In this document: one piece after another, positions 1-64,000 of the stretch
Layout of the letters: every line of letters starts with the position of its first letter
How positions within the stretch are numbered: position 1 is the first letter of the stretch
IMG/VR virus record: IMGVR_UViG_3300015371_000002
Coordinates: 1 to 64,000 of that record
Length of the DNA: 64,000 bases
Origin: a virus
Strand: one strand, 5' to 3'
Made by a program: the position numbers and the translations under genes
The notes under the pieces: model-generated
Told to the model about the DNA's origin: nothing
The model's database searches: none
The model's input: the letters and a program-made list of their open reading frames with translations, nothing else

Positions 1-136
1 AGGATAGAGACATGGATTGCGAGATAGTGAGCATAGCCAATATGTTTATTGGCCTAGCAATAGGCGTCGCAGCCTGTCTTGTCTTCGAATTTGTGCTCAG
101 AATATTCGAATAAACTCCACCGGAGTGAGGATATCC

Positions 137-481
137 ATGGGCGATGAAGCAACGACATTAAAGGCGTGGATAGAGATTATGGCAGATGGGGAGCCGGTTG
201 AGGCCGTTGTGATCGGCGAAATGGGTGGGGGAGGCTCTGGCTCTGAGAATGTGTCAGGATACGCTGAACAACCGCGAGGGCAGGTGCTATCCTGGGAACA
301 GGCGATACCTTGGATTAGCTATGAGTTTGATGATGGATACGGCGCACCAGGATGCAATGCGATTTGGGCTTGGACACCATCGTGGACGATAGGCATCAGC
401 AACTACGATGGCTCTACATCACCATTCCGTATACCTCGCAATCCAACGCCGGGTATGCCGGAAATGCCAGGCGGCGACTGA
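137..481 (+). CDS. small hypothetical phage accessory protein
   Basis: ORF track 17..481; ATG at 137 has GAGG SD upstream and a shared upstream motif. Confidence 0.65.
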   Translation: MGDEATTLKAWIEIMADGEPVEAVVIGEMGGGGSGSENVSGYAEQPRGQVLSWEQAIPWISYEFDDGYGAPGCNAIWAWTPSWTIGISNYDGSTSPFRIPRNPTPGMPEMPGGD

Positions 482-734
482 ATAAACTTCACCCCAGTTT
501 GAGGGGACGCACAGATGATGCGGGATTGCAGGATTGAGATTGGCGGCCTCAATGAGGCCGAGGCAAAATGCCTTAGCGAACTGCTTGGCGCTATCCTCCG
601 TGCCAACGGATATACCGGCAAGAAGATTGAGGTTTGGCAATTCTCTACTGAGCCATCTGAACGCGGCGTTAGCCGGCAAATTTTCCCCAGTATCCCAAAT
701 CCCCGGATGAGGACAGAGCCTATGCAGAAAATAG

Positions 735-759
735 CGGTATTATGTAGCAACGGCCACCA
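735..759 (+). repeat. left terminal inverted repeat of IS
   Basis: Reverse complement of 4420-4444; a second inverted core CCGTTGCTAC at 766-775 can pair with 744-753. Confidence 0.92.
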
Positions 760-868
760 AGCCGTCCGTTGCTACGGCTCCGCAAGTCCCGACCTCAGGA
801 GATGGTCGTATAGACGGTAGGTGCGTGCGATGAGCGCGCGGTTCTCAGATAGGCTCCGCCTCCCTCTC

Positions 869-1717
869 TTATCGAAGAAGAGCGTCATCGTTCTCTGGGC
901 GGTCCTCGGTTTTTGTCACAATACGCCTGTTGTAGGCAGTGTAAGTCACGCGCTTCCCCCGAGAGGAGGAGTCTGGCAGATCAAAGCCAAACCTGCTTTC
1001 AATCCGGTTCCCAAATACATCAAGGTAGACCAATCCTCCGTAAGCGATCAGCCGAATCTTCAAAAGAGCATCTATGCTACGACCCGCGTGGGGTATACCC
1101 GTGATTGTGAATGTGATCCGTTTTGTTTCGTCGGCGGGGACAATGCCCTGATGAAAGTCCCAATTAGTCATCCTCATGTCGGGTCTTTCTGGCGTGAGCC
1201 TTTCGTTAGAATGAATGGTTCCCCGTATATGAGAGAGCGTGGCGGGGGTGCGCCCATAGTTAGCGATCTGGATTTCAGCGGACGGAACGAATTGCTCTTC
1301 GTGCATCCATCCATCGCGTGGAGACCAGGATACGGTTCCGATGTCCACCACAAAGAGATAGGGCTGTTCAAGAGCGAGAAGACTCTCGGTCAGCTTAGTC
1401 TGGTTAGCCATAAGACTGACCAGTCCGCTGGTAGCCCACCAAAGTGTGCAGGTGAATCCGGCCACGAGGACCGTCGCGAGAGCAGTAATAGCACCGTCAT
1501 TCTCGCTAGCCGTGAGGCGAGCGCAAGCGACAGTAAGTTTCACTCTAGTAAAAGATTTGACGAGCAAGCCGACTTCTTCGTGAAGGGCGTGATAGGCCTC
1601 ATTGTTCTTGCTGTGGTGAATGCACTCCTTAAAAGATTCTGATGACCCGACTAACCAGAGAACCAGCACAGCAAACAGGACGCTGACTATTGATAGCCTC
1701 AATACGCCAGAGAACAT
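869..1717 (-). CDS. IS passenger: membrane protein of unknown function
   Basis: 282 aa, two hydrophobic segments (N-terminus; ITALATVLVAGFTCTLWWAT) followed by a soluble domain. Confidence 0.7.
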   Translation of the reverse strand: MFSGVLRLSIVSVLFAVLVLWLVGSSESFKECIHHSKNNEAYHALHEEVGLLVKSFTRVKLTVACARLTASENDGAITALATVLVAGFTCTLWWATSGLVSLMANQTKLTESLLALEQPYLFVVDIGTVSWSPRDGWMHEEQFVPSAEIQIANYGRTPATLSHIRGTIHSNERLTPERPDMRMTNWDFHQGIVPADETKRITFTITGIPHAGRSIDALLKIRLIAYGGLVYLDVFGNRIESRFGFDLPDSSSRGKRVTYTAYNRRIVTKTEDRPENDDALLR

Positions 1718-1721
1718 ACGC

Positions 1722-1964
1722 CTATATATCTCCTAGTTGAATGCCCTCCATTTCCAACGCTGCTAACGTTGCCAGCAAAAACGTGGCTGCGAAGGTTCCA
1801 CGCCGAAGCTTCGCCTTGATCGACGCTTCAGTCTCCCCGGAAAGACCATGCTCCTTCAGTCGTTCAGCAAGGTTGGCATACGTCAGCCCGGCACGTTTCA
1901 ACTCCGCTTTGACGAAGCGCGAGGCTCGCAATGCCAGTTCTTCCTCAGTCGCAGCCAATCCCAT
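1722..1964 (-). CDS. small HTH-like regulator (DUF6471-like), divergent from transposase
   Basis: VKAELKRAGLTYANLAERL...ETEASIKAKLRRGTFAATFLL, typical of the small proteins beside IS1595 transposases; likely ATG at 1964. Confidence 0.75.
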   Translation of the reverse strand: MGLAATEEELALRASRFVKAELKRAGLTYANLAERLKEHGLSGETEASIKAKLRRGTFAATFLLATLAALEMEGIQLGDI

Positions 1965-1992
1965 GAGTTCCGCCCCAGGACGGAAGGTATCA

Positions 1993-2061
1993 TATGCGCG
2001 TCTTTTGTGATTTGACAAGATCCCTGACGGCAGCTCATATACGCGCCATAGGACGCGCATA
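1993..2061. promoter_or_regulatory. divergent promoter region with inverted repeat
   Basis: TTGACA at 2012-2017; inverted pair TATGCGCGTC 1993-2002 and GACGCGCATA 2052-2061. Confidence 0.45.
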
Positions 2062-2069
2062 CGGACCCA

Positions 2070-3056
2070 ATGCCTCAACACTTCCTCTTGTCAGCAAAGG
2101 CCCGGTCGCTCTCTTTGAGCGCCGCCCTGCGCATGACGGATGAGGAAGCTGAAGCCGGGTTTATCAGCATTCGGTGGCACAAGACCGGCGGCAAACCTAT
2201 CTGCCCCCGCTGCGAATGCCCGACCGTCTACAACTGCCGCAAATCGCACGGCGCCTCACGCTGGCGGTGCAAGGCTTGCCGCAAGGATTTCAGCATCACC
2301 AGCGGCACCCTGTTTGCCTTCCATAAAATGCCATTGCGGAACTACCTCGCGGCCATCGCTATCTTCTGCAACGAGGTTAAGGGGAAGTCCGCTCTCGCTC
2401 TCTCCCGCGACCTGAACGTCCAATACAAGACGGCTTATGTCGTAGCGCACAAAATCCGTGAGGCAATGGCTTCTGAACTGAAGGGCATGCAACTCGGCGG
2501 GGAAGGCGAGACCGTAGAGATCGATGGCGGCTACTTCGGCGGATATGTGAAGCCGGCTAATTTCAAGGACAATCGCCGCGATCGGCGACTGGCCAAGAAC
2601 CAGTCGGGGAAGCGTCAGGTCGTCGTGGTGATGCGCGAGCGAGGTGGATATACCCTCCCCGCCGTATTCAAGTCGGAGTCAGCGGCCCTTGGATGGATCG
2701 CATCGCGGCTTGCCAAGGAAACACGTCTGATCGCCGATGAGGCGCCATCCTGGAATGACCTGCATGGGCGTTTCCGCGTGGACAGGATCGACCATGGACA
2801 AGCCTACAGTCTGCCTGGGGGTGTCTCCAGCAACGGAGCTGAGGAGTTTTTCAGCCGGATGCGCCGCGCCGAGATCGGCCATCATCACCATATCGCCGGT
2901 CCCTATCTGGTCCGCTACGCGCAGGAAGCGGCGTGGCGTGAGGACAGGCGGCGGGTGGACAACGGGCGGCAGGTCCAGGCTGTAATGGGATTGGCAATGC
3001 GCTGCGCTCCCAGCGTAGACTGGTGCGGCTACTGGCAGCGTGCTGCGCGGCACTAA
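2070..3056 (+). CDS. tnp: IS1595-family DDE transposase
   Basis: Zn ribbon CPRC...CKAC, FSITSGTLF, HKIREAM, VEIDGGYFGG, LIADE, NGAEEFFSRMRR. Confidence 0.95.
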   Translation: MPQHFLLSAKARSLSLSAALRMTDEEAEAGFISIRWHKTGGKPICPRCECPTVYNCRKSHGASRWRCKACRKDFSITSGTLFAFHKMPLRNYLAAIAIFCNEVKGKSALALSRDLNVQYKTAYVVAHKIREAMASELKGMQLGGEGETVEIDGGYFGGYVKPANFKDNRRDRRLAKNQSGKRQVVVVMRERGGYTLPAVFKSESAALGWIASRLAKETRLIADEAPSWNDLHGRFRVDRIDHGQAYSLPGGVSSNGAEEFFSRMRRAEIGHHHHIAGPYLVRYAQEAAWREDRRRVDNGRQVQAVMGLAMRCAPSVDWCGYWQRAARH

Positions 3057-3110
3057 TGGCGACGGGAAGCTGACTCCCGATGCTGCCGCTGGCGAATCGT
3101 TCTGACCTAG

Positions 3111-3131
3111 CCGTGTAGACCTTCTACACGG
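3111..3131. promoter_or_regulatory. perfect 9-bp inverted repeat (hairpin or operator)
   Basis: CCGTGTAGA-CCT-TCTACACGG just upstream of the passenger gene at 3145. Confidence 0.4.
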
Positions 3132-3144
3132 AAAGGGAAGACAC

Positions 3145-3924
3145 GTGAAGTTGCCTGGCGCTGCACAAAGCAGAGTTCTTAGGACTACGCTTGCTCTGGC
3201 GGGGGGTGCTTATGGGGGTTGGCTGATGGTTGAGGGACCATGGACCATAGCCGGAACGGTCATTGGGGCCTGCATTTTAGTCGCCACGCTTTTCCTGATA
3301 GTAACAACACTCATAGAGTGGGTCCGGCCGGGAAGGCGATTGAAAGCCCTTATAGCCGATCCGGCTGACGTTCAATTTCTAATTCCTTCTCGCGCACGAG
3401 GCTGTGACCACGCAATCCAGGACGAAAGGAATCATCTAGTCACCCAACTTATCCTACCTCCCAATTCAGATACTCTGGTCGAGATACGTATTGCTCCTCG
3501 ACATACGTTCGAGACCCATACGTTGCAATTTGGCACTCCTTATACCGAGGGCGATGAAGAAGGCTATGAGAGAAAGCCTAGAGCGCTAAGCTATCTTAAC
3601 CCATTCATTGCTGTAGGTGTGGACAGAGCCGGTGTTCCGGGAGAGACGCCGGGCCACAAGATCAATACGCACGGCTACTACCAATTAGAAATGCCGTGGT
3701 ATTGGAACCCGCAGACTATCCGAGTCATTGGTCTAAAAGTCAGGACTCGATCAAAGGGAACATACGAATGGCAAACTGTCTTAGCTGGGGCTGACTTTGT
3801 TGCTTTTAAGAAGCTGTCTATCGTCGTCACTAATCTACCACTCAGAATGAACTGTATAAACCCGGCCCATGAGGCTCACGATATACTACCGATTCTTAAC
3901 CGCCGGCCTTTACTCTCATGTTGA
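3145..3924 (+). CDS. IS passenger: two-TM membrane protein of unknown function
   Basis: 259 aa, GTG start with AAAGGG SD, two N-terminal TM helices, lower GC. Confidence 0.75.
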   Translation: MKLPGAAQSRVLRTTLALAGGAYGGWLMVEGPWTIAGTVIGACILVATLFLIVTTLIEWVRPGRRLKALIADPADVQFLIPSRARGCDHAIQDERNHLVTQLILPPNSDTLVEIRIAPRHTFETHTLQFGTPYTEGDEEGYERKPRALSYLNPFIAVGVDRAGVPGETPGHKINTHGYYQLEMPWYWNPQTIRVIGLKVRTRSKGTYEWQTVLAGADFVAFKKLSIVVTNLPLRMNCINPAHEAHDILPILNRRPLLSC

Positions 3925-3952
3925 AAGACCCGCCTTCGCCCCAACCCTCGGT

Positions 3953-4375
3953 TCATTGCCCCCCTAATTCTTTCTTTCTCTCATCCCCCACGCCGACGGT
4001 CCGCACCACTCCTCGCTTGCTGAGCGCCAGCAGCGCCGCCCGGAGCCGGCTCTTGGCCATCTTCCGAATTGCAGGGCTAGGTAGCTCGATCCCCTTGCTG
4101 GCTAGCACGCGGACAGCCAGCGCGGAGATTGCCAGCGGCTCGCCAGCCTCGCGCATGACCTCCAATGCCAGCCGCCTAATCTCTCCGCGCTTGAATACCG
4201 GGTTCGGACGCCGCGTCGGAGGTGGTATCCACAGCTCAGGCTCCAGGTCGTGGATCGCTGCTTCTATCGCCTCGCGTCGGCTCCGCTGAAAATCCAGCAT
4301 AGACTCAAGACGGGCGATGTTCTCATTACAGCGGACGCGTGACAGCCGAAGTCGCGCAAGGTATCGATTGCTCAT
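3953..4375 (-). CDS. IS-associated coiled-coil/winged-HTH-like protein
   Basis: 140 aa; FKRGEIRRLALEVMREAGEPL...LLALSKRGVV pattern; abuts right IR. Confidence 0.75.
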   Translation of the reverse strand: MSNRYLARLRLSRVRCNENIARLESMLDFQRSRREAIEAAIHDLEPELWIPPPTRRPNPVFKRGEIRRLALEVMREAGEPLAISALAVRVLASKGIELPSPAIRKMAKSRLRAALLALSKRGVVRTVGVGDERKKELGGQ

Positions 4376-4419
4376 GCCGCATATGGTATTAAATCAGAGG
4401 CACGACGCCTCGTATCTTG

Positions 4420-4444
4420 TGGTGCTCGTTGCTACATAATACCG
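4420..4444 (-). repeat. right terminal inverted repeat of IS
   Basis: Reverse complement of 735-759 with 2 mismatches, followed by TSD GAAAATAG. Confidence 0.92.
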
Positions 4445-4650
4445 GAAAATAGCCGACCTATCCATGATGCCAAAGCCGAGCGTCTATAGGCGCGATGATG
4501 GAATGACATACGTCAAGCTCAATGAGGCGTTCCACGTTCGTGCTGACCTTAAGACGGACGGGAGTATTGTCGGCGCCGGATCTGCCGAAACGCTCGACCC
4601 GGAAGAGCTTGTGGAAGTGATTAACTAGACCCCGGATGAGGTAGCGTGCC

Positions 4651-4845
4651 ATGCATAAGACTAAGCTGTTTCGAGACCTCAAGCCAGGGGATCGTATGGT
4701 CATAGAGGATAGTGGTGATATGGCTGTGGTCCTAGACCGCCCCCGTAAGGGGATGACATGGAGAATGTTGCACGTATCAATCCAGCTTCCGTCAGGACGA
4801 GGCTGGTGCGAGATGGCTCCGGACGCGGTCATATCCCTGGCATAA
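4651..4845 (+). CDS. small hypothetical protein
   Basis: 64 aa; preceded by CCCCGGATGAGG motif and SD. Confidence 0.65.
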   Translation: MHKTKLFRDLKPGDRMVIEDSGDMAVVLDRPRKGMTWRMLHVSIQLPSGRGWCEMAPDAVISLA

Positions 4846-4927
4846 CCCAAATGATTACGCGCTTCATCGCCGCCGACAGTGAGTGTCATTGCAGGCCGTA
4901 AACTTCACCCCGATCTAGGGAAGCGTC

Positions 4928-5077
4928 ATGCAGCAGGTAGATGTAATCTGGGTGTTCGTGGCATTCGTGGCCGGGGTGCTCGCGACCGGAGGTATTATAT
5001 GGTGGCGCGCAGTGCCGCTGGTTGATCGCTTCATCATGCGCCGACAGATGGCGTGGAGCCAAAAGCCGAGATTGTGA
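4928..5077 (+). CDS. small single-TM protein (not in ORF track)
   Basis: MQQVDVIWVFVAFVAGVLATGGIIWWRAVP...KPRL*, 49 aa; preceded by TAAACTTCACCCC motif. Confidence 0.55.
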   Translation: MQQVDVIWVFVAFVAGVLATGGIIWWRAVPLVDRFIMRRQMAWSQKPRL

Positions 5078-5100
5078 CGAAACCCCGGAGGAATACGGGC

Positions 5101-5238
5101 ATGCTTCTAACCATCGCCGGCTATGTATTGGATGCTGTAATGCTTGTCGCGGCAATAGCTCTGGCTGCCTCAGTCTTCGTTGTTAGGCCAAGCCACTTTC
5201 GCGCCAAACCCCCCCCCAAAGACGACAAGTGCCACTAA
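5101..5238 (+). CDS. small single-TM protein
   Basis: MLLTIAGYVLDAVMLVAAIALAASVFVV...; GGAGG SD. Confidence 0.55.
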   Translation: MLLTIAGYVLDAVMLVAAIALAASVFVVRPSHFRAKPPPKDDKCH

Positions 5239-5253
5239 GCCCCGGAGACGGAC

Positions 5254-5601
5254 ATGCATAAGTGCCAAATGGCTCTGCTGACCGCCGTGATAGCCGTTGC
5301 CAGCCTCTCAGGCACCGCAGAGGCCCGCAACGGTTATGGACCAGGATACTATGGCCCAGTGTATCGCGGCGCCCCGTATCGTGGCTGGGGCTACGGTTAC
5401 CGTGGGGGCTGGCATAACCACGGCCACTACAACTACTGGGCGGCACCGCTTGCCTTGGGGCTGGGCTCGCTCGCCCTGGGAGCGGCCCTGGCCGCGCCAT
5501 ATTACTATGCACCTCCGGCATACTACGCCCCTCCGCCCGCGTATTACCCCCCGCCGTATGGAGCTTTCTATGCCCCCTCTCCCTACTACTGGCGTTACTG
5601 A
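5254..5601 (+). CDS. secreted Gly/Tyr/Pro-rich protein
   Basis: Signal peptide ending AEA, GYGYRGGW tract, hydrophobic segment, YYAPPP repeats. Confidence 0.75.
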   Translation: MHKCQMALLTAVIAVASLSGTAEARNGYGPGYYGPVYRGAPYRGWGYGYRGGWHNHGHYNYWAAPLALGLGSLALGAALAAPYYYAPPAYYAPPPAYYPPPYGAFYAPSPYYWRY

Positions 5602-5793
5602 AATGAAGGACGATACGATCGTTGACCTGCCAACGTTGTGGCTTGGCTCCACATAAGCGATCAGCCAAAAAGTCCGGGCATCCAGCTAGAACGGCCACCA
5701 CGCCTTGGGGTAGTGTCTCAGTTTCCTAATTATCCCTTTGACAAACAGGGAGGGAATGTTTCCATGACCGAGCGTGACAGGCCGACTGAGGGG

Positions 5794-6560
5794 TCAGAAG
5801 AAATAGCGCTCAAAGATCTGGACGATGCGTTGCGTGAGATCGACCATCTCACGCAGGCGTGCAACAATGTCTTCTCCCTTCAGAACCTCAATGTCGCCGA
5901 ACGCTACGCTAATCACGGGCTTCGCGTCATACTCAATCTCCGTTCCAGGCGAACATCGCGCCAATACAATCTCATCTTCAAAAGCCTTGGGATAGATAAT
6001 CTCGATAATGGCATTAGGGGTGGAGGGGATGTTGGTGCTAACGGTGCGGCTGCCCCAGTGCGGTCCATTAAGGACGAACGGCACCAAGCGTGTGTGGGAG
6101 TCATCATTTCGAAGTCTATTGATAGCCCAGAGCAAGTTATTCCCTCCCTTGTATGGCTTGAGCCTGCGAATCAGCTTCTGAGCCGAGCCAGGGAGGTCCT
6201 TTACTTTTCGTTGTGTCGCGGGAAGTTCGAACTCCTTCAGGTCTCGGGCGAAGGGGAAATAGACCTAGCTTGCATTCTTGCCATTTGCAATTGCAAGGGA
6301 ACACGCGATATTGTCGAGAACGGAACGCAGATGGAACGCGACTTCACCGACCATGACTGGAAGCATCTCTGGGATAGGCGGGACCAAGAGTTTAACCGCC
6401 TCGTGAACGCCATCGGGCTCCGCCTCACGAACGATTATGTCAGAAGCGTGAAAAGCATCAACGGCGCGTTTGATATTCTCGACGTGCTCATTGGCCCGTG
6501 CGATCTTGATCTTGATCCCATGTAACGGATGCTTCTGCTTCTGCTTCTGTTCGGCACTCC
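5794..6560 (-). pseudogene. HEPN-like protein interrupted by one in-frame amber stop (start uncertain)
   Basis: ORFs 6265..6753 and 5794..6135 are in the same frame; reading through TAG 6265-6267 gives LRSVLD...*VYFPF...PYKGGNNLLWAINRLRNDDSH. Confidence 0.6.
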
Positions 6561-6637
6561 ATCGCGCTATGGGATAGCGAGTAACTCCGGACAGCAGGAA
6601 TATTATTCGAACAATAAAGCGTAGCGCTTGAGCCCAG

Positions 6638-6674
6638 AAACAAAAAGCGGCCCCATGGACATGCCACGGGGCCG
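6638..6674 (-). terminator. rho-independent terminator ending the late operon
   Basis: Minus strand CGGCCCCGTGG-CATGT-CCATGGGGCCG followed by CTTTTTGTTT. Confidence 0.8.
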
Positions 6675-6695
6675 GTATCGGATGGGTCTGGAGCT

Positions 6696-6890
6696 TTACC
6701 GAGACGCGAAGACAATCGCCCGTTGCTGCCAATAGGCATAGCGGATGCCGCATTCGAGAGCTAACGCCGGATGTGGCTTTTGGTTGGCCTGCGCGAGCAC
6801 GACCAGGCAGGCTTTCATGCCCCAGTAGGCGGCTTCGAGGTATTCCTCGTCGGAACAGTGCCTATCCACATCGGTCGACAGCACCATCAA
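6696..6890 (-). CDS. small hypothetical protein, last gene of late operon
   Basis: 64 aa, GGAGG SD, ends just before the terminator. Confidence 0.5.
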   Translation of the reverse strand: MMVLSTDVDRHCSDEEYLEAAYWGMKACLVVLAQANQKPHPALALECGIRYAYWQQRAIVFASR

Positions 6891-6899
6891 CCTCCGCGA

Positions 6900-7931
6900 T
6901 TACGGCATAAACACCGGCTGCCCCGGCAGGTCTCCGGTGCGGTTGGTGTCGTAGAGACTAATCGCGGTGATATAGTCTCGCATGCAACGATACAGCCGTT
7001 GAAGCTCGTCCGTGGTCATCTCCCGCATCACACTGTTGCGGTCGGGATAGGCGAAGGTGGACAGACCCAGCGGCAGGCCTTGTCCGGCGCCGATGCCAAG
7101 CGCCAGATTGGTAATCTGCTCGATGGTCACGTCGTCTAACGACCAGATCGTCGATAGGCTTGGATTGCTCTCGCACAGTATCATCATCCCCGCGTTGATT
7201 GCCGCTTGTGATTCTGGCTTGAGATACCGCGTGCCCTGGCTTGTGGGAGTGGTGATGAGTTGAGGGTTAGGCGGCCCAATGGTGGACAGCACTGCCATAA
7301 AACTCGGCGCCGCACCTGCCAATGTGGGATTGAGTTGCAACGCGTGCACGGCGGTATTGAACCAGCCGATAAAGCTGGTGATCTGCGCGCCTTGTGTCAT
7401 GCGCCAGGGCGACATGGCATCATAGCGTGGCCCGACAGCGTTATACGCCGAAGCCATCATCGGCGGCTGAAATCGTGTCTCGGTGATCGCCGCAAGCATA
7501 TGCTGAGCAGCGGCGGTGATTGCGGTGGCCGGGGTGGCAAGATAGCTCTCGAGCGTGGTCGCTCCGACAATCTGGGTGATGCGGTCCCAGCGCAAGCCAG
7601 TGCAGCCCGCATAGCAAAGCTCTGGTGTAGTCTCGAAGCTGTCGAAGCCATTGACATATTGCACATGGGTTGCGGCGGCAGCTGTGCCGTGCGTCTCCGA
7701 GATCAGGCAGATGGCGGCCACCAGTAGCTCGATCGGCACGGTTTCGGCAATCGCTACAGCGCGCAGGTCATCACCGAATGCGACAAATGCCTCATCGATC
7801 AACGTCTGCGTATTGAGGCGCGGGCCACTGCCGTCTTCGGTGATGCCGGAAGCGATATACGCCCAGGCAATTCCGTCGGCATAGCGATGGCCAGACGTCA
7901 GAGTGCCTTGGGCATCGGTCCAGGCGCTCAT
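6900..7931 (-). CDS. degenerate lytic-transglycosylase-like domain fused to a tail-fibre-assembly-like C-terminus
   Basis: VPIELLVAAICLISE...YAGCTGL...PPMMASAYNAVG pattern; ATGA overlap with the fibre gene. Confidence 0.55.
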   Translation of the reverse strand: MSAWTDAQGTLTSGHRYADGIAWAYIASGITEDGSGPRLNTQTLIDEAFVAFGDDLRAVAIAETVPIELLVAAICLISETHGTAAAATHVQYVNGFDSFETTPELCYAGCTGLRWDRITQIVGATTLESYLATPATAITAAAQHMLAAITETRFQPPMMASAYNAVGPRYDAMSPWRMTQGAQITSFIGWFNTAVHALQLNPTLAGAAPSFMAVLSTIGPPNPQLITTPTSQGTRYLKPESQAAINAGMMILCESNPSLSTIWSLDDVTIEQITNLALGIGAGQGLPLGLSTFAYPDRNSVMREMTTDELQRLYRCMRDYITAISLYDTNRTGDLPGQPVFMP

Positions 7932-8917
7932 CTGCCTTGGAACCCGGTATACATAATCTTGTCGCACACCAATGCTGGAGGGATATTCTCTTGACTTCCG
8001 GCGCCGGTGGAATTGATGGTCGGAGGAATCCCTGATCCTGGGGATGATTCTATGCCTGATAGGCTTGCGCTGACTGTAATGTTTGAGAACTCAGAGGTGG
8101 TTGCATTAAGCGCTGCGGGGATAAAATCCAAGGTCAAGGCAAGGCCTCCACCCACCGGCCCCACTCCTGGAGCTTGGAACATGCCATAGGCGGGAGTTCC
8201 GTGAAAGTGTTTCGGGTCAAGCACGGGATGTCCATGGCCCGGATCTGACCAATTAAGGGTATGGGTATGTATTGGCAGGCGATAATCGCCAATAGCCGCT
8301 CCGAGCACGTTTATGTTGACAATCGGCATCCTGCCCACGCCTGGGGCGCCGCCCATAAAAGCCCGCCCGACGGTGAACGATTCGCACACATTCGGCACCT
8401 TGAATGTTGCCGCATCGTTGGCGCCGTAGGTCACGCCTATCAAGGAAAACAGCGTGGGATATACCGTGCGAGATAGTGACGTGCCGTTCATATAGACCCA
8501 TCCCGCTGGCACAAAGTTTGGCACCCACCATTCGCAACTGGCGCCGATAGGCACACCAGCGCATTGCGGGTCTAACCACCCGGCCGCGTGCAGGATGCCA
8601 TCCCTGACATAGGTCATCGCCTCGCCGGGAATCTCGTTGTAGCAATCAACTGGGCCCTGAAAATTAAGCCGGGTGGCGGCGACAGGGTCCACAGTGCTAC
8701 CAATCACCCTATCGCGGCTAATCGACGGGGGCGGTCCGAGATGGAAAGTGCCAATCCCCCACTCAGCCTTTGTCCCGTCATCAAGGAAGTAAAATACCGG
8801 CGAACCGTCGCCATACACTTGCGCCCAGGTCAGTCGATCTGCCTGCCCCGAACCCAATAACACATTGGCGTTCGTTCCAGGCGCATTGCAGCGTTGGAGG
8901 ATATAGTTACGGATCAC
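7928..8917 (-). CDS. tail fibre protein with tail-collar domain
   Basis: GVPIGASCEW...PAGWVYMNGTSLSRTVYPTLFSLIGVTYGANDAATFKVPN collar motif; HTH/HGH repeats. Confidence 0.85.
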   Translation of the reverse strand: MIRNYILQRCNAPGTNANVLLGSGQADRLTWAQVYGDGSPVFYFLDDGTKAEWGIGTFHLGPPPSISRDRVIGSTVDPVAATRLNFQGPVDCYNEIPGEAMTYVRDGILHAAGWLDPQCAGVPIGASCEWWVPNFVPAGWVYMNGTSLSRTVYPTLFSLIGVTYGANDAATFKVPNVCESFTVGRAFMGGAPGVGRMPIVNINVLGAAIGDYRLPIHTHTLNWSDPGHGHPVLDPKHFHGTPAYGMFQAPGVGPVGGGLALTLDFIPAALNATTSEFSNITVSASLSGIESSPGSGIPPTINSTGAGSQENIPPALVCDKIMYTGFQGR

Positions 8918-8962
8918 GTGCGCTGGTGCTCCCGAATGGACTCAAGGGGGAATGCCGCGGTG

Positions 8963-9763
8963 CTACACCCGCTCAGTTATCCGCGCGCGCCACGACCGGC
9001 GATCCGCGGCAGCATGAGGGAACCCGACATCAGAGGTGGCGAAGACGCGGCCATAGATCGCTTCCTGCGTCATCGTCTCAGATGTGACATCGGGCACGCA
9101 GAGAATATTGTTGCCGCGTCGGGCGGTGGATTGCAGCTCGGCAAGCTGGCCCATGACCTCACTTTGGCGAATGCCCATGAAGGCCAACTCGCCACGTCGT
9201 CGATCATAGCGAAACTTGGGATATTCCTGTCCGCCGCGCGATATGGTCTCGTCTATCCCCGCGTCGCCACCGAAGGTGGTCTCGTAAGCCAGGCCGGTGA
9301 GCGGCAGCCACGCTGGCCCAGCATAGACCAGCGGTATGTTAAGAAACCCATCCGTGTTGCCTGGATCATTGATGTCTATGCTGCACCAATCGGCTTTACG
9401 GTCGGTGTCTCCGATGAAGACCGCCTGGCCGAACCCCGGCTCTATTCCGTCGAACGACGCGTTCCATACGAACAGGCTAGGGTTGTTGTATAGCGTTACG
9501 GTGACGGTGGCGGATGAAGTTAGGTTGGTGCGACATAATGCCCACGCCCGCCAGAGCGACTGGGTGGTTGGGGGCACGATGTATAATGTGGCATGGGTCT
9601 GACCAGCGTCGGTCTGCCATGCGGTTGATGGGTCGCCGACTTCAATCTGAAGATTGGTGACAGGCAGCGCCTGGCCGCCCGCCTGCGCGACCAGCACCGA
9701 GGTCAAAACGTAGTTGTTCCAGGCGAGCGCTGTGTTGCCGCCGATGCCCGCGGTCGCTGGCAT
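8963..9763 (-). CDS. tail-tip/minor tail protein
   Basis: 266 aa; position after the hub; ETISRGGQEY...RRRGELAF pattern. Confidence 0.65.
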   Translation of the reverse strand: MPATAGIGGNTALAWNNYVLTSVLVAQAGGQALPVTNLQIEVGDPSTAWQTDAGQTHATLYIVPPTTQSLWRAWALCRTNLTSSATVTVTLYNNPSLFVWNASFDGIEPGFGQAVFIGDTDRKADWCSIDINDPGNTDGFLNIPLVYAGPAWLPLTGLAYETTFGGDAGIDETISRGGQEYPKFRYDRRRGELAFMGIRQSEVMGQLAELQSTARRGNNILCVPDVTSETMTQEAIYGRVFATSDVGFPHAAADRRSWRARITERV

Positions 9764-12700
9764 CAGACCAGCACCGTATACGTCACGGTCGCGTCCGTTG
9801 CGCGCAGCGAGTAGCCGACGACCTGAGTATTCTGCCCATTGGTCAGGTCCTCAACCGGGTATTTAATATGCAGCACATCACCGAACTCCCAGCCGAACTC
9901 CCGCCGTGGCAGAGTGATATTGTAGGTTCGCCGCTTCTGCCCCCACAGGGCTCCGTGCTCGAACGCGACCTCTGTCGCACCCACCTCGGTCAGCAATGGA
10001 CCATTCATTGGCTGAAAGTCGTTGGGGCGACGATAGGCGTTTAGGATAGTCGGGTCATACCATGTGGCGTAGCGGTCGGCAGATTGCACGTATTGCACGC
10101 GCGCGTCCGAGCCTGCCAACAAGGTGTTAATTGCGGTCATCACCGTATAATTGTGCAGATAGGAAACGCGAAACCGATAAGACGGCGGATCGAGCGTTGC
10201 CGGTAATGGGCGGCGCGTCAGACTGATGATATCAGTTTCATCATAGCTTGCGACGGGCGTCTCATCGCCGTTTAAGGCACGCAGCAAAGTCAATCTTAGG
10301 CGGCCGTCACGCGTCGGCACAAGATTGGCGCCCAATGAACTTAGGATGGCATCGATAGCCTGGATGCAGCTCCACGACTCATCGGTCCCGAAATACATTC
10401 CAGCGACATAGTTTGGGTGGGCTGTGACAGCTGTCGTGAAGCTATCGCCGTCGATCATCGATTCAGACAGTGTCATTTCCTCGAGGAGGAGATAGCGGCA
10501 GATGTCGAGTGCATTGGATACTTGGCCCGCAGTATGGAAATAGCCGATTGCATCAACGGTGATTTGCCCAACGGGAAGACTACCAAGTTGGAACAGGCCG
10601 CGTGAATTGTCGGTTCGATATTGTCCGATCGGCGCTGCGCCCCCCCATAAGTTCGTGGTATCCCCTGCATAGGAGATCCCGCCCGGACCGGAGCCGGCGG
10701 CTTCATACAAGGTGGTAATTACACCTGGTTCATCGGAATATTGGTAGATATACCCATTAGGATTCGGATCGATCAATGTTGGTGTTATGTTCTGCACCGG
10801 CGCGCTTTGCGTGCCCCCGCGCAACATAGGCTTCGGCTTGCCCTTAAGATCCGGCGTTCCGTCGGCCTGCCCCGTGCCACCGTATAGGTTGGTTGTCAGG
10901 GGTTTTTCCAACCAATATGAGGCATCGCGTAACGGCACTGATAGACCTTGATCTGTCAGCGCCCATGGCGTGGCAAGTCCGGAAAACAGCACTGCGAGCG
11001 AGGCATATGTTGGGTCGGTGAAATACTGCCGAGTGGCGTCCCAGCGCTTGCTTCCGCTCAGCAGCCTAACCGACCGCCCGTCGGAATTCTGCAAGCCGTT
11101 AAGATGGTCAAACCGCTGGTTGGGATTAGCAAGCACGACATTACCCCAAGCGGCGGATGCTGACGTGCGCGACGGCTCGAGCGTGAGCGCGGCATCGATC
11201 TGGTAGGCGTCAGATAACAACGGCGGATAAGCCACCACACCTCCCTGATCGCTCGGCGATGAGCGATAACCTAGATCAGAGGCGACGATGAACTCGGTAT
11301 TTTCTAACAAGGTCGGCGGCAAGCGAGACAACGTGCCGTGCGCGCGTGTGCCGTGGGCGTAGGTTGCCACGACCGGCACGGATCCTGGCGTGAATGTCTC
11401 CAGCTCGAAGGCGACGAAGTCAGGCTCCATACCAGCGGCGATACCCGGACGTAGTCTTACCTTCCTACGAACGTGCGGTTTGGCAATAAGCGTCCCATTG
11501 CCGATGATCTTGCAGCGGGAGCTGCCTTTGAAGGTCAGGTTGCTGACGCGCAGCGTCCCAGAACCAGCAAGGATCGCCATCTTCGGCGGAGCGGCAGTGC
11601 GTATCGGCGTCGCGATAATGGTGCCGACGCCCCTTCCAGCATAGCGGCCGTGATTAAACGGCTCCAGCACGAAAGGATCAGTAAGCAGCGCGCCACTGCC
11701 TTGTGCCGCGCCACGCACGGAATAGCGGACGCCGGGTCTGGCAATGATGTTGGCGTCGCCATCGATCTTGAGTGACGACCGCCGTAGCACGCGCGAGGGG
11801 ACGGCGGCCAATGCGCCAACCCCGCCGAAGTCGACGTGGGGTGCTGTGGTGAGTGCATTAGCGGTCAACCCGCCGCTCCCACGGATGATCGCCGTGGCTG
11901 GTTTCACCGCCCTTGCCGAGGCGTGGAAAAAACTGTCGCCTCTGATGACGGTGTTGGCGTCGACCGGTGTCGAGGCCTGGAAAACCACCGCGGTAGCCCG
12001 TAGCCTGCCAGCGCCAGGGATTTGCACCAGCACGCCTATAGCTACTCCGCTACCGAAGCTATCGTCGAACACCGGATCCCACGCATCGCCGCTCTCTGGC
12101 GGGGCGGGGATCACCGACGGGGTGAGCCAACGCTCTGATAAGCGGGTTTTCAGCACCGCATAGGGACGCCGCGCGTGGGCCGCGACCTCGTTGGCTGCCA
12201 GCGCCCGCGTCCAATAGAACACGTCCGCGGCGGGCCACGGCCACTCAATGCCAGACGTCACATCCGAGCCGAACACCGAGCGCAAGGTGAAACCGGCAAA
12301 CGCCTGGGTTGTCGTGCCGATCCAAGTCGTGCCGCCATCGATGTAGAGCGTAGCGGTGGAACCGGTGACGGTGACCGTAACGCGATGCCAGCCGGTCAGC
12401 GACGAGGCGACCAGCGGTTGGCCGGCTGAGAGAAACGCATTCTCGGCTGGCACGCGGGTGCGAAAGGTGCCCGCGGCAACCGACACGTATAGCGGCATGC
12501 GCCCGGTGTCGTCGCCTGCCAACCCGGCACCGATTGAGTTGAAGCTACCTGCCTGTGGCCCTATGCCGGAAAACCGCACCATGGCCGACAGGGTGAACGC
12601 GCTTGTGACGGTATCCTTGGGGGCCAGCGTAAGACACGGTGTGTTCGCCGGCCCTGTGGTGCCGCTGAGCGAACTGCGGGCCTGCGCGCCATTCGGACCA

Positions 12701-12891
12701 CGGGAGATGGTAATGGTGCCGCGGCGGGCGTTCCTACGGGCCGGAAGCGCGGTGTCCGTCAGTCGGCTGTCTTCGAACAGCAGCACTGTGCGCAGGAAGT
12801 TGCCGAGCGGGTGGCTGAGGTCAACGGAAATCGGACCGTGCGGTTTGCCGGGGCTCTGCCTTGCGGCCCGTTCAAACGGCGGCTGCGCCAT
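9763..12891 (-). CDS. tail-tip hub-like protein with N-terminal LamG-like domain and ~9 copies of the 20-aa repeat
   Basis: WHRVTVTVTGSTATLYIDG...WTRALAANEV (LamG-like); LYGGTGQADGTPDLKGKPKP...NITPTLID region. Confidence 0.7.
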   Translation of the reverse strand: MAQPPFERAARQSPGKPHGPISVDLSHPLGNFLRTVLLFEDSRLTDTALPARRNARRGTITISRGPNGAQARSSLSGTTGPANTPCLTLAPKDTVTSAFTLSAMVRFSGIGPQAGSFNSIGAGLAGDDTGRMPLYVSVAAGTFRTRVPAENAFLSAGQPLVASSLTGWHRVTVTVTGSTATLYIDGGTTWIGTTTQAFAGFTLRSVFGSDVTSGIEWPWPAADVFYWTRALAANEVAAHARRPYAVLKTRLSERWLTPSVIPAPPESGDAWDPVFDDSFGSGVAIGVLVQIPGAGRLRATAVVFQASTPVDANTVIRGDSFFHASARAVKPATAIIRGSGGLTANALTTAPHVDFGGVGALAAVPSRVLRRSSLKIDGDANIIARPGVRYSVRGAAQGSGALLTDPFVLEPFNHGRYAGRGVGTIIATPIRTAAPPKMAILAGSGTLRVSNLTFKGSSRCKIIGNGTLIAKPHVRRKVRLRPGIAAGMEPDFVAFELETFTPGSVPVVATYAHGTRAHGTLSRLPPTLLENTEFIVASDLGYRSSPSDQGGVVAYPPLLSDAYQIDAALTLEPSRTSASAAWGNVVLANPNQRFDHLNGLQNSDGRSVRLLSGSKRWDATRQYFTDPTYASLAVLFSGLATPWALTDQGLSVPLRDASYWLEKPLTTNLYGGTGQADGTPDLKGKPKPMLRGGTQSAPVQNITPTLIDPNPNGYIYQYSDEPGVITTLYEAAGSGPGGISYAGDTTNLWGGAAPIGQYRTDNSRGLFQLGSLPVGQITVDAIGYFHTAGQVSNALDICRYLLLEEMTLSESMIDGDSFTTAVTAHPNYVAGMYFGTDESWSCIQAIDAILSSLGANLVPTRDGRLRLTLLRALNGDETPVASYDETDIISLTRRPLPATLDPPSYRFRVSYLHNYTVMTAINTLLAGSDARVQYVQSADRYATWYDPTILNAYRRPNDFQPMNGPLLTEVGATEVAFEHGALWGQKRRTYNITLPRREFGWEFGDVLHIKYPVEDLTNGQNTQVVGYSLRATDATVTYTVLV

Positions 12892-12893
12892 GG

Positions 12894-13334
12894 CTACACA
12901 GCGGTTTCGGTGTAGGAGGCGATACGCACGAGGCTAGCGGCTGGGATCGACACGCCGAGGCGATTGCGGGCCAACGCCTTGAAGTGGCCTGGCGGTAGAA
13001 CTAGCTGGGCGCCACCGGCGCGCGGAATGATCGATGTTCCGGTGCGCACCGCGATCGTCAGATCAGCGTCACGCGATGGAATGAACCCCGCAGCACCATC
13101 CTCGAACGACACCCCGCCATCGATCGAGCGCAACACCCAGATATCCAGCATAGCGTTGGCGCCAGGGGAGAACGCCGCCCCGGCAACAAACTCGACATCG
13201 CAGTAGAGCGATCCACCGGTATTAATGATGTCGTCGCCTGGCGCGCTGATCCCGGTGTTGGCTAAGCCTGCCAACACGCTGGCATTGAGCAGCACAACCG
13301 GCAGTTCATAGGCGCCCCAGCGAACGATCGTCAT
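12894..13334 (-). CDS. 146-aa structural protein, paralogue of the N-terminus of the 1880-aa protein
   Basis: Shares WVLRSIDGGVSFEDG...LPPGHFK...RN motifs with 13331..18973. Confidence 0.75.
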   Translation of the reverse strand: MTIVRWGAYELPVVLLNASVLAGLANTGISAPGDDIINTGGSLYCDVEFVAGAAFSPGANAMLDIWVLRSIDGGVSFEDGAAGFIPSRDADLTIAVRTGTSIIPRAGGAQLVLPPGHFKALARNRLGVSIPAASLVRIASYTETAV

Positions 13335-16300
13335 GCCAGTGTTCCCGTCAGGATAACCACGGTCTCCGAAGCGACGGAGATCGAGGCGAGGCTGGCCTGG
13401 GTGCCAGTCACTGGGGTCGGCGAGACCGGCCCACCGGGTGATGACTTGCCGATTTCCCAGCGTGATATGGTGCCTGTCGGCACACCGCCCGCGCTCACCG
13501 AGAGGTTGACGGTGCGTGACGCCGACAGATCGTAGTTAAGCAGCATGATGGCGAACGTCGTCGCGGTCGGCTTTACCGCCAGGATCACCAAGTTGGCGAT
13601 AGAACTCGAGACAGTGTATTCCGCGCCAAACAGCGACTGGCCGGCCTTGCCTAGGAAATACCCAGCAGCCGTTACCGCTGTAAGGCTACTGCCCTGCTGA
13701 ACACTGCCAATACAGCCCTCGTCCACATATCTGACGATGTTTTGCCAGTTGCAGAACTCCATGCCGGTGCCGTTCTTGAACACGCCATATGTGTAGGCTG
13801 CGGCGTAGATCGCTCCGTGGTATTGCCCGGTCTCGGCGAGTGTATTGCTATGGTTATCGTTCTCTCCAAGATTATATTCGATGACGCCGAACGGCTTGTT
13901 GGCCAATGGTGTGCCAGATAGTGCTGAGCGCTGGACGCTGTTGTCCGTGGTGTTAACGCCGAATTGCCCGTAAAGCGTGTTCAACGGTGTGGTTAGATTA
14001 TTGTTTGGGCCGCCGCCGTGATAGGCCATCCAGATCACGCCATTGCACCGATTGGCCATATTGGACACGTTGGCGAACGTCGAATTGGCATAAACCGCCG
14101 GATCCCACTGCGGTGGTCCCCAGACACGATAGGCTGAATTGACGTTGTGCAGCGCGTCAGCAATAGCGGTAAAGTATGGCGTCATCGTCGCCTGTGACAC
14201 GCCATCGATATTCCACATATTTCCGGCGCTGAAGTCCATAATGTCGGAGTAGCCGTTGTTCGCCAGATAGCTGGCAAAATTCGCCGCCCGCGACGCCACA
14301 ACAGAAGGTGAGTCCGTCGGTGTCAGAGAGCCGGCGACGCCCATGATGACGCGCACGCCGGTCTGACAGAACGAGCGGTAGTTACCCAACAGCGCATTGA
14401 TGGTTCCCATATTGCCGTTGGCGTAGTCGGTGTCGAGGTTCCAGTCCGTGTTGAACCATAGGCACGCGGGTTTCAGCCACGTGTTGGCGGTGTTGCGGAA
14501 TGTTGCGTTGCTGAAGAACTGGCCGCCATAGATGCTGCAAGAAAAGCCCCACATCGTCTTGAGCAGGGTTTTCCCAGTAGGCGCCGAGAAGTTCACAGTG
14601 GTGTTGCTTGAGGTCGTCGCCTGAATGGTGAACGCTCTGACCATCGGTGACGCGGACGCGCCTGACTGGGTCGCGGTGATGTTGATCGGGTAATTGCCGG
14701 CGGCCAGCGTGGTGGCCAATTGCAGTGAAGAACCGACAAAGCGGAAGTGCGTCGTATCGTTGACCGAGAGCGTGCCTGAGAAGGTGCCGCCGGTTGCTTG
14801 GACAGCGACATTGCCAATCGGTGTGCCAGCACCGGATCCCGCCACCACGGTGGTGCCAGAGAGCGTAATGCCGGTCAGCGTCATCGCTCCGGCGGGGACA
14901 ATGTTGAACGTGTTTGACGTCGCTTGGATGGCAGTATTTGCTGCAAGCCGAACGCTGACCGATGACGTTCCACCACTGCCGCCGCCACCTTGGCTCGGTA
15001 GAGCGACGCCGACGCGAAGGTTCTGGCTATCGTCCCTTTGCCAGACGGACACTGTGTAAATCGTGCACGGATTTTCGTCGTTCGTGCCAATCATCAACTT
15101 GAAGCGAAGAGCGTCCATCGGGGACCATGGATCGACATCTCGCGTTTCGGCCCATCCGCGGCTAACGTCGTATAGGTTCCAGGTGTAGGTATTCCCGAGC
15201 TGCACACCATCGATGTAATTCTTGATGTAGCCTTGCGTGCTTCCTGTTGCAGGCACCCAGAGCCACGAATATTTATGCCGCTGCCTCAGGTCGGAGGGCG
15301 GGGTCATGCCGCCGGGCTGGCCATTATCCAGCGATGTCCACATATGGCCGGGTTGGTCCCACAGGATGATGCCGGCGTTGATCGTGCCGCCTTGGCTGGG
15401 AATTTGGTCCAAGAATTCCGCCGCATCATATTCGATGCCGATTCCCTCCGGCAGAAAACCGGGGGTGTCGTTAAACGCGTCTTCGATATTATTGGCCCAC
15501 CATGCGGGCCAGCCGCTCCCCGTCTGCGACGAGGAGTTGTTCTGGAACGCCATATCGATTTCAAAATAGCCGCCGCCGCCGAATGCGCTGCCATGGAAAT
15601 TCGTTCCATTCGGGCTGCAAGTGCGCACATGGTCGTTCGCGCCATAGCCAGCCCCCTGGGGACCAGGGTCAGTCATGGATCCGTTGGCGTTTTGAAATAC
15701 GCTGTAGCCGGGCTGCACGAACCAATTGCTGTTCAGCGTTGGCAGCGGCCCGAGGGTGCGCATGTTGTAGCCTTGCGCAGCCGCGAGTGGAGGCGCTCCT
15801 GCGGAAGTTGTCGTCATCGCCGGATGGGTAAAACTGAACGCCGTCGTCGAGACCGACGCCCCGGCCGGCAGCGCTACCCATGCACCAGCGCCATCGCGGT
15901 ATTGCAGTGCTGGAGGTGTGGCCTGTCCCTGCAGCGTGCCACTCACGCCAAATGTTTGGCCCTCGATGACCTGCGGGATGTTGGCGATCGTAATGGCGGG
16001 ATTGACTGGGCGCGGGTCGTGCACGTCGATCCAGCCGGAGCCGTTCCATTGCCACCAACCAGGATTATCGCCGAGCGTGTTAGGGGTGGATTCCTGGCGA
16101 TACAGGAAGTGTGAGGCGTAGTAGATAGCGACGACGTTACTGGACGAACCGTCTGGCGAGCCGTTGCGGTTCAATGTGCGGCTCGAAGTTATAGCCCATT
16201 GGTCAAGAACGATGCCGCCTACCTGGCCTGGCGTCAGTGATGCATAGATGATCGTTCCTGCGGTGGTGACATAGGTGCCGCTGGTCGTCTCGGTCGGTGC

Positions 16301-18973
16301 CGCTGGGATCGGATTAGATGTATCGGTCCAGTCGAACATTCCAGGCCCTGTCCAGACATACCACGCCGGACTGCCGAGCGAATTGGAACCGATCGTGCGC
16401 TCGTAGATCTGATGATTGTGGTAGTAGAGCAGATCGACGCCCCAGCTTTCGGTATCCAGGGTGCCATCGAAGGTCATCTGGAAAACTGGATTGTCAGGTT
16501 GCGTGCCCTGGACGAGCGCAAAGACATGCACCGTGCTCGATGCCGTGCCTGGGGTTACCGAGGCATTGATCGTCGGCCCGATGCTTGAGACTTGTGTGCC
16601 TTCGGGTGATTCCACGGTGCCGAACGGATTTGCCACTGCGACCCACGTCGCGCCGTTCCAAGTCGACCAACCAGGCGTGCCAAAGGCGTTTCCCGCGGTC
16701 TGCTGGATATATACCGTATGATTATGATAGTAGGCCTGCATGACGTTTGCCGTGCCGGCATCGGCGACGCCATTTCGCACCATCTGCGCGCTGGAGTTGA
16801 TGGTGAACTGGTCAAGCGAGGCGCCTGCAGGAGAGCCAGGGGTCTGCGATGCAAATATCGTCGTTCCAGGCCCAGTAATCGTCAGGCCCTCTGGGCTTTC
16901 ACTCAAGACGATGCGCGGGTCGCCTGGAACTGTTACCCAAGTGCTGCCTGACCAAACCGCCCAGGAGTTGGTCGATGTCTGCCAATAAACGGCATGATCG
17001 TGATAGAGAAGCAGGACGATATTGGATCCGTCGGTCTGCCCCGCGTGATTGACCTGGAAGCCGTTGGGCGGATTGTTGATCAGCGTATAGGCAACGCCAG
17101 CCGCGTCATAAATCGCCCCAGTTGCCGTGGTCAGGGTGGTGTCCTGCGCACTTTCGGTGGGAATAATCGATCCCTGTGGGGATATGACAAACAGATGCAC
17201 CGACGCGGTCAGCGAGAAGTTCAGCGTGGCGATGTTGGTCAACGTCGCAACCGGAGTCTCCGCGGTCGTCGCATCGGTGGTCAGATCATAATGCACGACC
17301 CGCGCCATAGATCGGATGAAACTGACCGTAATGGTGGCGCCGCTGCCGAGTATCGGCCGCTGCTCGTTCCAGATGAACAGGAAAAATGTGCCGCCTGAAT
17401 TCTGATACAGACGATGGTGACCGCCGGTCCATGGCGTCGCATTGGACCCTGGCGCCTGCAGGCCCGTGATCGTGTAGTCTAACTTCGATGGCCGGAAGGT
17501 GCGTTTCTTGGATCCGCTATCTCCGGTCAGCGCATACATCGCACGGATGGTGCGCGCAGGCAGCCGCGGTGTGTCGCTGCCGCTATTGGGAAACAGGCCG
17601 ACGCGCACAAACGGACTGTCACCACTCTGGCCGATATCGAACAGAGATTTGTAGAACCACGCCTCGTAGCCGAGCCGATGAAAGTTCAATATGCCGAGCG
17701 CGGCATAGAGCGCGCCAAAGCTATCGTCGGTGGCATGGCTTGGGCTGTCAGTATTCCCCGAGGTCGGATGCCACTCACCAAGGATTAGTGGCTTGCCGAA
17801 GTAGACACCGTGGCCCAGCGCTACGTCATCAGCATTGCCACCGCGGCTGGAACTGTCGTCCGCCTCTGGATCAAGCGTTGGGAAGAACCGCACCGAGGCG
17901 AGCGAGGATGATGCCAGCAGATCAGACTTTTGCTGCGTGGTGAGATAGCTGGCGATTGCCGTCGAGGTCTCAGGAGGCAGCGTATTGTATGTATACGACG
18001 GACTGGCGACGGTGACAGGGTTCGTCCTATCTCGGGTCGCTGCAACGCCGTTATACAGCGTTTGCTGCACCGTGACGCAGTTCGCCGCGGAGACGCTGCC
18101 GTCGTTTGGCGTGTTCAAACCTTCGGCCCAGGCCATCCAGCCCGTGCCGTCGGCCGATGAAACTGCCATTGCTGCGAGCGATGTCGCATCGGCGGCGACT
18201 GCACCGCGCAGTAAAGAAACGGAAAACTTACTGCCGGTGGAGGCAGCGACGGTCGGGCACCAGGACAGCTGATTTGAGCCGCCGCCGGTGTCGCGGCCAG
18301 CAACGTGGTATTCTCGAATGTTGCAGCGCATGCCGCTATTGGCGGTCAGGTAGGTAAGCGCCTGGATCACCGAGTCTGTGGTGTAGTTGCTGACCCCGGC
18401 TCCCCACGGATTGGTCCCGGCAACTGACTGCGAATAGGTGACGACGCCGAAGCGCTCCATCATGTCGGCAATGCGCAGCGCGGTGGTGCCTGTGGCATCA
18501 CCGGCCAAAACCGCGCTATCGGCCCCAGAGCCCTCGGAATAGACGGCAAAGCGCACCGAGGAACCGGACGGAATGGCGACGCCCATTTGATTGCGTAGGG
18601 CAACCTTGAATGTCCCCGGCGGCAGCATGACGCCTGGATATCCCGCGTGCGGGGTTATGCTCGTGCCGGTATTGATTTCGATGGTCGCATCCGGACCGCG
18701 CGCGGGAGCGACCGTGGAGGAACCGTCTTCGAACGTCAGGCCGCCGTCGAGTGAACGGAGGATCCATACCTCAAGGAACGCATCAACGCCGGGGGAACAT
18801 GTCCCACCGGCGATAAACTCCAAGTCGGCCCAGACCGCGCCTTGCGAGTTGGCGAACGGCGCCGAGACCGCCAACACATCGCCAGATGACGATGCGAGGC
18901 CGGTTAATTCAGTCGATAGTGCGGTAACTGGTGCGGTTAAATAGCTGCCGCTGCCGGCCCAACCATATTCCAA
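13331..18973 (-). CDS. 1880-aa multidomain glycan-binding/glycoside-hydrolase-like virion protein
   Basis: N-terminal adaptor, GH-A-like barrel, four ~95-aa Trp-rich repeats, GH16-like domain (WPAWW...EYDAAE), Ig/cadherin-like segment, second GH-A-like barrel. Confidence 0.75.
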   Translation of the reverse strand: MEYGWAGSGSYLTAPVTALSTELTGLASSSGDVLAVSAPFANSQGAVWADLEFIAGGTCSPGVDAFLEVWILRSLDGGLTFEDGSSTVAPARGPDATIEINTGTSITPHAGYPGVMLPPGTFKVALRNQMGVAIPSGSSVRFAVYSEGSGADSAVLAGDATGTTALRIADMMERFGVVTYSQSVAGTNPWGAGVSNYTTDSVIQALTYLTANSGMRCNIREYHVAGRDTGGGSNQLSWCPTVAASTGSKFSVSLLRGAVAADATSLAAMAVSSADGTGWMAWAEGLNTPNDGSVSAANCVTVQQTLYNGVAATRDRTNPVTVASPSYTYNTLPPETSTAIASYLTTQQKSDLLASSSLASVRFFPTLDPEADDSSSRGGNADDVALGHGVYFGKPLILGEWHPTSGNTDSPSHATDDSFGALYAALGILNFHRLGYEAWFYKSLFDIGQSGDSPFVRVGLFPNSGSDTPRLPARTIRAMYALTGDSGSKKRTFRPSKLDYTITGLQAPGSNATPWTGGHHRLYQNSGGTFFLFIWNEQRPILGSGATITVSFIRSMARVVHYDLTTDATTAETPVATLTNIATLNFSLTASVHLFVISPQGSIIPTESAQDTTLTTATGAIYDAAGVAYTLINNPPNGFQVNHAGQTDGSNIVLLLYHDHAVYWQTSTNSWAVWSGSTWVTVPGDPRIVLSESPEGLTITGPGTTIFASQTPGSPAGASLDQFTINSSAQMVRNGVADAGTANVMQAYYHNHTVYIQQTAGNAFGTPGWSTWNGATWVAVANPFGTVESPEGTQVSSIGPTINASVTPGTASSTVHVFALVQGTQPDNPVFQMTFDGTLDTESWGVDLLYYHNHQIYERTIGSNSLGSPAWYVWTGPGMFDWTDTSNPIPAAPTETTSGTYVTTAGTIIYASLTPGQVGGIVLDQWAITSSRTLNRNGSPDGSSSNVVAIYYASHFLYRQESTPNTLGDNPGWWQWNGSGWIDVHDPRPVNPAITIANIPQVIEGQTFGVSGTLQGQATPPALQYRDGAGAWVALPAGASVSTTAFSFTHPAMTTTSAGAPPLAAAQGYNMRTLGPLPTLNSNWFVQPGYSVFQNANGSMTDPGPQGAGYGANDHVRTCSPNGTNFHGSAFGGGGYFEIDMAFQNNSSSQTGSGWPAWWANNIEDAFNDTPGFLPEGIGIEYDAAEFLDQIPSQGGTINAGIILWDQPGHMWTSLDNGQPGGMTPPSDLRQRHKYSWLWVPATGSTQGYIKNYIDGVQLGNTYTWNLYDVSRGWAETRDVDPWSPMDALRFKLMIGTNDENPCTIYTVSVWQRDDSQNLRVGVALPSQGGGGSGGTSSVSVRLAANTAIQATSNTFNIVPAGAMTLTGITLSGTTVVAGSGAGTPIGNVAVQATGGTFSGTLSVNDTTHFRFVGSSLQLATTLAAGNYPINITATQSGASASPMVRAFTIQATTSSNTTVNFSAPTGKTLLKTMWGFSCSIYGGQFFSNATFRNTANTWLKPACLWFNTDWNLDTDYANGNMGTINALLGNYRSFCQTGVRVIMGVAGSLTPTDSPSVVASRAANFASYLANNGYSDIMDFSAGNMWNIDGVSQATMTPYFTAIADALHNVNSAYRVWGPPQWDPAVYANSTFANVSNMANRCNGVIWMAYHGGGPNNNLTTPLNTLYGQFGVNTTDNSVQRSALSGTPLANKPFGVIEYNLGENDNHSNTLAETGQYHGAIYAAAYTYGVFKNGTGMEFCNWQNIVRYVDEGCIGSVQQGSSLTAVTAAGYFLGKAGQSLFGAEYTVSSSIANLVILAVKPTATTFAIMLLNYDLSASRTVNLSVSAGGVPTGTISRWEIGKSSPGGPVSPTPVTGTQASLASISVASETVVILTGTLA

Positions 18974-19111
18974 TGGTGTGCCCTTTCATTATTGATCTCA
19001 ATCGATTGGTCGGGGAGGCCGCTATGCTTCGCTACGGAAGCAGCCGCACGTCACTGAATTGTTGTGCAACGCATAACAATTATGCTAGAGATCCTCCAAC
19101 AGGAGGGAACA

Positions 19112-19756
19112 ATGCGTAAGTTCATCATTCTAGCTACAACGGCGCTAACATTGGGCGCGCTAGCTGGGTGCGTCTCAGCGCCACCACCCGTGCCAGAGGT
19201 TTACGTGCCACATGCGGACGCCAATATGCGACCCATCGCTGTCCAGAAACTGGTGCTCCAGCTTCCGCTCGGCCACCAGAATGGGGTGATTGCCCTCGGT
19301 CTGTTGTGTATCCCACACGCGACGCTGAACGCACATGCGTTTAACTCGACGAGTGAGGTGGCGCTCGAAATCATCCGCGAGGAATTCGCTATGAACGGCT
19401 ACCCGCTGATCAATCCGCCGGGCGATCTGTTCGCCACGGCTGACGATAACCCGACCGCCATCCGTATCGCAGGCCGCGTCATTGATGTGCATGACAACGC
19501 GTGCTTCCCGATGGGTGGGTTCGGAGATCTGACCAACGGATCAGCCGACTCCGCTGTCGCGATTGAGTGGCAGGTGTTCGACCCTGCCAGCAGGACCGTC
19601 GTCCTAAGGACGACAACTACGGGTGTATCAAGGATTAGTGGTGCATCGCAGCCGTTGAACGTCGCTGATACTGCGGCCGTGCGCCATGCGATCCGATTGT
19701 TTATCGCGAGCCACGAATTCCAAGCGCTCGTGCATTCGGCGGGGCCGGTTGGCTGA
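19112..19756 (+). CDS. lipoprotein (moron), opposite strand to the late operon
   Basis: AGGAGG SD; MRKFIILATTALTLGALAGC lipobox. Confidence 0.85.
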   Translation: MRKFIILATTALTLGALAGCVSAPPPVPEVYVPHADANMRPIAVQKLVLQLPLGHQNGVIALGLLCIPHATLNAHAFNSTSEVALEIIREEFAMNGYPLINPPGDLFATADDNPTAIRIAGRVIDVHDNACFPMGGFGDLTNGSADSAVAIEWQVFDPASRTVVLRTTTTGVSRISGASQPLNVADTAAVRHAIRLFIASHEFQALVHSAGPVG

Positions 19757-19760
19757 AAGC

Positions 19761-19789
19761 TTGCTAGCCGCCAGATGTCAGCCTAGAAC
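19761..19789 (+). promoter_or_regulatory. sigma70-like promoter of the endonuclease gene
   Basis: TTGCTA-N17-TAGAAC directly upstream of the leader hairpin. Confidence 0.5.
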
Positions 19790-19794
19790 GAAAC

Positions 19795-19859
19795 GGGGAC
19801 GGGCAGCGCTCTAACGCCGATCCGTCCCCTGACCACGAGGGATGAGGAGACATCGCCAC
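19795..19859 (+). promoter_or_regulatory. structured 5' leader (hairpin-CTGACCA-SD hairpin)
   Basis: Stem GGGGACGG/CCGTCCCC, then CTGACCA, then GATG-AGGAGA-CATC; same architecture at 49441-49501. Confidence 0.65.
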
Positions 19860-21575
19860 ATGGCTGACGACAGCCTTATGGCTAGCAGCATACTTCCGCA
19901 ACTCATCACCGATGCGGAGCCAACGCAGCCTTCGCTGTTCTGCGATGATTCAGTTCGGCCAGTGCGAACCTGTTCGGTCGGGGACTGCAACAGGAAGCAC
20001 GCTGCTCGCGGCTACTGCCTAAAACACTATATCCGAAATCAGCGCGGTCAGCCGCTAGATGTGTCAACCGGAGAGTTGCGGCGGCGCCCTCCGAAGACCT
20101 GCCAGTTCCCAAACTGTGGCCGCAAATCGAAAACCAGGAACCTTTGCGTAAAACACTACCAGAGATTCTGGAAGGGCGCAGATATGATTGCGCCGGACCG
20201 TAAGGTATGGACGATTGAAGACCTAAAAGCTCATGCGGCAGGATTGGGCGGAGAGTGTCTCTCGGATAGCTACATCTCCAGAAATCACCAATATTTATGG
20301 CGCTGCTCATACGGGCATAACTGGACTGCTGCATGGGGCAACGTCAAAGGCACCAGTAATAGAGCAGGGACATGGTGCCTCGAGTGCAGGGGCCCCTTGA
20401 GAGGCGAGGTTATATGTAGAGCAACCATGGAAGCGCTGTTCAGAGCTCCCTTCCCAAAGTCCAGGCCTGACTTCTTGCGGCGCAGTAAGCGCAGCATTCT
20501 AGAGTTGGATGGATACAACCAGAGCCTAGGCATCGCCTTTGAATACCAAGGCATTCAACATTTCGAACCACAGAGACATCTAGGAGAAAGGGTTACTGTC
20601 TCTACGCAGGAAAAGGATGACGAAAAGCGCAGGCGCTGTTGGGAGAATGGCGTGTCGCTGGTTATCGTTGTGGCGCCTATCGGCTTCCCAGATAAGATGA
20701 AAATCATAAAGCAGGTCGAGTTTGCAGTTTCGTGCGCTGGGTTGAAGCCTATTCGCGGGTGGAAGAGCCGATTGGCACAGGTGCCTAGTATTGACTTGCT
20801 TGGGCAAGAGAAGCCTGTCACGGCTGAGATGTTAGCGCTAGCGCACAAGAATGGCGGAGAACTGGTTTCTACTACCTATCGGAGGGCACGCGATAACTTG
20901 ACATGGAGATGTGCTAGCGGGCACGTCTTTTCACTGCCGGTTGGCATCATCAAGTATGGTGAATGGTGCGGTAAATGCGCAAAATTAAGAAAGCGCGTTG
21001 GGTCCCTTGAAGAAGCACAAGCCTTCGCGGCCTCTAGGGGTGGGAGGCTTGTATCGACGGAATATCTCGGCAACAAGAAGCCGATGAATTGGGAATGCCT
21101 AGAAGGGCATCCGATTCGTGCAACTTTTTGGAGCGTTAAGACACGCGGTAGCTGGTGCGGTCAATGTTTTATCCTGTCCCAACGAGACGCTAGGTTTATG
21201 AGGGCTAAGGAGTTCGCAGAGAGCCAAGGCGGCGTATGTCTATCTTTAACCTTTTTCGACAAAAAGCAGACTGTTCTAAGGTTTCAGTGCGCCAATGGCC
21301 ATCAGTGGGAGCGAGGATATAACAGCTTTTTTTCTTCATCTTTTGCTCGGCGATCCACGGCATGGTGTCCGGACTGCCGCAAGCGGCGCATATTCTCTAG
21401 CGAAACGCGCGCAAGGATGTCCGACTCTGCGAAAAGGCGCATCTCGCGAGGAGACAATCCACTGATCTCTCAACTCAAGCAGCAAGGCGGTCTGGCATTG
21501 CCGAGCCAGCCGCTAACTGGCCGCGCAGGCCGGCTACCTCATTCTGGAGATTCTGGATGGCCGCCTCCAAAGTAG
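19860..21575 (+). CDS. zinc-ribbon-repeat PD-(D/E)XK endonuclease, probable free-standing homing endonuclease
   Basis: Two CxxxxC...CxKHY fingers, four WxCxxGH...WCxxC repeats, LELDGYN...AFEYQGIQHF nuclease motif; lower GC; overlaps the TMP 3' end. Confidence 0.8.
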   Translation: MADDSLMASSILPQLITDAEPTQPSLFCDDSVRPVRTCSVGDCNRKHAARGYCLKHYIRNQRGQPLDVSTGELRRRPPKTCQFPNCGRKSKTRNLCVKHYQRFWKGADMIAPDRKVWTIEDLKAHAAGLGGECLSDSYISRNHQYLWRCSYGHNWTAAWGNVKGTSNRAGTWCLECRGPLRGEVICRATMEALFRAPFPKSRPDFLRRSKRSILELDGYNQSLGIAFEYQGIQHFEPQRHLGERVTVSTQEKDDEKRRRCWENGVSLVIVVAPIGFPDKMKIIKQVEFAVSCAGLKPIRGWKSRLAQVPSIDLLGQEKPVTAEMLALAHKNGGELVSTTYRRARDNLTWRCASGHVFSLPVGIIKYGEWCGKCAKLRKRVGSLEEAQAFAASRGGRLVSTEYLGNKKPMNWECLEGHPIRATFWSVKTRGSWCGQCFILSQRDARFMRAKEFAESQGGVCLSLTFFDKKQTVLRFQCANGHQWERGYNSFFSSSFARRSTAWCPDCRKRRIFSSETRARMSDSAKRRISRGDNPLISQLKQQGGLALPSQPLTGRAGRLPHSGDSGWPPPK

Positions 21576-24500
21576 CGGTTTGTGTTCTAGTTTCGACTAC
21601 GTAAATACTGGCTGTTAACATATCTACAGGAACCTCGGCAACTGAGGCCAATATATCCGTAATTTGCTGAAAAAGTGTAGCATACCCTAGGCCGCTACCG
21701 TAGGTTGTGCGCGCCGCAGACAAGTAGGCATCCGTGTATGACGGCAGCTTCGCAAAAGAGTTACTGTCGCCCGCCATTGCCGCACCAGCGACGGCCCCGA
21801 ATTGCCGCGATGCTTCGAGAAGTTGCTGGTTAGGAGCGAGCGGGGATTGTCCGCCGAACTTTAACCCGCGCACGTAATCCGCCAGCGATGTCACTAACCC
21901 CGTCGCGGTCTGCTTCGCTTGCTCCATCGCTTGCTGTTGCTGCTGGATGATTTGGTCATTCGCGGCCGTCTGTATTTTGAGACGCTCTGCCCCGAGCGTG
22001 GTCTCCAACCGCGCCGACAGGTCGGCATAGTAAGCTTGGGTTTGATATTGGTCCGCCAGCTGCTTTCTCTGGGCGTTGGCCTGCTGATCGAAGGCAGCGA
22101 GATTGGCTGCCGTTATCTCTGCTGGCGTTGTTGCCTGAGCGGCCGCGAGGCGCGCGTTTAGATCACCCCGCAATACATCGGCCTGCGCTGCGGCCTCTGC
22201 CAATAGCCGTTGCTGTTCGGCAGCTTGCTGTTGCTGCTGGAGTATCGCGGCGTCCGCATCTTTGATTATCACCAACCTCTCTGCGGCCAACGCGCGGTCG
22301 AGGCCGACGATCTGATCGGCATAGAACTGCGATGTCTTGATCGCGTCGCCATACGTTTGGGTAAGGTTATCTGTGAGTTGTTTACGCTCAGCATTCGACT
22401 GAAGATCGAAGGCTTGCAGATTAGCTGCCGCAACCTGCGCGGAGTTACCGGATAGCGCAGCGGCTGCGGTGGCAAAACGCGATGCATAGCCCTGCTGGGT
22501 CACAGCGAATGCGGCGTTGGCCTGCTCGGTAACCTTGGCGATCTGCGCGTCGCGCTTGTCGGTCAGTTCCTGCTCGGCGAAGCCTAAATCGTGGGCCGTC
22601 GCAATCGCGGGATTGAACGCCGCTGAGATCTGATTGATGGCCTGTTGCAGAGAGCCGATGTTCTCGCCGTATTGCCGCATGCTCGGCAGCGTGCGCTCCA
22701 TGAACGTGCGCACCTTTTCCACAACCGGCGCAAGCTCGGCGAATGACGAGAAGGTGCGATCGAGCGCACGGTTCAGCACGTCCGTCTCTTCGGCGCCATA
22801 ACCTGTGGTCTGTGCGCCAAAGCGCAATCTCGAGAATGCGTCGGTGACTGAGGCGCCCGCTAGACCCTGGGGATTCTTGGCCTGGCCGAAGAAACCGAGG
22901 CCACCGGCAGCGCCGGCGGGTGGTGGTGATGATATGCCGCTAACCCGCACGCCAAGATTGCCGAGGTTCTGGTTGAAGGTTGAAACCTCGTTGGCGACCA
23001 TCTGGTAGTTTGACGGCGTGATCTGATTGCCGGAGAGACCGGGATACGCCTCCAGAAAGCCGTTGTTACCGAGACCCACGAAGGTCGCAGAATATGGGCT
23101 GGGTGGCTTAGGCCCGAGTGCGCCGCCTAGCAGCCCGCCTGCAATGGCACCGATAATTGTGCCGATGACCGGAACCACCGATCCGGCCGCCGCACCGGCG
23201 AGCGCGCCGCCAGCCAGGCCACCGGCCGCGCCAAGTCCAGCGCCGATCATCGGGCCGGGGCCTGTCTTACCGAGCGAGCTTTGCAGCAGGCCGCCAGCAA
23301 GACTGCCGAGGCCGAAGCCGAGACCGAGGCCCGTAGCCGCTCCGCCTATGGTCAGCGGAATGGAGCCACCCGCCGCGGTATAGGCTCCAGCCGTCGCTAC
23401 GCCCGGCGCACCACCTATGCCGAAACCAGAAGCCGCAAGCGCCGAATTGGTGGCAGCGCCGGACACCGAGCCAAACAACGGCGTGGCGAGAAAATTGGCT
23501 GCGGCGCCGCCTGATCCAAGAAAGCCGGTGCCGGAGAATATGTTGCCGAGGCCGCCGCCACCGCCGAACAGACTGTAACCCTGCGAGGCCAAACCGCCGA
23601 TCTGCAATAAGCCGCCGAAGCCACTGCTACCTGTGCCGCCTTCCGCTATCCCGGTGCCGCCACCGAACACTGAGCCGAGCACTCCGCCAAGCACGGGTAG
23701 TGATTGGCCACCAATGCCTCCGAACAGCGAATTGATGATCGGGTTGATGACCGCAAGCCGGAGGAACTGCTGGATAATCGCCGACACAACGCTTTTCATC
23801 ACGTTGCCGAAGTTGACGGCACTCGCGCTGCCTTGGACAAAGGCCTCGGTGATGGCATTGCCGATTGTATCGAAGGCGGAGAGGAACGAATTGGCGACGG
23901 TATCTACGTCTCGCGTCTGGTTCCGCAGGGCCTGAGTTGATTGTGCCAGCGCGTCGCGATTAGCCACTATTGCCGCGCGCTCTTCCTCGGATCTGTGGGC
24001 GTATTGGTTCATCACATCGATTTCGTCTTTACGATGCTGAATGGCCAATGCGCGTTGGTCGTTGTTTTCCCCAAGCGTCTGTGATTCGAGTTGGATGAGG
24101 CCGATCTGATCGCGGATTTGCGACGCTTCCTTCGTCGCATTAAGCTTTTCCTGGCCCGACGCAGCCTCAAGGATTTTCTTCGTGCGTTCATCCTCGGCTG
24201 CAGCGACATCATGCGTTGATGTGGCCAGAGTATCCATCACCTGCTTGTGCGCTTCGGCCTTTGCGGTGGCCTTAGCAGCTTCGACAGCACCATTCTCCCA
24301 CGATGCAGCAACTGCATTATTTGCGGCAATCGTCTGATCTAGAATTGCATTCTGATCTTTAAACGCCGAGTTCTGCTTCTCGGTAAGGGCGGCGACTTGC
24401 TCCTGCACTTGCGCATCGGTGGCGCCACGACCGGCTTCGCGTGCCCGCGCTGCCGCTATATAGATCTGCGCCAGTTCCTTGTTGGCCTGGCCGACGATGC

Positions 24501-27024
24501 CAGCAACCTTGGCTTGATCCTGGAGGGCCTGCGTCTCCTTCCGTAGGACATTCTCGGCGTTGGCGACCGCGTCCTTCTGGACCGTGATCGCATCGGTCAG
24601 GCGCTTTTCTTCTGTTACGTTTTTATCGTCACGCGCCTTCTGACGTGCCGCAGTCAGGTCATCCAGAATAAGCGTGAGCCGCTTAACTTCGTCGGCTTGC
24701 AGCTTTATATCTTTAGCGGCCTCGATGCCCCGCATGGCAGCGGCTTCATCCTGCCCGCCGCCATAGATGCTCGCTGCAGCGCTGCGACGATCGGCCGGGG
24801 CAGTCGCGCCCAACCCGCCACCCGTCTCCCCGCCAGAAAACTGTTGTCCATGGCTTTCGACGTAGGCCGTCTGCTTGGCGAGCTTAATCAACCAATCGGG
24901 CCAGCCGAATATCTGGCCGATGAATTCGATCCCGCCCACCACATCGGATGGCAGCTTGCTGATATCGGCGGAGCCGATGGCGGACGCTCGGGCGGCTTGC
25001 GCGCTTGGGCTGGTAGCACCGCCATAGATGTTGGAAATCTCCGACGCGCCGCGCTGTCCGCCGCCATAGAGTTGGTTGATGTAGTTCAGGCCAGCGGCGA
25101 GATTGCCGCCCGCCGTTGAGGTCACGGCGTCCCTGGAGTAGCCCAATCCGCCATAGGTCCCCGGCATCAACTGCATGAGGCCGACGGCCTGTCCCTGCCC
25201 CGGGACGTTTGGACCGAGCAGTGGGCTTCCGCCCTGCGTGAACAGCGACGGAAATTGCGCCTGTAGCCGATATTGCAGCGCCGTGGGGTTGATGTTGCTG
25301 ACGCTGATCCCACCCCCCGGCGTCATTTGTAGCGTCGGATTAACCTGCCCGAACTCACCGACTTCGCCGATGCCGAGGGATTGCTTAACATTTGGCGACG
25401 GCTTGGCGAGATAATCGCGGAAATCGCGCAGGGCGTTGATCGCCTTGGCGGCAAAGCCAATCACCGCCGCCGCCGCGTCGGTGAAGGCTTCTCCCATCAC
25501 CTTCGAGAACGACCTGCCGTCCTCGCCCACCGTGCTGAGCGCTTCGGATAACTGATGCAGGGCGTTCTGCAGCGGCGTCATTTGCTTGGGGGCTTCGCTG
25601 CTGGATGCCTTCAGTGCATCGACTGCCAGCTTGGCCGCCTCGGCGAACTTGCCGACCCTGACCAGTTCATCGACCTGCAGCCGCAGCGCGACCGTTACCG
25701 TCTGTAGCGGCTTTTCCCCCTCAGACAGCGTCTTTAGTGCCGCCGCCGGGTTGGTCATGGCCTGTGCCAACAGCTTGCTCGCGGCTGGAATGTCGGTGCC
25801 CATGACCTTGGCCAGATCGACCGCCGTCTTTGTCAGATCAGCGAGGTCCTGCTGCGTGCCGGTGAACGCCCGGGTGCTGCCGATCGTCTGCGCCGCCTCA
25901 CTGGCCTCTTTGAACGACGCCGTGGTTGCCCGCGCTACCTGGCGGGCAGACTTTTCGACGTCCTTCGCCATGGTCTCGAAGTCAGCGCGCGACGCCGATA
26001 GCTCGGCGCGCAATTCCCCCAGCCTGCGGTTGGTCGACTCTGCATAGATAGCCATCGCGCCCAGTGCAGCGCCGACCGCGACGATACTGGTGACCGCAAG
26101 CTTCCCAGGAGAGACTAGGTTGGCAAGATAGGTCCCCACGTCACGAAATCCGACGTTCATCAATTGCGCTACCTGGTAGACTTGGCCGCCTTGCTGAACC
26201 AGGGTTTGCCAAATTGGCATGCCGCTGCCGATGCCTTGGACAAGATCAATCCACTGCAGCGACATAATTCGCAGGCCTTGTGAGACCTGGCGGTTCCTAC
26301 TGTCGAGAACGGTCATTACCCGATCATGGACCTCGGCCGCCTGGGTAGCGGCAACGAAATTTAGTCTTGCCTTCTCCTGGGCGGCCGTGACTTCATTCGT
26401 GCTGAGGGCGCCGACCTTCTGTGCTTTGGCTATCTCGTTTAGCGTATTCTCATATTGTTTCGATAGCGCGAATACTGGATTGAATTTTGCCCGTAACGCA
26501 TCGAGCGAGTTGCCATATGCCTGGATATCAGCCGCGCGAGCCTTGTAATCCTCGTCCGATCCTGGGAGTTTTATGCCCAAGGTCTGATTCAGCGCTGCTT
26601 GAGCGGAACTCTTGAGAGACTGCGCAAGTTCGTCGTGGCGCTTTCTTAATTCATCAACTCGCGATATGGCGAGAGGCAGCAGTGATGCATACTTGTTTAG
26701 GTCCGCGCCTCCCTCTGCTATCCTCGTATTCAGCCGTGAGAGATTGTTTTCCGCGACACGTAACTGTGCACCGAGTGGATCGATGGCCCGCTGCAGGACA
26801 TTAAAGCCCCTGGCCGACGCAGTAGCAGAAGCGCCCACCTTTTGGAAGCCTGCGTCAACCGCATCGGTTGCGGCCTTAACCTGCGCTCCCATATCGGTTG
26901 CCGCCGTGCCGACGTTATCCAGCGATACACTGGCCTGATCAGCGGGCGCAGTTACCCGATCGACGAACTCGCCGACGAATTGATACGTTTCGGTGTATGT
27001 GCCACTTTGGAATGTGCCGGACAT
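21475..27024 (-). CDS. tail tape measure protein with embedded lytic-transglycosylase-like domain
   Basis: ~1850 aa Ala/Gln-rich helical protein; QWIDLVQGIGSGMPIWQTLVQQGGQ motif; GLMQLMPGT; Gly-rich hydrophobic segment; follows the chaperones. Confidence 0.92.
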   Translation of the reverse strand: MSGTFQSGTYTETYQFVGEFVDRVTAPADQASVSLDNVGTAATDMGAQVKAATDAVDAGFQKVGASATASARGFNVLQRAIDPLGAQLRVAENNLSRLNTRIAEGGADLNKYASLLPLAISRVDELRKRHDELAQSLKSSAQAALNQTLGIKLPGSDEDYKARAADIQAYGNSLDALRAKFNPVFALSKQYENTLNEIAKAQKVGALSTNEVTAAQEKARLNFVAATQAAEVHDRVMTVLDSRNRQVSQGLRIMSLQWIDLVQGIGSGMPIWQTLVQQGGQVYQVAQLMNVGFRDVGTYLANLVSPGKLAVTSIVAVGAALGAMAIYAESTNRRLGELRAELSASRADFETMAKDVEKSARQVARATTASFKEASEAAQTIGSTRAFTGTQQDLADLTKTAVDLAKVMGTDIPAASKLLAQAMTNPAAALKTLSEGEKPLQTVTVALRLQVDELVRVGKFAEAAKLAVDALKASSSEAPKQMTPLQNALHQLSEALSTVGEDGRSFSKVMGEAFTDAAAAVIGFAAKAINALRDFRDYLAKPSPNVKQSLGIGEVGEFGQVNPTLQMTPGGGISVSNINPTALQYRLQAQFPSLFTQGGSPLLGPNVPGQGQAVGLMQLMPGTYGGLGYSRDAVTSTAGGNLAAGLNYINQLYGGGQRGASEISNIYGGATSPSAQAARASAIGSADISKLPSDVVGGIEFIGQIFGWPDWLIKLAKQTAYVESHGQQFSGGETGGGLGATAPADRRSAAASIYGGGQDEAAAMRGIEAAKDIKLQADEVKRLTLILDDLTAARQKARDDKNVTEEKRLTDAITVQKDAVANAENVLRKETQALQDQAKVAGIVGQANKELAQIYIAAARAREAGRGATDAQVQEQVAALTEKQNSAFKDQNAILDQTIAANNAVAASWENGAVEAAKATAKAEAHKQVMDTLATSTHDVAAAEDERTKKILEAASGQEKLNATKEASQIRDQIGLIQLESQTLGENNDQRALAIQHRKDEIDVMNQYAHRSEEERAAIVANRDALAQSTQALRNQTRDVDTVANSFLSAFDTIGNAITEAFVQGSASAVNFGNVMKSVVSAIIQQFLRLAVINPIINSLFGGIGGQSLPVLGGVLGSVFGGGTGIAEGGTGSSGFGGLLQIGGLASQGYSLFGGGGGLGNIFSGTGFLGSGGAAANFLATPLFGSVSGAATNSALAASGFGIGGAPGVATAGAYTAAGGSIPLTIGGAATGLGLGFGLGSLAGGLLQSSLGKTGPGPMIGAGLGAAGGLAGGALAGAAAGSVVPVIGTIIGAIAGGLLGGALGPKPPSPYSATFVGLGNNGFLEAYPGLSGNQITPSNYQMVANEVSTFNQNLGNLGVRVSGISSPPPAGAAGGLGFFGQAKNPQGLAGASVTDAFSRLRFGAQTTGYGAEETDVLNRALDRTFSSFAELAPVVEKVRTFMERTLPSMRQYGENIGSLQQAINQISAAFNPAIATAHDLGFAEQELTDKRDAQIAKVTEQANAAFAVTQQGYASRFATAAAALSGNSAQVAAANLQAFDLQSNAERKQLTDNLTQTYGDAIKTSQFYADQIVGLDRALAAERLVIIKDADAAILQQQQQAAEQQRLLAEAAAQADVLRGDLNARLAAAQATTPAEITAANLAAFDQQANAQRKQLADQYQTQAYYADLSARLETTLGAERLKIQTAANDQIIQQQQQAMEQAKQTATGLVTSLADYVRGLKFGGQSPLAPNQQLLEASRQFGAVAGAAMAGDSNSFAKLPSYTDAYLSAARTTYGSGLGYATLFQQITDILASVAEVPVDMLTASIYVVETRTQTATLEAAIQNLQNEVAGLRGQLAAGSAMPDRLAA

Positions 27025-27054
27025 CTTAGGTCGCCAGGGGATCAATGTTCTGCA

Positions 27055-27711
27055 TCAGACCCCCTTCATTGATAGAACAACGGCTGGATAAAGCATTTCG
27101 GCGCCGCCGAGGCGCTCGACATGATACGGCACTGGGAACCGGTTGCTGGACGCGCCGGACAACGACACGAACCTACGGCTGACCATGAGACCGGAGAACT
27201 GTGACTTGGTGGCCCGCGTCACGATCTCGGTGATCAGGTAAGGGGCGCGTTTCATGCCTCGCCCGATGGCCTGTTCGAGGAATCGCGAATACGGCGTTAT
27301 GTTCACCACGATGGCTTCTTGCGCATTAGGAGGAATGCGCGCTTCATCGATGACCTCCTGGCCATTGACGAAGATGCGCCAAGACGCCGCATAGGTTCCG
27401 GATCGGCTGATGCGCTGCGACGCCTCGCGCGCGGCCTTCAGGGCGTAGGCTACAGCCTGGGATAGCGACGATCCTTCGTATCGGATGATCCCTGGTTTTC
27501 CCACGGAAATCTTGACGGAGGTTTCCGGCGCACCCTGAACCCCATCGACGAAGCGAATGTTCGCCTCAGGAAGTTTGCCATCAGCGACCAGCGCCGCATG
27601 CCGTGTCTTGGCGATGGTTCCCGCCAGTCTACCAAGTTGCCTGGGTGAGATCGGACCATTGAGTTTGACTCTCACGATCTGCTTACGCAGCGCATCACCC
27701 AGCTGGGCCAC
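27055..27711 (-). CDS. putative tail/neck completion protein (HK97 gp10-like)
   Basis: SGTYAASWRI...NITPYSRFLE motif; basic 218-aa protein. Confidence 0.55.
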   Translation of the reverse strand: MAQLGDALRKQIVRVKLNGPISPRQLGRLAGTIAKTRHAALVADGKLPEANIRFVDGVQGAPETSVKISVGKPGIIRYEGSSLSQAVAYALKAAREASQRISRSGTYAASWRIFVNGQEVIDEARIPPNAQEAIVVNITPYSRFLEQAIGRGMKRAPYLITEIVTRATKSQFSGLMVSRRFVSLSGASSNRFPVPYHVERLGGAEMLYPAVVLSMKGV

Positions 27712-28086
27712 TTAGCGAGCCTTGCGCTGCTGTTCTTTGGTGATCTCTTGCTCGCGCTCCTGACGCGTTCGCACCCAGTCTCGATATGCTTCATCCATTT
27801 TGCGGACACAGACATCCAGCATCATGAACTGCCCCCGCGTCAGGTCGTGCGTATCAGCCCACAATCGAAGATCACGCCACGGTATATTGCCCGGAACCGG
27901 AGGTCCCATGCCGCCGCCATGATACGGTCGGTCAGGCGACAGCCGGTGCCACACCCGCCATATCCACGCCCAGCGCGGATGCACATCTGGCTTCTGCGGC
28001 AGGTCTACCTCGGGAATTATGCCTTGGTATTTGCGCCTAAAGGGGCCCCATTCGAGTTCTTGATTGAGGGCTTCAGTGAGTTTCCC
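27712..28086 (-). CDS. tail assembly chaperone GT, C-terminal part (-1 frame)
   Basis: Open -1 frame KLTEALNQELEWG...IPWRDLRLWAD...MDEAY starting at the slippery site. Confidence 0.75.
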   Translation of the reverse strand, partial: GKLTEALNQELEWGPFRRKYQGIIPEVDLPQKPDVHPRWAWIWRVWHRLSPDRPYHGGGMGPPVPGNIPWRDLRLWADTHDLTRGQFMMLDVCVRKMDEAYRDWVRTRQEREQEITKEQQRKAR

Positions 28087-28490
28087 AGGGCGGATTCCAT
28101 CTGCTTGGCGGTGGTGGTCGAAATGCGCCGCGCTGCCTGCCACGCAGCGTTAGACAGGTTCTCATAACCCGGCTGATGCATGAAGCGATGGAACTGCTCG
28201 ACGCTGATCGGCTTGCCGTCATCATCCTCAAGGCCACGAATGTCCTTGATCAGATAGCGCTCCAGCAGGATGGCGTTGACCTGTCGCTGTTCGGCGTTAG
28301 GCAACCGATTGCGATCAACCCCGAGCCTATCGGCCGCCGCCCATTCCAGTTCAGCGCGGGCGTCCAGCATCTCGTCGGTAAAGCCGCAGGATAGGATTTC
28401 CAACTCGCCGTATTTCGCTGGGTCTACCCTGACCCACATGCCATCGAGCATTGCTCGAGGATCCGTAACGAAGTCTGATAGCTTAACCAA
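28017..28490 (-). CDS. tail assembly chaperone G
   Basis: TTG start at 28490 after AGGAGA; between tube and TMP genes; ends ...ALGNSLKP... Confidence 0.8.
   Translation of the reverse strand: MVKLSDFVTDPRAMLDGMWVRVDPAKYGELEILSCGFTDEMLDARAELEWAAADRLGVDRNRLPNAEQRQVNAILLERYLIKDIRGLEDDDGKPISVEQFHRFMHQPGYENLSNAAWQAARRISTTTAKQMESALGNSLKPSIKNSNGAPLGANTKA
28080..28086 (-). other. -1 programmed ribosomal frameshift site
   Basis: G GGA AAC heptamer (X XXY YYZ) in frame at Leu-Gly-Asn of chaperone G. Confidence 0.85.
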
Positions 28491-28511
28491 GCATATTCTC
28501 CTGTTGAACAT

Positions 28512-28554
28512 AAGAAAGGCGCGGTGGCGAGGCCCCCCGGCTTACCACCGCGCC
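28512..28554 (-). terminator. terminator/attenuator after the tail tube gene
   Basis: 10-bp stem GGCGCGGTGG/CCACCGCGCC followed by TTTCTT on the minus strand. Confidence 0.65.
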
Positions 28555-28629
28555 CAGGCGGGTCCGTCTTCCGATGGGGAGGAAACCTTCACCGCCCTTG
28601 ATCGCCCCCAGCCGAGGGCAACCATTCGA

Positions 28630-29859
28630 TTACGAAGCGGCCATCCTATCGATGACGAACGTGCCAGCAGTGGTCGGGCCGCCCGAGATGGTGTATTCGG
28701 CCGAGACCGGTTGCCCGGGTCCGCCGATTACAATCCGGCCGTTCAACCGCGCATCGAGGAAGGTGAAGGCATAGGAATAGCCGGTGGAGTCCTTAAGCAG
28801 GAAAGACAATTCACCGGTAGTTTCAGTTAGAACGTTATCGAACAGCGTAAAGTCGTTGAAGTAGCATCTCATCGTTCCGCTTGCGGTAAAAGTCCCCGTC
28901 AGGATGCCGTGCGCTGCGGTATCACCCATGCAGAATTCCGATGCCGCGCCAGTGTTCTCCATCGTGATGGCGAAGTTCTCGACGCAGGTGCCCAAGACGG
29001 CGCCGTTCCAAAATGCGCCAATGAAGCCGCCGACCGGATCAATCACCCTTCCGGTTGGTGCTGCGAGCACCGCGCCGGTCGATGATGACGATGTGGCTTT
29101 CTGTTCGGTCTTGGCTACCAAGTCGACGGTTCCGGTGGTGAACGCTCCAAGCCCTCCGGTCAGTGTCGCGCGTGCCGCATACGATCCCGGATATTGTAAA
29201 AACAACGCGGTATCCAGCTTCTGCTCCAAGAAGAAGGTCCGACATACCGATGCGTTCTTAATTGTGCAGCCACGCACTTTCGCCGCCGATCCCGTAGGCG
29301 TTTCGGTTACCGCCGATGCCAGATTAGGACCGATCAAGCTTAGGACATTATCCGGGCTGGATCCGCGATTGTCGATAAACCACCAACCATTGTTGGCGAC
29401 AGTTCCATCGGTCAGCGTCGCGCCAAGCGAGAAGCCAAGCAGACGGATCCACTGCTTATTGATCAGCCCGACGAACTTACCCGGCGTGGAGGACGATAGC
29501 GTCGCCATGCCAGAGGATATGGTCAGTGTGATGTCACCGCTCGAGCCATTGATGGAGATCGTTGAACCCCACTCATTCTGCAGCACGTTGGCAAACACGA
29601 TATCGTCGAACGTTGTTGAACTGAACGCGTAGTTTATGGTCCCACCCGCAGTGATCTGCGTGGTTACCTCTTGTGCCGCCTCGCGCGTGCTGGTGATTTC
29701 CGACGGTCGTTGCGTGGTGCGGGCACCTGCGAGGGTGCTCGATACAGTGCGTATCGCTTGGAATTGCCCCGCCGCTGTTCCCCATGCGGCTTCAATGCCA
29801 TAAGAGATTTGCGTGCCATTAGTCTCTAAAGCAGCTTTGTAGCCGGTTGTCGCAACCAC
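28630..29859 (-). CDS. major tail tube protein
   Basis: 409 aa; ISYGIEAAWGT...RPSEITSTR...GGTINY and GTFTASGTMRCYF motifs; synteny. Confidence 0.85.
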   Translation of the reverse strand: MVATTGYKAALETNGTQISYGIEAAWGTAAGQFQAIRTVSSTLAGARTTQRPSEITSTREAAQEVTTQITAGGTINYAFSSTTFDDIVFANVLQNEWGSTISINGSSGDITLTISSGMATLSSSTPGKFVGLINKQWIRLLGFSLGATLTDGTVANNGWWFIDNRGSSPDNVLSLIGPNLASAVTETPTGSAAKVRGCTIKNASVCRTFFLEQKLDTALFLQYPGSYAARATLTGGLGAFTTGTVDLVAKTEQKATSSSSTGAVLAAPTGRVIDPVGGFIGAFWNGAVLGTCVENFAITMENTGAASEFCMGDTAAHGILTGTFTASGTMRCYFNDFTLFDNVLTETTGELSFLLKDSTGYSYAFTFLDARLNGRIVIGGPGQPVSAEYTISGGPTTAGTFVIDRMAAS

Positions 29860-30041
29860 GGCATTGCCCTCCGTCTGTGTGGAAGAAATGCCGGGACTTG
29901 ACGCAGCCGGCGGGCGCTACAGCGGCGTATCGACCAAGCGCGGGGGGCGCCGCTTGATCAGATAGACCGTCGATCTTTCAGATTTCGCCGATGAATAAGC
30001 TGTCGGCGAAGCAGCTATGAGCGGGGGGCTTTAGGCCGGCG

Positions 30042-31319
30042 TTATCCGGGTATCGATACACCGCGCCGGATGTTGTGGCTGTCGTCTTTCTGCCAGACGG
30101 ACACACTATAAACCGTCAGCGGGTTTTCGACGCAGGTGCCGATCATCAACCGGCAGTGCTGGCGGTCCATGATGCTCCACGGTGGATCGCCGGGAGTGTT
30201 TGGCGCGTCGCCACTGACGTAGGGCGTCCACGTGTAGGTGGCGCCGACCTGTTGGTCATCAAAGTAGTTCTTGATATAACCTTTGGTCGTGCTGGTCGCT
30301 GGCACCCACAGCCAAGCATATTTATGACGCGCGGCGAAGTTGTTGTTGGACGGAAGCTTTACGTTGCTGTCCTGTCCGATGGCGTTGTTGTTGAATTGGT
30401 CAGGTGGCGAAAGCGCATCGGTCCAGTGGATGATGCCGGCGCTGTAGTCGCGGTTTGATTTGGGCAGAAACTCAGCGGCATCATACTCGATATGTTGCAT
30501 CTTTGGCCCAGGTGGATTGGGGAAATCGTCGTAGGCGCCCTCGACGGCATCGGTCCACCATGCAGGCCACCCGGTGCCGTTGCCGGGCCAGCCACCGATG
30601 TTACCTTCGATCGACATGATGATCTCGAAGTAGCCGCCACCACCGAAGCCAACGCCGCCAAATTTGCCGTTGTCATTGCGTTCGGTGCCGAAGTGGTAGT
30701 TGTAGTGCCAATTGCCGCCGTTGATCGGGCCGTTATCCCTGACCACTCCTGGGGAGACTTGGACGACGCCGTTCGATGCACCGGGGACCGCAAACCAGTT
30801 CTTTCCCAGCGTGACATCCGGACCATGCGTCAGCTTGGTAAAGCCGACATCAGCGGCGGGTTTGGGAACACCAGCGACTGGCCCAGGAGGCGTTGGTGGG
30901 GGCGGTGGCGGAGGAGCGACGCCGGTGGGATTAGGACATCCAACCCAGTCGTCGTCTCCGTAGGTTGTCGCAGCAAGCGGCATCACCCACCAGTCGTGGT
31001 TGACATTCTCCTGGTAGCAGAGCCCGCCTTTGGCATAGAGCCGCACGACCATCCCGCCAGAGACCGCGCCGTCGGTGCTGATTTGGTAGTTGCTTGCCGG
31101 GCCGGTGAGCTTGAACGTCCGCCCTTTGCCGTCGACAATTTCGCCGGTCGTGTTGGTGACCGTGGTGCCATCAGCCGATGGCTTCTTATCCGGCGGCGGT
31201 GGTGGTGGGGGCGGAGGATTGCCATGCTCGAGCACGGTGACGCGGTTGTTCAGCGCATCCACCTTGGATACGACCGCATTGAATGCGTCCATCGTCGGCA
31301 CGGTGGTGCTACCACTCAT
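30042..31319 (-). CDS. coiled-coil/Pro-linker/Trp-rich module/GH16-like protein
   Basis: N-terminal coiled coil, poly-Pro linkers, GGGGYFEI...WPAWW...EYDAAEF. Confidence 0.75.
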   Translation of the reverse strand: MSGSTTVPTMDAFNAVVSKVDALNNRVTVLEHGNPPPPPPPPPDKKPSADGTTVTNTTGEIVDGKGRTFKLTGPASNYQISTDGAVSGGMVVRLYAKGGLCYQENVNHDWWVMPLAATTYGDDDWVGCPNPTGVAPPPPPPPTPPGPVAGVPKPAADVGFTKLTHGPDVTLGKNWFAVPGASNGVVQVSPGVVRDNGPINGGNWHYNYHFGTERNDNGKFGGVGFGGGGYFEIIMSIEGNIGGWPGNGTGWPAWWTDAVEGAYDDFPNPPGPKMQHIEYDAAEFLPKSNRDYSAGIIHWTDALSPPDQFNNNAIGQDSNVKLPSNNNFAARHKYAWLWVPATSTTKGYIKNYFDDQQVGATYTWTPYVSGDAPNTPGDPPWSIMDRQHCRLMIGTCVENPLTVYSVSVWQKDDSHNIRRGVSIPG

Positions 31320-31364
31320 GTGGGTGACTCCAATCAAAGATAAGATTAGTGCGTAGAAAACGCG

Positions 31365-31832
31365 CTACGCTGCGGTGGCATCCATATCGGCGACGCCCGG
31401 AAATGCTGCGGCAGCTTCAACGCCCAGGGCGGGGATGTCGGTGAAGCGATAGGATATCGCCACCGATAGACGCCGCCATACGCCATCGTCGGGCGACAGC
31501 GGATCGAACGTGTGCCGGTCCCAGTAGAGTCCGACGTTGGTGGGAGGCGTTACGCGGAATGCGGTGGCCAGTGACTTGCGATAGACAAGCGCGGTATCGA
31601 TCCCGCTATTCAGCGGCACCATGAGGTGCAGCCAGACGCTGCCAGTTTCCATCCACGTGTGAATGCCGAGTTCGATGGCTTCGGCCGACTCGGCCGCGAG
31701 ATCGATCGCTAGCCAGAGCGATGGCGGCGGTGGGGTGACGAAGTCGGCGTTTGGCCACTGCACCGGCAGGTTCAGCGCGATGGCGCGTTCTTCGATGAGT
31801 GCACGAGCCGCTTGCCAAACATCGGGCGACAC
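31365..31832 (-). CDS. tail terminator-like protein
   Basis: VQWPNADFVTP...ETGSVWLHLMVPLNSG motif; synteny; C-terminal copy of the 20-aa repeat. Confidence 0.7.
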   Translation of the reverse strand: MSPDVWQAARALIEERAIALNLPVQWPNADFVTPPPPSLWLAIDLAAESAEAIELGIHTWMETGSVWLHLMVPLNSGIDTALVYRKSLATAFRVTPPTNVGLYWDRHTFDPLSPDDGVWRRLSVAISYRFTDIPALGVEAAAAFPGVADMDATAA

Positions 31833-31833
31833 G

Positions 31834-32163
31834 TTAGCCGCCTAAGCAACGGAGGATGAATACGCGATCACCACCCATTTTGAAAATCTCGGAGCGACCT
31901 TGGACCACTGTCACGCGACCATTCTGGTAGATGACCTGATCCCCGTGATGCGGCTCCTCAGTCCATCCCGCCGCGTTGAGTTGGCGGTCAGACAGCATGA
32001 CTCTGTCCTGCGTCTGCTGCGCATCACCAACTACGTCGAAAGCACGACCGATAAGCACCGCTGCAGCGCAAGGAACATCGGGGAAGCCAGCGCGACGCAT
32101 CGTAATCGCCTGCACCGGACCTTGCTGGCCGGCGATGATGCGCATAAACCCGTCGGCGTTCAT
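31834..32163 (-). CDS. head-tail joining (stopper-like) protein
   Basis: 109 aa; PHHGDQV motif; follows the connector gene. Confidence 0.6.
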   Translation of the reverse strand: MNADGFMRIIAGQQGPVQAITMRRAGFPDVPCAAAVLIGRAFDVVGDAQQTQDRVMLSDRQLNAAGWTEEPHHGDQVIYQNGRVTVVQGRSEIFKMGGDRVFILRCLGG

Positions 32164-32345
32164 GGCTCAATGACCTGAGGAGGTAATTCGCGGACATTCA
32201 GTCCGCGGCATTCACTCAGTTCGGGTCGCAGGGTGGCGCGGCGAGCAAGCAAAAGCAGCAGCGACGGTAAGCTGTAACCGAGGAACTTATCGTCCTGAAC
32301 CATTACCTTGCCATCTGCATCCAGGAGTTCGACCAGAAAGTCCAT
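32160..32345 (-). CDS. small hypothetical protein
   Basis: 61 aa; AGGAGG SD; ATGA overlap with the next gene. Confidence 0.5.
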   Translation of the reverse strand: MDFLVELLDADGKVMVQDDKFLGYSLPSLLLLLARRATLRPELSECRGLNVRELPPQVIEP

Positions 32346-32393
32346 TCGACCATTCCTCCTGTGATTAGTAATTACAGTGGCAGCCCGCAGGTT

Positions 32394-33011
32394 TCAGATA
32401 GGAAGGTCGCGATACGGCGCTAGCATGCTGGTGACATCGGCGGGCATTGCCGCATCGGATCCGGGCACGGTGCCCACCCAATACGACACATTGTAAACCC
32501 CCGGCACCTCTTCACTGCGGATCGATGGATCACGCAGCGCCGATGTTTGGCGGTAACGCATCAGTTGCAGACAGGCACGTTCCAAATCGTAGGGCAGTTC
32601 GCCGAGCAATTGATAACCAGCCTGATAGTTAACGACAATCTCGCCGGTCCATCGACCGAAGTTACGATAGAGCAGACCCTTGTTTGCATCCAAGCGATAG
32701 TCGGTGGTTGCGAGCGATTGGGTAGAACATGAAACGCTATCGATGATAGCGACTGGATAGCGTGACAATGATAACCCACCGATATGGCCGCTGTATCCGC
32801 ATTCGAATGTCTCGCTGACCTTTTCGCGGCCGAGCACGCGATTGACCTGCGAATTGATCAGTGAGGATGCTTCGTGAATCCAGACCGTTAGCTGATCGTC
32901 CTGCGATGTGTCGCCAACCGCAATCCCTAGTTCCATCTTGGCTCTGGCCAAAACGGTAAGATCTTGCGTATCGGCGACCTCGGTGATTTCCAGGCTTTGG
33001 CTGTATGTCAT
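32394..33011 (-). CDS. head-tail connector (gp6-like adaptor)
   Basis: DLTVLARAKMELGI...LSRYPV...YQAGY...LPYDLERAC...LAPYR. Confidence 0.85.
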   Translation of the reverse strand: MTYSQSLEITEVADTQDLTVLARAKMELGIAVGDTSQDDQLTVWIHEASSLINSQVNRVLGREKVSETFECGYSGHIGGLSLSRYPVAIIDSVSCSTQSLATTDYRLDANKGLLYRNFGRWTGEIVVNYQAGYQLLGELPYDLERACLQLMRYRQTSALRDPSIRSEEVPGVYNVSYWVGTVPGSDAAMPADVTSMLAPYRDLPI

Positions 33012-35833
33012 GCCAATTCTCGCTCCCCCGCCTGCCCTGAATACCTGCGATTGGTTGGCGAGGCCACGTCACCTCCTGTCCGTGCTAGGGCGCCGCCACG
33101 GCCAGCTCTGGCCCAAGGTAGGCTGGGCGGGATGATGTGCGGATTACCCAGCAGCGCGCCGCCGCCATCGAACGTGGTCCGCGTCGCTGACGGATGCCAG
33201 GAGCCAGCGCCGACAGCCTCGCTCTCGCCAACCAGTTCGGCGGCAGTTGCCAACCGCTGCACCGGTGCGGGGACAACCATCGCGTCAGCGACCAGCGTGC
33301 CTGCGCCACTCATGCGCTGAACCGGAGTGCCGGTTGCTTCGCCAGCACCGTCTAGCTCAACGGCGGCTGCTCGACGGACAACGTTATTCGCGGTCAACGA
33401 ACTATTGGCAGCGACTGTCGCGGATCCTGCCGCGATTAGCTTGGCGCTAGCCGTGACCGTCCCGGTTCCCGCCTCTACGCCGTCGGCGAATTGTGCCGGC
33501 ATACCGGTGCCGACGACCGCACCGCTACCGGCGAGTATGGCGGTTGCGGCGTCGATCGTATTGAGCTGATCGGCCGACAGTGTGCCAAGCCCCAAGAGCG
33601 TCGCGGCGCCTGCCGGGGCATTCGAAGCTGCGTCAGCAACGAAGCTGGCCGCACCGGAAAACAAAGCCGCGCCGGATGGCGCGTGAGTAGGTCCAGCCGT
33701 GATTATGCCGACGCCGTCCAAAGTTACTGTCGCCGAGACCGAATGGTCAGCGGCTGCGGTTAGCTGTCCGACGCCATCGATGGTCCCTGTGGCGGCAGCG
33801 CACATGACTGGCGTAGGCGTTATGCTTCCCGTGCCATTCAGGGCCGCGGTCACCGCTTCGGCTTGAACCGGGGTGACGTTGACTGACCCATGGCCGTGGA
33901 ACGTTGATGCCCCGCTGGCTATGCCCGCCGTCGCGGCTTCGGCATCGAATGTGCCCTGGCCGTCGAGCGTGGCAGAGGCAGTCGGGATATGCATGCCGGC
34001 GGCCGACAGAGCTCCAGCACCAGCCAAAGTCGCAGCGCCGAGCTCCCGCTGGACAAGCGCAGCAGTCAGTATGCCGACACCAGGTAAAGTGGCCGTTGCC
34101 GCTGGGGTGTGCGTCCCGGCCGGTATCAATGCACCAACGCCCGGCAACGTCGCGGCGCCAAGCTCAACCTGTGTGGCGGAGACCCCGAAGTTGCCGCTAC
34201 CCGCGATGGTCGCTGCACCGGATGGGGCGTGCTGGCTATCCGCGGTTACGGCGCCTGCACCAGCGAGCGTCCTGGTGGCAAGCTGCCGCTGAATGGGCGA
34301 CGCCGTTACCGACCCTGCGCCGGGAAGCGTCGAAGTCGCGATCTGCCGCTGAACCGCCGATGCTGTCAGTCCGCCTGCGCCATTCAGCTGCGCCGTGGCG
34401 CAGACAGCCGGGGCCGAAATCAATGAACCCAGACCGGGGAAGGTTGCGGTGGCGATGTCTGCTTGGACCGGCGCCGCCGTCAGGCCACCAGAACCAGCAA
34501 ATGTCGCGGTGGCGAGTAGTCTGGCAACCGGGCTTGCCAAAGGTGTGGCGATGCCCGGCAGTGCGGCACTGGCGAGGAGAACTTGTTTGGCGCTGACCGT
34601 GAGCTGGCCGACGCCCGGCTCGGTCGCGGTTCCGACCTCCCGCATGATGGTTGTCGCGACAACGGTGCCTGCCCCAGCTTCGGTTGCGGAACCAGTTTGT
34701 GTGCCGCCGCCCGCCGTATAGGTGGTGACGATGATGCCCTGAGCTCCAGAGGCGCCGCCACTGCTGTGACCGCCGCCGCCGCCGCCATACAATCCGCCGA
34801 CGTTTGCTGTGCCTGAACCGCCTAAAATCCCATCGCCGCCGCCGCCGCCGCCAGCCCCAGCGGTTGCCCCGCCAGCGGTCTGGGTCCAGGACGCGATGCC
34901 GGTGCCGCCCTTGCCGGCCGCATTTCCGAAATTGCCGCCGCCGCCACCACCACCGGTCCCATCCGTCGCGTCGGCGCTGGCGGTCCCATGACCGGTGCCG
35001 TTAAACCCGTCGCCGCCGTTCCCCCCAGTGAACCCGGCGCCATCCGAGCCAGCAGTCGACGATCCGCCGCCTGCACCGCCGCCGCCGCCGCCGTTGTTGG
35101 ACACATTGGCGCCGCCAGTCTTGCCTGTGCCATCCGGCCCAGCGGCACCGCCACCGCCACTGCAACCGCCGTTATCGGTGTTGCAGGTCTTGCCGTCGCC
35201 GCCGGAATACGCCCCCAACGTCGGCACGCAGGACGCCGCCTGACCGCCTTGGCCGCCGATGCCGGAAGGACCGGTGGCACCCGCCTTGGCGAGCAACACG
35301 CTGGTCGAGACGAACATCGTATCGACCGCAGTCGTGCCGATCGTGTAGGTGGCACTGCCGCTTGGGGTCAGCGAGACGTTCAGCGCCTTGGCGTAAGCGC
35401 CGCCACCGCCACCGCCACCGCCGCCGTTGCTGCCGATATCATGGCCGCCGGTGCCGCCAGCGCCGATCGCCTCGACCGTGTTGTTGCCGCTGTTCCAGTC
35501 GCTCGGCACCGACCATGTCGCATTGGTGCCGGGCGTGGTGACGAACGTCGTGGTTGCGGCAACCCAAGGGACGATACCGTCCCACCACCAAGTGCTCGGA
35601 CAATCCTTGAGTTGGCCAGGCCAGCCGCAAATTCCCTGGCCCCACTCGTCGGCTTCGGTGACAGTGGCGATAACCGTATAGCTGCTGATCTGTCCCGGGA
35701 TCGGCTGCGGACAGCCGCCCTCGGTCCGGATCCGCCGCATCGTCTGCCAGTCCGCGATGGCGATCTCGCGGTAGGTCGGGAGACGCAGAAAGAGGAGTGG
35801 TGCGTGGCGGAGAAACCCCGCTAGACGGGCCAC
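33008..35833 (-). CDS. Gly-rich domain plus ~26 x 20-aa repeat fibre/scaffold protein
   Basis: WNSGNNTVEAIGAGG Gly-rich domain followed by xxA[TS]ATLxGxGxLTAxxxxx repeats. Confidence 0.8.
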   Translation of the reverse strand: MARLAGFLRHAPLLFLRLPTYREIAIADWQTMRRIRTEGGCPQPIPGQISSYTVIATVTEADEWGQGICGWPGQLKDCPSTWWWDGIVPWVAATTTFVTTPGTNATWSVPSDWNSGNNTVEAIGAGGTGGHDIGSNGGGGGGGGGAYAKALNVSLTPSGSATYTIGTTAVDTMFVSTSVLLAKAGATGPSGIGGQGGQAASCVPTLGAYSGGDGKTCNTDNGGCSGGGGAAGPDGTGKTGGANVSNNGGGGGGAGGGSSTAGSDGAGFTGGNGGDGFNGTGHGTASADATDGTGGGGGGGNFGNAAGKGGTGIASWTQTAGGATAGAGGGGGGDGILGGSGTANVGGLYGGGGGGHSSGGASGAQGIIVTTYTAGGGTQTGSATEAGAGTVVATTIMREVGTATEPGVGQLTVSAKQVLLASAALPGIATPLASPVARLLATATFAGSGGLTAAPVQADIATATFPGLGSLISAPAVCATAQLNGAGGLTASAVQRQIATSTLPGAGSVTASPIQRQLATRTLAGAGAVTADSQHAPSGAATIAGSGNFGVSATQVELGAATLPGVGALIPAGTHTPAATATLPGVGILTAALVQRELGAATLAGAGALSAAGMHIPTASATLDGQGTFDAEAATAGIASGASTFHGHGSVNVTPVQAEAVTAALNGTGSITPTPVMCAAATGTIDGVGQLTAAADHSVSATVTLDGVGIITAGPTHAPSGAALFSGAASFVADAASNAPAGAATLLGLGTLSADQLNTIDAATAILAGSGAVVGTGMPAQFADGVEAGTGTVTASAKLIAAGSATVAANSSLTANNVVRRAAAVELDGAGEATGTPVQRMSGAGTLVADAMVVPAPVQRLATAAELVGESEAVGAGSWHPSATRTTFDGGGALLGNPHIIPPSLPWARAGRGGALARTGGDVASPTNRRYSGQAGERELA

Positions 35834-35834
35834 A

Positions 35835-36293
35835 TCAGGACAACGTCGCCAGGAACGCGTCGATCGCGGCTAGCACCGTCGGCACCTGCGCCGCGGTGAC
35901 CGTCGTCCACACGAGGCCTTCCGCCGGATCCCAGTGTCGATCGGCGAGAAAGCCTCCTGAGCCCGTGGGATACTGCGCGGCGATCGTCGACAACATGGTT
36001 TGCACCGCAGCATTCGTATTGGTGAAATCCGTGCCGCTGAACGTCACTCCCGGGGTTTGCTGTTGTGCCCAAGTAATAATCGCGTTCGACAAGGTCGGGG
36101 TGGCAGTGCAGATAGCATAGATGGCGTTGTATTGCCGACAGTCCTGCGCGAGTTGCAGAAACCATTGCAGACTGCACGATCCGGCGGTGGTCAATTGTTT
36201 AATGTTCAGACAGTCGGACCGCAGCGTGACGATCGCGTTCCACAGCCTGTCGTAATCGTTGATGACGGGTGAACCGCTTACCGGCAGCGTCAT
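35835..36293 (-). CDS. helical protein, paralogue of 42300..42761
   Basis: Shared C-terminus YPxxxxGxLxDR...GxVWxxxTxAQxPxVLxAIxAFLA. Confidence 0.75.
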   Translation of the reverse strand: MTLPVSGSPVINDYDRLWNAIVTLRSDCLNIKQLTTAGSCSLQWFLQLAQDCRQYNAIYAICTATPTLSNAIITWAQQQTPGVTFSGTDFTNTNAAVQTMLSTIAAQYPTGSGGFLADRHWDPAEGLVWTTVTAAQVPTVLAAIDAFLATLS

Positions 36294-36305
36294 AGCCAAC
36301 CCCCT

Positions 36306-39300
36306 TTACGTAACGCCGACGGCGAGACCGCTATAGCGACGTGGCGCTGCGAGTGCTGTTCCACCGGGACCGCGGGCGTGGGCGGCTCCAGGGGGTGGTC
36401 GTTCCAGAGCGGGTGGAATGACGTGTGGCGTCGCGTTGATCGTCGCCGCACCGCCGAATGTCGTGCGCGTGGCGGATGGATGCCAAGAGCCAGCGCCTTC
36501 CGCGGTGCCGACCGCGTCGATCTGCGCCGACGATGCCCAATTCTGATCCGGCGTTCCATCGGCGAGGCCATCACCCGGAAGCAATGCCCCAGCGACCTGG
36601 CGCTGCACCGGTGTTATCGTCTCGGTGCCAACACCGTCTATTTGTGCGGTCGCTGCCCGGCGGATGACGCCGGCGCTAACCGTAAGTGAGCCTGAGCCCC
36701 CAAGTGTCGCCGATACTGCGGCGGTGAGCTTGCCGGTAGCGGTAACAGATCCGATGCCCGCTATCGTCCCATCGCCGAATTGGCAGGGAATACCGTCGCC
36801 AGTGACGGTGCCGACGCCCGCAACAGTAGCGCTACTCGCGGCAATAATATTGAGACTGGTTGCTGTGAGTGAGCCAGCGCCGGAAATACTAGCGGTGCAT
36901 GTGCTAGCTCTTGCCGGAACTGCGGTGAGGCTGCCAACGCCGTCGATTGTCGTGGCGCTATAGGTAATGCGCAGACCGTCAGTCGCGAGCGTGCCCAAAG
37001 CTGAGACGGTTACCGCACCGAGCAGACGCGCCAGCTCGGTTGCGGTCAGTGTGCTGTCGCCGGCGAGGCTGACATTCCCTGCCAAACGCTGGATTGGATT
37101 GGCGATGGTCAGCGAGCCAAGTCCAGTGAGTGTGGCGGCGCCGTTCTGCACACCGGCCTGGGTGGCATCGGCGATGATGGTGCCAACGGCGGTCAGCGCG
37201 GTCGAGGCGACGAGCCGACCGACGATATTTGCGGTCAGGCTACCGATGCCCGGTTCTGTCGCCGAGGTAACCAACTGGCCGACTTCGGCTGAAGTTGGCT
37301 GGCCAACGCCGGAAAGTGCGGCACTTCCAGCCGCTATTAGCACCGCTGTGGCACTAAGTGAGCCGGACCCACCGAAGGTTGCGGCGCCGCTCTGCACCCC
37401 AGCGGTTGCGGCATCGGCTGTAAAGCTGCCGACACCGGCAATTGTGGCGCTGGCTGACGGTGTATGCGTGGCGTTGCCGACCAGATTGCCCACGCCCGGA
37501 AGGACTGCGCTGGCGAGGACAGCCTGAGTTGTAGCGGCCGTCAGCGTTCCGACGCCGTCAATCTGCGCGGTGCCTGCGGGCGTGTGTGATGCGTTTGCGG
37601 TGAGCGAGCCTGCGCCACCGATCAGCGCGCTGGCGAGATCCGCCTGGACCGGCGTGGCGATAATGCTACCAACGCCCGGCAATATGCCTGACGCAAGCTC
37701 CCGCTGAACTTCGGCGGTGACGATGGTGCCGCTGCCAGGGAGCGTTGCGGTGGCGAGTTCAATCTGAATGGGGCTGGCGGATAGTGTGCCAACACCAGTG
37801 AGGGTGGCGCTGCCGTCCTGCTTGCCTGCGACGAATGGGTTGGCGACCAGGGCACCAACGCCTGGTAGCGTCGCGCTGTTGGTCCGCCAGATCTGTGCCG
37901 CGGTAGCGTTTAGGCTGCCGATGCCAGCTTCGCTGGCTTGTCCGCTCGGAGAATGCTGCCCATCCGCCTGCAGCGCGCCGACACCGGCAAGCGCCGCGGT
38001 ATCCAGCAGACCGGCGACGGGCTGCGATGTGAGTTGTCCGACACCAGGAAGCGTGGCGGTTGCCAATTCGACCTGGGTCGCGCTGGCCGTTAGGTTTCCG
38101 CTACCCGCGATGGTCGCCGCACCCGATGGGGTGTGCGTGGCATCGGCAATGAATGCGCCGATCCCACCGAGGGTGGCTGAGGCTGCCTGATATTCGATCG
38201 TTGTTGCGGTAAGGCTACCGACGCCGCTCAGCGTATCGGAAGCAGATGGGTTGTGAGTGCCGGCGGCGCTCAGGAAGCCAGTGCCAGAGAGCGTCGCGGT
38301 ATCGAGTTGCAGCTGAACGGCAGTGGCGGATAGTCCGCCGGCACCCGTCATGGTCGCGGCGGCAAGCGGCGTATGCGCGCCGTCGGCAATTACCCCACCG
38401 ACGCCAGGAAGCAGCGCCTCGCCGAACTGCTTGCCCGCGACACTAGGCGTTGCGTTTATCTGGCCATCGCCAGACAACGTGGCAGAGCCGGATGGCGTAT
38501 GCGTCGCGTCCACGGTCAGTGAGCCGACGCCCGCTTCGGTCGCCGTGGCGATCTGCGCCTGGACAGCGGTTGAGGTTAGATTGCCGACGCCGGGGAATAG
38601 TGCTGCCGCCGACGGCGTATGTAGGCCGTCAGCCGAGAGGCCTCCTGCGCCTCCTAGAGTTGCGGTCGCGACCTCCCGCTGCACTTCCGTCGTAGTGAGC
38701 GAGCCCACGCCCGCGAATGCCGCGGTGGCCGCTGGCGTGTGACTGGCGTTGCCTGCAACCGACCCAATGCCGGGCAGAGTGGCGGAGGCCAGCTCATACT
38801 GGATTGCCGTGCTGGTAAGGGAGCCGACCCCGGTCAGCGTATCGCTGGCCAGCTGGTATTGGATTGCGTTGGCGGTAAGCGACCCTGATCCCGCAATGGT
38901 GGCGGCACCAGAAGGCGTATGCAGCCCGGATCCAGTAAGGCCACCAACGCCATCCAACTGAACCGAGACGACATCCCGCAGCACGGGCGATGCGGTAAGC
39001 GATCCAGAACCGGCGAACGTCGCCGCTCCGACCGGTGTGTGTGCGCCGTTGCCAGATAGGGCGCCGACACCAGGAAGTGTGGCGGTGGCAATGTGGAGAT
39101 CGACGCCCGTCGCGGTCAGACTGCCGACGCCGGCCTCGGTTGCGACAGCAAGCTGAAGCTCGACGGCCGCTGCGGTTATTCCACCGGCACCTGCGAGTGT
39201 TGCCGACCCTGTCCAGGTGGTCGGGCCAGTGGCGGGGACTTGGCCATCGGCGACTAGCCCGCCTTGCCCAGCGAAAGTCCACGAGCCCGGGTTAGGATAT

Positions 39301-40097
39301 GCATCGAAGTCCCCGGCGCCTGCTAGCGTGGCAGACGCTGCGAGGACTTGCGTGTTGGTTGCCGTCAGAGAGCCAGCGCCAGGAAGGGTGCTGGATGCCG
39401 ACCATAGCGGCACCCAAGTCAGAACAATTAGGCCATCAGATCCCAAGCCGCCCGCAATGGTTGTCCCAGCATGCGAACCGCCGCCACCGCCGCCGTAGGC
39501 ACCGCCCGTTCCCCGGGCACCGCCTGACGCCGTGGCGCCGCCGCCACCCGAACCGACGCCGTGGGTGCCGTCCCATTGGGTGCCAGCTCGACCGTTAACC
39601 CCGCCAGCGACAGATGCGGTGGTGCCCGCGCCAGAGCCGTTGCCTGCCGCACCACCTCCAGCTGTCGCTGTGCCGCCAGCGGCCGTCGGGCCACCCGCAC
39701 CCCCGCCGCCGCCACCTGGGCTGCTGGAGGTGCCTGGTGCGAAACCACCACCGCCAGCAAACCGGGTGGCGCCGGTCGAATTGGCCGTCGCCCCGCCCGT
39801 TCCAGCGAGCGCGGTGGTTGCATTGACGCCTTCATCGGCGATGACAAAGGTGCCGAACGCCGTTGCCACAGCACCTGCCGCCGCGCCAACCGTAACGGCG
39901 ACCGGGAACGAAGCAATGGTGACGCCGGTCGATCCAGCATATGAGCCAGCGCCACCGCCCGGTCCGCCGCGTGTGGTTGAGCGACGCGACGCGCCAGCGC
40001 CACCCGAACCCACCGCCTCGACCGTATTGGCAGTATTGTTCCAGTTGCCAGGATCAACGAACGATGTTGCGCCGGTTAGGATAAACTGCTGGGCCAA
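36306..40097 (-). CDS. Gly-rich domain plus ~49 x 20-aa repeat fibre/scaffold protein
   Basis: TTG start after AAGGA; WNNTANTVEAVGSGG domain; repeats counted by eye; C-terminus homologous to 33008..35833. Confidence 0.85.
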   Translation of the reverse strand: MAQQFILTGATSFVDPGNWNNTANTVEAVGSGGAGASRRSTTRGGPGGGAGSYAGSTGVTIASFPVAVTVGAAAGAVATAFGTFVIADEGVNATTALAGTGGATANSTGATRFAGGGGFAPGTSSSPGGGGGGAGGPTAAGGTATAGGGAAGNGSGAGTTASVAGGVNGRAGTQWDGTHGVGSGGGGATASGGARGTGGAYGGGGGGSHAGTTIAGGLGSDGLIVLTWVPLWSASSTLPGAGSLTATNTQVLAASATLAGAGDFDAYPNPGSWTFAGQGGLVADGQVPATGPTTWTGSATLAGAGGITAAAVELQLAVATEAGVGSLTATGVDLHIATATLPGVGALSGNGAHTPVGAATFAGSGSLTASPVLRDVVSVQLDGVGGLTGSGLHTPSGAATIAGSGSLTANAIQYQLASDTLTGVGSLTSTAIQYELASATLPGIGSVAGNASHTPAATAAFAGVGSLTTTEVQREVATATLGGAGGLSADGLHTPSAAALFPGVGNLTSTAVQAQIATATEAGVGSLTVDATHTPSGSATLSGDGQINATPSVAGKQFGEALLPGVGGVIADGAHTPLAAATMTGAGGLSATAVQLQLDTATLSGTGFLSAAGTHNPSASDTLSGVGSLTATTIEYQAASATLGGIGAFIADATHTPSGAATIAGSGNLTASATQVELATATLPGVGQLTSQPVAGLLDTAALAGVGALQADGQHSPSGQASEAGIGSLNATAAQIWRTNSATLPGVGALVANPFVAGKQDGSATLTGVGTLSASPIQIELATATLPGSGTIVTAEVQRELASGILPGVGSIIATPVQADLASALIGGAGSLTANASHTPAGTAQIDGVGTLTAATTQAVLASAVLPGVGNLVGNATHTPSASATIAGVGSFTADAATAGVQSGAATFGGSGSLSATAVLIAAGSAALSGVGQPTSAEVGQLVTSATEPGIGSLTANIVGRLVASTALTAVGTIIADATQAGVQNGAATLTGLGSLTIANPIQRLAGNVSLAGDSTLTATELARLLGAVTVSALGTLATDGLRITYSATTIDGVGSLTAVPARASTCTASISGAGSLTATSLNIIAASSATVAGVGTVTGDGIPCQFGDGTIAGIGSVTATGKLTAAVSATLGGSGSLTVSAGVIRRAATAQIDGVGTETITPVQRQVAGALLPGDGLADGTPDQNWASSAQIDAVGTAEGAGSWHPSATRTTFGGAATINATPHVIPPALERPPPGAAHARGPGGTALAAPRRYSGLAVGVT

Positions 40098-41326
40098 TGC
40101 GATTCCTTTTCGTGCACCAGAGTTTTCCCGGTCAGTATCTCCATCTCATCCGGCATTTGGCCGCGATGGGCCACGAGATCGTCTTTATCTGCGTGCCAAG
40201 CCCCAACCGTATTCCCGGCGTGCGTCTCGTGCTCTATCCGAAGACGCGGCCGGCCGAGGATAATGTGCATGCGGCAGCACGCGACTTAGACGCCGCCATG
40301 CGCCGTGCTGCCGCGGTCGCCAACACCGCCGCACTGGTAAAGCAAGGCGGCTTTACTCCCGATATCATCATCGGCCACCATGGCTGGGGCGAGATGCTCA
40401 ATCTTCCGGACGTCTGGCCGGATACGCCGATGCTCGGCTACTTCGAATTCTACTATCGCACCCGCGGTGCCGATGTCGGCTTCGATCCGGAATTCCCGAC
40501 GCTGATCAGTGACTATCCGATCGTGCGCTCTAAAAACGCGCTCAACCTGTTGGCCTTCGACATGGGTCAGCATGGGCAGACCCCAACCAACTGGCAGCAT
40601 TCGACTTATCCGGCATGGGCGAAGCCATCTATTTCGTTGGTGCCGGAGGGCGTGAACATTGGTGCGCGCCGCCCTGTCGCCGCTCGGAAGACGCTCCAGG
40701 TCGGCGGCATGACGATAAAGCCGCGCGACAAACTGGTGACCTACGTTGCCCGCGACCTGGAGCCTTATCGCGGATTTCACATCATGATGCGCGCCATCCC
40801 GCGCCTATTGCGCGCCCGCCTCGACATCCGCGTCCTATTGGTTGGTGGCGACGGTGTTTCTTACGGACAGCGACATCCAGATGGACCGTGGCGCCAGATT
40901 ATGTTGGAACATCTTGGCGGAGCCATCGACCCGGCTCGCGTGGCGTTTCCCGGTCGCGTTGAACGTTCGCTCTATCTCGATATCATGCAGCGCTCGGACG
41001 CGCATGTGTATTTGACCTATCCATTCGTCGCGTCATGGTCACTGCGCGAGGCGCTGGCGATGGGCTGCGCCATCGTTGCAAGCGACACAGCACCGGTCAC
41101 CGAATTTGTTCGCCATAGCGATACCGGATTGCTAGTGCCGTGTCTGAATCCAGAGGCGGTGGCCGAAGCGGTGCTGCGGTTGTTGGAAGATAAGGCCCTG
41201 GCGCACCGCCTACGAGCTAGCGCGGCGCGCTATGCCGCGAGTGCTCTATCGATTACCGCGCACCTCGAAAGCTACCAGCGTCTGATCTCTCAGGTCACTG
41301 CCCAATCGAGCTTTTCGCTACCCTGA
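40097..41326 (+). CDS. GT4-family glycosyltransferase
   Basis: MRFLFVHQSFPGQY, PDIIIGHHGWGE, ARDLEPYRGFH, YPFVASWSLREALAMG. Confidence 0.92.
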   Translation: MRFLFVHQSFPGQYLHLIRHLAAMGHEIVFICVPSPNRIPGVRLVLYPKTRPAEDNVHAAARDLDAAMRRAAAVANTAALVKQGGFTPDIIIGHHGWGEMLNLPDVWPDTPMLGYFEFYYRTRGADVGFDPEFPTLISDYPIVRSKNALNLLAFDMGQHGQTPTNWQHSTYPAWAKPSISLVPEGVNIGARRPVAARKTLQVGGMTIKPRDKLVTYVARDLEPYRGFHIMMRAIPRLLRARLDIRVLLVGGDGVSYGQRHPDGPWRQIMLEHLGGAIDPARVAFPGRVERSLYLDIMQRSDAHVYLTYPFVASWSLREALAMGCAIVASDTAPVTEFVRHSDTGLLVPCLNPEAVAEAVLRLLEDKALAHRLRASAARYAASALSITAHLESYQRLISQVTAQSSFSLP

Positions 41327-41568
41327 TAGATGTCGCTGACATCGACATACCACTGGGTAATCAGATTGTAGACATCGTCTGCCGACATCTCACCCATGTA
41401 GCCGTATCGCTCGCGTGGCACCTTGACCATGCGCACCGGTTCGTTGCGCACATTGCCTAGCTCAAGATGCGAGGAGTGATCCAGATGTTCGTCATCGTCG
41501 GGATTGACCACTGAATAGATCGCGTTGCTCTCGGTGCCAACGATCAGTCCGATGAACTTCGTCGCCAT
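41290..41568 (-). CDS. small hypothetical protein
   Basis: 92 aa, tightly coupled to the upstream minus-strand gene. Confidence 0.6.
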   Translation of the reverse strand: MATKFIGLIVGTESNAIYSVVNPDDDEHLDHSSHLELGNVRNEPVRMVKVPRERYGYMGEMSADDVYNLITQWYVDVSDIYQGSEKLDWAVT

Positions 41569-41569
41569 G

Positions 41570-42298
41570 TTACCACCGCAAAGTAGAACCGAGCATCAAT
41601 TGCTTCGGCGGAACTACGATCCCGCCCGCACCACCGATCGTTCCTGAGCCTAGCTGCGTAGGAACGGCAGCAACGTCAATGCCAACGGCGCACCATTCAG
41701 TAGAGGTTGCGCCAGCGGTCCATGCGAGGGTCGAGGCCCCTGGCGCGTAGGCGCCCCGGAAATTCTCAGAGCTCGCGTCTGTGAAGGTAAAAAGCTCCGC
41801 CGAGCCCGTGGCCGTCCACGAGGTCATTGCGGCGGTCGAGGCGCCCAGCGTGCCGATATAGTTTCCCGTCGCGCTGGTAACCGAAAGGCTCGGGGTCCCG
41901 CTTGTTCCGGAGTTAGTGGCCAAGTGGAGAAACGTCGCCGCGATCGTCGCGTTAAGCGAGCCGTTGAACGATACCGCAGAGAGCGCGGCGGGGACAGAAC
42001 TCGTCCACGTCGCGGTTAGGTTCTTGTTGCCTGCCGTCGGGTTCAGCAGGCCGAATAGATATACGTTAACGTTGGTGTTTCCGCTTGAGGTTTCCCCTAC
42101 CTGCGTCATGGTCTGCGGCGTTCCAGCGTTGTCCCACTTGACCGTAACGCCGGTCGGAAAGAAGTTTATTGCATCGAAAGCGAGCCACGCGAGGAGCGCG
42201 GTCGCACCAGCGCCGACCGTCAGGTTGCTGTTGGTCAGCGTCACGGCACCCGCGGTCGTCGCGGCAGCAGAGGCCGCGGCGTCTATCGAGACGGTCAA
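41570..42298 (-). CDS. Thr/Ala-rich beta-sandwich structural protein with one C-terminal 20-aa repeat
   Basis: 242 aa; LFGLLNPTAG motif; ends GSGTIGGAGGIVV... Confidence 0.7.
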   Translation of the reverse strand: MTVSIDAAASAAATTAGAVTLTNSNLTVGAGATALLAWLAFDAINFFPTGVTVKWDNAGTPQTMTQVGETSSGNTNVNVYLFGLLNPTAGNKNLTATWTSSVPAALSAVSFNGSLNATIAATFLHLATNSGTSGTPSLSVTSATGNYIGTLGASTAAMTSWTATGSAELFTFTDASSENFRGAYAPGASTLAWTAGATSTEWCAVGIDVAAVPTQLGSGTIGGAGGIVVPPKQLMLGSTLRW

Positions 42299-42299
42299 T

Positions 42300-42761
42300 T
42301 CAATTCATCGCCGCGAGGAACGCGCTAATCGCGGGCAGCACGTTCGGCAGCTGCGCGGTGGTTAAGTTGACCCAGACAATCCCCTGGGTGCCGGAGAACG
42401 TCCGGTCGAGCAGCCGACCCGATCCATCACGCGGGTAGTCTGTCCCGATCGCGGTCAGGATGTTGCCGCAGAGCGTGTTTAGATTCGTATACTCTGCCGT
42501 GACGCTCAGAGCCGATGCTCCAGCGAGCTGGGCCTGAACGTAAGGGATGAGCTGAGCCAATAGCGCGGAATTCCCGGAGATCACTGAGAAGTCCGCACGA
42601 TAGCTTATGCACGCCTGCCCCAGGTTTATCACGTTGTATGCTGGCGTGCCGACAGCGGCGCCGGCCTGGATCTCCAGTGCGGGCGTCTTGACGTTCGCCA
42701 GCTCGGCTTGAACCCGATCGAACGTCGCTTCAACGAGTGGCGCGGTCAGCGGATATGCCAC
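42300..42761 (-). CDS. helical protein, paralogue of 35835..36293
   Basis: Shared C-terminal motif; AGGAGA SD. Confidence 0.75.
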   Translation of the reverse strand: MAYPLTAPLVEATFDRVQAELANVKTPALEIQAGAAVGTPAYNVINLGQACISYRADFSVISGNSALLAQLIPYVQAQLAGASALSVTAEYTNLNTLCGNILTAIGTDYPRDGSGRLLDRTFSGTQGIVWVNLTTAQLPNVLPAISAFLAAMN

Positions 42762-42770
42762 TTGGGTCTC

Positions 42771-43916
42771 CTACATTGCGCTGAAGCCGGACGGCGGCGA
42801 ATAAACCCACGTGGCGGATGACGGATACATGTCGACTGAATTCTGGCCGCCTTGAATCGACGCGGCGACCGATACCCCACCGCTTCGTAGGTTCGGCGGA
42901 ATATCCAATCCTCCTTGGGCACTGGATGGGTCTTGCGTATTGCCGTCGTGCGGTGCCCAATCTCCGCCGTCGAGGCGGCACCACCACTTCCAGTTATTAC
43001 AATCGATGGCAATGCTGACGACGCTGTTCTCGGCGGGCGGCGCCACTTCGGTGAAGTATGTCGTTAGGCCGTTGTAGAAGTCGTAACCAGTGCCGTCCCA
43101 ATTGTCTTTCAGCGCCCATGAATTCTCATCGACACCAAGGTCGTCAGCTTTATTGATCGATGGGTTGGCGATCCCGTAGGCCTGGTCGGCAGCACGTTCA
43201 ATGGAAAACAACTCGACATACCAACGGCCAGACGATTTGAACTTATTGCCGGTGGTCGCTACCCAGGCTACGTCAAATTCAGCGAAGCCGTTGGCGAACG
43301 TGAGATTGCCGTTGGATCGGACAACATTGGGGCCACTTGCCCAGGTCATGATAGTGCCGCCGCCAATGCTGACATTGCCGTTGGCCGTCAGGGCCCCCGC
43401 ACCACCGATAGTGCGCGTTGCCCGCATCCGCTGGCGAGCCGTGGGAACCAGTAATCCAGATCCAGCCAGTTGCTGCGAACTAACCAGCCGTCGCACTGGC
43501 GTTGGCACCACCAGACCGCTGCCTGCCGGGAAGGCAAAGACAGAAGTGCCTTGCCTAAACGTGCCGCTGAACGATCCGCCACCCGCTCCGGCTAGGGTGG
43601 CGACCGCGCCGATCAGCTGCGGCCCCGGCAAGTGCGCCTCTGCGACGAAGCGTCCTGCCCCACGCATGAAGATATTGCCAACCACGTTGGCCGGCTGAAA
43701 TACCGTGACCACCCGAAGCGCCAGGTTCTGGTCGATCCACAATCTCCCAACCGGCAGGCCAGCAGGTGAGCGAGGCAGTAAAGATAAATCGGTGGTCTCC
43801 AACGAAATCGACACCAGCGCGTCGCGCACGTCTTGCTCGTTGATCGAATGCGGCAGCTGGCCGCTGGCGAACAGGCTGTTAATCAGTTCATCGACGGTGC
43901 GGACGGTGTCGACCAT
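42771..43916 (-). CDS. adaptor domain plus ~5 repeats plus SPRY/B30.2-like domain
   Basis: SNGNLT...KSSGRWYVE...VVSIAIDCNNWKWW...YSPPSGFSAM. Confidence 0.75.
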   Translation of the reverse strand: MVDTVRTVDELINSLFASGQLPHSINEQDVRDALVSISLETTDLSLLPRSPAGLPVGRLWIDQNLALRVVTVFQPANVVGNIFMRGAGRFVAEAHLPGPQLIGAVATLAGAGGGSFSGTFRQGTSVFAFPAGSGLVVPTPVRRLVSSQQLAGSGLLVPTARQRMRATRTIGGAGALTANGNVSIGGGTIMTWASGPNVVRSNGNLTFANGFAEFDVAWVATTGNKFKSSGRWYVELFSIERAADQAYGIANPSINKADDLGVDENSWALKDNWDGTGYDFYNGLTTYFTEVAPPAENSVVSIAIDCNNWKWWCRLDGGDWAPHDGNTQDPSSAQGGLDIPPNLRSGGVSVAASIQGGQNSVDMYPSSATWVYSPPSGFSAM

Positions 43917-44962
43917 TAGAACGGTCTTGTCGACCACATGTTAATTGAGTCGATGTGCGCGCCTTTTGGCAGACCTGCCGGATTGACTGTCGTGGTGCTG
44001 GGACCAAAGTTGGTCTGGCAATACATTTTCAGATAGCGCGATACCCCATCGGAGTATGGGCCACCGGGATTGCCAAAATTGCCCACCTGTTGTCGGTCCC
44101 TATAGATGCGAACAGCCGACGGCGTCCATTCTAACCCGTAGGAATGCTGCACGCTGGCATCCCATCCGCCATTGCTGTCGTAACTCACGTCTATCGAGGC
44201 GTCATAGGCGAACTGCTGGACCATCTGCACGTTTGCATCGTCGGTCCAGATACGCACGGGGCAAATAGCGGACCAGGCGAATGGCGGCGGCGTTATCCAA
44301 GCGATCTCATAGAACAGCCCAGGGTATCGGTCGACGGCAATGGCTATTTCCACGTAGCCTTGGTATTGCGAGAAGTTGTTGGGCGCATTGAATGTATCTG
44401 TCATCCCACTAGTGAGTGACTTGCCACCAGATGGCGCGTCGATGATATTGAGGTTTAGCCGTCCGCCAGTGAACGTGAAGATCTGCGGTGTAAGGGACGG
44501 ATCATCCGACCAGAATGCGTCGCCGCCCTCGTCAAAGCTATCGTATGCCCACTTGTTCGCATCATGTGAGTTGAAGTTATCCGAAAAGGTCGTTCCCTGG
44601 CTCGGCGGGCTGGGCGTGAATACCGTTGCATTGGCACCGAATGTGCCGCGACCGAGGTATTGCGTCCTGGCGAGCATGCGTTGGCGTGGTGTTGTGACCG
44701 CAAGTGCGGCGTTGCCAGCGCCACGATAATTACCTAGCCGTGTTCCCGGGCCGCCACCCAGCGACATTTGCAGCACATCGCCGTTCAGCCACAGGAAGCC
44801 CGGCTGCACATTGGCAGGCGTCGCTGGCAGTCCAGTGAATAATCCAGTTGAGGGATGAAGCGACTGGATCATGTCTTGAAAGTAGACTGGGGTTATGGCC
44901 TTCGGTGGCAGCCCCTCGCGGAACATCTGCAGCAGTTCATCAACCGTGCGGTTCGTTGCCAT
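43916..44962 (-). CDS. adaptor domain plus 2 repeats plus degenerate GH16-like domain
   Basis: FSDNFN...YQGYVEI...HSYGLEWTPSAVRIYRD; no ExDxxE motif. Confidence 0.7.
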   Translation of the reverse strand: MATNRTVDELLQMFREGLPPKAITPVYFQDMIQSLHPSTGLFTGLPATPANVQPGFLWLNGDVLQMSLGGGPGTRLGNYRGAGNAALAVTTPRQRMLARTQYLGRGTFGANATVFTPSPPSQGTTFSDNFNSHDANKWAYDSFDEGGDAFWSDDPSLTPQIFTFTGGRLNLNIIDAPSGGKSLTSGMTDTFNAPNNFSQYQGYVEIAIAVDRYPGLFYEIAWITPPPFAWSAICPVRIWTDDANVQMVQQFAYDASIDVSYDSNGGWDASVQHSYGLEWTPSAVRIYRDRQQVGNFGNPGGPYSDGVSRYLKMYCQTNFGPSTTTVNPAGLPKGAHIDSINMWSTRPF

Positions 44963-45324
44963 CAGATGTTCACCTTCACCACACCAGCGCTATCCACCCA
45001 TACTCGGCCAGTAGGCAATCCGCTGGTGGAGCGCGGCAGACGGGAGAAGTCGGCGGTTTGCAACGCCAATGAGATGACGGTATCTCGACAGTCTTTGGCA
45101 TTGAGTTGGTTCAATCCCTGACCATCCGCCCAAATCACCGTCAGCAACTCCGTCAAGCTGCGCAGCGTAGTGCCGGTATCCGGCGCTGGCGGTGCGCCCG
45201 GCTCGGTAATGACAAATGAGCGGAGCAGCGAGCCATAGGCATTGTTCGACGTCGCGGTGATGTCGAGCCCATAGCTTCCAGGAAGCAGCGGCTGTGTGGT
45301 GAACAGGCGATAGGTAAAGCTCAC
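44962..45324 (-). CDS. small protein consisting mainly of the adaptor domain
   Basis: LRSLTELL...CRDTVISL...LPRSTSGLPTGRVWVD. Confidence 0.7.
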   Translation of the reverse strand: MSFTYRLFTTQPLLPGSYGLDITATSNNAYGSLLRSFVITEPGAPPAPDTGTTLRSLTELLTVIWADGQGLNQLNAKDCRDTVISLALQTADFSRLPRSTSGLPTGRVWVDSAGVVKVNI

Positions 45325-47687
45325 GGCGGCAGCGGAACGCCGACGCGGACGTTGTTTGCGTCAGTCCTCTGCCACACCGTCATGGAATAGACGACCATAG
45401 GATTCTCAAGGTTGGTGCCGACCAGCAATCGACGATGGTGCTGGTCTATGGGGCTCCACGGCGGATCGCCAGGGTCCTGCGCCTTGTTGCCGCCAGTGTA
45501 GGGCGTCCATGTGTATGTCAGGCCGACCTGGACGTTGTCGAAGTAGTTTTTGATGTAACCTTGCGTGCTATTGGTGGCTGGAACCCATAGCCAGCCGTAT
45601 TTATGCCGCCCAGAGAAGTCGGCCTGATTGGCAATATGCACGTTACTGTCTAGGCCAAGCGCGGTGTTATTGAAACGATCCGCTGGGCTCTCAGCATTTG
45701 ACCAGTGGATGATGCCTGCGGAATAGTCGTTGTTAGACGCAGGCAGGAACTCAGCGGCATCGAATTCAACGTGCTGATCTTGCGGCAAGTTGTTGCTGAA
45801 GCCGTTAGCAGCTCCTTCCAGCGCTTCCGACCACCATGCTGGCCAACCCGATTCAGCCGGCTGACGCCAACCAATGATGTCGTTGAAGATCGACATCTCA
45901 ATCTCGAAATAGCCGCCACCACCGAACGCCGTTCCGAACCAATTGCCGTTGCCTTGTGTCCACCCAGGCCCAAAGTGGTAGTTGAAACGATAATTCCCGT
46001 CGGTCGGCCCATTGTCGCGGATGGAGCCATCGCCCTGCTGCACGACGCCGGGGCTGATCACGAATTGATTCTGCCCGATCGTCACGTTCGGCCCCTGTGT
46101 TCGCAGAGTGTAGCCAACAGCCGCGGCCTGCGGCGGCGCGCTGCCAGGCTGCGAAGTGACTGGCCTGACTTGTATTGCAGCGGTCGCCGGCCCGGATCCT
46201 GCGCTATTGGTTGCATATACCCGAGTCGAGTATGTCGTGTTGGTGGTCAGGTTCGGGATATTTACCGAGGCGAGCGGAGTAGATGTCGGACCGGCCCAAG
46301 CGACGCTGCCGCCATTTGACCCGAGATTCCCCGTCGGGGTGTAGCTATACCATTGACCGCCGACGTTGACGTGCCAAATCACGCCATTGACCATTATGAC
46401 GGTTGGCGAATTCCAGCCGCCTGTCCAGATGCCATTGACCATGACCGCATTCGGCTGGCCACCAGAGGTTGGCACAATCGTCCAGGTATTGCCGAATGCG
46501 TCGACCACGCTGCCAGTGCTGGGCGTGCAATAAGGCGTCGTTGGCCCATTGTCAGTAAAGGTTCCGGACGTGGTATATTGCAGCTGGTATCTGCCTTGAT
46601 CGAGCGCCCCGCCAGAAGTCGGCGGATCCCAGCCAACAATTGCCGAATTTGTCGCGACGCTGATCGCCCGAAAATTCGTTGGAACCCCGGGCAATGGGGC
46701 GGCGGCCTGCAGCGTCGCAACGTTTACCGGAGCGCTGGTTGTTCCCGTTCCCACACTATTGGTGGCAAAGCCGCGGAGATTGTAGGTCGTCGCGGCGACC
46801 AGTCCAGCAATCGTCTGCCTGTATGGTGTTCCAGTAGTATCACGCGTCCAGGTTGGCGGAAGGCCGCCCGGCGAACGAAACCAGACATTGAACGTGTCCA
46901 AGGTCCATATCAGGGCCCCGCTGCGAACAATGTTCTGCACCGTCGATGATGTATCGACGAAGGTCCCGTTACCCACCGGATGGTTTTGCGCATCCAGCGT
47001 CCAGGTAACGCCGCTCGCATCGACGACTGAGCCGTGCCCGGACGTGCAGTATGTGACCGCTTGGGCATTCTGATACGTCGTAGCGGCGTTTGTCTTGTAT
47101 TGGATTTGGTGCAGACCGTTGTCCAAAGCGCCACCAGCAGTCGGCGGCGCCCACAAGACGTCGATCGTGGTGCTGGTCTGCAGCGGCGAGGAAATGGCGG
47201 TCAGCGGGCCTGGCACCACCGCCGCAGCCTGAACCGTTATCTGGAATGGCGCCGACAACGTCTGATTCTGGCTGGCGAGGTCCGTAGCTGTGATGGTTAT
47301 AGGATACGTCGTGCCATTGGTTAGGCTCGCGGCGACGAATAGATTGGAACCAGAAATCGAAAACCGACTATCGTTGACCGCTACCCCGCCACCAAATGCG
47401 GTTTGGTCCGACAAGACGACGGATATTGTGCCGATCAGCGTGCCGACCGTCGGATTGGGAGCCAAGGATTGATTGCTCAGCGAGATAGAGCTGATCGAAT
47501 ACGGGTCCCGCGTGGCGGTGACCGTGAAGGATCCAGCGAATGGCCCGCCCAAGGTAACCGTCCCAGAGAACGGCGTGCCATCACTGGTAGATATGGTGAT
47601 CTGACCCACCAATGTTCCGGGCGGCGCGCTCTGCGGCAGCTGCAGGTTAGACAGCGCGATGTTGGTGATCGTCTTGCTGCCCGACAT
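45321..47687 (-). CDS. Ig/cadherin-like plus 2 FN3 plus GH16-like virion appendage protein
   Basis: FN3 motifs (WAPP...GLVAATTYNLRGFATNSVG; NLTTNTTYSTRVYATNSAGSG); WPAWW...EFDAAEF. Confidence 0.8.
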   Translation of the reverse strand: MSGSKTITNIALSNLQLPQSAPPGTLVGQITISTSDGTPFSGTVTLGGPFAGSFTVTATRDPYSISSISLSNQSLAPNPTVGTLIGTISVVLSDQTAFGGGVAVNDSRFSISGSNLFVAASLTNGTTYPITITATDLASQNQTLSAPFQITVQAAAVVPGPLTAISSPLQTSTTIDVLWAPPTAGGALDNGLHQIQYKTNAATTYQNAQAVTYCTSGHGSVVDASGVTWTLDAQNHPVGNGTFVDTSSTVQNIVRSGALIWTLDTFNVWFRSPGGLPPTWTRDTTGTPYRQTIAGLVAATTYNLRGFATNSVGTGTTSAPVNVATLQAAAPLPGVPTNFRAISVATNSAIVGWDPPTSGGALDQGRYQLQYTTSGTFTDNGPTTPYCTPSTGSVVDAFGNTWTIVPTSGGQPNAVMVNGIWTGGWNSPTVIMVNGVIWHVNVGGQWYSYTPTGNLGSNGGSVAWAGPTSTPLASVNIPNLTTNTTYSTRVYATNSAGSGPATAAIQVRPVTSQPGSAPPQAAAVGYTLRTQGPNVTIGQNQFVISPGVVQQGDGSIRDNGPTDGNYRFNYHFGPGWTQGNGNWFGTAFGGGGYFEIEMSIFNDIIGWRQPAESGWPAWWSEALEGAANGFSNNLPQDQHVEFDAAEFLPASNNDYSAGIIHWSNAESPADRFNNTALGLDSNVHIANQADFSGRHKYGWLWVPATNSTQGYIKNYFDNVQVGLTYTWTPYTGGNKAQDPGDPPWSPIDQHHRRLLVGTNLENPMVVYSMTVWQRTDANNVRVGVPLPP

Positions 47688-48217
47688 CAGTGCGCCTTCA
47701 GTTTGGACGTCCGTGGATCAGGCGGCATCGGCCGCGGCGGACCTTCATCGCCGGGATTGTGACTAATGTCCCGACCAATCCGGATCGGCAGGTTGAGCGA
47801 CAGGAAGTAGGTATCGCCCGTCATGAGTTTGACGGGAGAGACATTCGCTTCCACAAAGTTGGAGCCGAACCACACACGATATCCGGCTACCGATAGAAGA
47901 TGCGGTGCGGTAAACCCGCACTGCGTCTCAGAGATGATTAAAATGCCACGATCATTGATGCGCACTTCTAGACCGACCGTCGTCGAGCCGCAGACATCAC
48001 CACGGGTGTCAAAGAACTCAACGTCTACCTCCGGCTTGCCGAGGAACGGACCGCTGCGATCCGACTCGGTCATCGGCACCGGAGCTATACGTTCGCCTAC
48101 GGTCCATTCCTGCAACTCGGCCCACAGCTGCTCAATCAGTTCCGCAGCATGCGGATATGGCACACGTATTTCTTCGACCGTATCGGCGATCACCGACGCG
48201 TCGAAGGATTGGGACAT
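47687..48217 (-). CDS. hypothetical protein
   Basis: 176 aa; C-terminal SVAGYRVW...LMTGDTYFL weakly resembles the 131-aa protein. Confidence 0.6.
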   Translation of the reverse strand: MSQSFDASVIADTVEEIRVPYPHAAELIEQLWAELQEWTVGERIAPVPMTESDRSGPFLGKPEVDVEFFDTRGDVCGSTTVGLEVRINDRGILIISETQCGFTAPHLLSVAGYRVWFGSNFVEANVSPVKLMTGDTYFLSLNLPIRIGRDISHNPGDEGPPRPMPPDPRTSKLKAH

Positions 48218-48252
48218 TCGGTCGCTCCAATCAGCGACCGGAGCCGCTAAGA

Positions 48253-48912
48253 CTAACGCTTCAGTTTATCGCGATAGGCAAGGACGGCGCGGCAGAAGGC
48301 GAGCAGATCGGCATCGGTGCCGTTCATTCGCGCTGAGTTGGCTTGGAACGTAACGATGCGCACGTTGTTTGCGACATACCCGCCGATTGGATCAATCCGA
48401 TCCAGTGACGGAGCATCAAGAACATAGCCTGTGCCGGCTATCTTCATCGTGCGATGCGTTAACGGGCAGATACCGCCCTGCTTATTCCACAATTCTCGCA
48501 GAAAGGCAGCTGGCAAATCGGTAGCCGCGCGCTTACGCGTATGAGCCGCTGTAATATTTGACCACTTGTAGATCATGCCCTTTTCGGATGCATAGAACTT
48601 GGCCAGAGACTCCGATAACCTGTCCGGATGGTCGGCTTTATACTTTGCTGCCTTGAGTGCCGCTTCAGTTGGAAGGCCGGCTTCTCGATCTGCATCCGCC
48701 TTCGCTTGAACGGTTGGCTTAGTTATCTGCCAATAGGTCTTATTATAGACCGTTCTCTTCGGCTTTTCTCGCTCCTTGAATGCCTGACCGAGAGGGGAGA
48801 GAAGGTAGGCTTTGTTGCGAGCTCTGTGGCACGATCTGCAATAGTTACTATCCGAGAAGTCCGTTCCACCACACTTTGGACAAAACGGCGGCCGTGTCTT
48901 GGGATTACTCAT
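48253..48912 (-). CDS. HNH-like endonuclease
   Basis: CPKC..CRSC finger; LRELWNKQGGICPLT...SLDRIDPIGGYVANNVRIVTFQAN. Confidence 0.85.
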   Translation of the reverse strand: MSNPKTRPPFCPKCGGTDFSDSNYCRSCHRARNKAYLLSPLGQAFKEREKPKRTVYNKTYWQITKPTVQAKADADREAGLPTEAALKAAKYKADHPDRLSESLAKFYASEKGMIYKWSNITAAHTRKRAATDLPAAFLRELWNKQGGICPLTHRTMKIAGTGYVLDAPSLDRIDPIGGYVANNVRIVTFQANSARMNGTDADLLAFCRAVLAYRDKLKR

Positions 48913-49438
48913 GGCCTTCACTCGCGGCCACTACATCCTCACAGAACCGATACAGGTCATCGTCCGTTCCGAACAGACGCGCAGCGTTCGCTTGTAGGGT
49001 AACTAGTCGAAGGTTGTCGATATCATAACGCTTCGTTTTATCGATGCGATCCACTGAGGCCGATTGTAGCGATGGCTCCCCTTTCCGTATTACCATTGGC
49101 CACCCAGTGAGGGCGCACATCCCGTCTTGTTGGAGCCACAACTCGCGAAGCTGAGCGGCAGTTATGGAACCTCCAGGACCGGGCTTGGTCCTTGGTTTGC
49201 CGTCATTGAAAGCTACGATTCTGCGAGTGGTCTTGCGCAGTCTCTGGGCTGTGCTGTGAGACCACACATAGAGCGCTCCGTCTATAGTGGTCGCCTGACG
49301 CTCTTTGCGTTGTCGCTTGACCTTTTCCTTATGGCGCTCGTGGTATCGCGCGACACGAACTCTAAGACACGGGACGCAATCGCCCCACGCATTGATGTTG
49401 TCGCTTCCGCACTTCGTGCATACCCTGATCTCAGCCAT
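48905..49438 (-). CDS. HNH-like endonuclease
   Basis: CTKC..CVPC finger; LRELWLQQDGMCALTG...SVDRIDKTKRYDIDNLRLVTLQAN; ATG 49438 after AGGAGA. Confidence 0.85.
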   Translation of the reverse strand: MAEIRVCTKCGSDNINAWGDCVPCLRVRVARYHERHKEKVKRQRKERQATTIDGALYVWSHSTAQRLRKTTRRIVAFNDGKPRTKPGPGGSITAAQLRELWLQQDGMCALTGWPMVIRKGEPSLQSASVDRIDKTKRYDIDNLRLVTLQANAARLFGTDDDLYRFCEDVVAASEGHE

Positions 49439-49440
49439 TT

Positions 49441-49542
49441 CAGATGTCTCCTCATCTGGTTGGTCAGAGAGGTCGGCGGCGGTTGCACGCCCCGGCCTCT
49501 CGCTCACATCAGTGTCATACTATACCACACTACATTGCACAA
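49441..49542 (-). promoter_or_regulatory. promoter plus structured leader of the HNH pair
   Basis: TTGTGC-N17-TATGAC (or TGnTATAGT); stem GAGAGGCCGG/CCGACCTCTC, CTGACCA, CAGATG-AGGAGA-CATCTG. Confidence 0.65.
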
Positions 49543-49569
49543 GCCCTTATATATCTGGCAGAATATTCG

Positions 49570-49965
49570 TTACGTAAGCGTGTGGACCAATGAACCCGCG
49601 TTAAAGACCAAGCTGTCCCCGACACCGAGCGTCCGGGCTGTTGCAAGCGTGCCGAACCACCACATGGTTCCATTCCCGGTTGTGCCGTGGTCCCAGACTT
49701 GCAACCCAGCGACGGTGCGAGCGCTGGAGAACGGCCCAAAAGTAAATGCTCCAGAGTTTGCAGCTGACATGCCAGCAGCAATGGCGGAGTTATAGACGAC
49801 GACCTGCCGGGTGACGCCTTCACCCGTCGCCATCTCACTGGCGGAAATGCTTGATGGTGTGCCAATCGACAGACCGACCGCTCGAGTAGATGGACGCGTT
49901 GGCGTGGCTCCGCCAAGATTCCAGTCGAGCAACGCCACAGCTGCCCCGGTGCTGATACCAGTCAT
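49570..49965 (-). CDS. small beta-rich virion structural protein (fibre-subunit-like family)
   Basis: LLDW...TRP...E...RQ...NSGAFTFG...TVAGLQVWDHGTTGNGTMWWFGTL...RTLGVGDSLVFNAGSL, a pattern widespread in phage structural regions. Confidence 0.75.
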   Translation of the reverse strand: MTGISTGAAVALLDWNLGGATPTRPSTRAVGLSIGTPSSISASEMATGEGVTRQVVVYNSAIAAGMSAANSGAFTFGPFSSARTVAGLQVWDHGTTGNGTMWWFGTLATARTLGVGDSLVFNAGSLVHTLT

Positions 49966-50057
49966 TTAGTCGTCTCCCACGCGCTAACGCGGGGAAACCA
50001 TTCCCCCGCTCAAAAGACTCGGATTGTTCGAAGAAGGGGGGCTGCTTGGGGGGCTGG

Positions 50058-51179
50058 TTAGTCGGCCGCTTCGGCGCGCCGCAGGCCGACATAGCCTTCG
50101 GTGATCGGCGCGACGTTCGCTACGTTAAGGTCCACACATCGTCCGCTGACCTTCCGGTCGGCCCATTGCTTGATGTGGTCCAGCACGACGGTATCGTGGA
50201 TATCGGTGATGCAGGCGGCAGCATCGGCCTTCTCCGCCTTCACGCAGGTCTCTGGCGTTTCGTGCAACTGGTGACATGGCCAGCACGGGACACGCGCCTG
50301 GTCAGCGTGCAGCGTAATGGTATTCACCCAGTGCTTGGTAATGTTGGTGGGCGACGCGTGACTGAGCAGCACTATCTTCGGCATCGGCAACATCGCCACG
50401 CCCCACGCGAGGCCGGTATCAGGAGTGATTATCAGGTCACACTGGGCGATCTGCGCCAGATTGCGCCGCATCGACCACTCGACGGTGGCCTCACGAGTGT
50501 CTTTACTGATGCAGCAGTGCAGGCCTTCGATGTCGTTGTTCTGGTATTTTACCTGCTCGAGAATGCGGTCGGCGATTTCCACATCCTTGCCCGGTCCGCC
50601 GAACAGAACGATCGGCAACTTGATATCCCGCAGCACCTTGGCAACCATGTTCGCCATCCACGGCCAGATCTTGTCCTGCCGTGATCCTGACAGCACCAGT
50701 CCGATGACCCGCTCACCAACCGTGCCCTTAACCCGGATGGCATCGGCAACTTCCTCATCGCTCGGATAGAACCGCGGGCCGATGGTGAAATCGTGCGGCA
50801 CCTCGCAAACGTCGTGCGCCACCTCAAGGTAATTATGGTCGCATATCTTGCGGCGCATCGAGGCCGACCAATAGAACCACGACATGCTCGGCGGCAACGC
50901 GATCAGCGCCTCGCAACTATGCGACAGATTGTAGAATGCGCCGAATTCCTTAGCCTTCTGCCGCATCCACCGCTGCCAATCGCCATCTAGTGGGACATGG
51001 CCCTTTGGTAGTTCCGTCAGCTTGGCGACGTGCGGATTGTGCGTCCAGATACTGCCATATGGGTGGTCGACGATGACCTCAACGTTGTATTTCTGCGCCA
51101 GCAACGCGACGGGAGAAGAGGCAATAATCGAATCTCCGATCGAGCCACTCCTAAACAATCCGCACCAAGGCCTCGGCAT
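50058..51179 (-). CDS. GT9-like (heptosyltransferase-fold) glycosyltransferase
   Basis: GSIGDSIIAS...NPHV...CDLIITPDTG...PKIVL...CWPC. Confidence 0.85.
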   Translation of the reverse strand: MPRPWCGLFRSGSIGDSIIASSPVALLAQKYNVEVIVDHPYGSIWTHNPHVAKLTELPKGHVPLDGDWQRWMRQKAKEFGAFYNLSHSCEALIALPPSMSWFYWSASMRRKICDHNYLEVAHDVCEVPHDFTIGPRFYPSDEEVADAIRVKGTVGERVIGLVLSGSRQDKIWPWMANMVAKVLRDIKLPIVLFGGPGKDVEIADRILEQVKYQNNDIEGLHCCISKDTREATVEWSMRRNLAQIAQCDLIITPDTGLAWGVAMLPMPKIVLLSHASPTNITKHWVNTITLHADQARVPCWPCHQLHETPETCVKAEKADAAACITDIHDTVVLDHIKQWADRKVSGRCVDLNVANVAPITEGYVGLRRAEAAD

Positions 51180-51182
51180 CGC

Positions 51183-51413
51183 TCACCCATCTAATTCCGC
51201 AAGGATTGGCCAGATCGACGCCTCGGAAAAATAGCCGGTGCGCCGAATGAACGTGCGCCCCTGATAGCTAATCAGATCGGTGTTAATACCGGTTGGTATC
51301 TGCACCGTAACTCTGGTGCCGCGTCCCGCATAACGCAACACGACGTCCTGCGTTCGGCGAACTGGTTCGGCCGGCCGCGGCGCTTCATACGCCGCCATTC
51401 TATCTGGTTTCAT
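51183..51413 (-). CDS. small hypothetical protein
   Basis: 76 aa, GGAGGT SD. Confidence 0.6.
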   Translation of the reverse strand: MKPDRMAAYEAPRPAEPVRRTQDVVLRYAGRGTRVTVQIPTGINTDLISYQGRTFIRRTGYFSEASIWPILAELDG

Positions 51414-51440
51414 GTGATACCTCCCAGCGGGAGGGGCGGA

Positions 51441-52937
51441 CTATCTCCGCCGTATCCACCGCCGCAGCGTGGCTTGGCCAGTCGGGAACATCTCGACCGG
51501 CATCTCTTCTTCCTCGTGCAGTAGGAAGCCGGCCTTCCGCAGATAGTCGGGCACGCTGAACTGGTCGTCGAGCCAGCCAAACTTGCCCCTGAACTCGACC
51601 GGAACGAAACGCGTGTTGCCGTCCATCGTATAGAACGGCGCCCCAGGTTCCAGCGCCTCCCACACCGCGCGGATTAGATTCCTCAGATCGTCCGGCATCA
51701 TGTGCTGTAATGCCCAGACGGCGAACGCGCCCTGGGCGGCCAGCTCACGATGGAACACCATCTTCTGGAAAATGTCCGGCGAGATGGCCGCGAACCGCTT
51801 TTGATCGCCGACGTATTCTTCGGCGCTAGCCCGCATAGACGCTGAGCCGTCAATGCCAATGATCCGATGGCGATGCAGCAGTGGCTTGGACAACCGTCCA
51901 ATGCCACAGCCTATGTCGAGGATGGTGCCTCTCGGGAACATCATTTTCCCCAGCAACCATTCCGTCTCTTTAACCCAGCGGTGAGCGGTGGTCAGGCCCT
52001 GGTTGGGCTCTTCCGTGAGGATGATGGCCTTCGCCTGCTCGATAGATGCCTGCTCGAACACCTCTGGACAATAATGCGCGGCGTATTTGCCAGCGGCTGG
52101 TCGGGTATCGATCAGCACGATCCCGTGCCATGTCTCATAACGCCACGCCGAGAAACCATGCGCCTCCAGGAACTCGTTCAGCGCAGACCGCACCGTGGTA
52201 ATCGACGACGTATCGTCGACCAGAAGATAGTCGGCGAACGGCGCGCACAGTTCCATGTCGCGGAGCGCTTCGTCGTGGTTATGGGCGCCGTCGATATGGA
52301 TCAGGTCATAGCGCCGATCGAGCGAGATCAGCCGTTGGGAGTTGGCACGAAACACATTGACCGACGCAGCCGGATACTCGCGCCGCAGCATCGCCTCCGC
52401 ATGTTCGACATAGCCGGTGACGCCACCGTTGGTGCCGTTGTCAGCATCCAGGCCGACATAGGTCGCGTCTGGCACGACAGACAGCATGGTCCAAGCGGAA
52501 TAGCCCGCACGCACGCCGATCTCGAGGATCTTCTTCGGCTTCAGCTCGCGACATACCTCGGCGTATACGGCGTAGTGCTGGTCTGAGTATGGACGATTGG
52601 TCCGATAGATATCGAGGAATTCGTCATCGGCGATGAAAATCCGCTCGGGCAGCACGTCAGCCATGTCGGGAACCTGGCGTTCCTCTAGTCCGTCATAGAA
52701 CGGCGTGCGGCCGATGCGCGTAACGTGGATGTCGAATAGCCGCTTTTCGGGATGGTGAACGACGACCAGGTCGAGCTCAGGCGTGCCCTCAGTGACAAAC
52801 TTTACACCGCCGTCAAGCTCGTGTTCGCCGGGACCAAACTGCGCTACGACGCTGCCCTGTTCGATCAGCGGCAGACCGCGATAGCGAATTTCCCCGACGT
52901 TACGCCAGACCTCGGCCTCTAGCTCTGCCTGCATCAT
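51441..52937 (-). CDS. double class I SAM-methyltransferase fusion
   Basis: ILEIGVRAGYS...DLIHIDGAH...LVDD and ILDIGCGIGRL...WALQH. Confidence 0.85.
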   Translation of the reverse strand: MMQAELEAEVWRNVGEIRYRGLPLIEQGSVVAQFGPGEHELDGGVKFVTEGTPELDLVVVHHPEKRLFDIHVTRIGRTPFYDGLEERQVPDMADVLPERIFIADDEFLDIYRTNRPYSDQHYAVYAEVCRELKPKKILEIGVRAGYSAWTMLSVVPDATYVGLDADNGTNGGVTGYVEHAEAMLRREYPAASVNVFRANSQRLISLDRRYDLIHIDGAHNHDEALRDMELCAPFADYLLVDDTSSITTVRSALNEFLEAHGFSAWRYETWHGIVLIDTRPAAGKYAAHYCPEVFEQASIEQAKAIILTEEPNQGLTTAHRWVKETEWLLGKMMFPRGTILDIGCGIGRLSKPLLHRHRIIGIDGSASMRASAEEYVGDQKRFAAISPDIFQKMVFHRELAAQGAFAVWALQHMMPDDLRNLIRAVWEALEPGAPFYTMDGNTRFVPVEFRGKFGWLDDQFSVPDYLRKAGFLLHEEEEMPVEMFPTGQATLRRWIRRR

Positions 52938-53086
52938 GCGGGCGGCTGCTCCGGCTCACTCGGTTGGTCGAGATGGGCATTATCTGGATGGCGGATAACA
53001 TCGATCTTGCTGTCATCAATGTTCAGCTCGCCGAAGCCGACGCCGGACGGCGTTTCCTGCGGTGGCTGTTGGGGGGCGTCACTCAT
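52934..53086 (-). CDS. small acidic protein (not in ORF track)
   Basis: MSDAPQQPPQETPSGVGFGELNIDD...PPA*, 50 aa, ATGA overlaps on both sides. Confidence 0.5.
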   Translation of the reverse strand: MSDAPQQPPQETPSGVGFGELNIDDSKIDVIRHPDNAHLDQPSEPEQPPA

Positions 53087-53694
53087 GGGTATTCCTTCTG
53101 TATTATGAAAGCATGGAGCAAATCCGCCGCTTCACGCGGCACCAACGCGAGCATGTTGCGACTGACCCCGCCGGTTTGGCCGTGCCGTGCCACCAGGGTT
53201 GCGATCTGCAACACCGATGGCCACGCGCCGTTCTTACCGGTGAAGGTGTCAGCGTCATCGATCAGCACCGCGCATGACGGCAGCGGCAGGACCGCCTCGA
53301 GCTCGTCCAGGGTGGGGCAGTCATCGGGGCGGCTGCCGAACAGGCCGTTGACGTTATGCGCGTCGAGATAGAACAGCGCTGGGGTCGTGAGGCCTGCGGC
53401 GATCTGCGGCAGCAGAATGCGGCTGTCACCCAGCAGGCAATGCACATTGGCGGGCATCTTGCTCGACGCCATGCCGTGGAATGTCGGGTTGATCTCGATC
53501 GTGGTGACGACTTCGAAATGCTGCGATGCCCAACGCGCGGTAGCACCGAGAAACGCCCCGGTTTCGACGAAGTGCTGCAGGCCAAGACGATCACGGAGGG
53601 CCAGGACGAAGAGGGCCACATCGGGGTAGTTGAATTTCGACGATATGGTAAGCGAGAAGGTGTCGGCAATTTCCGTTACTGGAGCATCTTCCAT
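53083..53694 (-). CDS. class I SAM methyltransferase
   Basis: FVETGAFLGAT...TIEI...GDS...FYLDAH...LIDDA. Confidence 0.8.
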   Translation of the reverse strand: MEDAPVTEIADTFSLTISSKFNYPDVALFVLALRDRLGLQHFVETGAFLGATARWASQHFEVVTTIEINPTFHGMASSKMPANVHCLLGDSRILLPQIAAGLTTPALFYLDAHNVNGLFGSRPDDCPTLDELEAVLPLPSCAVLIDDADTFTGKNGAWPSVLQIATLVARHGQTGGVSRNMLALVPREAADLLHAFIIQKEYP

Positions 53695-54488
53695 AAAGCA
53701 CCGTTTATCAGTTCATTTTCATCCCACTGACTGTAGGCCAGCGAGTTGAGCCATGGTTGGCGGTCGGCATAGCGCGGCTTCTCGATCTGCTTGAGATCAG
53801 TGCGCCCGACGAGGGCAGCAGCGGATGATGGATCGACGAACACCGGGTAGCCGAGGACGACCGCCTCAACCGCAGCGATGGAGCCGTGAGTGACAACGCA
53901 ATGGGCGCCCTTCAGGTCCAACTGCAGAGGACGATTGCGGACGTGTTCCTTGTCGCGGATCACCAGCTGTCGGTCGGTGACGCGGGCCAATGCATCTATA
54001 GTGTCAGCGATCCAACTCTCTATGCGATGAAACCGCGCGTAGGTGCGCGATGGTGCGGCGATGACGATATGCCGACCGCCCTTTTGCCACTCAGCAACGG
54101 GAAGCCGCAGAGCCTTCCATCGGTCATCGGGAACATCAAGGAGACGCTGGCATTGATATGAGCCGATGTGCCAGCGGTAAAATCCCGAGCCACTTCGGGC
54201 ACGGTTGAAATCGGCGCAGGCGTATATGCGAAGGAAGTAACCTCTATCCCAGTATCCCCATACCACATTGCGTGCGCGCCAATCGGCAATCAGTTGCGTC
54301 AGCTTCGGTTCACATCCGGCAATGGGGAGCAGTCCCTGGTCGGCATATTCGGCGAGTTGCGCCACATCGCCGCGCACCATCTTGCCGCCCGCCGCCGTTA
54401 CGCGGGCGCCTATGCGCTCGAACAGATCGGACTTCGGCTTCGATAAATTATCGCTCTTCCAGAACGCAACCCGCGCCGGATCAATCAC
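53676..54488 (-). CDS. GT-B-like capsule-polysaccharide-synthesis-type protein
   Basis: YWDRGYF...HCVVTHGSIAAVEAVVLGYPVF...WLNSLAYSQW. Confidence 0.65.
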   Translation of the reverse strand: MIDPARVAFWKSDNLSKPKSDLFERIGARVTAAGGKMVRGDVAQLAEYADQGLLPIAGCEPKLTQLIADWRARNVVWGYWDRGYFLRIYACADFNRARSGSGFYRWHIGSYQCQRLLDVPDDRWKALRLPVAEWQKGGRHIVIAAPSRTYARFHRIESWIADTIDALARVTDRQLVIRDKEHVRNRPLQLDLKGAHCVVTHGSIAAVEAVVLGYPVFVDPSSAAALVGRTDLKQIEKPRYADRQPWLNSLAYSQWDENELINGALWKMLQ

Positions 54489-54684
54489 CGACCGCCAACC
54501 TGTGCAGTTCGGCGAGGCTGGAATACCCCAGCTTGCGTGCCAGCTTCAGTTGATACTTCCGTAGGCGTTCGCAAATCCGACACGTCACGCGCCGGCTGCC
54601 GTTCGAGTTGATGTCAAAGCGTGTGGTGGTTACGTCCAGCACGTGGCCTGCCTTGCAGAACTTCATGGTGCCGGATGCCCTCAA
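54481..54684 (-). CDS. small zinc-finger protein
   Basis: CKAGH...CRIC motif. Confidence 0.55.
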   Translation of the reverse strand: MRASGTMKFCKAGHVLDVTTTRFDINSNGSRRVTCRICERLRKYQLKLARKLGYSSLAELHRLAVGD

Positions 54685-55559
54685 ATGCCATCGCTCAGAT
54701 ACGCCGTTAGACCATCACTCAATGCCCTTGGCTCACCCAGCCCAAGGACGCGCCTGGACAGCTCGGGCGAGCCGGTGGAATGGCGGATGTCTCCCGCCCG
54801 CTCAGGGACGTGCCGCACCTCGAGCGGCTTTCCCGCAAGCGCCGCCATCATCGCCGCCAGGGCGAGAACGGTGGTCGGTAGGCCGGTGCACACATTCAGC
54901 GCCCCGGGCCATTCGACGCCCATCGCCGCCATCAACGCGGCGACCGCATCGGATACATGGATGAAATCGCGCGTCTGCCGCCCGTCGCCACAGACCTCGA
55001 CAGGCACGCCGCGTGTGATGCTGTTGCGGAACTTCGCCACCACGCCGTGGCAGCCTAAGCCGTAAACGTTAAACAGCCGCAGACCTGTGGCTTGGACGTG
55101 GTTACCGACGCTCGCCATCACCTCGGCGGAGAGCTTTTCCGCGCCATAGGGTGAAATCGGCTTGGGATACGCGGCTTCTCTCACCCGGCATTCAGCGTTG
55201 CCGTAGATCGCTGCGGACGACGCATAGACGATGGGAAGGATGGCTGACTGAGACGCGGCATTGAGCAGCGCCACCAGCCCGCCAACATTGGTTCGGAACG
55301 CGCGACAGCGGTCGTCTCCACGAGCGTCTGGCTGCACCGCTGCCAGATGAAAGCAGCCGTCCACGCCCTCCAGTGCCTCACGCAAATCCAGAGCGTCCGT
55401 GACATCGCCCTGGATTGCCTCGACGTCGGGCGGGAACCGGTTGCTGTTGGACAGGTCGTCCAGCACTCGGACATCATCGCCCCTGGCGTTGAGCGCACGG
55501 CACAGATGCGTGCCGATGAAGCCCGCACCGCCAGTGACCAACCAGAGGCTCAATACCAA
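54681..55559 (-). CDS. NAD-dependent nucleotide-sugar epimerase/dehydratase
   Basis: VTGGAGFIG, HLAA, ASSAAIYG, YGAEK, RLFNVYG, RDFIHVSD. Confidence 0.93.
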   Translation of the reverse strand: MVLSLWLVTGGAGFIGTHLCRALNARGDDVRVLDDLSNSNRFPPDVEAIQGDVTDALDLREALEGVDGCFHLAAVQPDARGDDRCRAFRTNVGGLVALLNAASQSAILPIVYASSAAIYGNAECRVREAAYPKPISPYGAEKLSAEVMASVGNHVQATGLRLFNVYGLGCHGVVAKFRNSITRGVPVEVCGDGRQTRDFIHVSDAVAALMAAMGVEWPGALNVCTGLPTTVLALAAMMAALAGKPLEVRHVPERAGDIRHSTGSPELSRRVLGLGEPRALSDGLTAYLSDGI

Positions 55560-56182
55560 TTCTTTCGGGCCCAGGGGAAATGCAGAAGATCAGGGCATTT
55601 CGGCCTGCCATGTAGATAAATTATTCTGGCATCAGGAGGAGGGTTTCCGTCGCCGACTTTCTGCACCTGAGCCTTATAGCTCAGGATATATTTTTTGTTC
55701 GGCCAGATATCCTCGATGCATCGCGTCTGCTGCCGTCGCATCCACGTCAGATCGGTTTCGCCCTTCCATTCGTCCCACACACGGCGATGCCCGGCAGGGA
55801 TTAGTGCCACGCCGTTGACGGTGCGGGTCGGAACATAGGGATCGCGGGATAGCGCGATGTCTTGCTGTGTCAGGCAATACTCGACAAATAGATCGCAATT
55901 GCCGACGACGATCGTATCAAGCTGTAGAAACAGGGTCGGTTCATCCAGCCGGTAGACCTCGGCCTGCGCGCCGTAATCCGGATCCGGCGTGACCATCAGC
56001 TCCTGGTGGATTTCTGTCTCTGCGAAATCGCGTAGCTCGTCCACGAAACACACGAAACGGAACGGCACGGTCAAATTGCGCTTGACCCCGCGATACAGCT
56101 TCTCAACCCAAGCTTCGTCATAGACCGAGAACGGATGGCTATGCTGATTTGGTTTCCACAACATGGTGGCTACGTGAAGCAT
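55550..56182 (-). CDS. GT-A fold glycosyltransferase
   Basis: VEKLYRGVKRNLTVPFRFVCF...LQLDTIVVG...LHGRPK. Confidence 0.8.
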   Translation of the reverse strand: MLHVATMLWKPNQHSHPFSVYDEAWVEKLYRGVKRNLTVPFRFVCFVDELRDFAETEIHQELMVTPDPDYGAQAEVYRLDEPTLFLQLDTIVVGNCDLFVEYCLTQQDIALSRDPYVPTRTVNGVALIPAGHRRVWDEWKGETDLTWMRRQQTRCIEDIWPNKKYILSYKAQVQKVGDGNPPPDARIIYLHGRPKCPDLLHFPWARKNWY

Positions 56183-56889
56183 TCAGCCGTCTCCTTGGTG
56201 TAGGAGAATACGATATCCCCCGAAACTTCCGTGAGCCTGCTGCCAGGGAACATCTCGGACAGGTTCCGTAGCGCGCCCGGCCGCCACAGGAACAACGAAC
56301 CGTCACGCACCTGAAAATTCCAGCCATGGAAGCCCGCGTAGCCGCGCCGCTCGCCTTCGTCGTCATGCGTGCGGATGTAGAGCAGCCCGCCAGGCACCAG
56401 CGCCTTGACCATCTCGCAGATCGCCAACAGCGGGTCTGCGCAGTGATCTAGGGCATTGCTCGCGTGCGCCACCTCGAAGCTGTCTGGACCAAAGCGTTGG
56501 CCGATTTCCTCCGCCTTGCATTGGACGGTGGGAACAGGCGGCACTGGCAGCCGCAGTTCCTTCAGCAATTCTCGGTAATCGTCCGCCAAGGCATCGATCG
56601 GCGTCAGTTGAATGGCGTATTTGTCGCTGTGACAGCCGAGCATCGAGGCTGGGCCGGCGCCGACGTCCAGCACGCGCACCAGCGAGCCGGGAGGCCGGGT
56701 TATCGCCGCCTCGACATCGGCGTGAAACGGATGACGCCACACGCGATCGAACAACGATTGCATGAGCGCCGCTTCCTCGGGACCCTTCTTGCCCGACAGC
56801 CACTTTCGCCAATAGGCCAACTCGTGCGGAATACCCGACGCCCAGGCCCATCGTCGAGCGGCGTCGTCCTCCGCGTTATCCGATGCCAA
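56170..56889 (-). CDS. class I SAM methyltransferase
   Basis: VLDVGAGP...IDALA...NALDH...LVPGG. Confidence 0.85.
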   Translation of the reverse strand: MASDNAEDDAARRWAWASGIPHELAYWRKWLSGKKGPEEAALMQSLFDRVWRHPFHADVEAAITRPPGSLVRVLDVGAGPASMLGCHSDKYAIQLTPIDALADDYRELLKELRLPVPPVPTVQCKAEEIGQRFGPDSFEVAHASNALDHCADPLLAICEMVKALVPGGLLYIRTHDDEGERRGYAGFHGWNFQVRDGSLFLWRPGALRNLSEMFPGSRLTEVSGDIVFSYTKETAECFT

Positions 56890-57583
56890 GCCAGTTCCGC
56901 CTTACAAACGGCAGGTTGACGAACTGCGCCGGGTCACGCGAGCCGGGGAACGCGACGATCCTGGCGTTGAGCGGCAGGTCAATGCCGTTCGGCCACGACT
57001 TCTTGCGAAACGCCCAGACCCCGTCGCGCTCGGGCAGATAGGCGCCTGCGTCCGCACCCAGCTTGTGCTCCATCCATGATTGATCGTCCGGGAAAATCGC
57101 GTAGGGCACCTCGGACGCCGCCTCGACGCTGAAATCGTCCCACACGTCTGGGCGGTAGCCTGCCGTGGTCAGCCACACGCTGCCGTTGAATAGCAGGCGA
57201 TGGTTGTTGACGCCCTGCAAGATGATGAACGCTTCGTCGCGCGCCAACAGCGGCGCCAGCTTGCCGACGATAACGATATCCAGGTCCAACACCAGGATGC
57301 GGTCGCCGATCGCCAGCCCAAGGTCGTTGCGCTGCCATTCTGGGTCGAACACGCGCAGCCGACAGAAGCAGCCCTGCAGCTTGGTCAGTAATGGGTCGCG
57401 GATAGGGATCTGATGCGATACGGAGCGGCCCAGGATGCGCGGGCGGTCGGTCACACAGACAAAGCGATAGGGGACGTCCATGTGGCGTTGCAGCGCATTG
57501 CCAAGGCGATCGACGTATTCAACGCCGTAGCGGTCACCCCAGAGAAACGTCAGGACCGTTAGTCTCGGCTCACCAGTGCCCAT
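56876..57583 (-). CDS. GT-A fold glycosyltransferase
   Basis: WGDRYGVEYV...RFVCVTD...LDLDIVIVG...FNGSV...DDQSW...FPGSRDP. Confidence 0.85.
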   Translation of the reverse strand: MGTGEPRLTVLTFLWGDRYGVEYVDRLGNALQRHMDVPYRFVCVTDRPRILGRSVSHQIPIRDPLLTKLQGCFCRLRVFDPEWQRNDLGLAIGDRILVLDLDIVIVGKLAPLLARDEAFIILQGVNNHRLLFNGSVWLTTAGYRPDVWDDFSVEAASEVPYAIFPDDQSWMEHKLGADAGAYLPERDGVWAFRKKSWPNGIDLPLNARIVAFPGSRDPAQFVNLPFVRRNWLGIG

Positions 57584-57644
57584 AGTAGAAGCTACCGCTG
57601 CCAAAGAGGAGTATCAGCAGAACGCCAATCAGCAAAATCACCAA
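57570..57644 (-). CDS. 24-aa single-TM micropeptide
   Basis: MVILLIGVLLILLFGSGSFYYGHW*, fills the intergenic gap. Confidence 0.4.
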   Translation of the reverse strand: MVILLIGVLLILLFGSGSFYYGHW

Positions 57645-57647
57645 CCC

Positions 57648-58184
57648 CTATTTGTAGATCACGCCGATGCCGTTGTTCACCCCGCCCGGATCATAACGCA
57701 GTTCCGAGTAGTGATGCCCAGCCTTGGTCTCGTTCCAGAACGCCGGAACGCCGGATCTCTGCCAGCAGATATCGTGGAAGGCGACGACTTTGGTCGCCAT
57801 CTGGCCGTAGTTCTGCCAGTCCTTCTCTACATACGGCCGCGAGTGATTGGCATCGATAAAACAGGCATCGAACGGGCCAAGGGAACGCACCTTGTCGATC
57901 ACCGGGCGAGACGTGCTGTCGCCCCAAACCACGGTGCATTCGCGGCCTTCATCCTGCAGCCTGCGGATCACGCTTCGCATCGAATGATACGACGACGCTT
58001 CAGGCGCACGCGGAAAATCCACGCCGACGCACATTGAGCCGTTTGGTAAGGCCATGCCGACGCGCCAAAGCGTCCCGCCGAATTTACAACCAATCTCCAG
58101 ATAGGAGCGCGCGCCGACATCCAGCAAGAGGTCCACGAACGCGTCGAACTCCGGCTCGTATTGCAGCATCTGGGGCGGCCACAT
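57648..58184 (-). CDS. class I SAM methyltransferase
   Basis: YLEIGCKFGGT...GDS...FIDANHS...AFHDI. Confidence 0.85.
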   Translation of the reverse strand: MWPPQMLQYEPEFDAFVDLLLDVGARSYLEIGCKFGGTLWRVGMALPNGSMCVGVDFPRAPEASSYHSMRSVIRRLQDEGRECTVVWGDSTSRPVIDKVRSLGPFDACFIDANHSRPYVEKDWQNYGQMATKVVAFHDICWQRSGVPAFWNETKAGHHYSELRYDPGGVNNGIGVIYK

Positions 58185-58185
58185 C

Positions 58186-58758
58186 TCAGTAACCCCGCGC
58201 CCAGATGGCACTTACTCCAAGACTGCGGCTCAGATAGCTGGTGTGAACGCGGCGCATCTCGACGGCACCGAGTTCGCGGTCAAGCAGCGCCATTTCTGCC
58301 TCATTCTCGTCGAACTTTTCCGAAGTCGCGCGCCAGCCAAAGAAGTTACCTGTGCGTTTGCCCAAATGACGGACCAGTTCACAGAGGTCCGCATCTCTCA
58401 TAACGCGTCGCAGTTTGTGCAACGTCGCCAGGCAAAGCGTTATGTCGTAGCGATGTCCATGAAATGGCGCGAGCGAGGTATATCCCTTCGACAGATCAAC
58501 CACCTCAAACTGCGACTCAACCTGGCGCAAATCCATGAACAGGTGGCGCGCGAAATCAATACCATCAGCGTAGTTGTCACAGCCATGCACCAGACGAGCA
58601 CCGTTGTTCGCCATCTCAAACCCGACGAGACTGCGATTACAGCCGATGTCCATCACCGACGCGCCGCGTGCTCGCAGCACGAGATCGAGGATACCGTCCA
58701 GACGGATATCGTGCGGTCCAGCCACACGGCGCTGCATGTTGCGTTCGTCAAATGCCAT
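58186..58758 (-). CDS. class I SAM methyltransferase
   Basis: VMDIGCNRSL...HGCD...YDITLCLATLH; TAATG coupling. Confidence 0.75.
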   Translation of the reverse strand: MAFDERNMQRRVAGPHDIRLDGILDLVLRARGASVMDIGCNRSLVGFEMANNGARLVHGCDNYADGIDFARHLFMDLRQVESQFEVVDLSKGYTSLAPFHGHRYDITLCLATLHKLRRVMRDADLCELVRHLGKRTGNFFGWRATSEKFDENEAEMALLDRELGAVEMRRVHTSYLSRSLGVSAIWARGY

Positions 58759-59414
58759 TAAACCCAACCCATGCAAAAATCCCCGCCTGCATCCCAATGC
58801 ACCGTGGCGCCCCAATCCTGCAGCAATTCGATCGCCTGCTGGCCAAAGCCATAGCGCACGACGTTCAGCGGCTTTTGCTCAATGAGAATGAGCGGCTTGG
58901 CATTCCGAATAACCTGCTCGCCGCCTTCGATAACGCGCAGCTCATATCCCTCGCAATCGATCTTGAGAAAGTCGAGCCCGTCTGGATCAATCGCATCGTC
59001 TAGCGTCGTCATGGGGCAAATACTCGGAGCGCCGACTTCCTTGGTTCGCACCCGCGCCTTGACCGACCAAGGGGGCTTGATCGCCATGTCGACCTCGCCC
59101 TCCGTCGCACCAAGAGCCAATTGGCGTAGCGTGACATTCGCGAAGCCGTTCAGATTGCGCACAAAGCATTCAGCGTGCGTGCTCACCGGCTCGAACGCCG
59201 TGACCCTGACAAAGCAGCGCGACATTGGCCATGACCACAGGCCGATATGCGCTCCGACATCGACGGCATGGCGGAAATCGCGAATATACGGCGTGCAGCG
59301 CAAAAACCACTTCAGCATATAGGTCGGGCGGCCAGCAAAGGTCGGGACGGTTTTGATGGCGACGTTTAGGTTGTCGTCGTAGTCCGGACACCACCAGCCA
59401 TTGACCAGTTTCAT
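58758..59414 (-). CDS. FkbM-family methyltransferase
   Basis: AVDVGAHIGLWS...AFEP...ALG...TLDD...LKIDCEGYE. Confidence 0.9.
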   Translation of the reverse strand: MKLVNGWWCPDYDDNLNVAIKTVPTFAGRPTYMLKWFLRCTPYIRDFRHAVDVGAHIGLWSWPMSRCFVRVTAFEPVSTHAECFVRNLNGFANVTLRQLALGATEGEVDMAIKPPWSVKARVRTKEVGAPSICPMTTLDDAIDPDGLDFLKIDCEGYELRVIEGGEQVIRNAKPLILIEQKPLNVVRYGFGQQAIELLQDWGATVHWDAGGDFCMGWV

Positions 59415-59502
59415 GCCACCGTCCTGGTCAAAATAGGAAATACCTAAGCGCCACAACAGCGAATGCCGCGACGCACAAGCCGGCAAAGATCCAGTAGTCC
59501 AG

Positions 59503-60147
59503 CTACGACTTCCAGATCAGCCGGGCGCCGCGATCAATCTCGGTCATCGCGAGCCCCTTGCCGAAGTATTCGTCGGCCGCCTTCTGGCTGCCCAACCACC
59601 ATCCGTAATCGTCCAGCACCAGCGCCCCGCCGGAAACCAGCAGCGGATACAGCACCTGCAGTTCGATCAGGGTAGAGGCGTAGAAGTCAGTATCCAATCG
59701 CAGATAACTGATCCTTTGCGGCAGCCGCGTTCCCCGTAGCGTGTCCTCGACCATGCCGACGATGAACTCGACCGACTTATCAAGCAGCTTGCGCGCGGCG
59801 AAGTTGTCTTTGACCTCCGCTAGTGGCGCCAGCAGCCAGTCCTTCGGCTTGTCGTGCGGGCGGCCGCCCCGATAGTTCTGATCCTCTGGACCGCAGGGCG
59901 GCATGCCCGCGAAGGTGTCGTAGCACCAGTATTTTCGCGGGCGATAACCGCGCCCTTCAACGTAGGCCTTAGCCAGGATCGGATGCACGCCGTGCCAAAC
60001 GCCGCACTCGACGAAATCGCCTTCGACGTTGCGCTCCTCGAGGCGGTCAAGAATGTCCATTGTCGCGATCACGCAGGGCTGGCGGGAGCCGAGCCGCTGC
60101 ACGTCGGTGATCAGCCGTTCCCGTAGCACCCGGCTTACAGAATCCAC
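59503..60147 (-). CDS. TylF/NovP-like sugar O-methyltransferase
   Basis: EGDFVECGVWHG...DTFAGMP...LRLDTDFYAST...GGALVLDDYG. Confidence 0.92.
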   Translation of the reverse strand: MDSVSRVLRERLITDVQRLGSRQPCVIATMDILDRLEERNVEGDFVECGVWHGVHPILAKAYVEGRGYRPRKYWCYDTFAGMPPCGPEDQNYRGGRPHDKPKDWLLAPLAEVKDNFAARKLLDKSVEFIVGMVEDTLRGTRLPQRISYLRLDTDFYASTLIELQVLYPLLVSGGALVLDDYGWWLGSQKAADEYFGKGLAMTEIDRGARLIWKS

Positions 60148-60242
60148 AGGATAAGTGCCGTGGCCAGCCCTATGCCGAGAATGACGAGGTATGGATCCGT
60201 CCGGTGGACCCGCCAGAAACGCCCCACCTGCCGCTGCTCCAT
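60135..60242 (-). CDS. 35-aa single-TM micropeptide
   Basis: MEQRQVGRFWRVHRTDPYLVILGIGLATALILWIL*. Confidence 0.45.
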   Translation of the reverse strand: MEQRQVGRFWRVHRTDPYLVILGIGLATALILWIL

Positions 60243-60243
60243 C

Positions 60244-60558
60244 TCAGTCGGAGAACGTCGGGTTGGCGTCCGGGTTGGCAGGCCAGCGCTTGTGCGCCAG
60301 ATGCTGCCAGTAGCAGAACGCCCGGCCGTCGTTATCAATGCCGAACAGCAGGGTCACCTCCGGGGCGTAGTTGCCCGTCTCGACCACCGGCATATCCGGC
60401 CCCTCGACGAGGTATCCGCGATAGAGCGCGTCGCCCTCGATATCGCGGCTGGCAATGATTTTATGCTCGGGCGGCAGATACTGCTCGATCATGCCCTGGA
60501 CGAACCCGGCGTGACCGGCGACCCGGAGAATTCCCCTACGGTATTCTGTGCTGTCCAT
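60244..60558 (-). CDS. hypothetical protein
   Basis: 104 aa, GGAGGT SD. Confidence 0.65.
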   Translation of the reverse strand: MDSTEYRRGILRVAGHAGFVQGMIEQYLPPEHKIIASRDIEGDALYRGYLVEGPDMPVVETGNYAPEVTLLFGIDNDGRAFCYWQHLAHKRWPANPDANPTFSD

Positions 60559-60571
60559 CGTGACCTCCCTA

Positions 60572-60817
60572 TCACGGGAGGCGACGGTAAGGGGTCATCC
60601 CGAGTCCCGCGCAAGTGACCAGATCATAGAGCAGCCAGAGGATGAAAATGACGACGACGGCGGCTACGATGATCTTGATGACCTGCATCACTAGATCGCT
60701 GGCCATGCCAAGCATGTTCAGGAAATACGGCACCAACTTATATAGGACTGCAATGACCGTGACGACGATGACGATGCGTATCAGCAGGTCGATCAACCAT
60801 GGCAATGACAGGCACAT
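60572..60817 (-). CDS. small two-TM membrane protein
   Basis: 81 aa, two hydrophobic helices, GGAGGT SD. Confidence 0.7.
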   Translation of the reverse strand: MCLSLPWLIDLLIRIVIVVTVIAVLYKLVPYFLNMLGMASDLVMQVIKIIVAAVVVIFILWLLYDLVTCAGLGMTPYRRLP

Positions 60818-60820
60818 CGT

Positions 60821-61621
60821 CTACCTCCTAAGTTTCGTCTCGGCCGCCGCTAAGACTTCATCGACGGTGATGCGATCCATCGCTGCGGCGCAATGTTCAC
60901 ATGGCCGCAGCCGGCCACAGGCTTCCGTGGCACCGCCGGTAAGATTTGCATGCGCGTCGTAACCGAGAACCGATGGCGGCAACCAGCCGCCAAACAACAC
61001 AACGGCTGGCGTCCCAACCGCTGCCGCCGCATGGTGCATGCCGCCTTCGGCTCCAACATACAATGCGGCCTTACCGAGGATTACCGCAGCAGAGCGGAAT
61101 GATGGTGTTTGGATAAGCCAGACATTGTGCAGGCGTGGGACGTCGCCATAAACGAATTGCAACACGCGAATGCCACGTGCGGATAGCTCATTGACGACTT
61201 GCTGATAGCGGTCAACGGACCATTGCTTGTTAACCAGATATGGGGCGCGGATCGTAACATGACGTTTGACGTGTGGCTCGATGACCACGAACTTCTTTGG
61301 AAGCGATAGCCGCTCGGCGGCTGCTTCATCCCCAGCCGTAAAGAAGAACTCGCCGGGTTGCACGTGGAAATCGTAGTTGAAACGCCAACGGTCGCCTTCT
61401 TGCGTGCTATATTGACGACAGCCTTTGTAGAACCGCACCCATTCGACGTCCGAGCCGTTAAGCGGCGATCCTGGAAATACGACGTTGGGATTGTTGCGGA
61501 ACACCGGCTCGGAATTCTGGTCCCAGATGAGTCTTAATCCATCACCGAATGCGATGCGCTTGCCTCGCATACGCGCGCCCTTAGCGAAGGAACTCGCTAT
61601 AAGATTGTCCCCGACACCCAA
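60821..61621 (-). CDS. GT9-like glycosyltransferase
   Basis: MGVGDNLI...NNPNV...KQW...YVGAEGGMHHAAAAVGTPAVVLFG. Confidence 0.85.
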   Translation of the reverse strand: MGVGDNLIASSFAKGARMRGKRIAFGDGLRLIWDQNSEPVFRNNPNVVFPGSPLNGSDVEWVRFYKGCRQYSTQEGDRWRFNYDFHVQPGEFFFTAGDEAAAERLSLPKKFVVIEPHVKRHVTIRAPYLVNKQWSVDRYQQVVNELSARGIRVLQFVYGDVPRLHNVWLIQTPSFRSAAVILGKAALYVGAEGGMHHAAAAVGTPAVVLFGGWLPPSVLGYDAHANLTGGATEACGRLRPCEHCAAAMDRITVDEVLAAAETKLRR

Positions 61622-61624
61622 AAG

Positions 61625-62350
61625 TCAGTGGCCCGCCGCCCAGGACGTTAGCTCAGCCCGCCATTCCTCGGCGAATTCGCAGTCGCGATACCCGTCCATA
61701 TCCGGGCAGCCCAAGGTGAAATGCGCAATCTTTGGCGACACAAGCGGTTGCGGAGAGACACCCACAAGATAGTTGTATTCCAACCCCAGCTCGCCGATTT
61801 GGTTATCGGCCAGCCAGCAGAAGCGATGCAGGTTTCGTCCTGGCAGTTCGTTGATCATATCCACCGTGAGCGCTCTATTCGCCGGATGGTCGACGTTCAG
61901 GATGAAGCAGGAACTCCACCATTTGCGCTCGTAGGTCCACTGCAGTTGATTATCCATCTTGGTCCCCTCGTCCATGGAGGGGGCGTGCTTGACGCAATAC
62001 AGCGCATACCGCGGGTCAAGCTCATCGAAGATGCGCGTCAGGTTCCCACGCACCAAAATGTCTCCATCAACGAACATCGCCCAACCTTCTTGGGCGAGCT
62101 CCTTGATGAGGAACCGTGCGATGGCGTGCTCAGTGCTGCACGGCGCATTAGAGATAACATCCCAGAGCCGACCATCCCGCATCTGCATTTCGCGGCGATA
62201 GAGGCCTCTGCCACGCAAATCATCCAATACCACGCCGTAGATCGGCAGCTTCGTCGACATGCGACGCTGTGCCGAGTATCGCGCGACAGCGTAAGCCGCC
62301 GCCTCCCTCGGGTCGAAGCCGAGAAAAACCGTGCACCGCCGGTCGAGCAC
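61625..62350 (-). CDS. GT8-like (GT-A) glycosyltransferase
   Basis: FLGFDPREAAAY...STEH...MFVDGD...KWWSS...YNYLVG...HFTLGCP. Confidence 0.85.
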   Translation of the reverse strand: MLDRRCTVFLGFDPREAAAYAVARYSAQRRMSTKLPIYGVVLDDLRGRGLYRREMQMRDGRLWDVISNAPCSTEHAIARFLIKELAQEGWAMFVDGDILVRGNLTRIFDELDPRYALYCVKHAPSMDEGTKMDNQLQWTYERKWWSSCFILNVDHPANRALTVDMINELPGRNLHRFCWLADNQIGELGLEYNYLVGVSPQPLVSPKIAHFTLGCPDMDGYRDCEFAEEWRAELTSWAAGH

Positions 62351-62352
62351 GA

Positions 62353-62520
62353 CTATTCGGCCTCCAGCCGATCAGCGGTGCGCTCCATTCCGCAGGCGCC
62401 TTCGAACAACCGCAGCATGTTGGCCGCCGCGGTGATCGCTTCCCCACGGCCAAGCCCCTTCTCGATCTTGACGTAGGCCTGCAATTGCTTGTGCAGATGC
62501 TCGAGGCTCTTATCGGTCAT
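62353..62520 (-). CDS. small hypothetical protein (not in ORF track)
   Basis: MTDKSLEHLHKQLQAYVK...LEAE*, 55 aa, fills the gap exactly. Confidence 0.5.
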   Translation of the reverse strand: MTDKSLEHLHKQLQAYVKIEKGLGRGEAITAAANMLRLFEGACGMERTADRLEAE

Positions 62521-63171
62521 TCACATCTTCCATTCTTGTAGCGCAACCTCCACCGAGGGCACGAACCGAAACTCTTTCACGTCGGAAAACCGCGTAGCGT
62601 TGGCGACATCGATGCCCATGTTGGACAGCGTCCGGGCGGCGATGGCGAACGAGCGGCGCCAACGGCGAAAGTTGGCTTCTCCGGGATTGTTCGCCCCAGA
62701 CCATTCGTTGCGGCCATACCAGTGCGGGCCTGAGCGGGTATGCACGTCGAGACCGACGAACGCGATCTGTCGCGCACCGAACTGCACCGCCAAATTTAAT
62801 GCCTGGAACCCGCTATTACCGCCTGATCCGACAAACCCCGGACGCTCCAACAGGATGTCGTCCTTGTGCATGTCGATCTTGATCAGATGAATGTCGGGAT
62901 ACTGCTCGTGCAGCAGTGGGTCATACGCGACCTTGAGGCCAGAGAACTTCGGCATGCCAATATTGGCGTGCCACCATGGTCGATCGCAGCCATAAATTAC
63001 GTCCGGCTTGCAGAGCCGCCACGACTCCTTGATCGCTATAACCCTTACGCGCTGTTTCTGTGCCAGGATGCTGAGATCAACATTCTTGGCGGACGGGCCT
63101 GACGCTACGATGACAGCGACGCAGCCGCGCCAATCGGGAAACCACGCAGGCTTATCGATGCCGTCGAACAT
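62521..63171 (-). CDS. Maf/DUF115-like putative sugar transferase
   Basis: VIVASGPS...YGCD..WW...NSGFQALNLAVQFGARQIAFVGLD...HWYG. Confidence 0.7.
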   Translation of the reverse strand: MFDGIDKPAWFPDWRGCVAVIVASGPSAKNVDLSILAQKQRVRVIAIKESWRLCKPDVIYGCDRPWWHANIGMPKFSGLKVAYDPLLHEQYPDIHLIKIDMHKDDILLERPGFVGSGGNSGFQALNLAVQFGARQIAFVGLDVHTRSGPHWYGRNEWSGANNPGEANFRRWRRSFAIAARTLSNMGIDVANATRFSDVKEFRFVPSVEVALQEWKM

Positions 63172-63998
63172 TAGGTCCGATCGCGACCTGGCACACCTGG
63201 CGGCCCTTGTTTACCCTCTGGACCCTTGAGCGATGCCAGCCACTCTTTCTCGGTGCCACTAAACCCCGCGGCACGCGCAATCTCGTAGGCCGACCGTCCA
63301 TTCCTCGCGGACTTCACCGCCAAGCGCCATCCGCTGTCAGGACCTACGCCGGGCGTTGCCGTTGTGGTTTTCTGGGCCAACCAGACAGCGCCATCGCGTG
63401 TCACCGCATCCCCGAGAACGTATTCCCCATCGCGCCAAATGCCACGATCGAGCGGCAACGGGAAATAGAACGACTGCGTGTGCTTCTGGCCGTCGCGCTC
63501 CATGATCAGCGTCATCGTGCGCTCGCCGTCATATTCCCAGCGCATATCGTCGAACCCGAGGCCCGGTGCCCCGTCTTTACCGTCCTTACCGTCCCTGCCG
63601 TCGGCGGCGCGCACCAGCCCGATGGACAGCGAGCGATTATCCGTCATGTGTGCGATAAGATTGCCCTCGGCATCTAGCGAGAATGAATCAACACCGGGCG
63701 GCGTTGTTCCGTCATCTCCGCGGACGCGTCCGGCGGTTTCAGTGGTGCCGTCTCGGCGCACGAATACCAGATCGCCATCGGCATTAACCAGGAAGCCGCG
63801 AGGGACAGTTGCCAAAGCTGCATCGACTGAACGCTTAATCTCATCAGCAGTCGCCATTGCTCGTCCGATGGCATCGCCGATCTCTCCCTTCATTTGTTCG
63901 CGGAGCGCGTTGATGCGATCGTCGATTTCTGCGGCAATCTTAGTTACATCTGCATCGGAACCGTCACGGCCAGCAGGGCCCGGCTCGCCCTTCTCGCC
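63171..63998 (-). CDS. collagen-like head-region protein (5' end outside window)
   Basis: Frame open to the window edge (GEKGEPGPAGRDG); GRDGKDG, GLGFDD...RGIW...GDAVT..G..W...WRLAVK, SAYEIA...GFSGTEKEWLASLKG. Confidence 0.8.
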   Translation of the reverse strand, partial: GEKGEPGPAGRDGSDADVTKIAAEIDDRINALREQMKGEIGDAIGRAMATADEIKRSVDAALATVPRGFLVNADGDLVFVRRDGTTETAGRVRGDDGTTPPGVDSFSLDAEGNLIAHMTDNRSLSIGLVRAADGRDGKDGKDGAPGLGFDDMRWEYDGERTMTLIMERDGQKHTQSFYFPLPLDRGIWRDGEYVLGDAVTRDGAVWLAQKTTTATPGVGPDSGWRLAVKSARNGRSAYEIARAAGFSGTEKEWLASLKGPEGKQGPPGVPGRDRT

Positions 63999-64000
63999 AG

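What the first reader, a model, noticed from the sequence alone, without database searches (positions are those of the whole stretch)
33008..49965. Candidate repeat-templated modular appendage system: one 20-aa repeat in seven virion proteins plus a small beta-rich subunit
Seen: a 20-aa unit xxA[ST]ATLxGxGxLTAxxxxx occurs ~49 times in 36306..40097, ~26 in 33008..35833, ~9 in the tail hub, ~5 in 42771..43916, 2 in 43916..44962, and once at the C-termini of 41570..42298 and the tail terminator. Single and double copies are too short for a self-folding solenoid. Inference: each repeat is a donor beta-strand that docks one copy of the 131-aa protein (49570..49965). The repeat proteins would then act as internal rulers for filaments of defined length tipped with Gly-rich, LamG, SPRY or GH16 domains. 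47687..48217 may be a diverged subunit or chaperone.
Basis: partly seen in the sequence, partly recalled or inferred. Interest (0 to 1): 0.85.

Follow-up and report, generated by a model that had tools for sequence, protein, structure and literature searches.

The report
Bead-on-a-rope phage fibre system, greatly expanded
A 124-kb uncultivated phage encodes a small "bead" protein of a family already seen by cryo-EM to thread onto "rope" proteins, and its ropes carry far more docking repeats than any solved case, in at least four different virion proteins.

Summary
The 20-aa repeat is real. A profile finds 44 units in the 1263-aa protein (36306-40097) and 21 in the 941-aa protein (33008-35833). 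The 1042-aa tail-hub-like protein has 8-9 diverged units and the 388-aa protein has 4-5. The two units in the 348-aa protein are marginal. The single units claimed in the 242-aa protein and the tail terminator cannot be told from chance.

The 131-aa protein is a clear member of Pfam PF23140 (GP4 fiber I gp80). In phages GP4, A1002 and Bas63, cryo-EM shows dimers of such proteins strung on a "rope" peptide that completes their open beta-sandwich.

Three results support it here:
- A predicted complex of four subunits with four repeats scored 0.64 against 0.00 for the best control. About two subunits sit on each repeat.
- Of 50 viral records holding the subunit, 40 hold rope repeats, including 9 of 9 near-complete records.
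- The rope gene usually lies just downstream of the subunit gene.

The 176-aa protein shows no link to the subunit. What is new is the scale (about 45 and about 22 units, against 11 at most in solved cases), one bead shared by several ropes in a siphophage-type virion, and a repeat family with no Pfam match.

The parts
49570..49965 (-). 131-aa bead subunit, a PF23140 (GP4 gp80 fiber I) family member
   Evidence: Pfam E 2.2e-18, 67.3 bits against a cut-off of 27, profile positions 2-126 of 128. It is the only copy in the 124-kb genome. PDB 8jou_a matches at E 0.018. 205 homologues were found; the 120 listed carry PF23140.
36306..40097 (-). Rope A, 1263 aa. Gly-rich N-terminal domain (~230 aa), 44-48 units of 20 aa (array about 36624-39401), and a ~85-aa C-terminal domain shared with rope B.
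   Evidence: Residues 452-496 contact four subunits in the predicted complex.
33008..35833 (-). Rope B, 941 aa. Gly-rich N-terminal part, 21-26 units (array about 33275-34693), and a C-terminal domain like that of rope A.
   Evidence: BLASTP against rope A gives 38-39% identity, E 6e-73.
9763..12891 (-). 1042-aa tail-tip protein. N-terminal LamG domain, 8-9 diverged rope units (residues ~291-480, window ~11452-12021), and a C-terminal phrog_8917 domain.
   Evidence: PF13385 E 1.3e-7. phrog_8917 E 4.7e-81. Motif chain of 8, 0 of 2000 shuffles. BLASTP to rope A E 3e-5.
42771..43937 (-). 388-aa short fibre protein. Shared N-terminal ~75-aa domain, 4-5 rope units (residues ~86-190), and a C-terminal globular domain.
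   Evidence: phmmer E 4.5e-4. Chain of 4, 0 of 2000 shuffles. BLASTP to ropes E 9e-6 to 5e-4. Weak SPRY-like PDB hit, E 0.08.
43916..44962 (-). 348-aa short fibre protein. Same N-terminal domain, 2 marginal rope units (residues ~78-120), and a C-terminal globular domain.
   Evidence: BLASTP to the 388-aa protein E 1.7e-6. Chain of 2, 67 of 2000 shuffles. Weak beta-glucanase PDB hit, E 0.059.
44962..45324 (-). 120-aa protein whose C-terminal half is the N-terminal domain of the 388-aa and 348-aa proteins (possible anchor module).
   Evidence: 42% identity over 66 aa, E 4e-16.
42300..42761 (-). 153-aa protein, paralogue of 35835-36299. It lies directly downstream of a repeat-bearing gene and is a candidate assembly factor (inference only).
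   Evidence: 30% identity, E 6e-22. No family match.
35835..36299 (-). 154-aa paralogue lying between rope A and rope B.
   Evidence: The Atlas search was uninformative.
41570..42298 (-). 242-aa protein with one repeat-like C-terminal stretch. Membership is not established.
   Evidence: The sequence resembles a unit of the 388-aa protein by eye. No statistical support.
47687..48217 (-). Not supported.
   Evidence: hhalign against the subunit profile gives probability 0.2%. AF2 pLDDT 43.5. Atlas best score 0.86, below the lead level.

Best explanation
This is a chain-like ('beads on a rope') fibre system of the kind solved in podophages GP4 and A1002 and myophage Bas63.

The 131-aa protein is the bead. 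It would form dimers whose open beta-sandwiches are completed by strands of a rope peptide. The 20-aa units are the docking sites. Each unit offers two short strands, the conserved A-[ST]-A-T-L and x-L-[TS]-A either side of the GxG turn, one for each monomer of a dimer. The variable last six residues act as a linker.

The same bead would coat rope segments in at least four virion proteins:
- two giant ropes of about 45 and about 22 units;
- the tail-tip protein, with 8-9 units between a LamG head and the hub domain;
- a short fibre with 4-5 units.

Repeat number would set filament length. If packing matches A1002 (about 27 A per dimer), the giant ropes would be roughly 120-130 nm and 57-70 nm long. 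This figure is an inference.

Shown here: family membership, the repeat arrays, co-occurrence and gene adjacency. Predicted only: the docking and its stoichiometry. Inferred: dimerisation, full occupancy of the arrays, filament length, attachment site and a role in host adsorption.
For: 1. Family membership. PF23140 hit at E 2.2e-18, 67.3 bits against a cut-off of 27, covering nearly the whole profile.

2. Precedent. Solved members bind ropes by sheet augmentation or sandwich completion:
- A1002 has 11 dimers on nozzle-rope gp39, and GP4 has 5 dimers on a separately encoded rope (PMC13730344 sections 9 and 11).

3. Predicted complex. Four subunits (66-row alignment) plus rope A residues 436-515 gave ipSAE 0.64, 0.58 and 0.66, against a best of 3 controls of 0.00.
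- Calibration: this mark was reached by 58 of 80 solved complexes and by 2 of 110 mismatched pairs.
- The runs share at least 93% of their contacts, and partner pLDDT is at least 59.
- All four copies touch rope residues 452-496. One copy sits on 477-482 and the next on about 487.

4. The rope alone has no confident fold: AF2 pLDDT 53, pTM 0.36, with two strands per unit.

5. Co-occurrence.
- 40 of 50 gp80-selected viral records match a 400-aa rope query at E<=1e-3, including 9 of 9 records that are at least 90% complete.
- The same query hits only the two ropes and the 388-aa protein among 1429 ORFs of the own genome, and nothing in 50,697 phage records.
- Among 49 records picked by a DNA motif rather than by the subunit, 21 have both families, 9 rope only, 3 subunit only and 16 neither (odds ratio 12.4, p 3.3e-4).

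6. Synteny. In all 21 double-positive records the two genes are on one strand. In 20 of 21 the rope lies downstream within about 3.5 kb (read).

7. Dimer as the unit. 46 of the best 150 family representatives are 247-272 aa, and rows of this length show two matched stretches, that is, fused dimers.

8. Variable end domains. Rope homologues carry PF13385, PF00754, PF10988, PF13088, PF13472 and PF02018, as expected of receptor-binding fibres.
Against: - There is no experimental data for this phage, which is an uncultivated metagenomic record.
- The complex score may reflect the model's memory of solved complexes (8JOU and others). It shows likeness, not binding. The calibration was made on single-chain pairs and holds only roughly here.
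- Only 45 of the 80 rope residues supplied were placed with confidence.
- The rope repeats have no sequence similarity to any solved chain.
- One 99%-complete record (G095, 123,755 bp) has a 1130-aa rope-like ORF but no detectable PF23140 subunit, even at E<=10.
- 9 of 30 rope-positive motif-picked records lack the subunit. Eight of these nine are fragments, 6-71% complete.
- No Ig-like collar or other known anchor was found.
- Docking on the diverged units of the hub and the short fibres was not tested.
Confidence: 0.7

Rival explanations
1. The repeat arrays fold by themselves into a beta-rich fibre, for example a trimeric beta-helix or a stacked beta-hairpin ribbon. The gp80-like protein would then be a separate small fibre or decoration protein that merely shares the module, or binds only a few units.
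For: AF2 gives the rope alone a regular two-strand-per-unit beta-meander. Ala/Gly/Thr/Ser-rich 20-aa units are typical of beta-solenoids (general knowledge, recalled). G095 has a rope without a detectable subunit. PHROGs labels the subunit's nearest family 'head protein' (phrog_240, E 2.3e-5).
Against: The rope-alone model is of low confidence: pLDDT 53, with no residue at or above 70. The complex scored 0.64 against 0.00 for the controls, with the conserved repeat residues at the interface. Co-occurrence and adjacency are tight. One- to five-unit arrays in the short proteins could not form a solenoid. Homo-oligomers of the rope were not modelled, so this rival is not excluded.
Confidence: 0.15
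2. The arrays are flexible, possibly glycosylated Ser/Thr/Ala/Gly-rich spacers that simply hold the end domains away from the virion. The subunit would not be threaded on them.
For: A block of glycosyltransferase, methyltransferase and sugar-epimerase genes lies next to the module at 50058-63171, and a GT4 gene (40097-41326, + strand) lies inside it. The units are rich in Thr and Ser.
Against: A plain linker would not keep a strict 20-aa period with conserved hydrophobic positions across dozens of diverged phages. It would not explain the gene pairing with PF23140 or the predicted interface. Glycosylation and bead binding are not mutually exclusive.
Confidence: 0.08
3. The repeats are a compositional artefact of GC-rich DNA, or the long ORFs are not genes.
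For: GC is 64-68% across the ropes, and other frames there also hold long ORFs.
Against: The same frame and the same repeat are conserved in 40 of 50 related records and in 73 database proteins. The HMM E-value reaches 1e-157. Shuffles never reproduce the chains.
Confidence: 0.01

Closest known systems
Ralstonia podophage GP4 fiber I: gp80 dimers on a separate rope protein (PDB 8JOU; Zheng et al., J Mol Biol 2023). The paper is not held, so it is known here only through citing papers and the PDB hit.
   Same: Same subunit family (PF23140 is named after gp80). The rope is encoded separately from the subunit. Dimers are strung along the rope.
   Different: GP4 is a podophage with 5 dimers per rope, anchored on a 15-mer Ig-like collar at the neck. 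Here the virion is siphophage-type, has about 45 and about 22 units on two ropes plus units inside a tail-tip protein and short fibres, and no collar was found. There is no sequence similarity between the ropes here and any solved chain.
Pseudomonas podophage A1002 chain-like fibre: gp40 and gp41 dimers on nozzle-rope gp39 (PMC13730344; abstract, sections 9 and 11, and passages read).
   Same: The rope is part of a larger structural protein, as in the hub and short fibres here. Each dimer forms an augmented beta-sheet with the rope. About 24-30 rope residues per dimer (331 or 268 residues for 11 dimers, my arithmetic), close to 20 here.
   Different: A1002 has 11 dimers and two different bead proteins. 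Here a single bead gene was detected, and the 176-aa candidate for a second bead is not supported.
Escherichia myophage Bas63 collar-whisker complex: gp5 dimers on the collar's N-terminal rope (PMC12609058; abstract and passages read).
   Same: Beads on a string, with the rope completing incomplete sandwiches of the monomers. The genes lie between the head and tail modules, as do ropes A and B here.
   Different: Only two dimers per rope, and the rope is a short N-terminal extension of an Ig-like collar protein.
Anabaena myophage A-1(L) bead-chain neck fibre: gp82, gp81 and gp80 trimers (PMC10966104; passages read).
   Same: A long (~100 nm) beaded accessory fibre built from many copies of a small protein.
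   Different: It has no rope. Trimers join head to tail, and the proteins are unrelated (its gp80 is not the PF23140 protein).
Donor-strand complementation in chaperone-usher pili (recalled general knowledge, not tested).
   Same: An incomplete beta-sandwich is completed by a strand from another chain.
   Different: In pili each subunit donates its own strand to the next. Here one long template would donate all the strands.

Membership tests
Pfam PF23140 (Gp80, podophage GP4 fiber I protein) | Whole-protein HMM score above the curated gathering cut-off, over most of the profile | tested here: met
   67.3 bits against 27, E 2.2e-18, profile positions 2-126 of 128. 66.5 bits in the genome scan.
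Pfam PF23140 (Gp80, podophage GP4 fiber I protein) | Fold like solved gp80 (incomplete beta-sandwich) | not tested
There is only a sequence hit to 8jou_a at E 0.018.
Chain-like (rope plus bead-dimer) phage fibre | A rope segment with serial docking sites, encoded in the same phage | tested here: met
   Period-20 arrays in four proteins. 40 of 50 subunit-bearing records hold such arrays.
Chain-like (rope plus bead-dimer) phage fibre | Rope strands complete or augment the subunit's beta-sheet | tested here: inconclusive
   Prediction only: ipSAE 0.64 against a best control of 0.00. The mark was reached by 58 of 80 solved complexes and by 2 of 110 mismatched pairs. Rope residues 452-496 contact all four copies.
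Chain-like (rope plus bead-dimer) phage fibre | Subunits act as dimers | tested here: inconclusive
   About two copies per 20-aa unit in the model. 46 of the best 150 family representatives have tandem two-domain length, 247-272 aa. Dimerisation of this protein was not modelled separately.
Chain-like (rope plus bead-dimer) phage fibre | Rope anchored to a collar, nozzle or other virion part | tested here: not met
   No Ig-like collar or nozzle homologue among the small neighbouring proteins. The hub protein carries its own anchor domain (phrog_8917). The anchor of ropes A and B is unknown. Their C-terminal ~85 aa is conserved only in the closest relative found.
Chain-like (rope plus bead-dimer) phage fibre | Presence of beads and ropes in the virion | not testable with these tools
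   The phage is an uncultivated metagenomic record.

The most novel reading that the evidence does not exclude
One bead protein serves as a universal cladding for several different 'strings' in one siphophage-type virion. These are two giant ropes, a tail-tip protein and short fibres, each ending in a different lectin- or enzyme-like domain. Filament lengths of roughly 120-130 nm and 60 nm would be written directly in repeat number. Because ropes A and B are encoded between the head genes and the head-tail adaptor, they may be long neck- or head-proximal filaments. The same bead family is present in Caulobacter jumbo phages. From memory only, relatives of those phages are known for a head filament whose composition I did not check. 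If so, this bead-and-rope module is a widespread, length-programmable appendage kit of uncultivated phages: 4,335 bead clusters at 50% identity, and open frames holding rope matches of up to 2571 aa.
Probability: 0.4. Interest if true: 0.75.

Novelty: new variant of a known kind. Interest (0 to 1): 0.55.

Why it matters
Rope-and-bead fibres were described only in 2023-2026, from four cultivated phages with 2 to 11 dimers per rope. This locus and its relatives suggest three extensions.
- The design scales about four-fold further than any solved case.
- It can be built into several virion proteins at once, including a siphophage-type tail-tip protein.
- It is common in uncultivated phages. The subunit profile matches 4,335 representative clusters, and 40 of 50 sampled records hold ropes.

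The work also yields a simple sequence signature for rope segments: a 20-aa unit, consensus LASATFAGAGSLSANATQTP, which matched no Pfam family. With it, many 'hypothetical' giant phage proteins could be annotated as fibre templates. It also gives a testable rule linking repeat number to fibre length, which would be useful for engineering phage reach and host-binding modules.

Tried and rejected
176-aa protein (47687-48217) as a second subunit:
- hhalign probability 0.2%.
- The single-sequence AF2 model was too poor to use (pLDDT 43.5), so no fold search was run.
- Atlas best score 0.86, below the lead level.

153/154-aa paralogues: no family match and an uninformative Atlas search.

Searches for relatives and structures:
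- Rope A against PDB sequences: only a chance hit at E 0.82.
- The search for related loci with the subunit in genome contigs: 555 pattern matches, none confirmed, so no prophage relatives were found in reference genomes.
- The search for related loci with the rope as a single protein: only 1 locus, on the contig of the closest relative. I therefore used a degenerate DNA motif scan instead.
- tblastn of the rope against 50,697 phage records: no match.

Repeat statistics:
- A broadened repeat HMM (three rounds, 298 units from 39 proteins) did not make the hub (E 0.2) or the 388-aa protein (E 0.061) formally significant.
- Tandem Repeats Finder found no repeat at DNA level.

G095: hhalign of ten ORFs near its rope against the subunit profile gave probabilities of 0.8% or less. 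The 121-aa ORF just upstream looks subunit-like only by eye.

Not available:
- The GP4 paper (J Mol Biol 2023) is not held.
- Supplements of the A1002 and Bas63 papers were not consulted. They may give exact rope residue ranges per dimer, which would sharpen the stoichiometry comparison.

Full report
CONTEXT. The window is bases 1-64000 of a 124,250-bp IMG/VR virus record that CheckV estimates to be 92% complete. The genes of interest lie on the minus strand. Read from high to low coordinates:
- Just outside the window: large terminase, a capsid-protease fusion, portal, and a 909-aa collagen-like protein that runs into the window's last bases.
- 63171-50058: a block of glycosyltransferase, methyltransferase and sugar-epimerase genes.
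- 49965-33008: the region of the finding.
- Below that: head-tail adaptor (phrog_442), tail terminator (phrog_179, PF13554), a 431-aa protein, tail tube (PF18906), tape measure (PF06791), an 1880-aa protein, and a 1042-aa protein with an N-terminal LamG domain and a C-terminal phrog_8917 domain.

The gene set is that of a siphophage-type virion.

THE OBSERVATION. The 20-aa unit is plain in the translations.
- In the 1263-aa protein ('rope A') the xGxG core recurs every 20 residues.
- An HMM built from 33 phased units finds 44 units in rope A (E 6.8e-157) and 21 in the 941-aa protein ('rope B', E 4.5e-34), among 702 six-frame ORFs of the window. Spacings are mostly 19-22 residues.
- No other ORF reaches significance with that HMM. 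A broadened HMM (298 units from 39 proteins) ranks the 388-aa protein third (E 0.061) and the 1042-aa protein fourth (E 0.2) of 1429 genome ORFs.

Other tests support those two proteins.
- phmmer with 400 aa of rope A hits only rope A, rope B and the 388-aa protein (E 4.5e-4) among 1429 ORFs.
- BLASTP aligns rope A with residues 291-471 of the 1042-aa protein at E 3e-5.
- Chains of the GxG motif spaced 18-24 aa reach 8 in the 1042-aa protein and 4 in the 388-aa protein, with 0 of 2000 shuffles each. The chain is 2 in the 348-aa protein (67 of 2000 shuffles). It does not exceed 1 in the 242-aa protein and there is no motif hit at all in the terminator. The four control proteins each gave a chain of 1.

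At DNA level there is no tandem repeat, so the arrays are old. The 'tail hub' lies outside the stated coordinates.

THE SMALL PROTEIN. The 131-aa protein matches Pfam PF23140, 'Podophage GP4 fiber I protein gp80', at E 2.2e-18. That is 67.3 bits against a cut-off of 27, over positions 2-126 of 128. It also matches PDB chain 8jou_a at E 0.018; that entry holds ten copies of the chain. It is the only copy in the genome. The family is large:
- 205 close homologues; the 120 listed carry PF23140.
- 4,335 representative clusters at E<=0.001 when searched with a 66-row profile.

WHAT THE FAMILY DOES.
- A1002 (PMC13730344; sections 9 and 11 and passages read). Gp80-like proteins of about 140-170 aa form dimers that attach in tandem to a 'rope'. 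[quoted passage not shown] A1002 has 11 dimers on nozzle-rope gp39. The same paper reports that GP4 has five dimers on a separately encoded rope protein, and that three dimers were resolved in VP1.
- Bas63 (PMC12609058; abstract and passages). [quoted passage not shown]

The GP4 paper itself is not held.

TESTS OF THE MECHANISM HERE.

(i) Predicted complex. I submitted four copies of the subunit (66-row alignment A1) with rope A residues 436-515, which is four units.
- ipSAE was 0.64, 0.58 and 0.66, against 0.00 for the best of three controls.
- That mark was reached by 58 of 80 solved complexes and by 2 of 110 mismatched pairs.
- The runs share at least 93% of contacts, and partner pLDDT is at least 59.
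- The tool warns that the calibration holds only roughly for this multi-copy job, and that a pass for a family with solved complexes may come from memory.
- All four copies touch rope residues 452-496, which gives about 11 rope residues per subunit. One copy sits on 477-482 (the conserved A-T-A-T-L-G) and the next on about 487 (the conserved L-S-A).
- The subunit side of the interface (residues 2-4, 75-90, 103-131) includes many of the family's invariant or nearly invariant positions, among them L107, T109, G116, D117, L119, G124 and L126.
- For comparison, A1002 uses about 24-30 rope residues per dimer. This is my arithmetic from the residue ranges.

(ii) The rope alone. AF2 on five units with a 20-row alignment gives pLDDT 53 and pTM 0.36, with no residue at or above 70 and two strands per unit. 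There is no confident autonomous fold. Rope homo-oligomers were not modelled.

(iii) Co-occurrence, starting from the subunit. Of 61 viral-contig loci with a subunit relative, 50 were searched as whole records; the other 11 were left out because of a size limit.
- 40 of 50 match the 400-aa rope query at E<=1e-3, and 9 of 9 records that are at least 90% complete do so.
- The ten without a match are all incomplete records (5-43% complete, 4-23 kb).

(iv) Co-occurrence, starting from the rope. A degenerate DNA motif for the repeat core picked 119 stretches, of which 80 were listed. I searched 50 loci: the 11 with two or more matches on contigs not already in the subunit-selected set, plus 39 of the single-match loci on such contigs. 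49 were held.
- 30 are rope-positive and 24 subunit-positive.
- 21 have both, 9 rope only, 3 subunit only and 16 neither. The odds ratio is 12.4 and Fisher p is 3.3e-4.

(v) Synteny. In all 21 double-positive records the two genes share a strand. In 20 of 21 the rope lies downstream within about 3.5 kb (read). In the window the subunit gene precedes all the repeat-bearing genes on the same strand.

(vi) The dimer as the unit. 46 of the best 150 representatives are 247-272 aa, and rows of this length show two matched stretches, that is, fused dimers.

(vii) Fibre context.
- Rope homologues (73 at E<=1e-3; every name given by a source is 'hypothetical protein' apart from one that repeats a domain name) carry variable end domains: PF13385, PF00754, PF10988, PF09423, PF13088, PF13472 and PF02018.
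- In a 112.8-kb relative the subunit-rope pair sits after a baseplate-wedge gene and tail-fibre genes, and before an endolysin-like gene. The pair is therefore a mobile fibre module used in different tail types.

RESULTS AGAINST THE READING.
- G095 (123,755 bp, 99% complete) has a 1130-aa rope-like ORF just after its head genes but no PF23140 or A1 match, even at E<=10. A 121-aa ORF directly upstream looks subunit-like only by eye (hhalign probability 0.8%).
- Eight further rope-positive records, all fragments, lack the subunit.
- The ropes match no solved chain by sequence.
- No collar-like anchor was found.
- The 176-aa protein is not a detectable subunit.

ANATOMY AND INFERRED WORKING.
- Ropes A and B: a Gly-rich N-terminal domain, the repeat array, and a shared ~85-aa C-terminal domain.
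- 1042-aa protein: LamG domain, 8-9 units, then the hub-type domain.
- 388-aa and 348-aa proteins: a shared ~75-aa N-terminal domain, units, then a globular C-terminal domain. The shared domain is also the C-terminal half of the 120-aa protein. The C-terminal domains have only weak SPRY-like and GH16-like hits (E 0.08 and 0.059).
- Paralogous 153- and 154-aa proteins follow the 388-aa gene and rope A respectively. They may be assembly factors; this is inference only.

I infer that bead dimers coat each rope segment and turn a flexible peptide into a beaded filament whose length follows unit number. At A1002's roughly 27 A per dimer (300 A for 11 dimers), 44-48 units would give about 120-130 nm and 21-26 units about 57-70 nm. 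The attachment sites of ropes A and B are unknown. Their gene position between the head and adaptor genes resembles that of neck fibres such as the Bas63 whiskers.

COMPARISON AND NOVELTY. The subunit is a member of PF23140. The system works like the GP4, A1002 and Bas63 chain-like fibres. It differs in four ways:
- Scale: about 45 and about 22 units, against 2, 5 and 11 dimers in the solved cases.
- One bead gene serves ropes in at least four proteins, including a tail-tip protein.
- The virion is siphophage-type.
- The 20-aa repeat family matched no Pfam family.

My literature searches found rope-and-bead fibres only in the four phages above. They found no description of such long arrays or of this repeat. 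Those searches cover open-access text only.

VERDICT. This is a new variant of a known kind. Confidence in the bead-on-rope reading is 0.7, and interest is 0.55.

Noticed in passing
window 50058-63171 (minus strand) and 40097-41326 (plus strand): A block of sugar-modifying genes sits between the portal-side genes and the fibre module. It holds a GT9-like glycosyltransferase (PF01075), several methyltransferases, a nucleotide-sugar epimerase (phrog_540) and a sialyltransferase-like protein (phrog_4603). A GT4 glycosyltransferase (PF12000, E 8e-55) lies on the opposite strand inside the fibre module. This may mean virion or fibre glycosylation.
   Followed up: no
window 45321-47687 (residues 510-787), 30042-31337 (residues 155-430), 13331-18973 (residues 1053-1326): A ~275-aa domain occurs three times at 45-57% identity. 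It is at the C-terminus of an FN3-bearing 788-aa protein, at the C-terminus of a 431-aa protein oddly placed between the terminator and tube genes, and inside the 1880-aa tail protein. It has no Pfam or PDB match.
   Followed up: partly
window 48253-48921 and 48905-49507 (minus strand): Two paralogous 222- and 200-aa proteins (35-40% identity, E 1e-20) with CxxC pairs lie between the subunit gene and the rest of the fibre module. They have no Pfam match. They look like nuclease or zinc-ribbon inserts by eye only.
   Followed up: no
G000 63171-65900 (L002:171-2900, minus strand), overlapping the window's last 830 bases: A 909-aa protein with collagen triple-helix repeats (PF01391, E 3.9e-22) lies directly after the portal gene. 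The capsid gene is a protease-capsid fusion of 836 aa (PF04586 plus PF05065).
   Followed up: no
L185 (G095:54000-68000), ORFs 6668-7033 and 7937-11329: A 99%-complete 123.8-kb phage has a 1130-aa rope-like protein right after its head genes (lambda D-like and E-like) but no detectable PF23140 subunit. A 121-aa ORF just upstream resembles the subunit only by eye.
   Followed up: partly
L003 (Caulobacter phage CcrBL9) 20001-20396 and 22088-22459; L004 (Roseobacter phage CRP-4) 2050-2442 and 2447-3208: Caulobacter jumbo phages carry two gp80-like paralogues just after the capsid genes. In CRP-4 the gp80-like gene is followed by a 253-aa protein with a different short repeat, possibly a rope of another sequence family.
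   Followed up: partly
P0199-P0348 (family representatives): 46 of the best 150 PF23140-like representatives have the length of tandem two-domain proteins (247-272 aa). One 482-aa protein carries the domain at its N-terminus followed by about 350 further residues.
   Followed up: no
window 19842-21575 (plus strand): A 577-aa HNH endonuclease (phrog_559, E 1e-30) is encoded on the opposite strand between the tape-measure gene and the 1880-aa tail gene.
   Followed up: no
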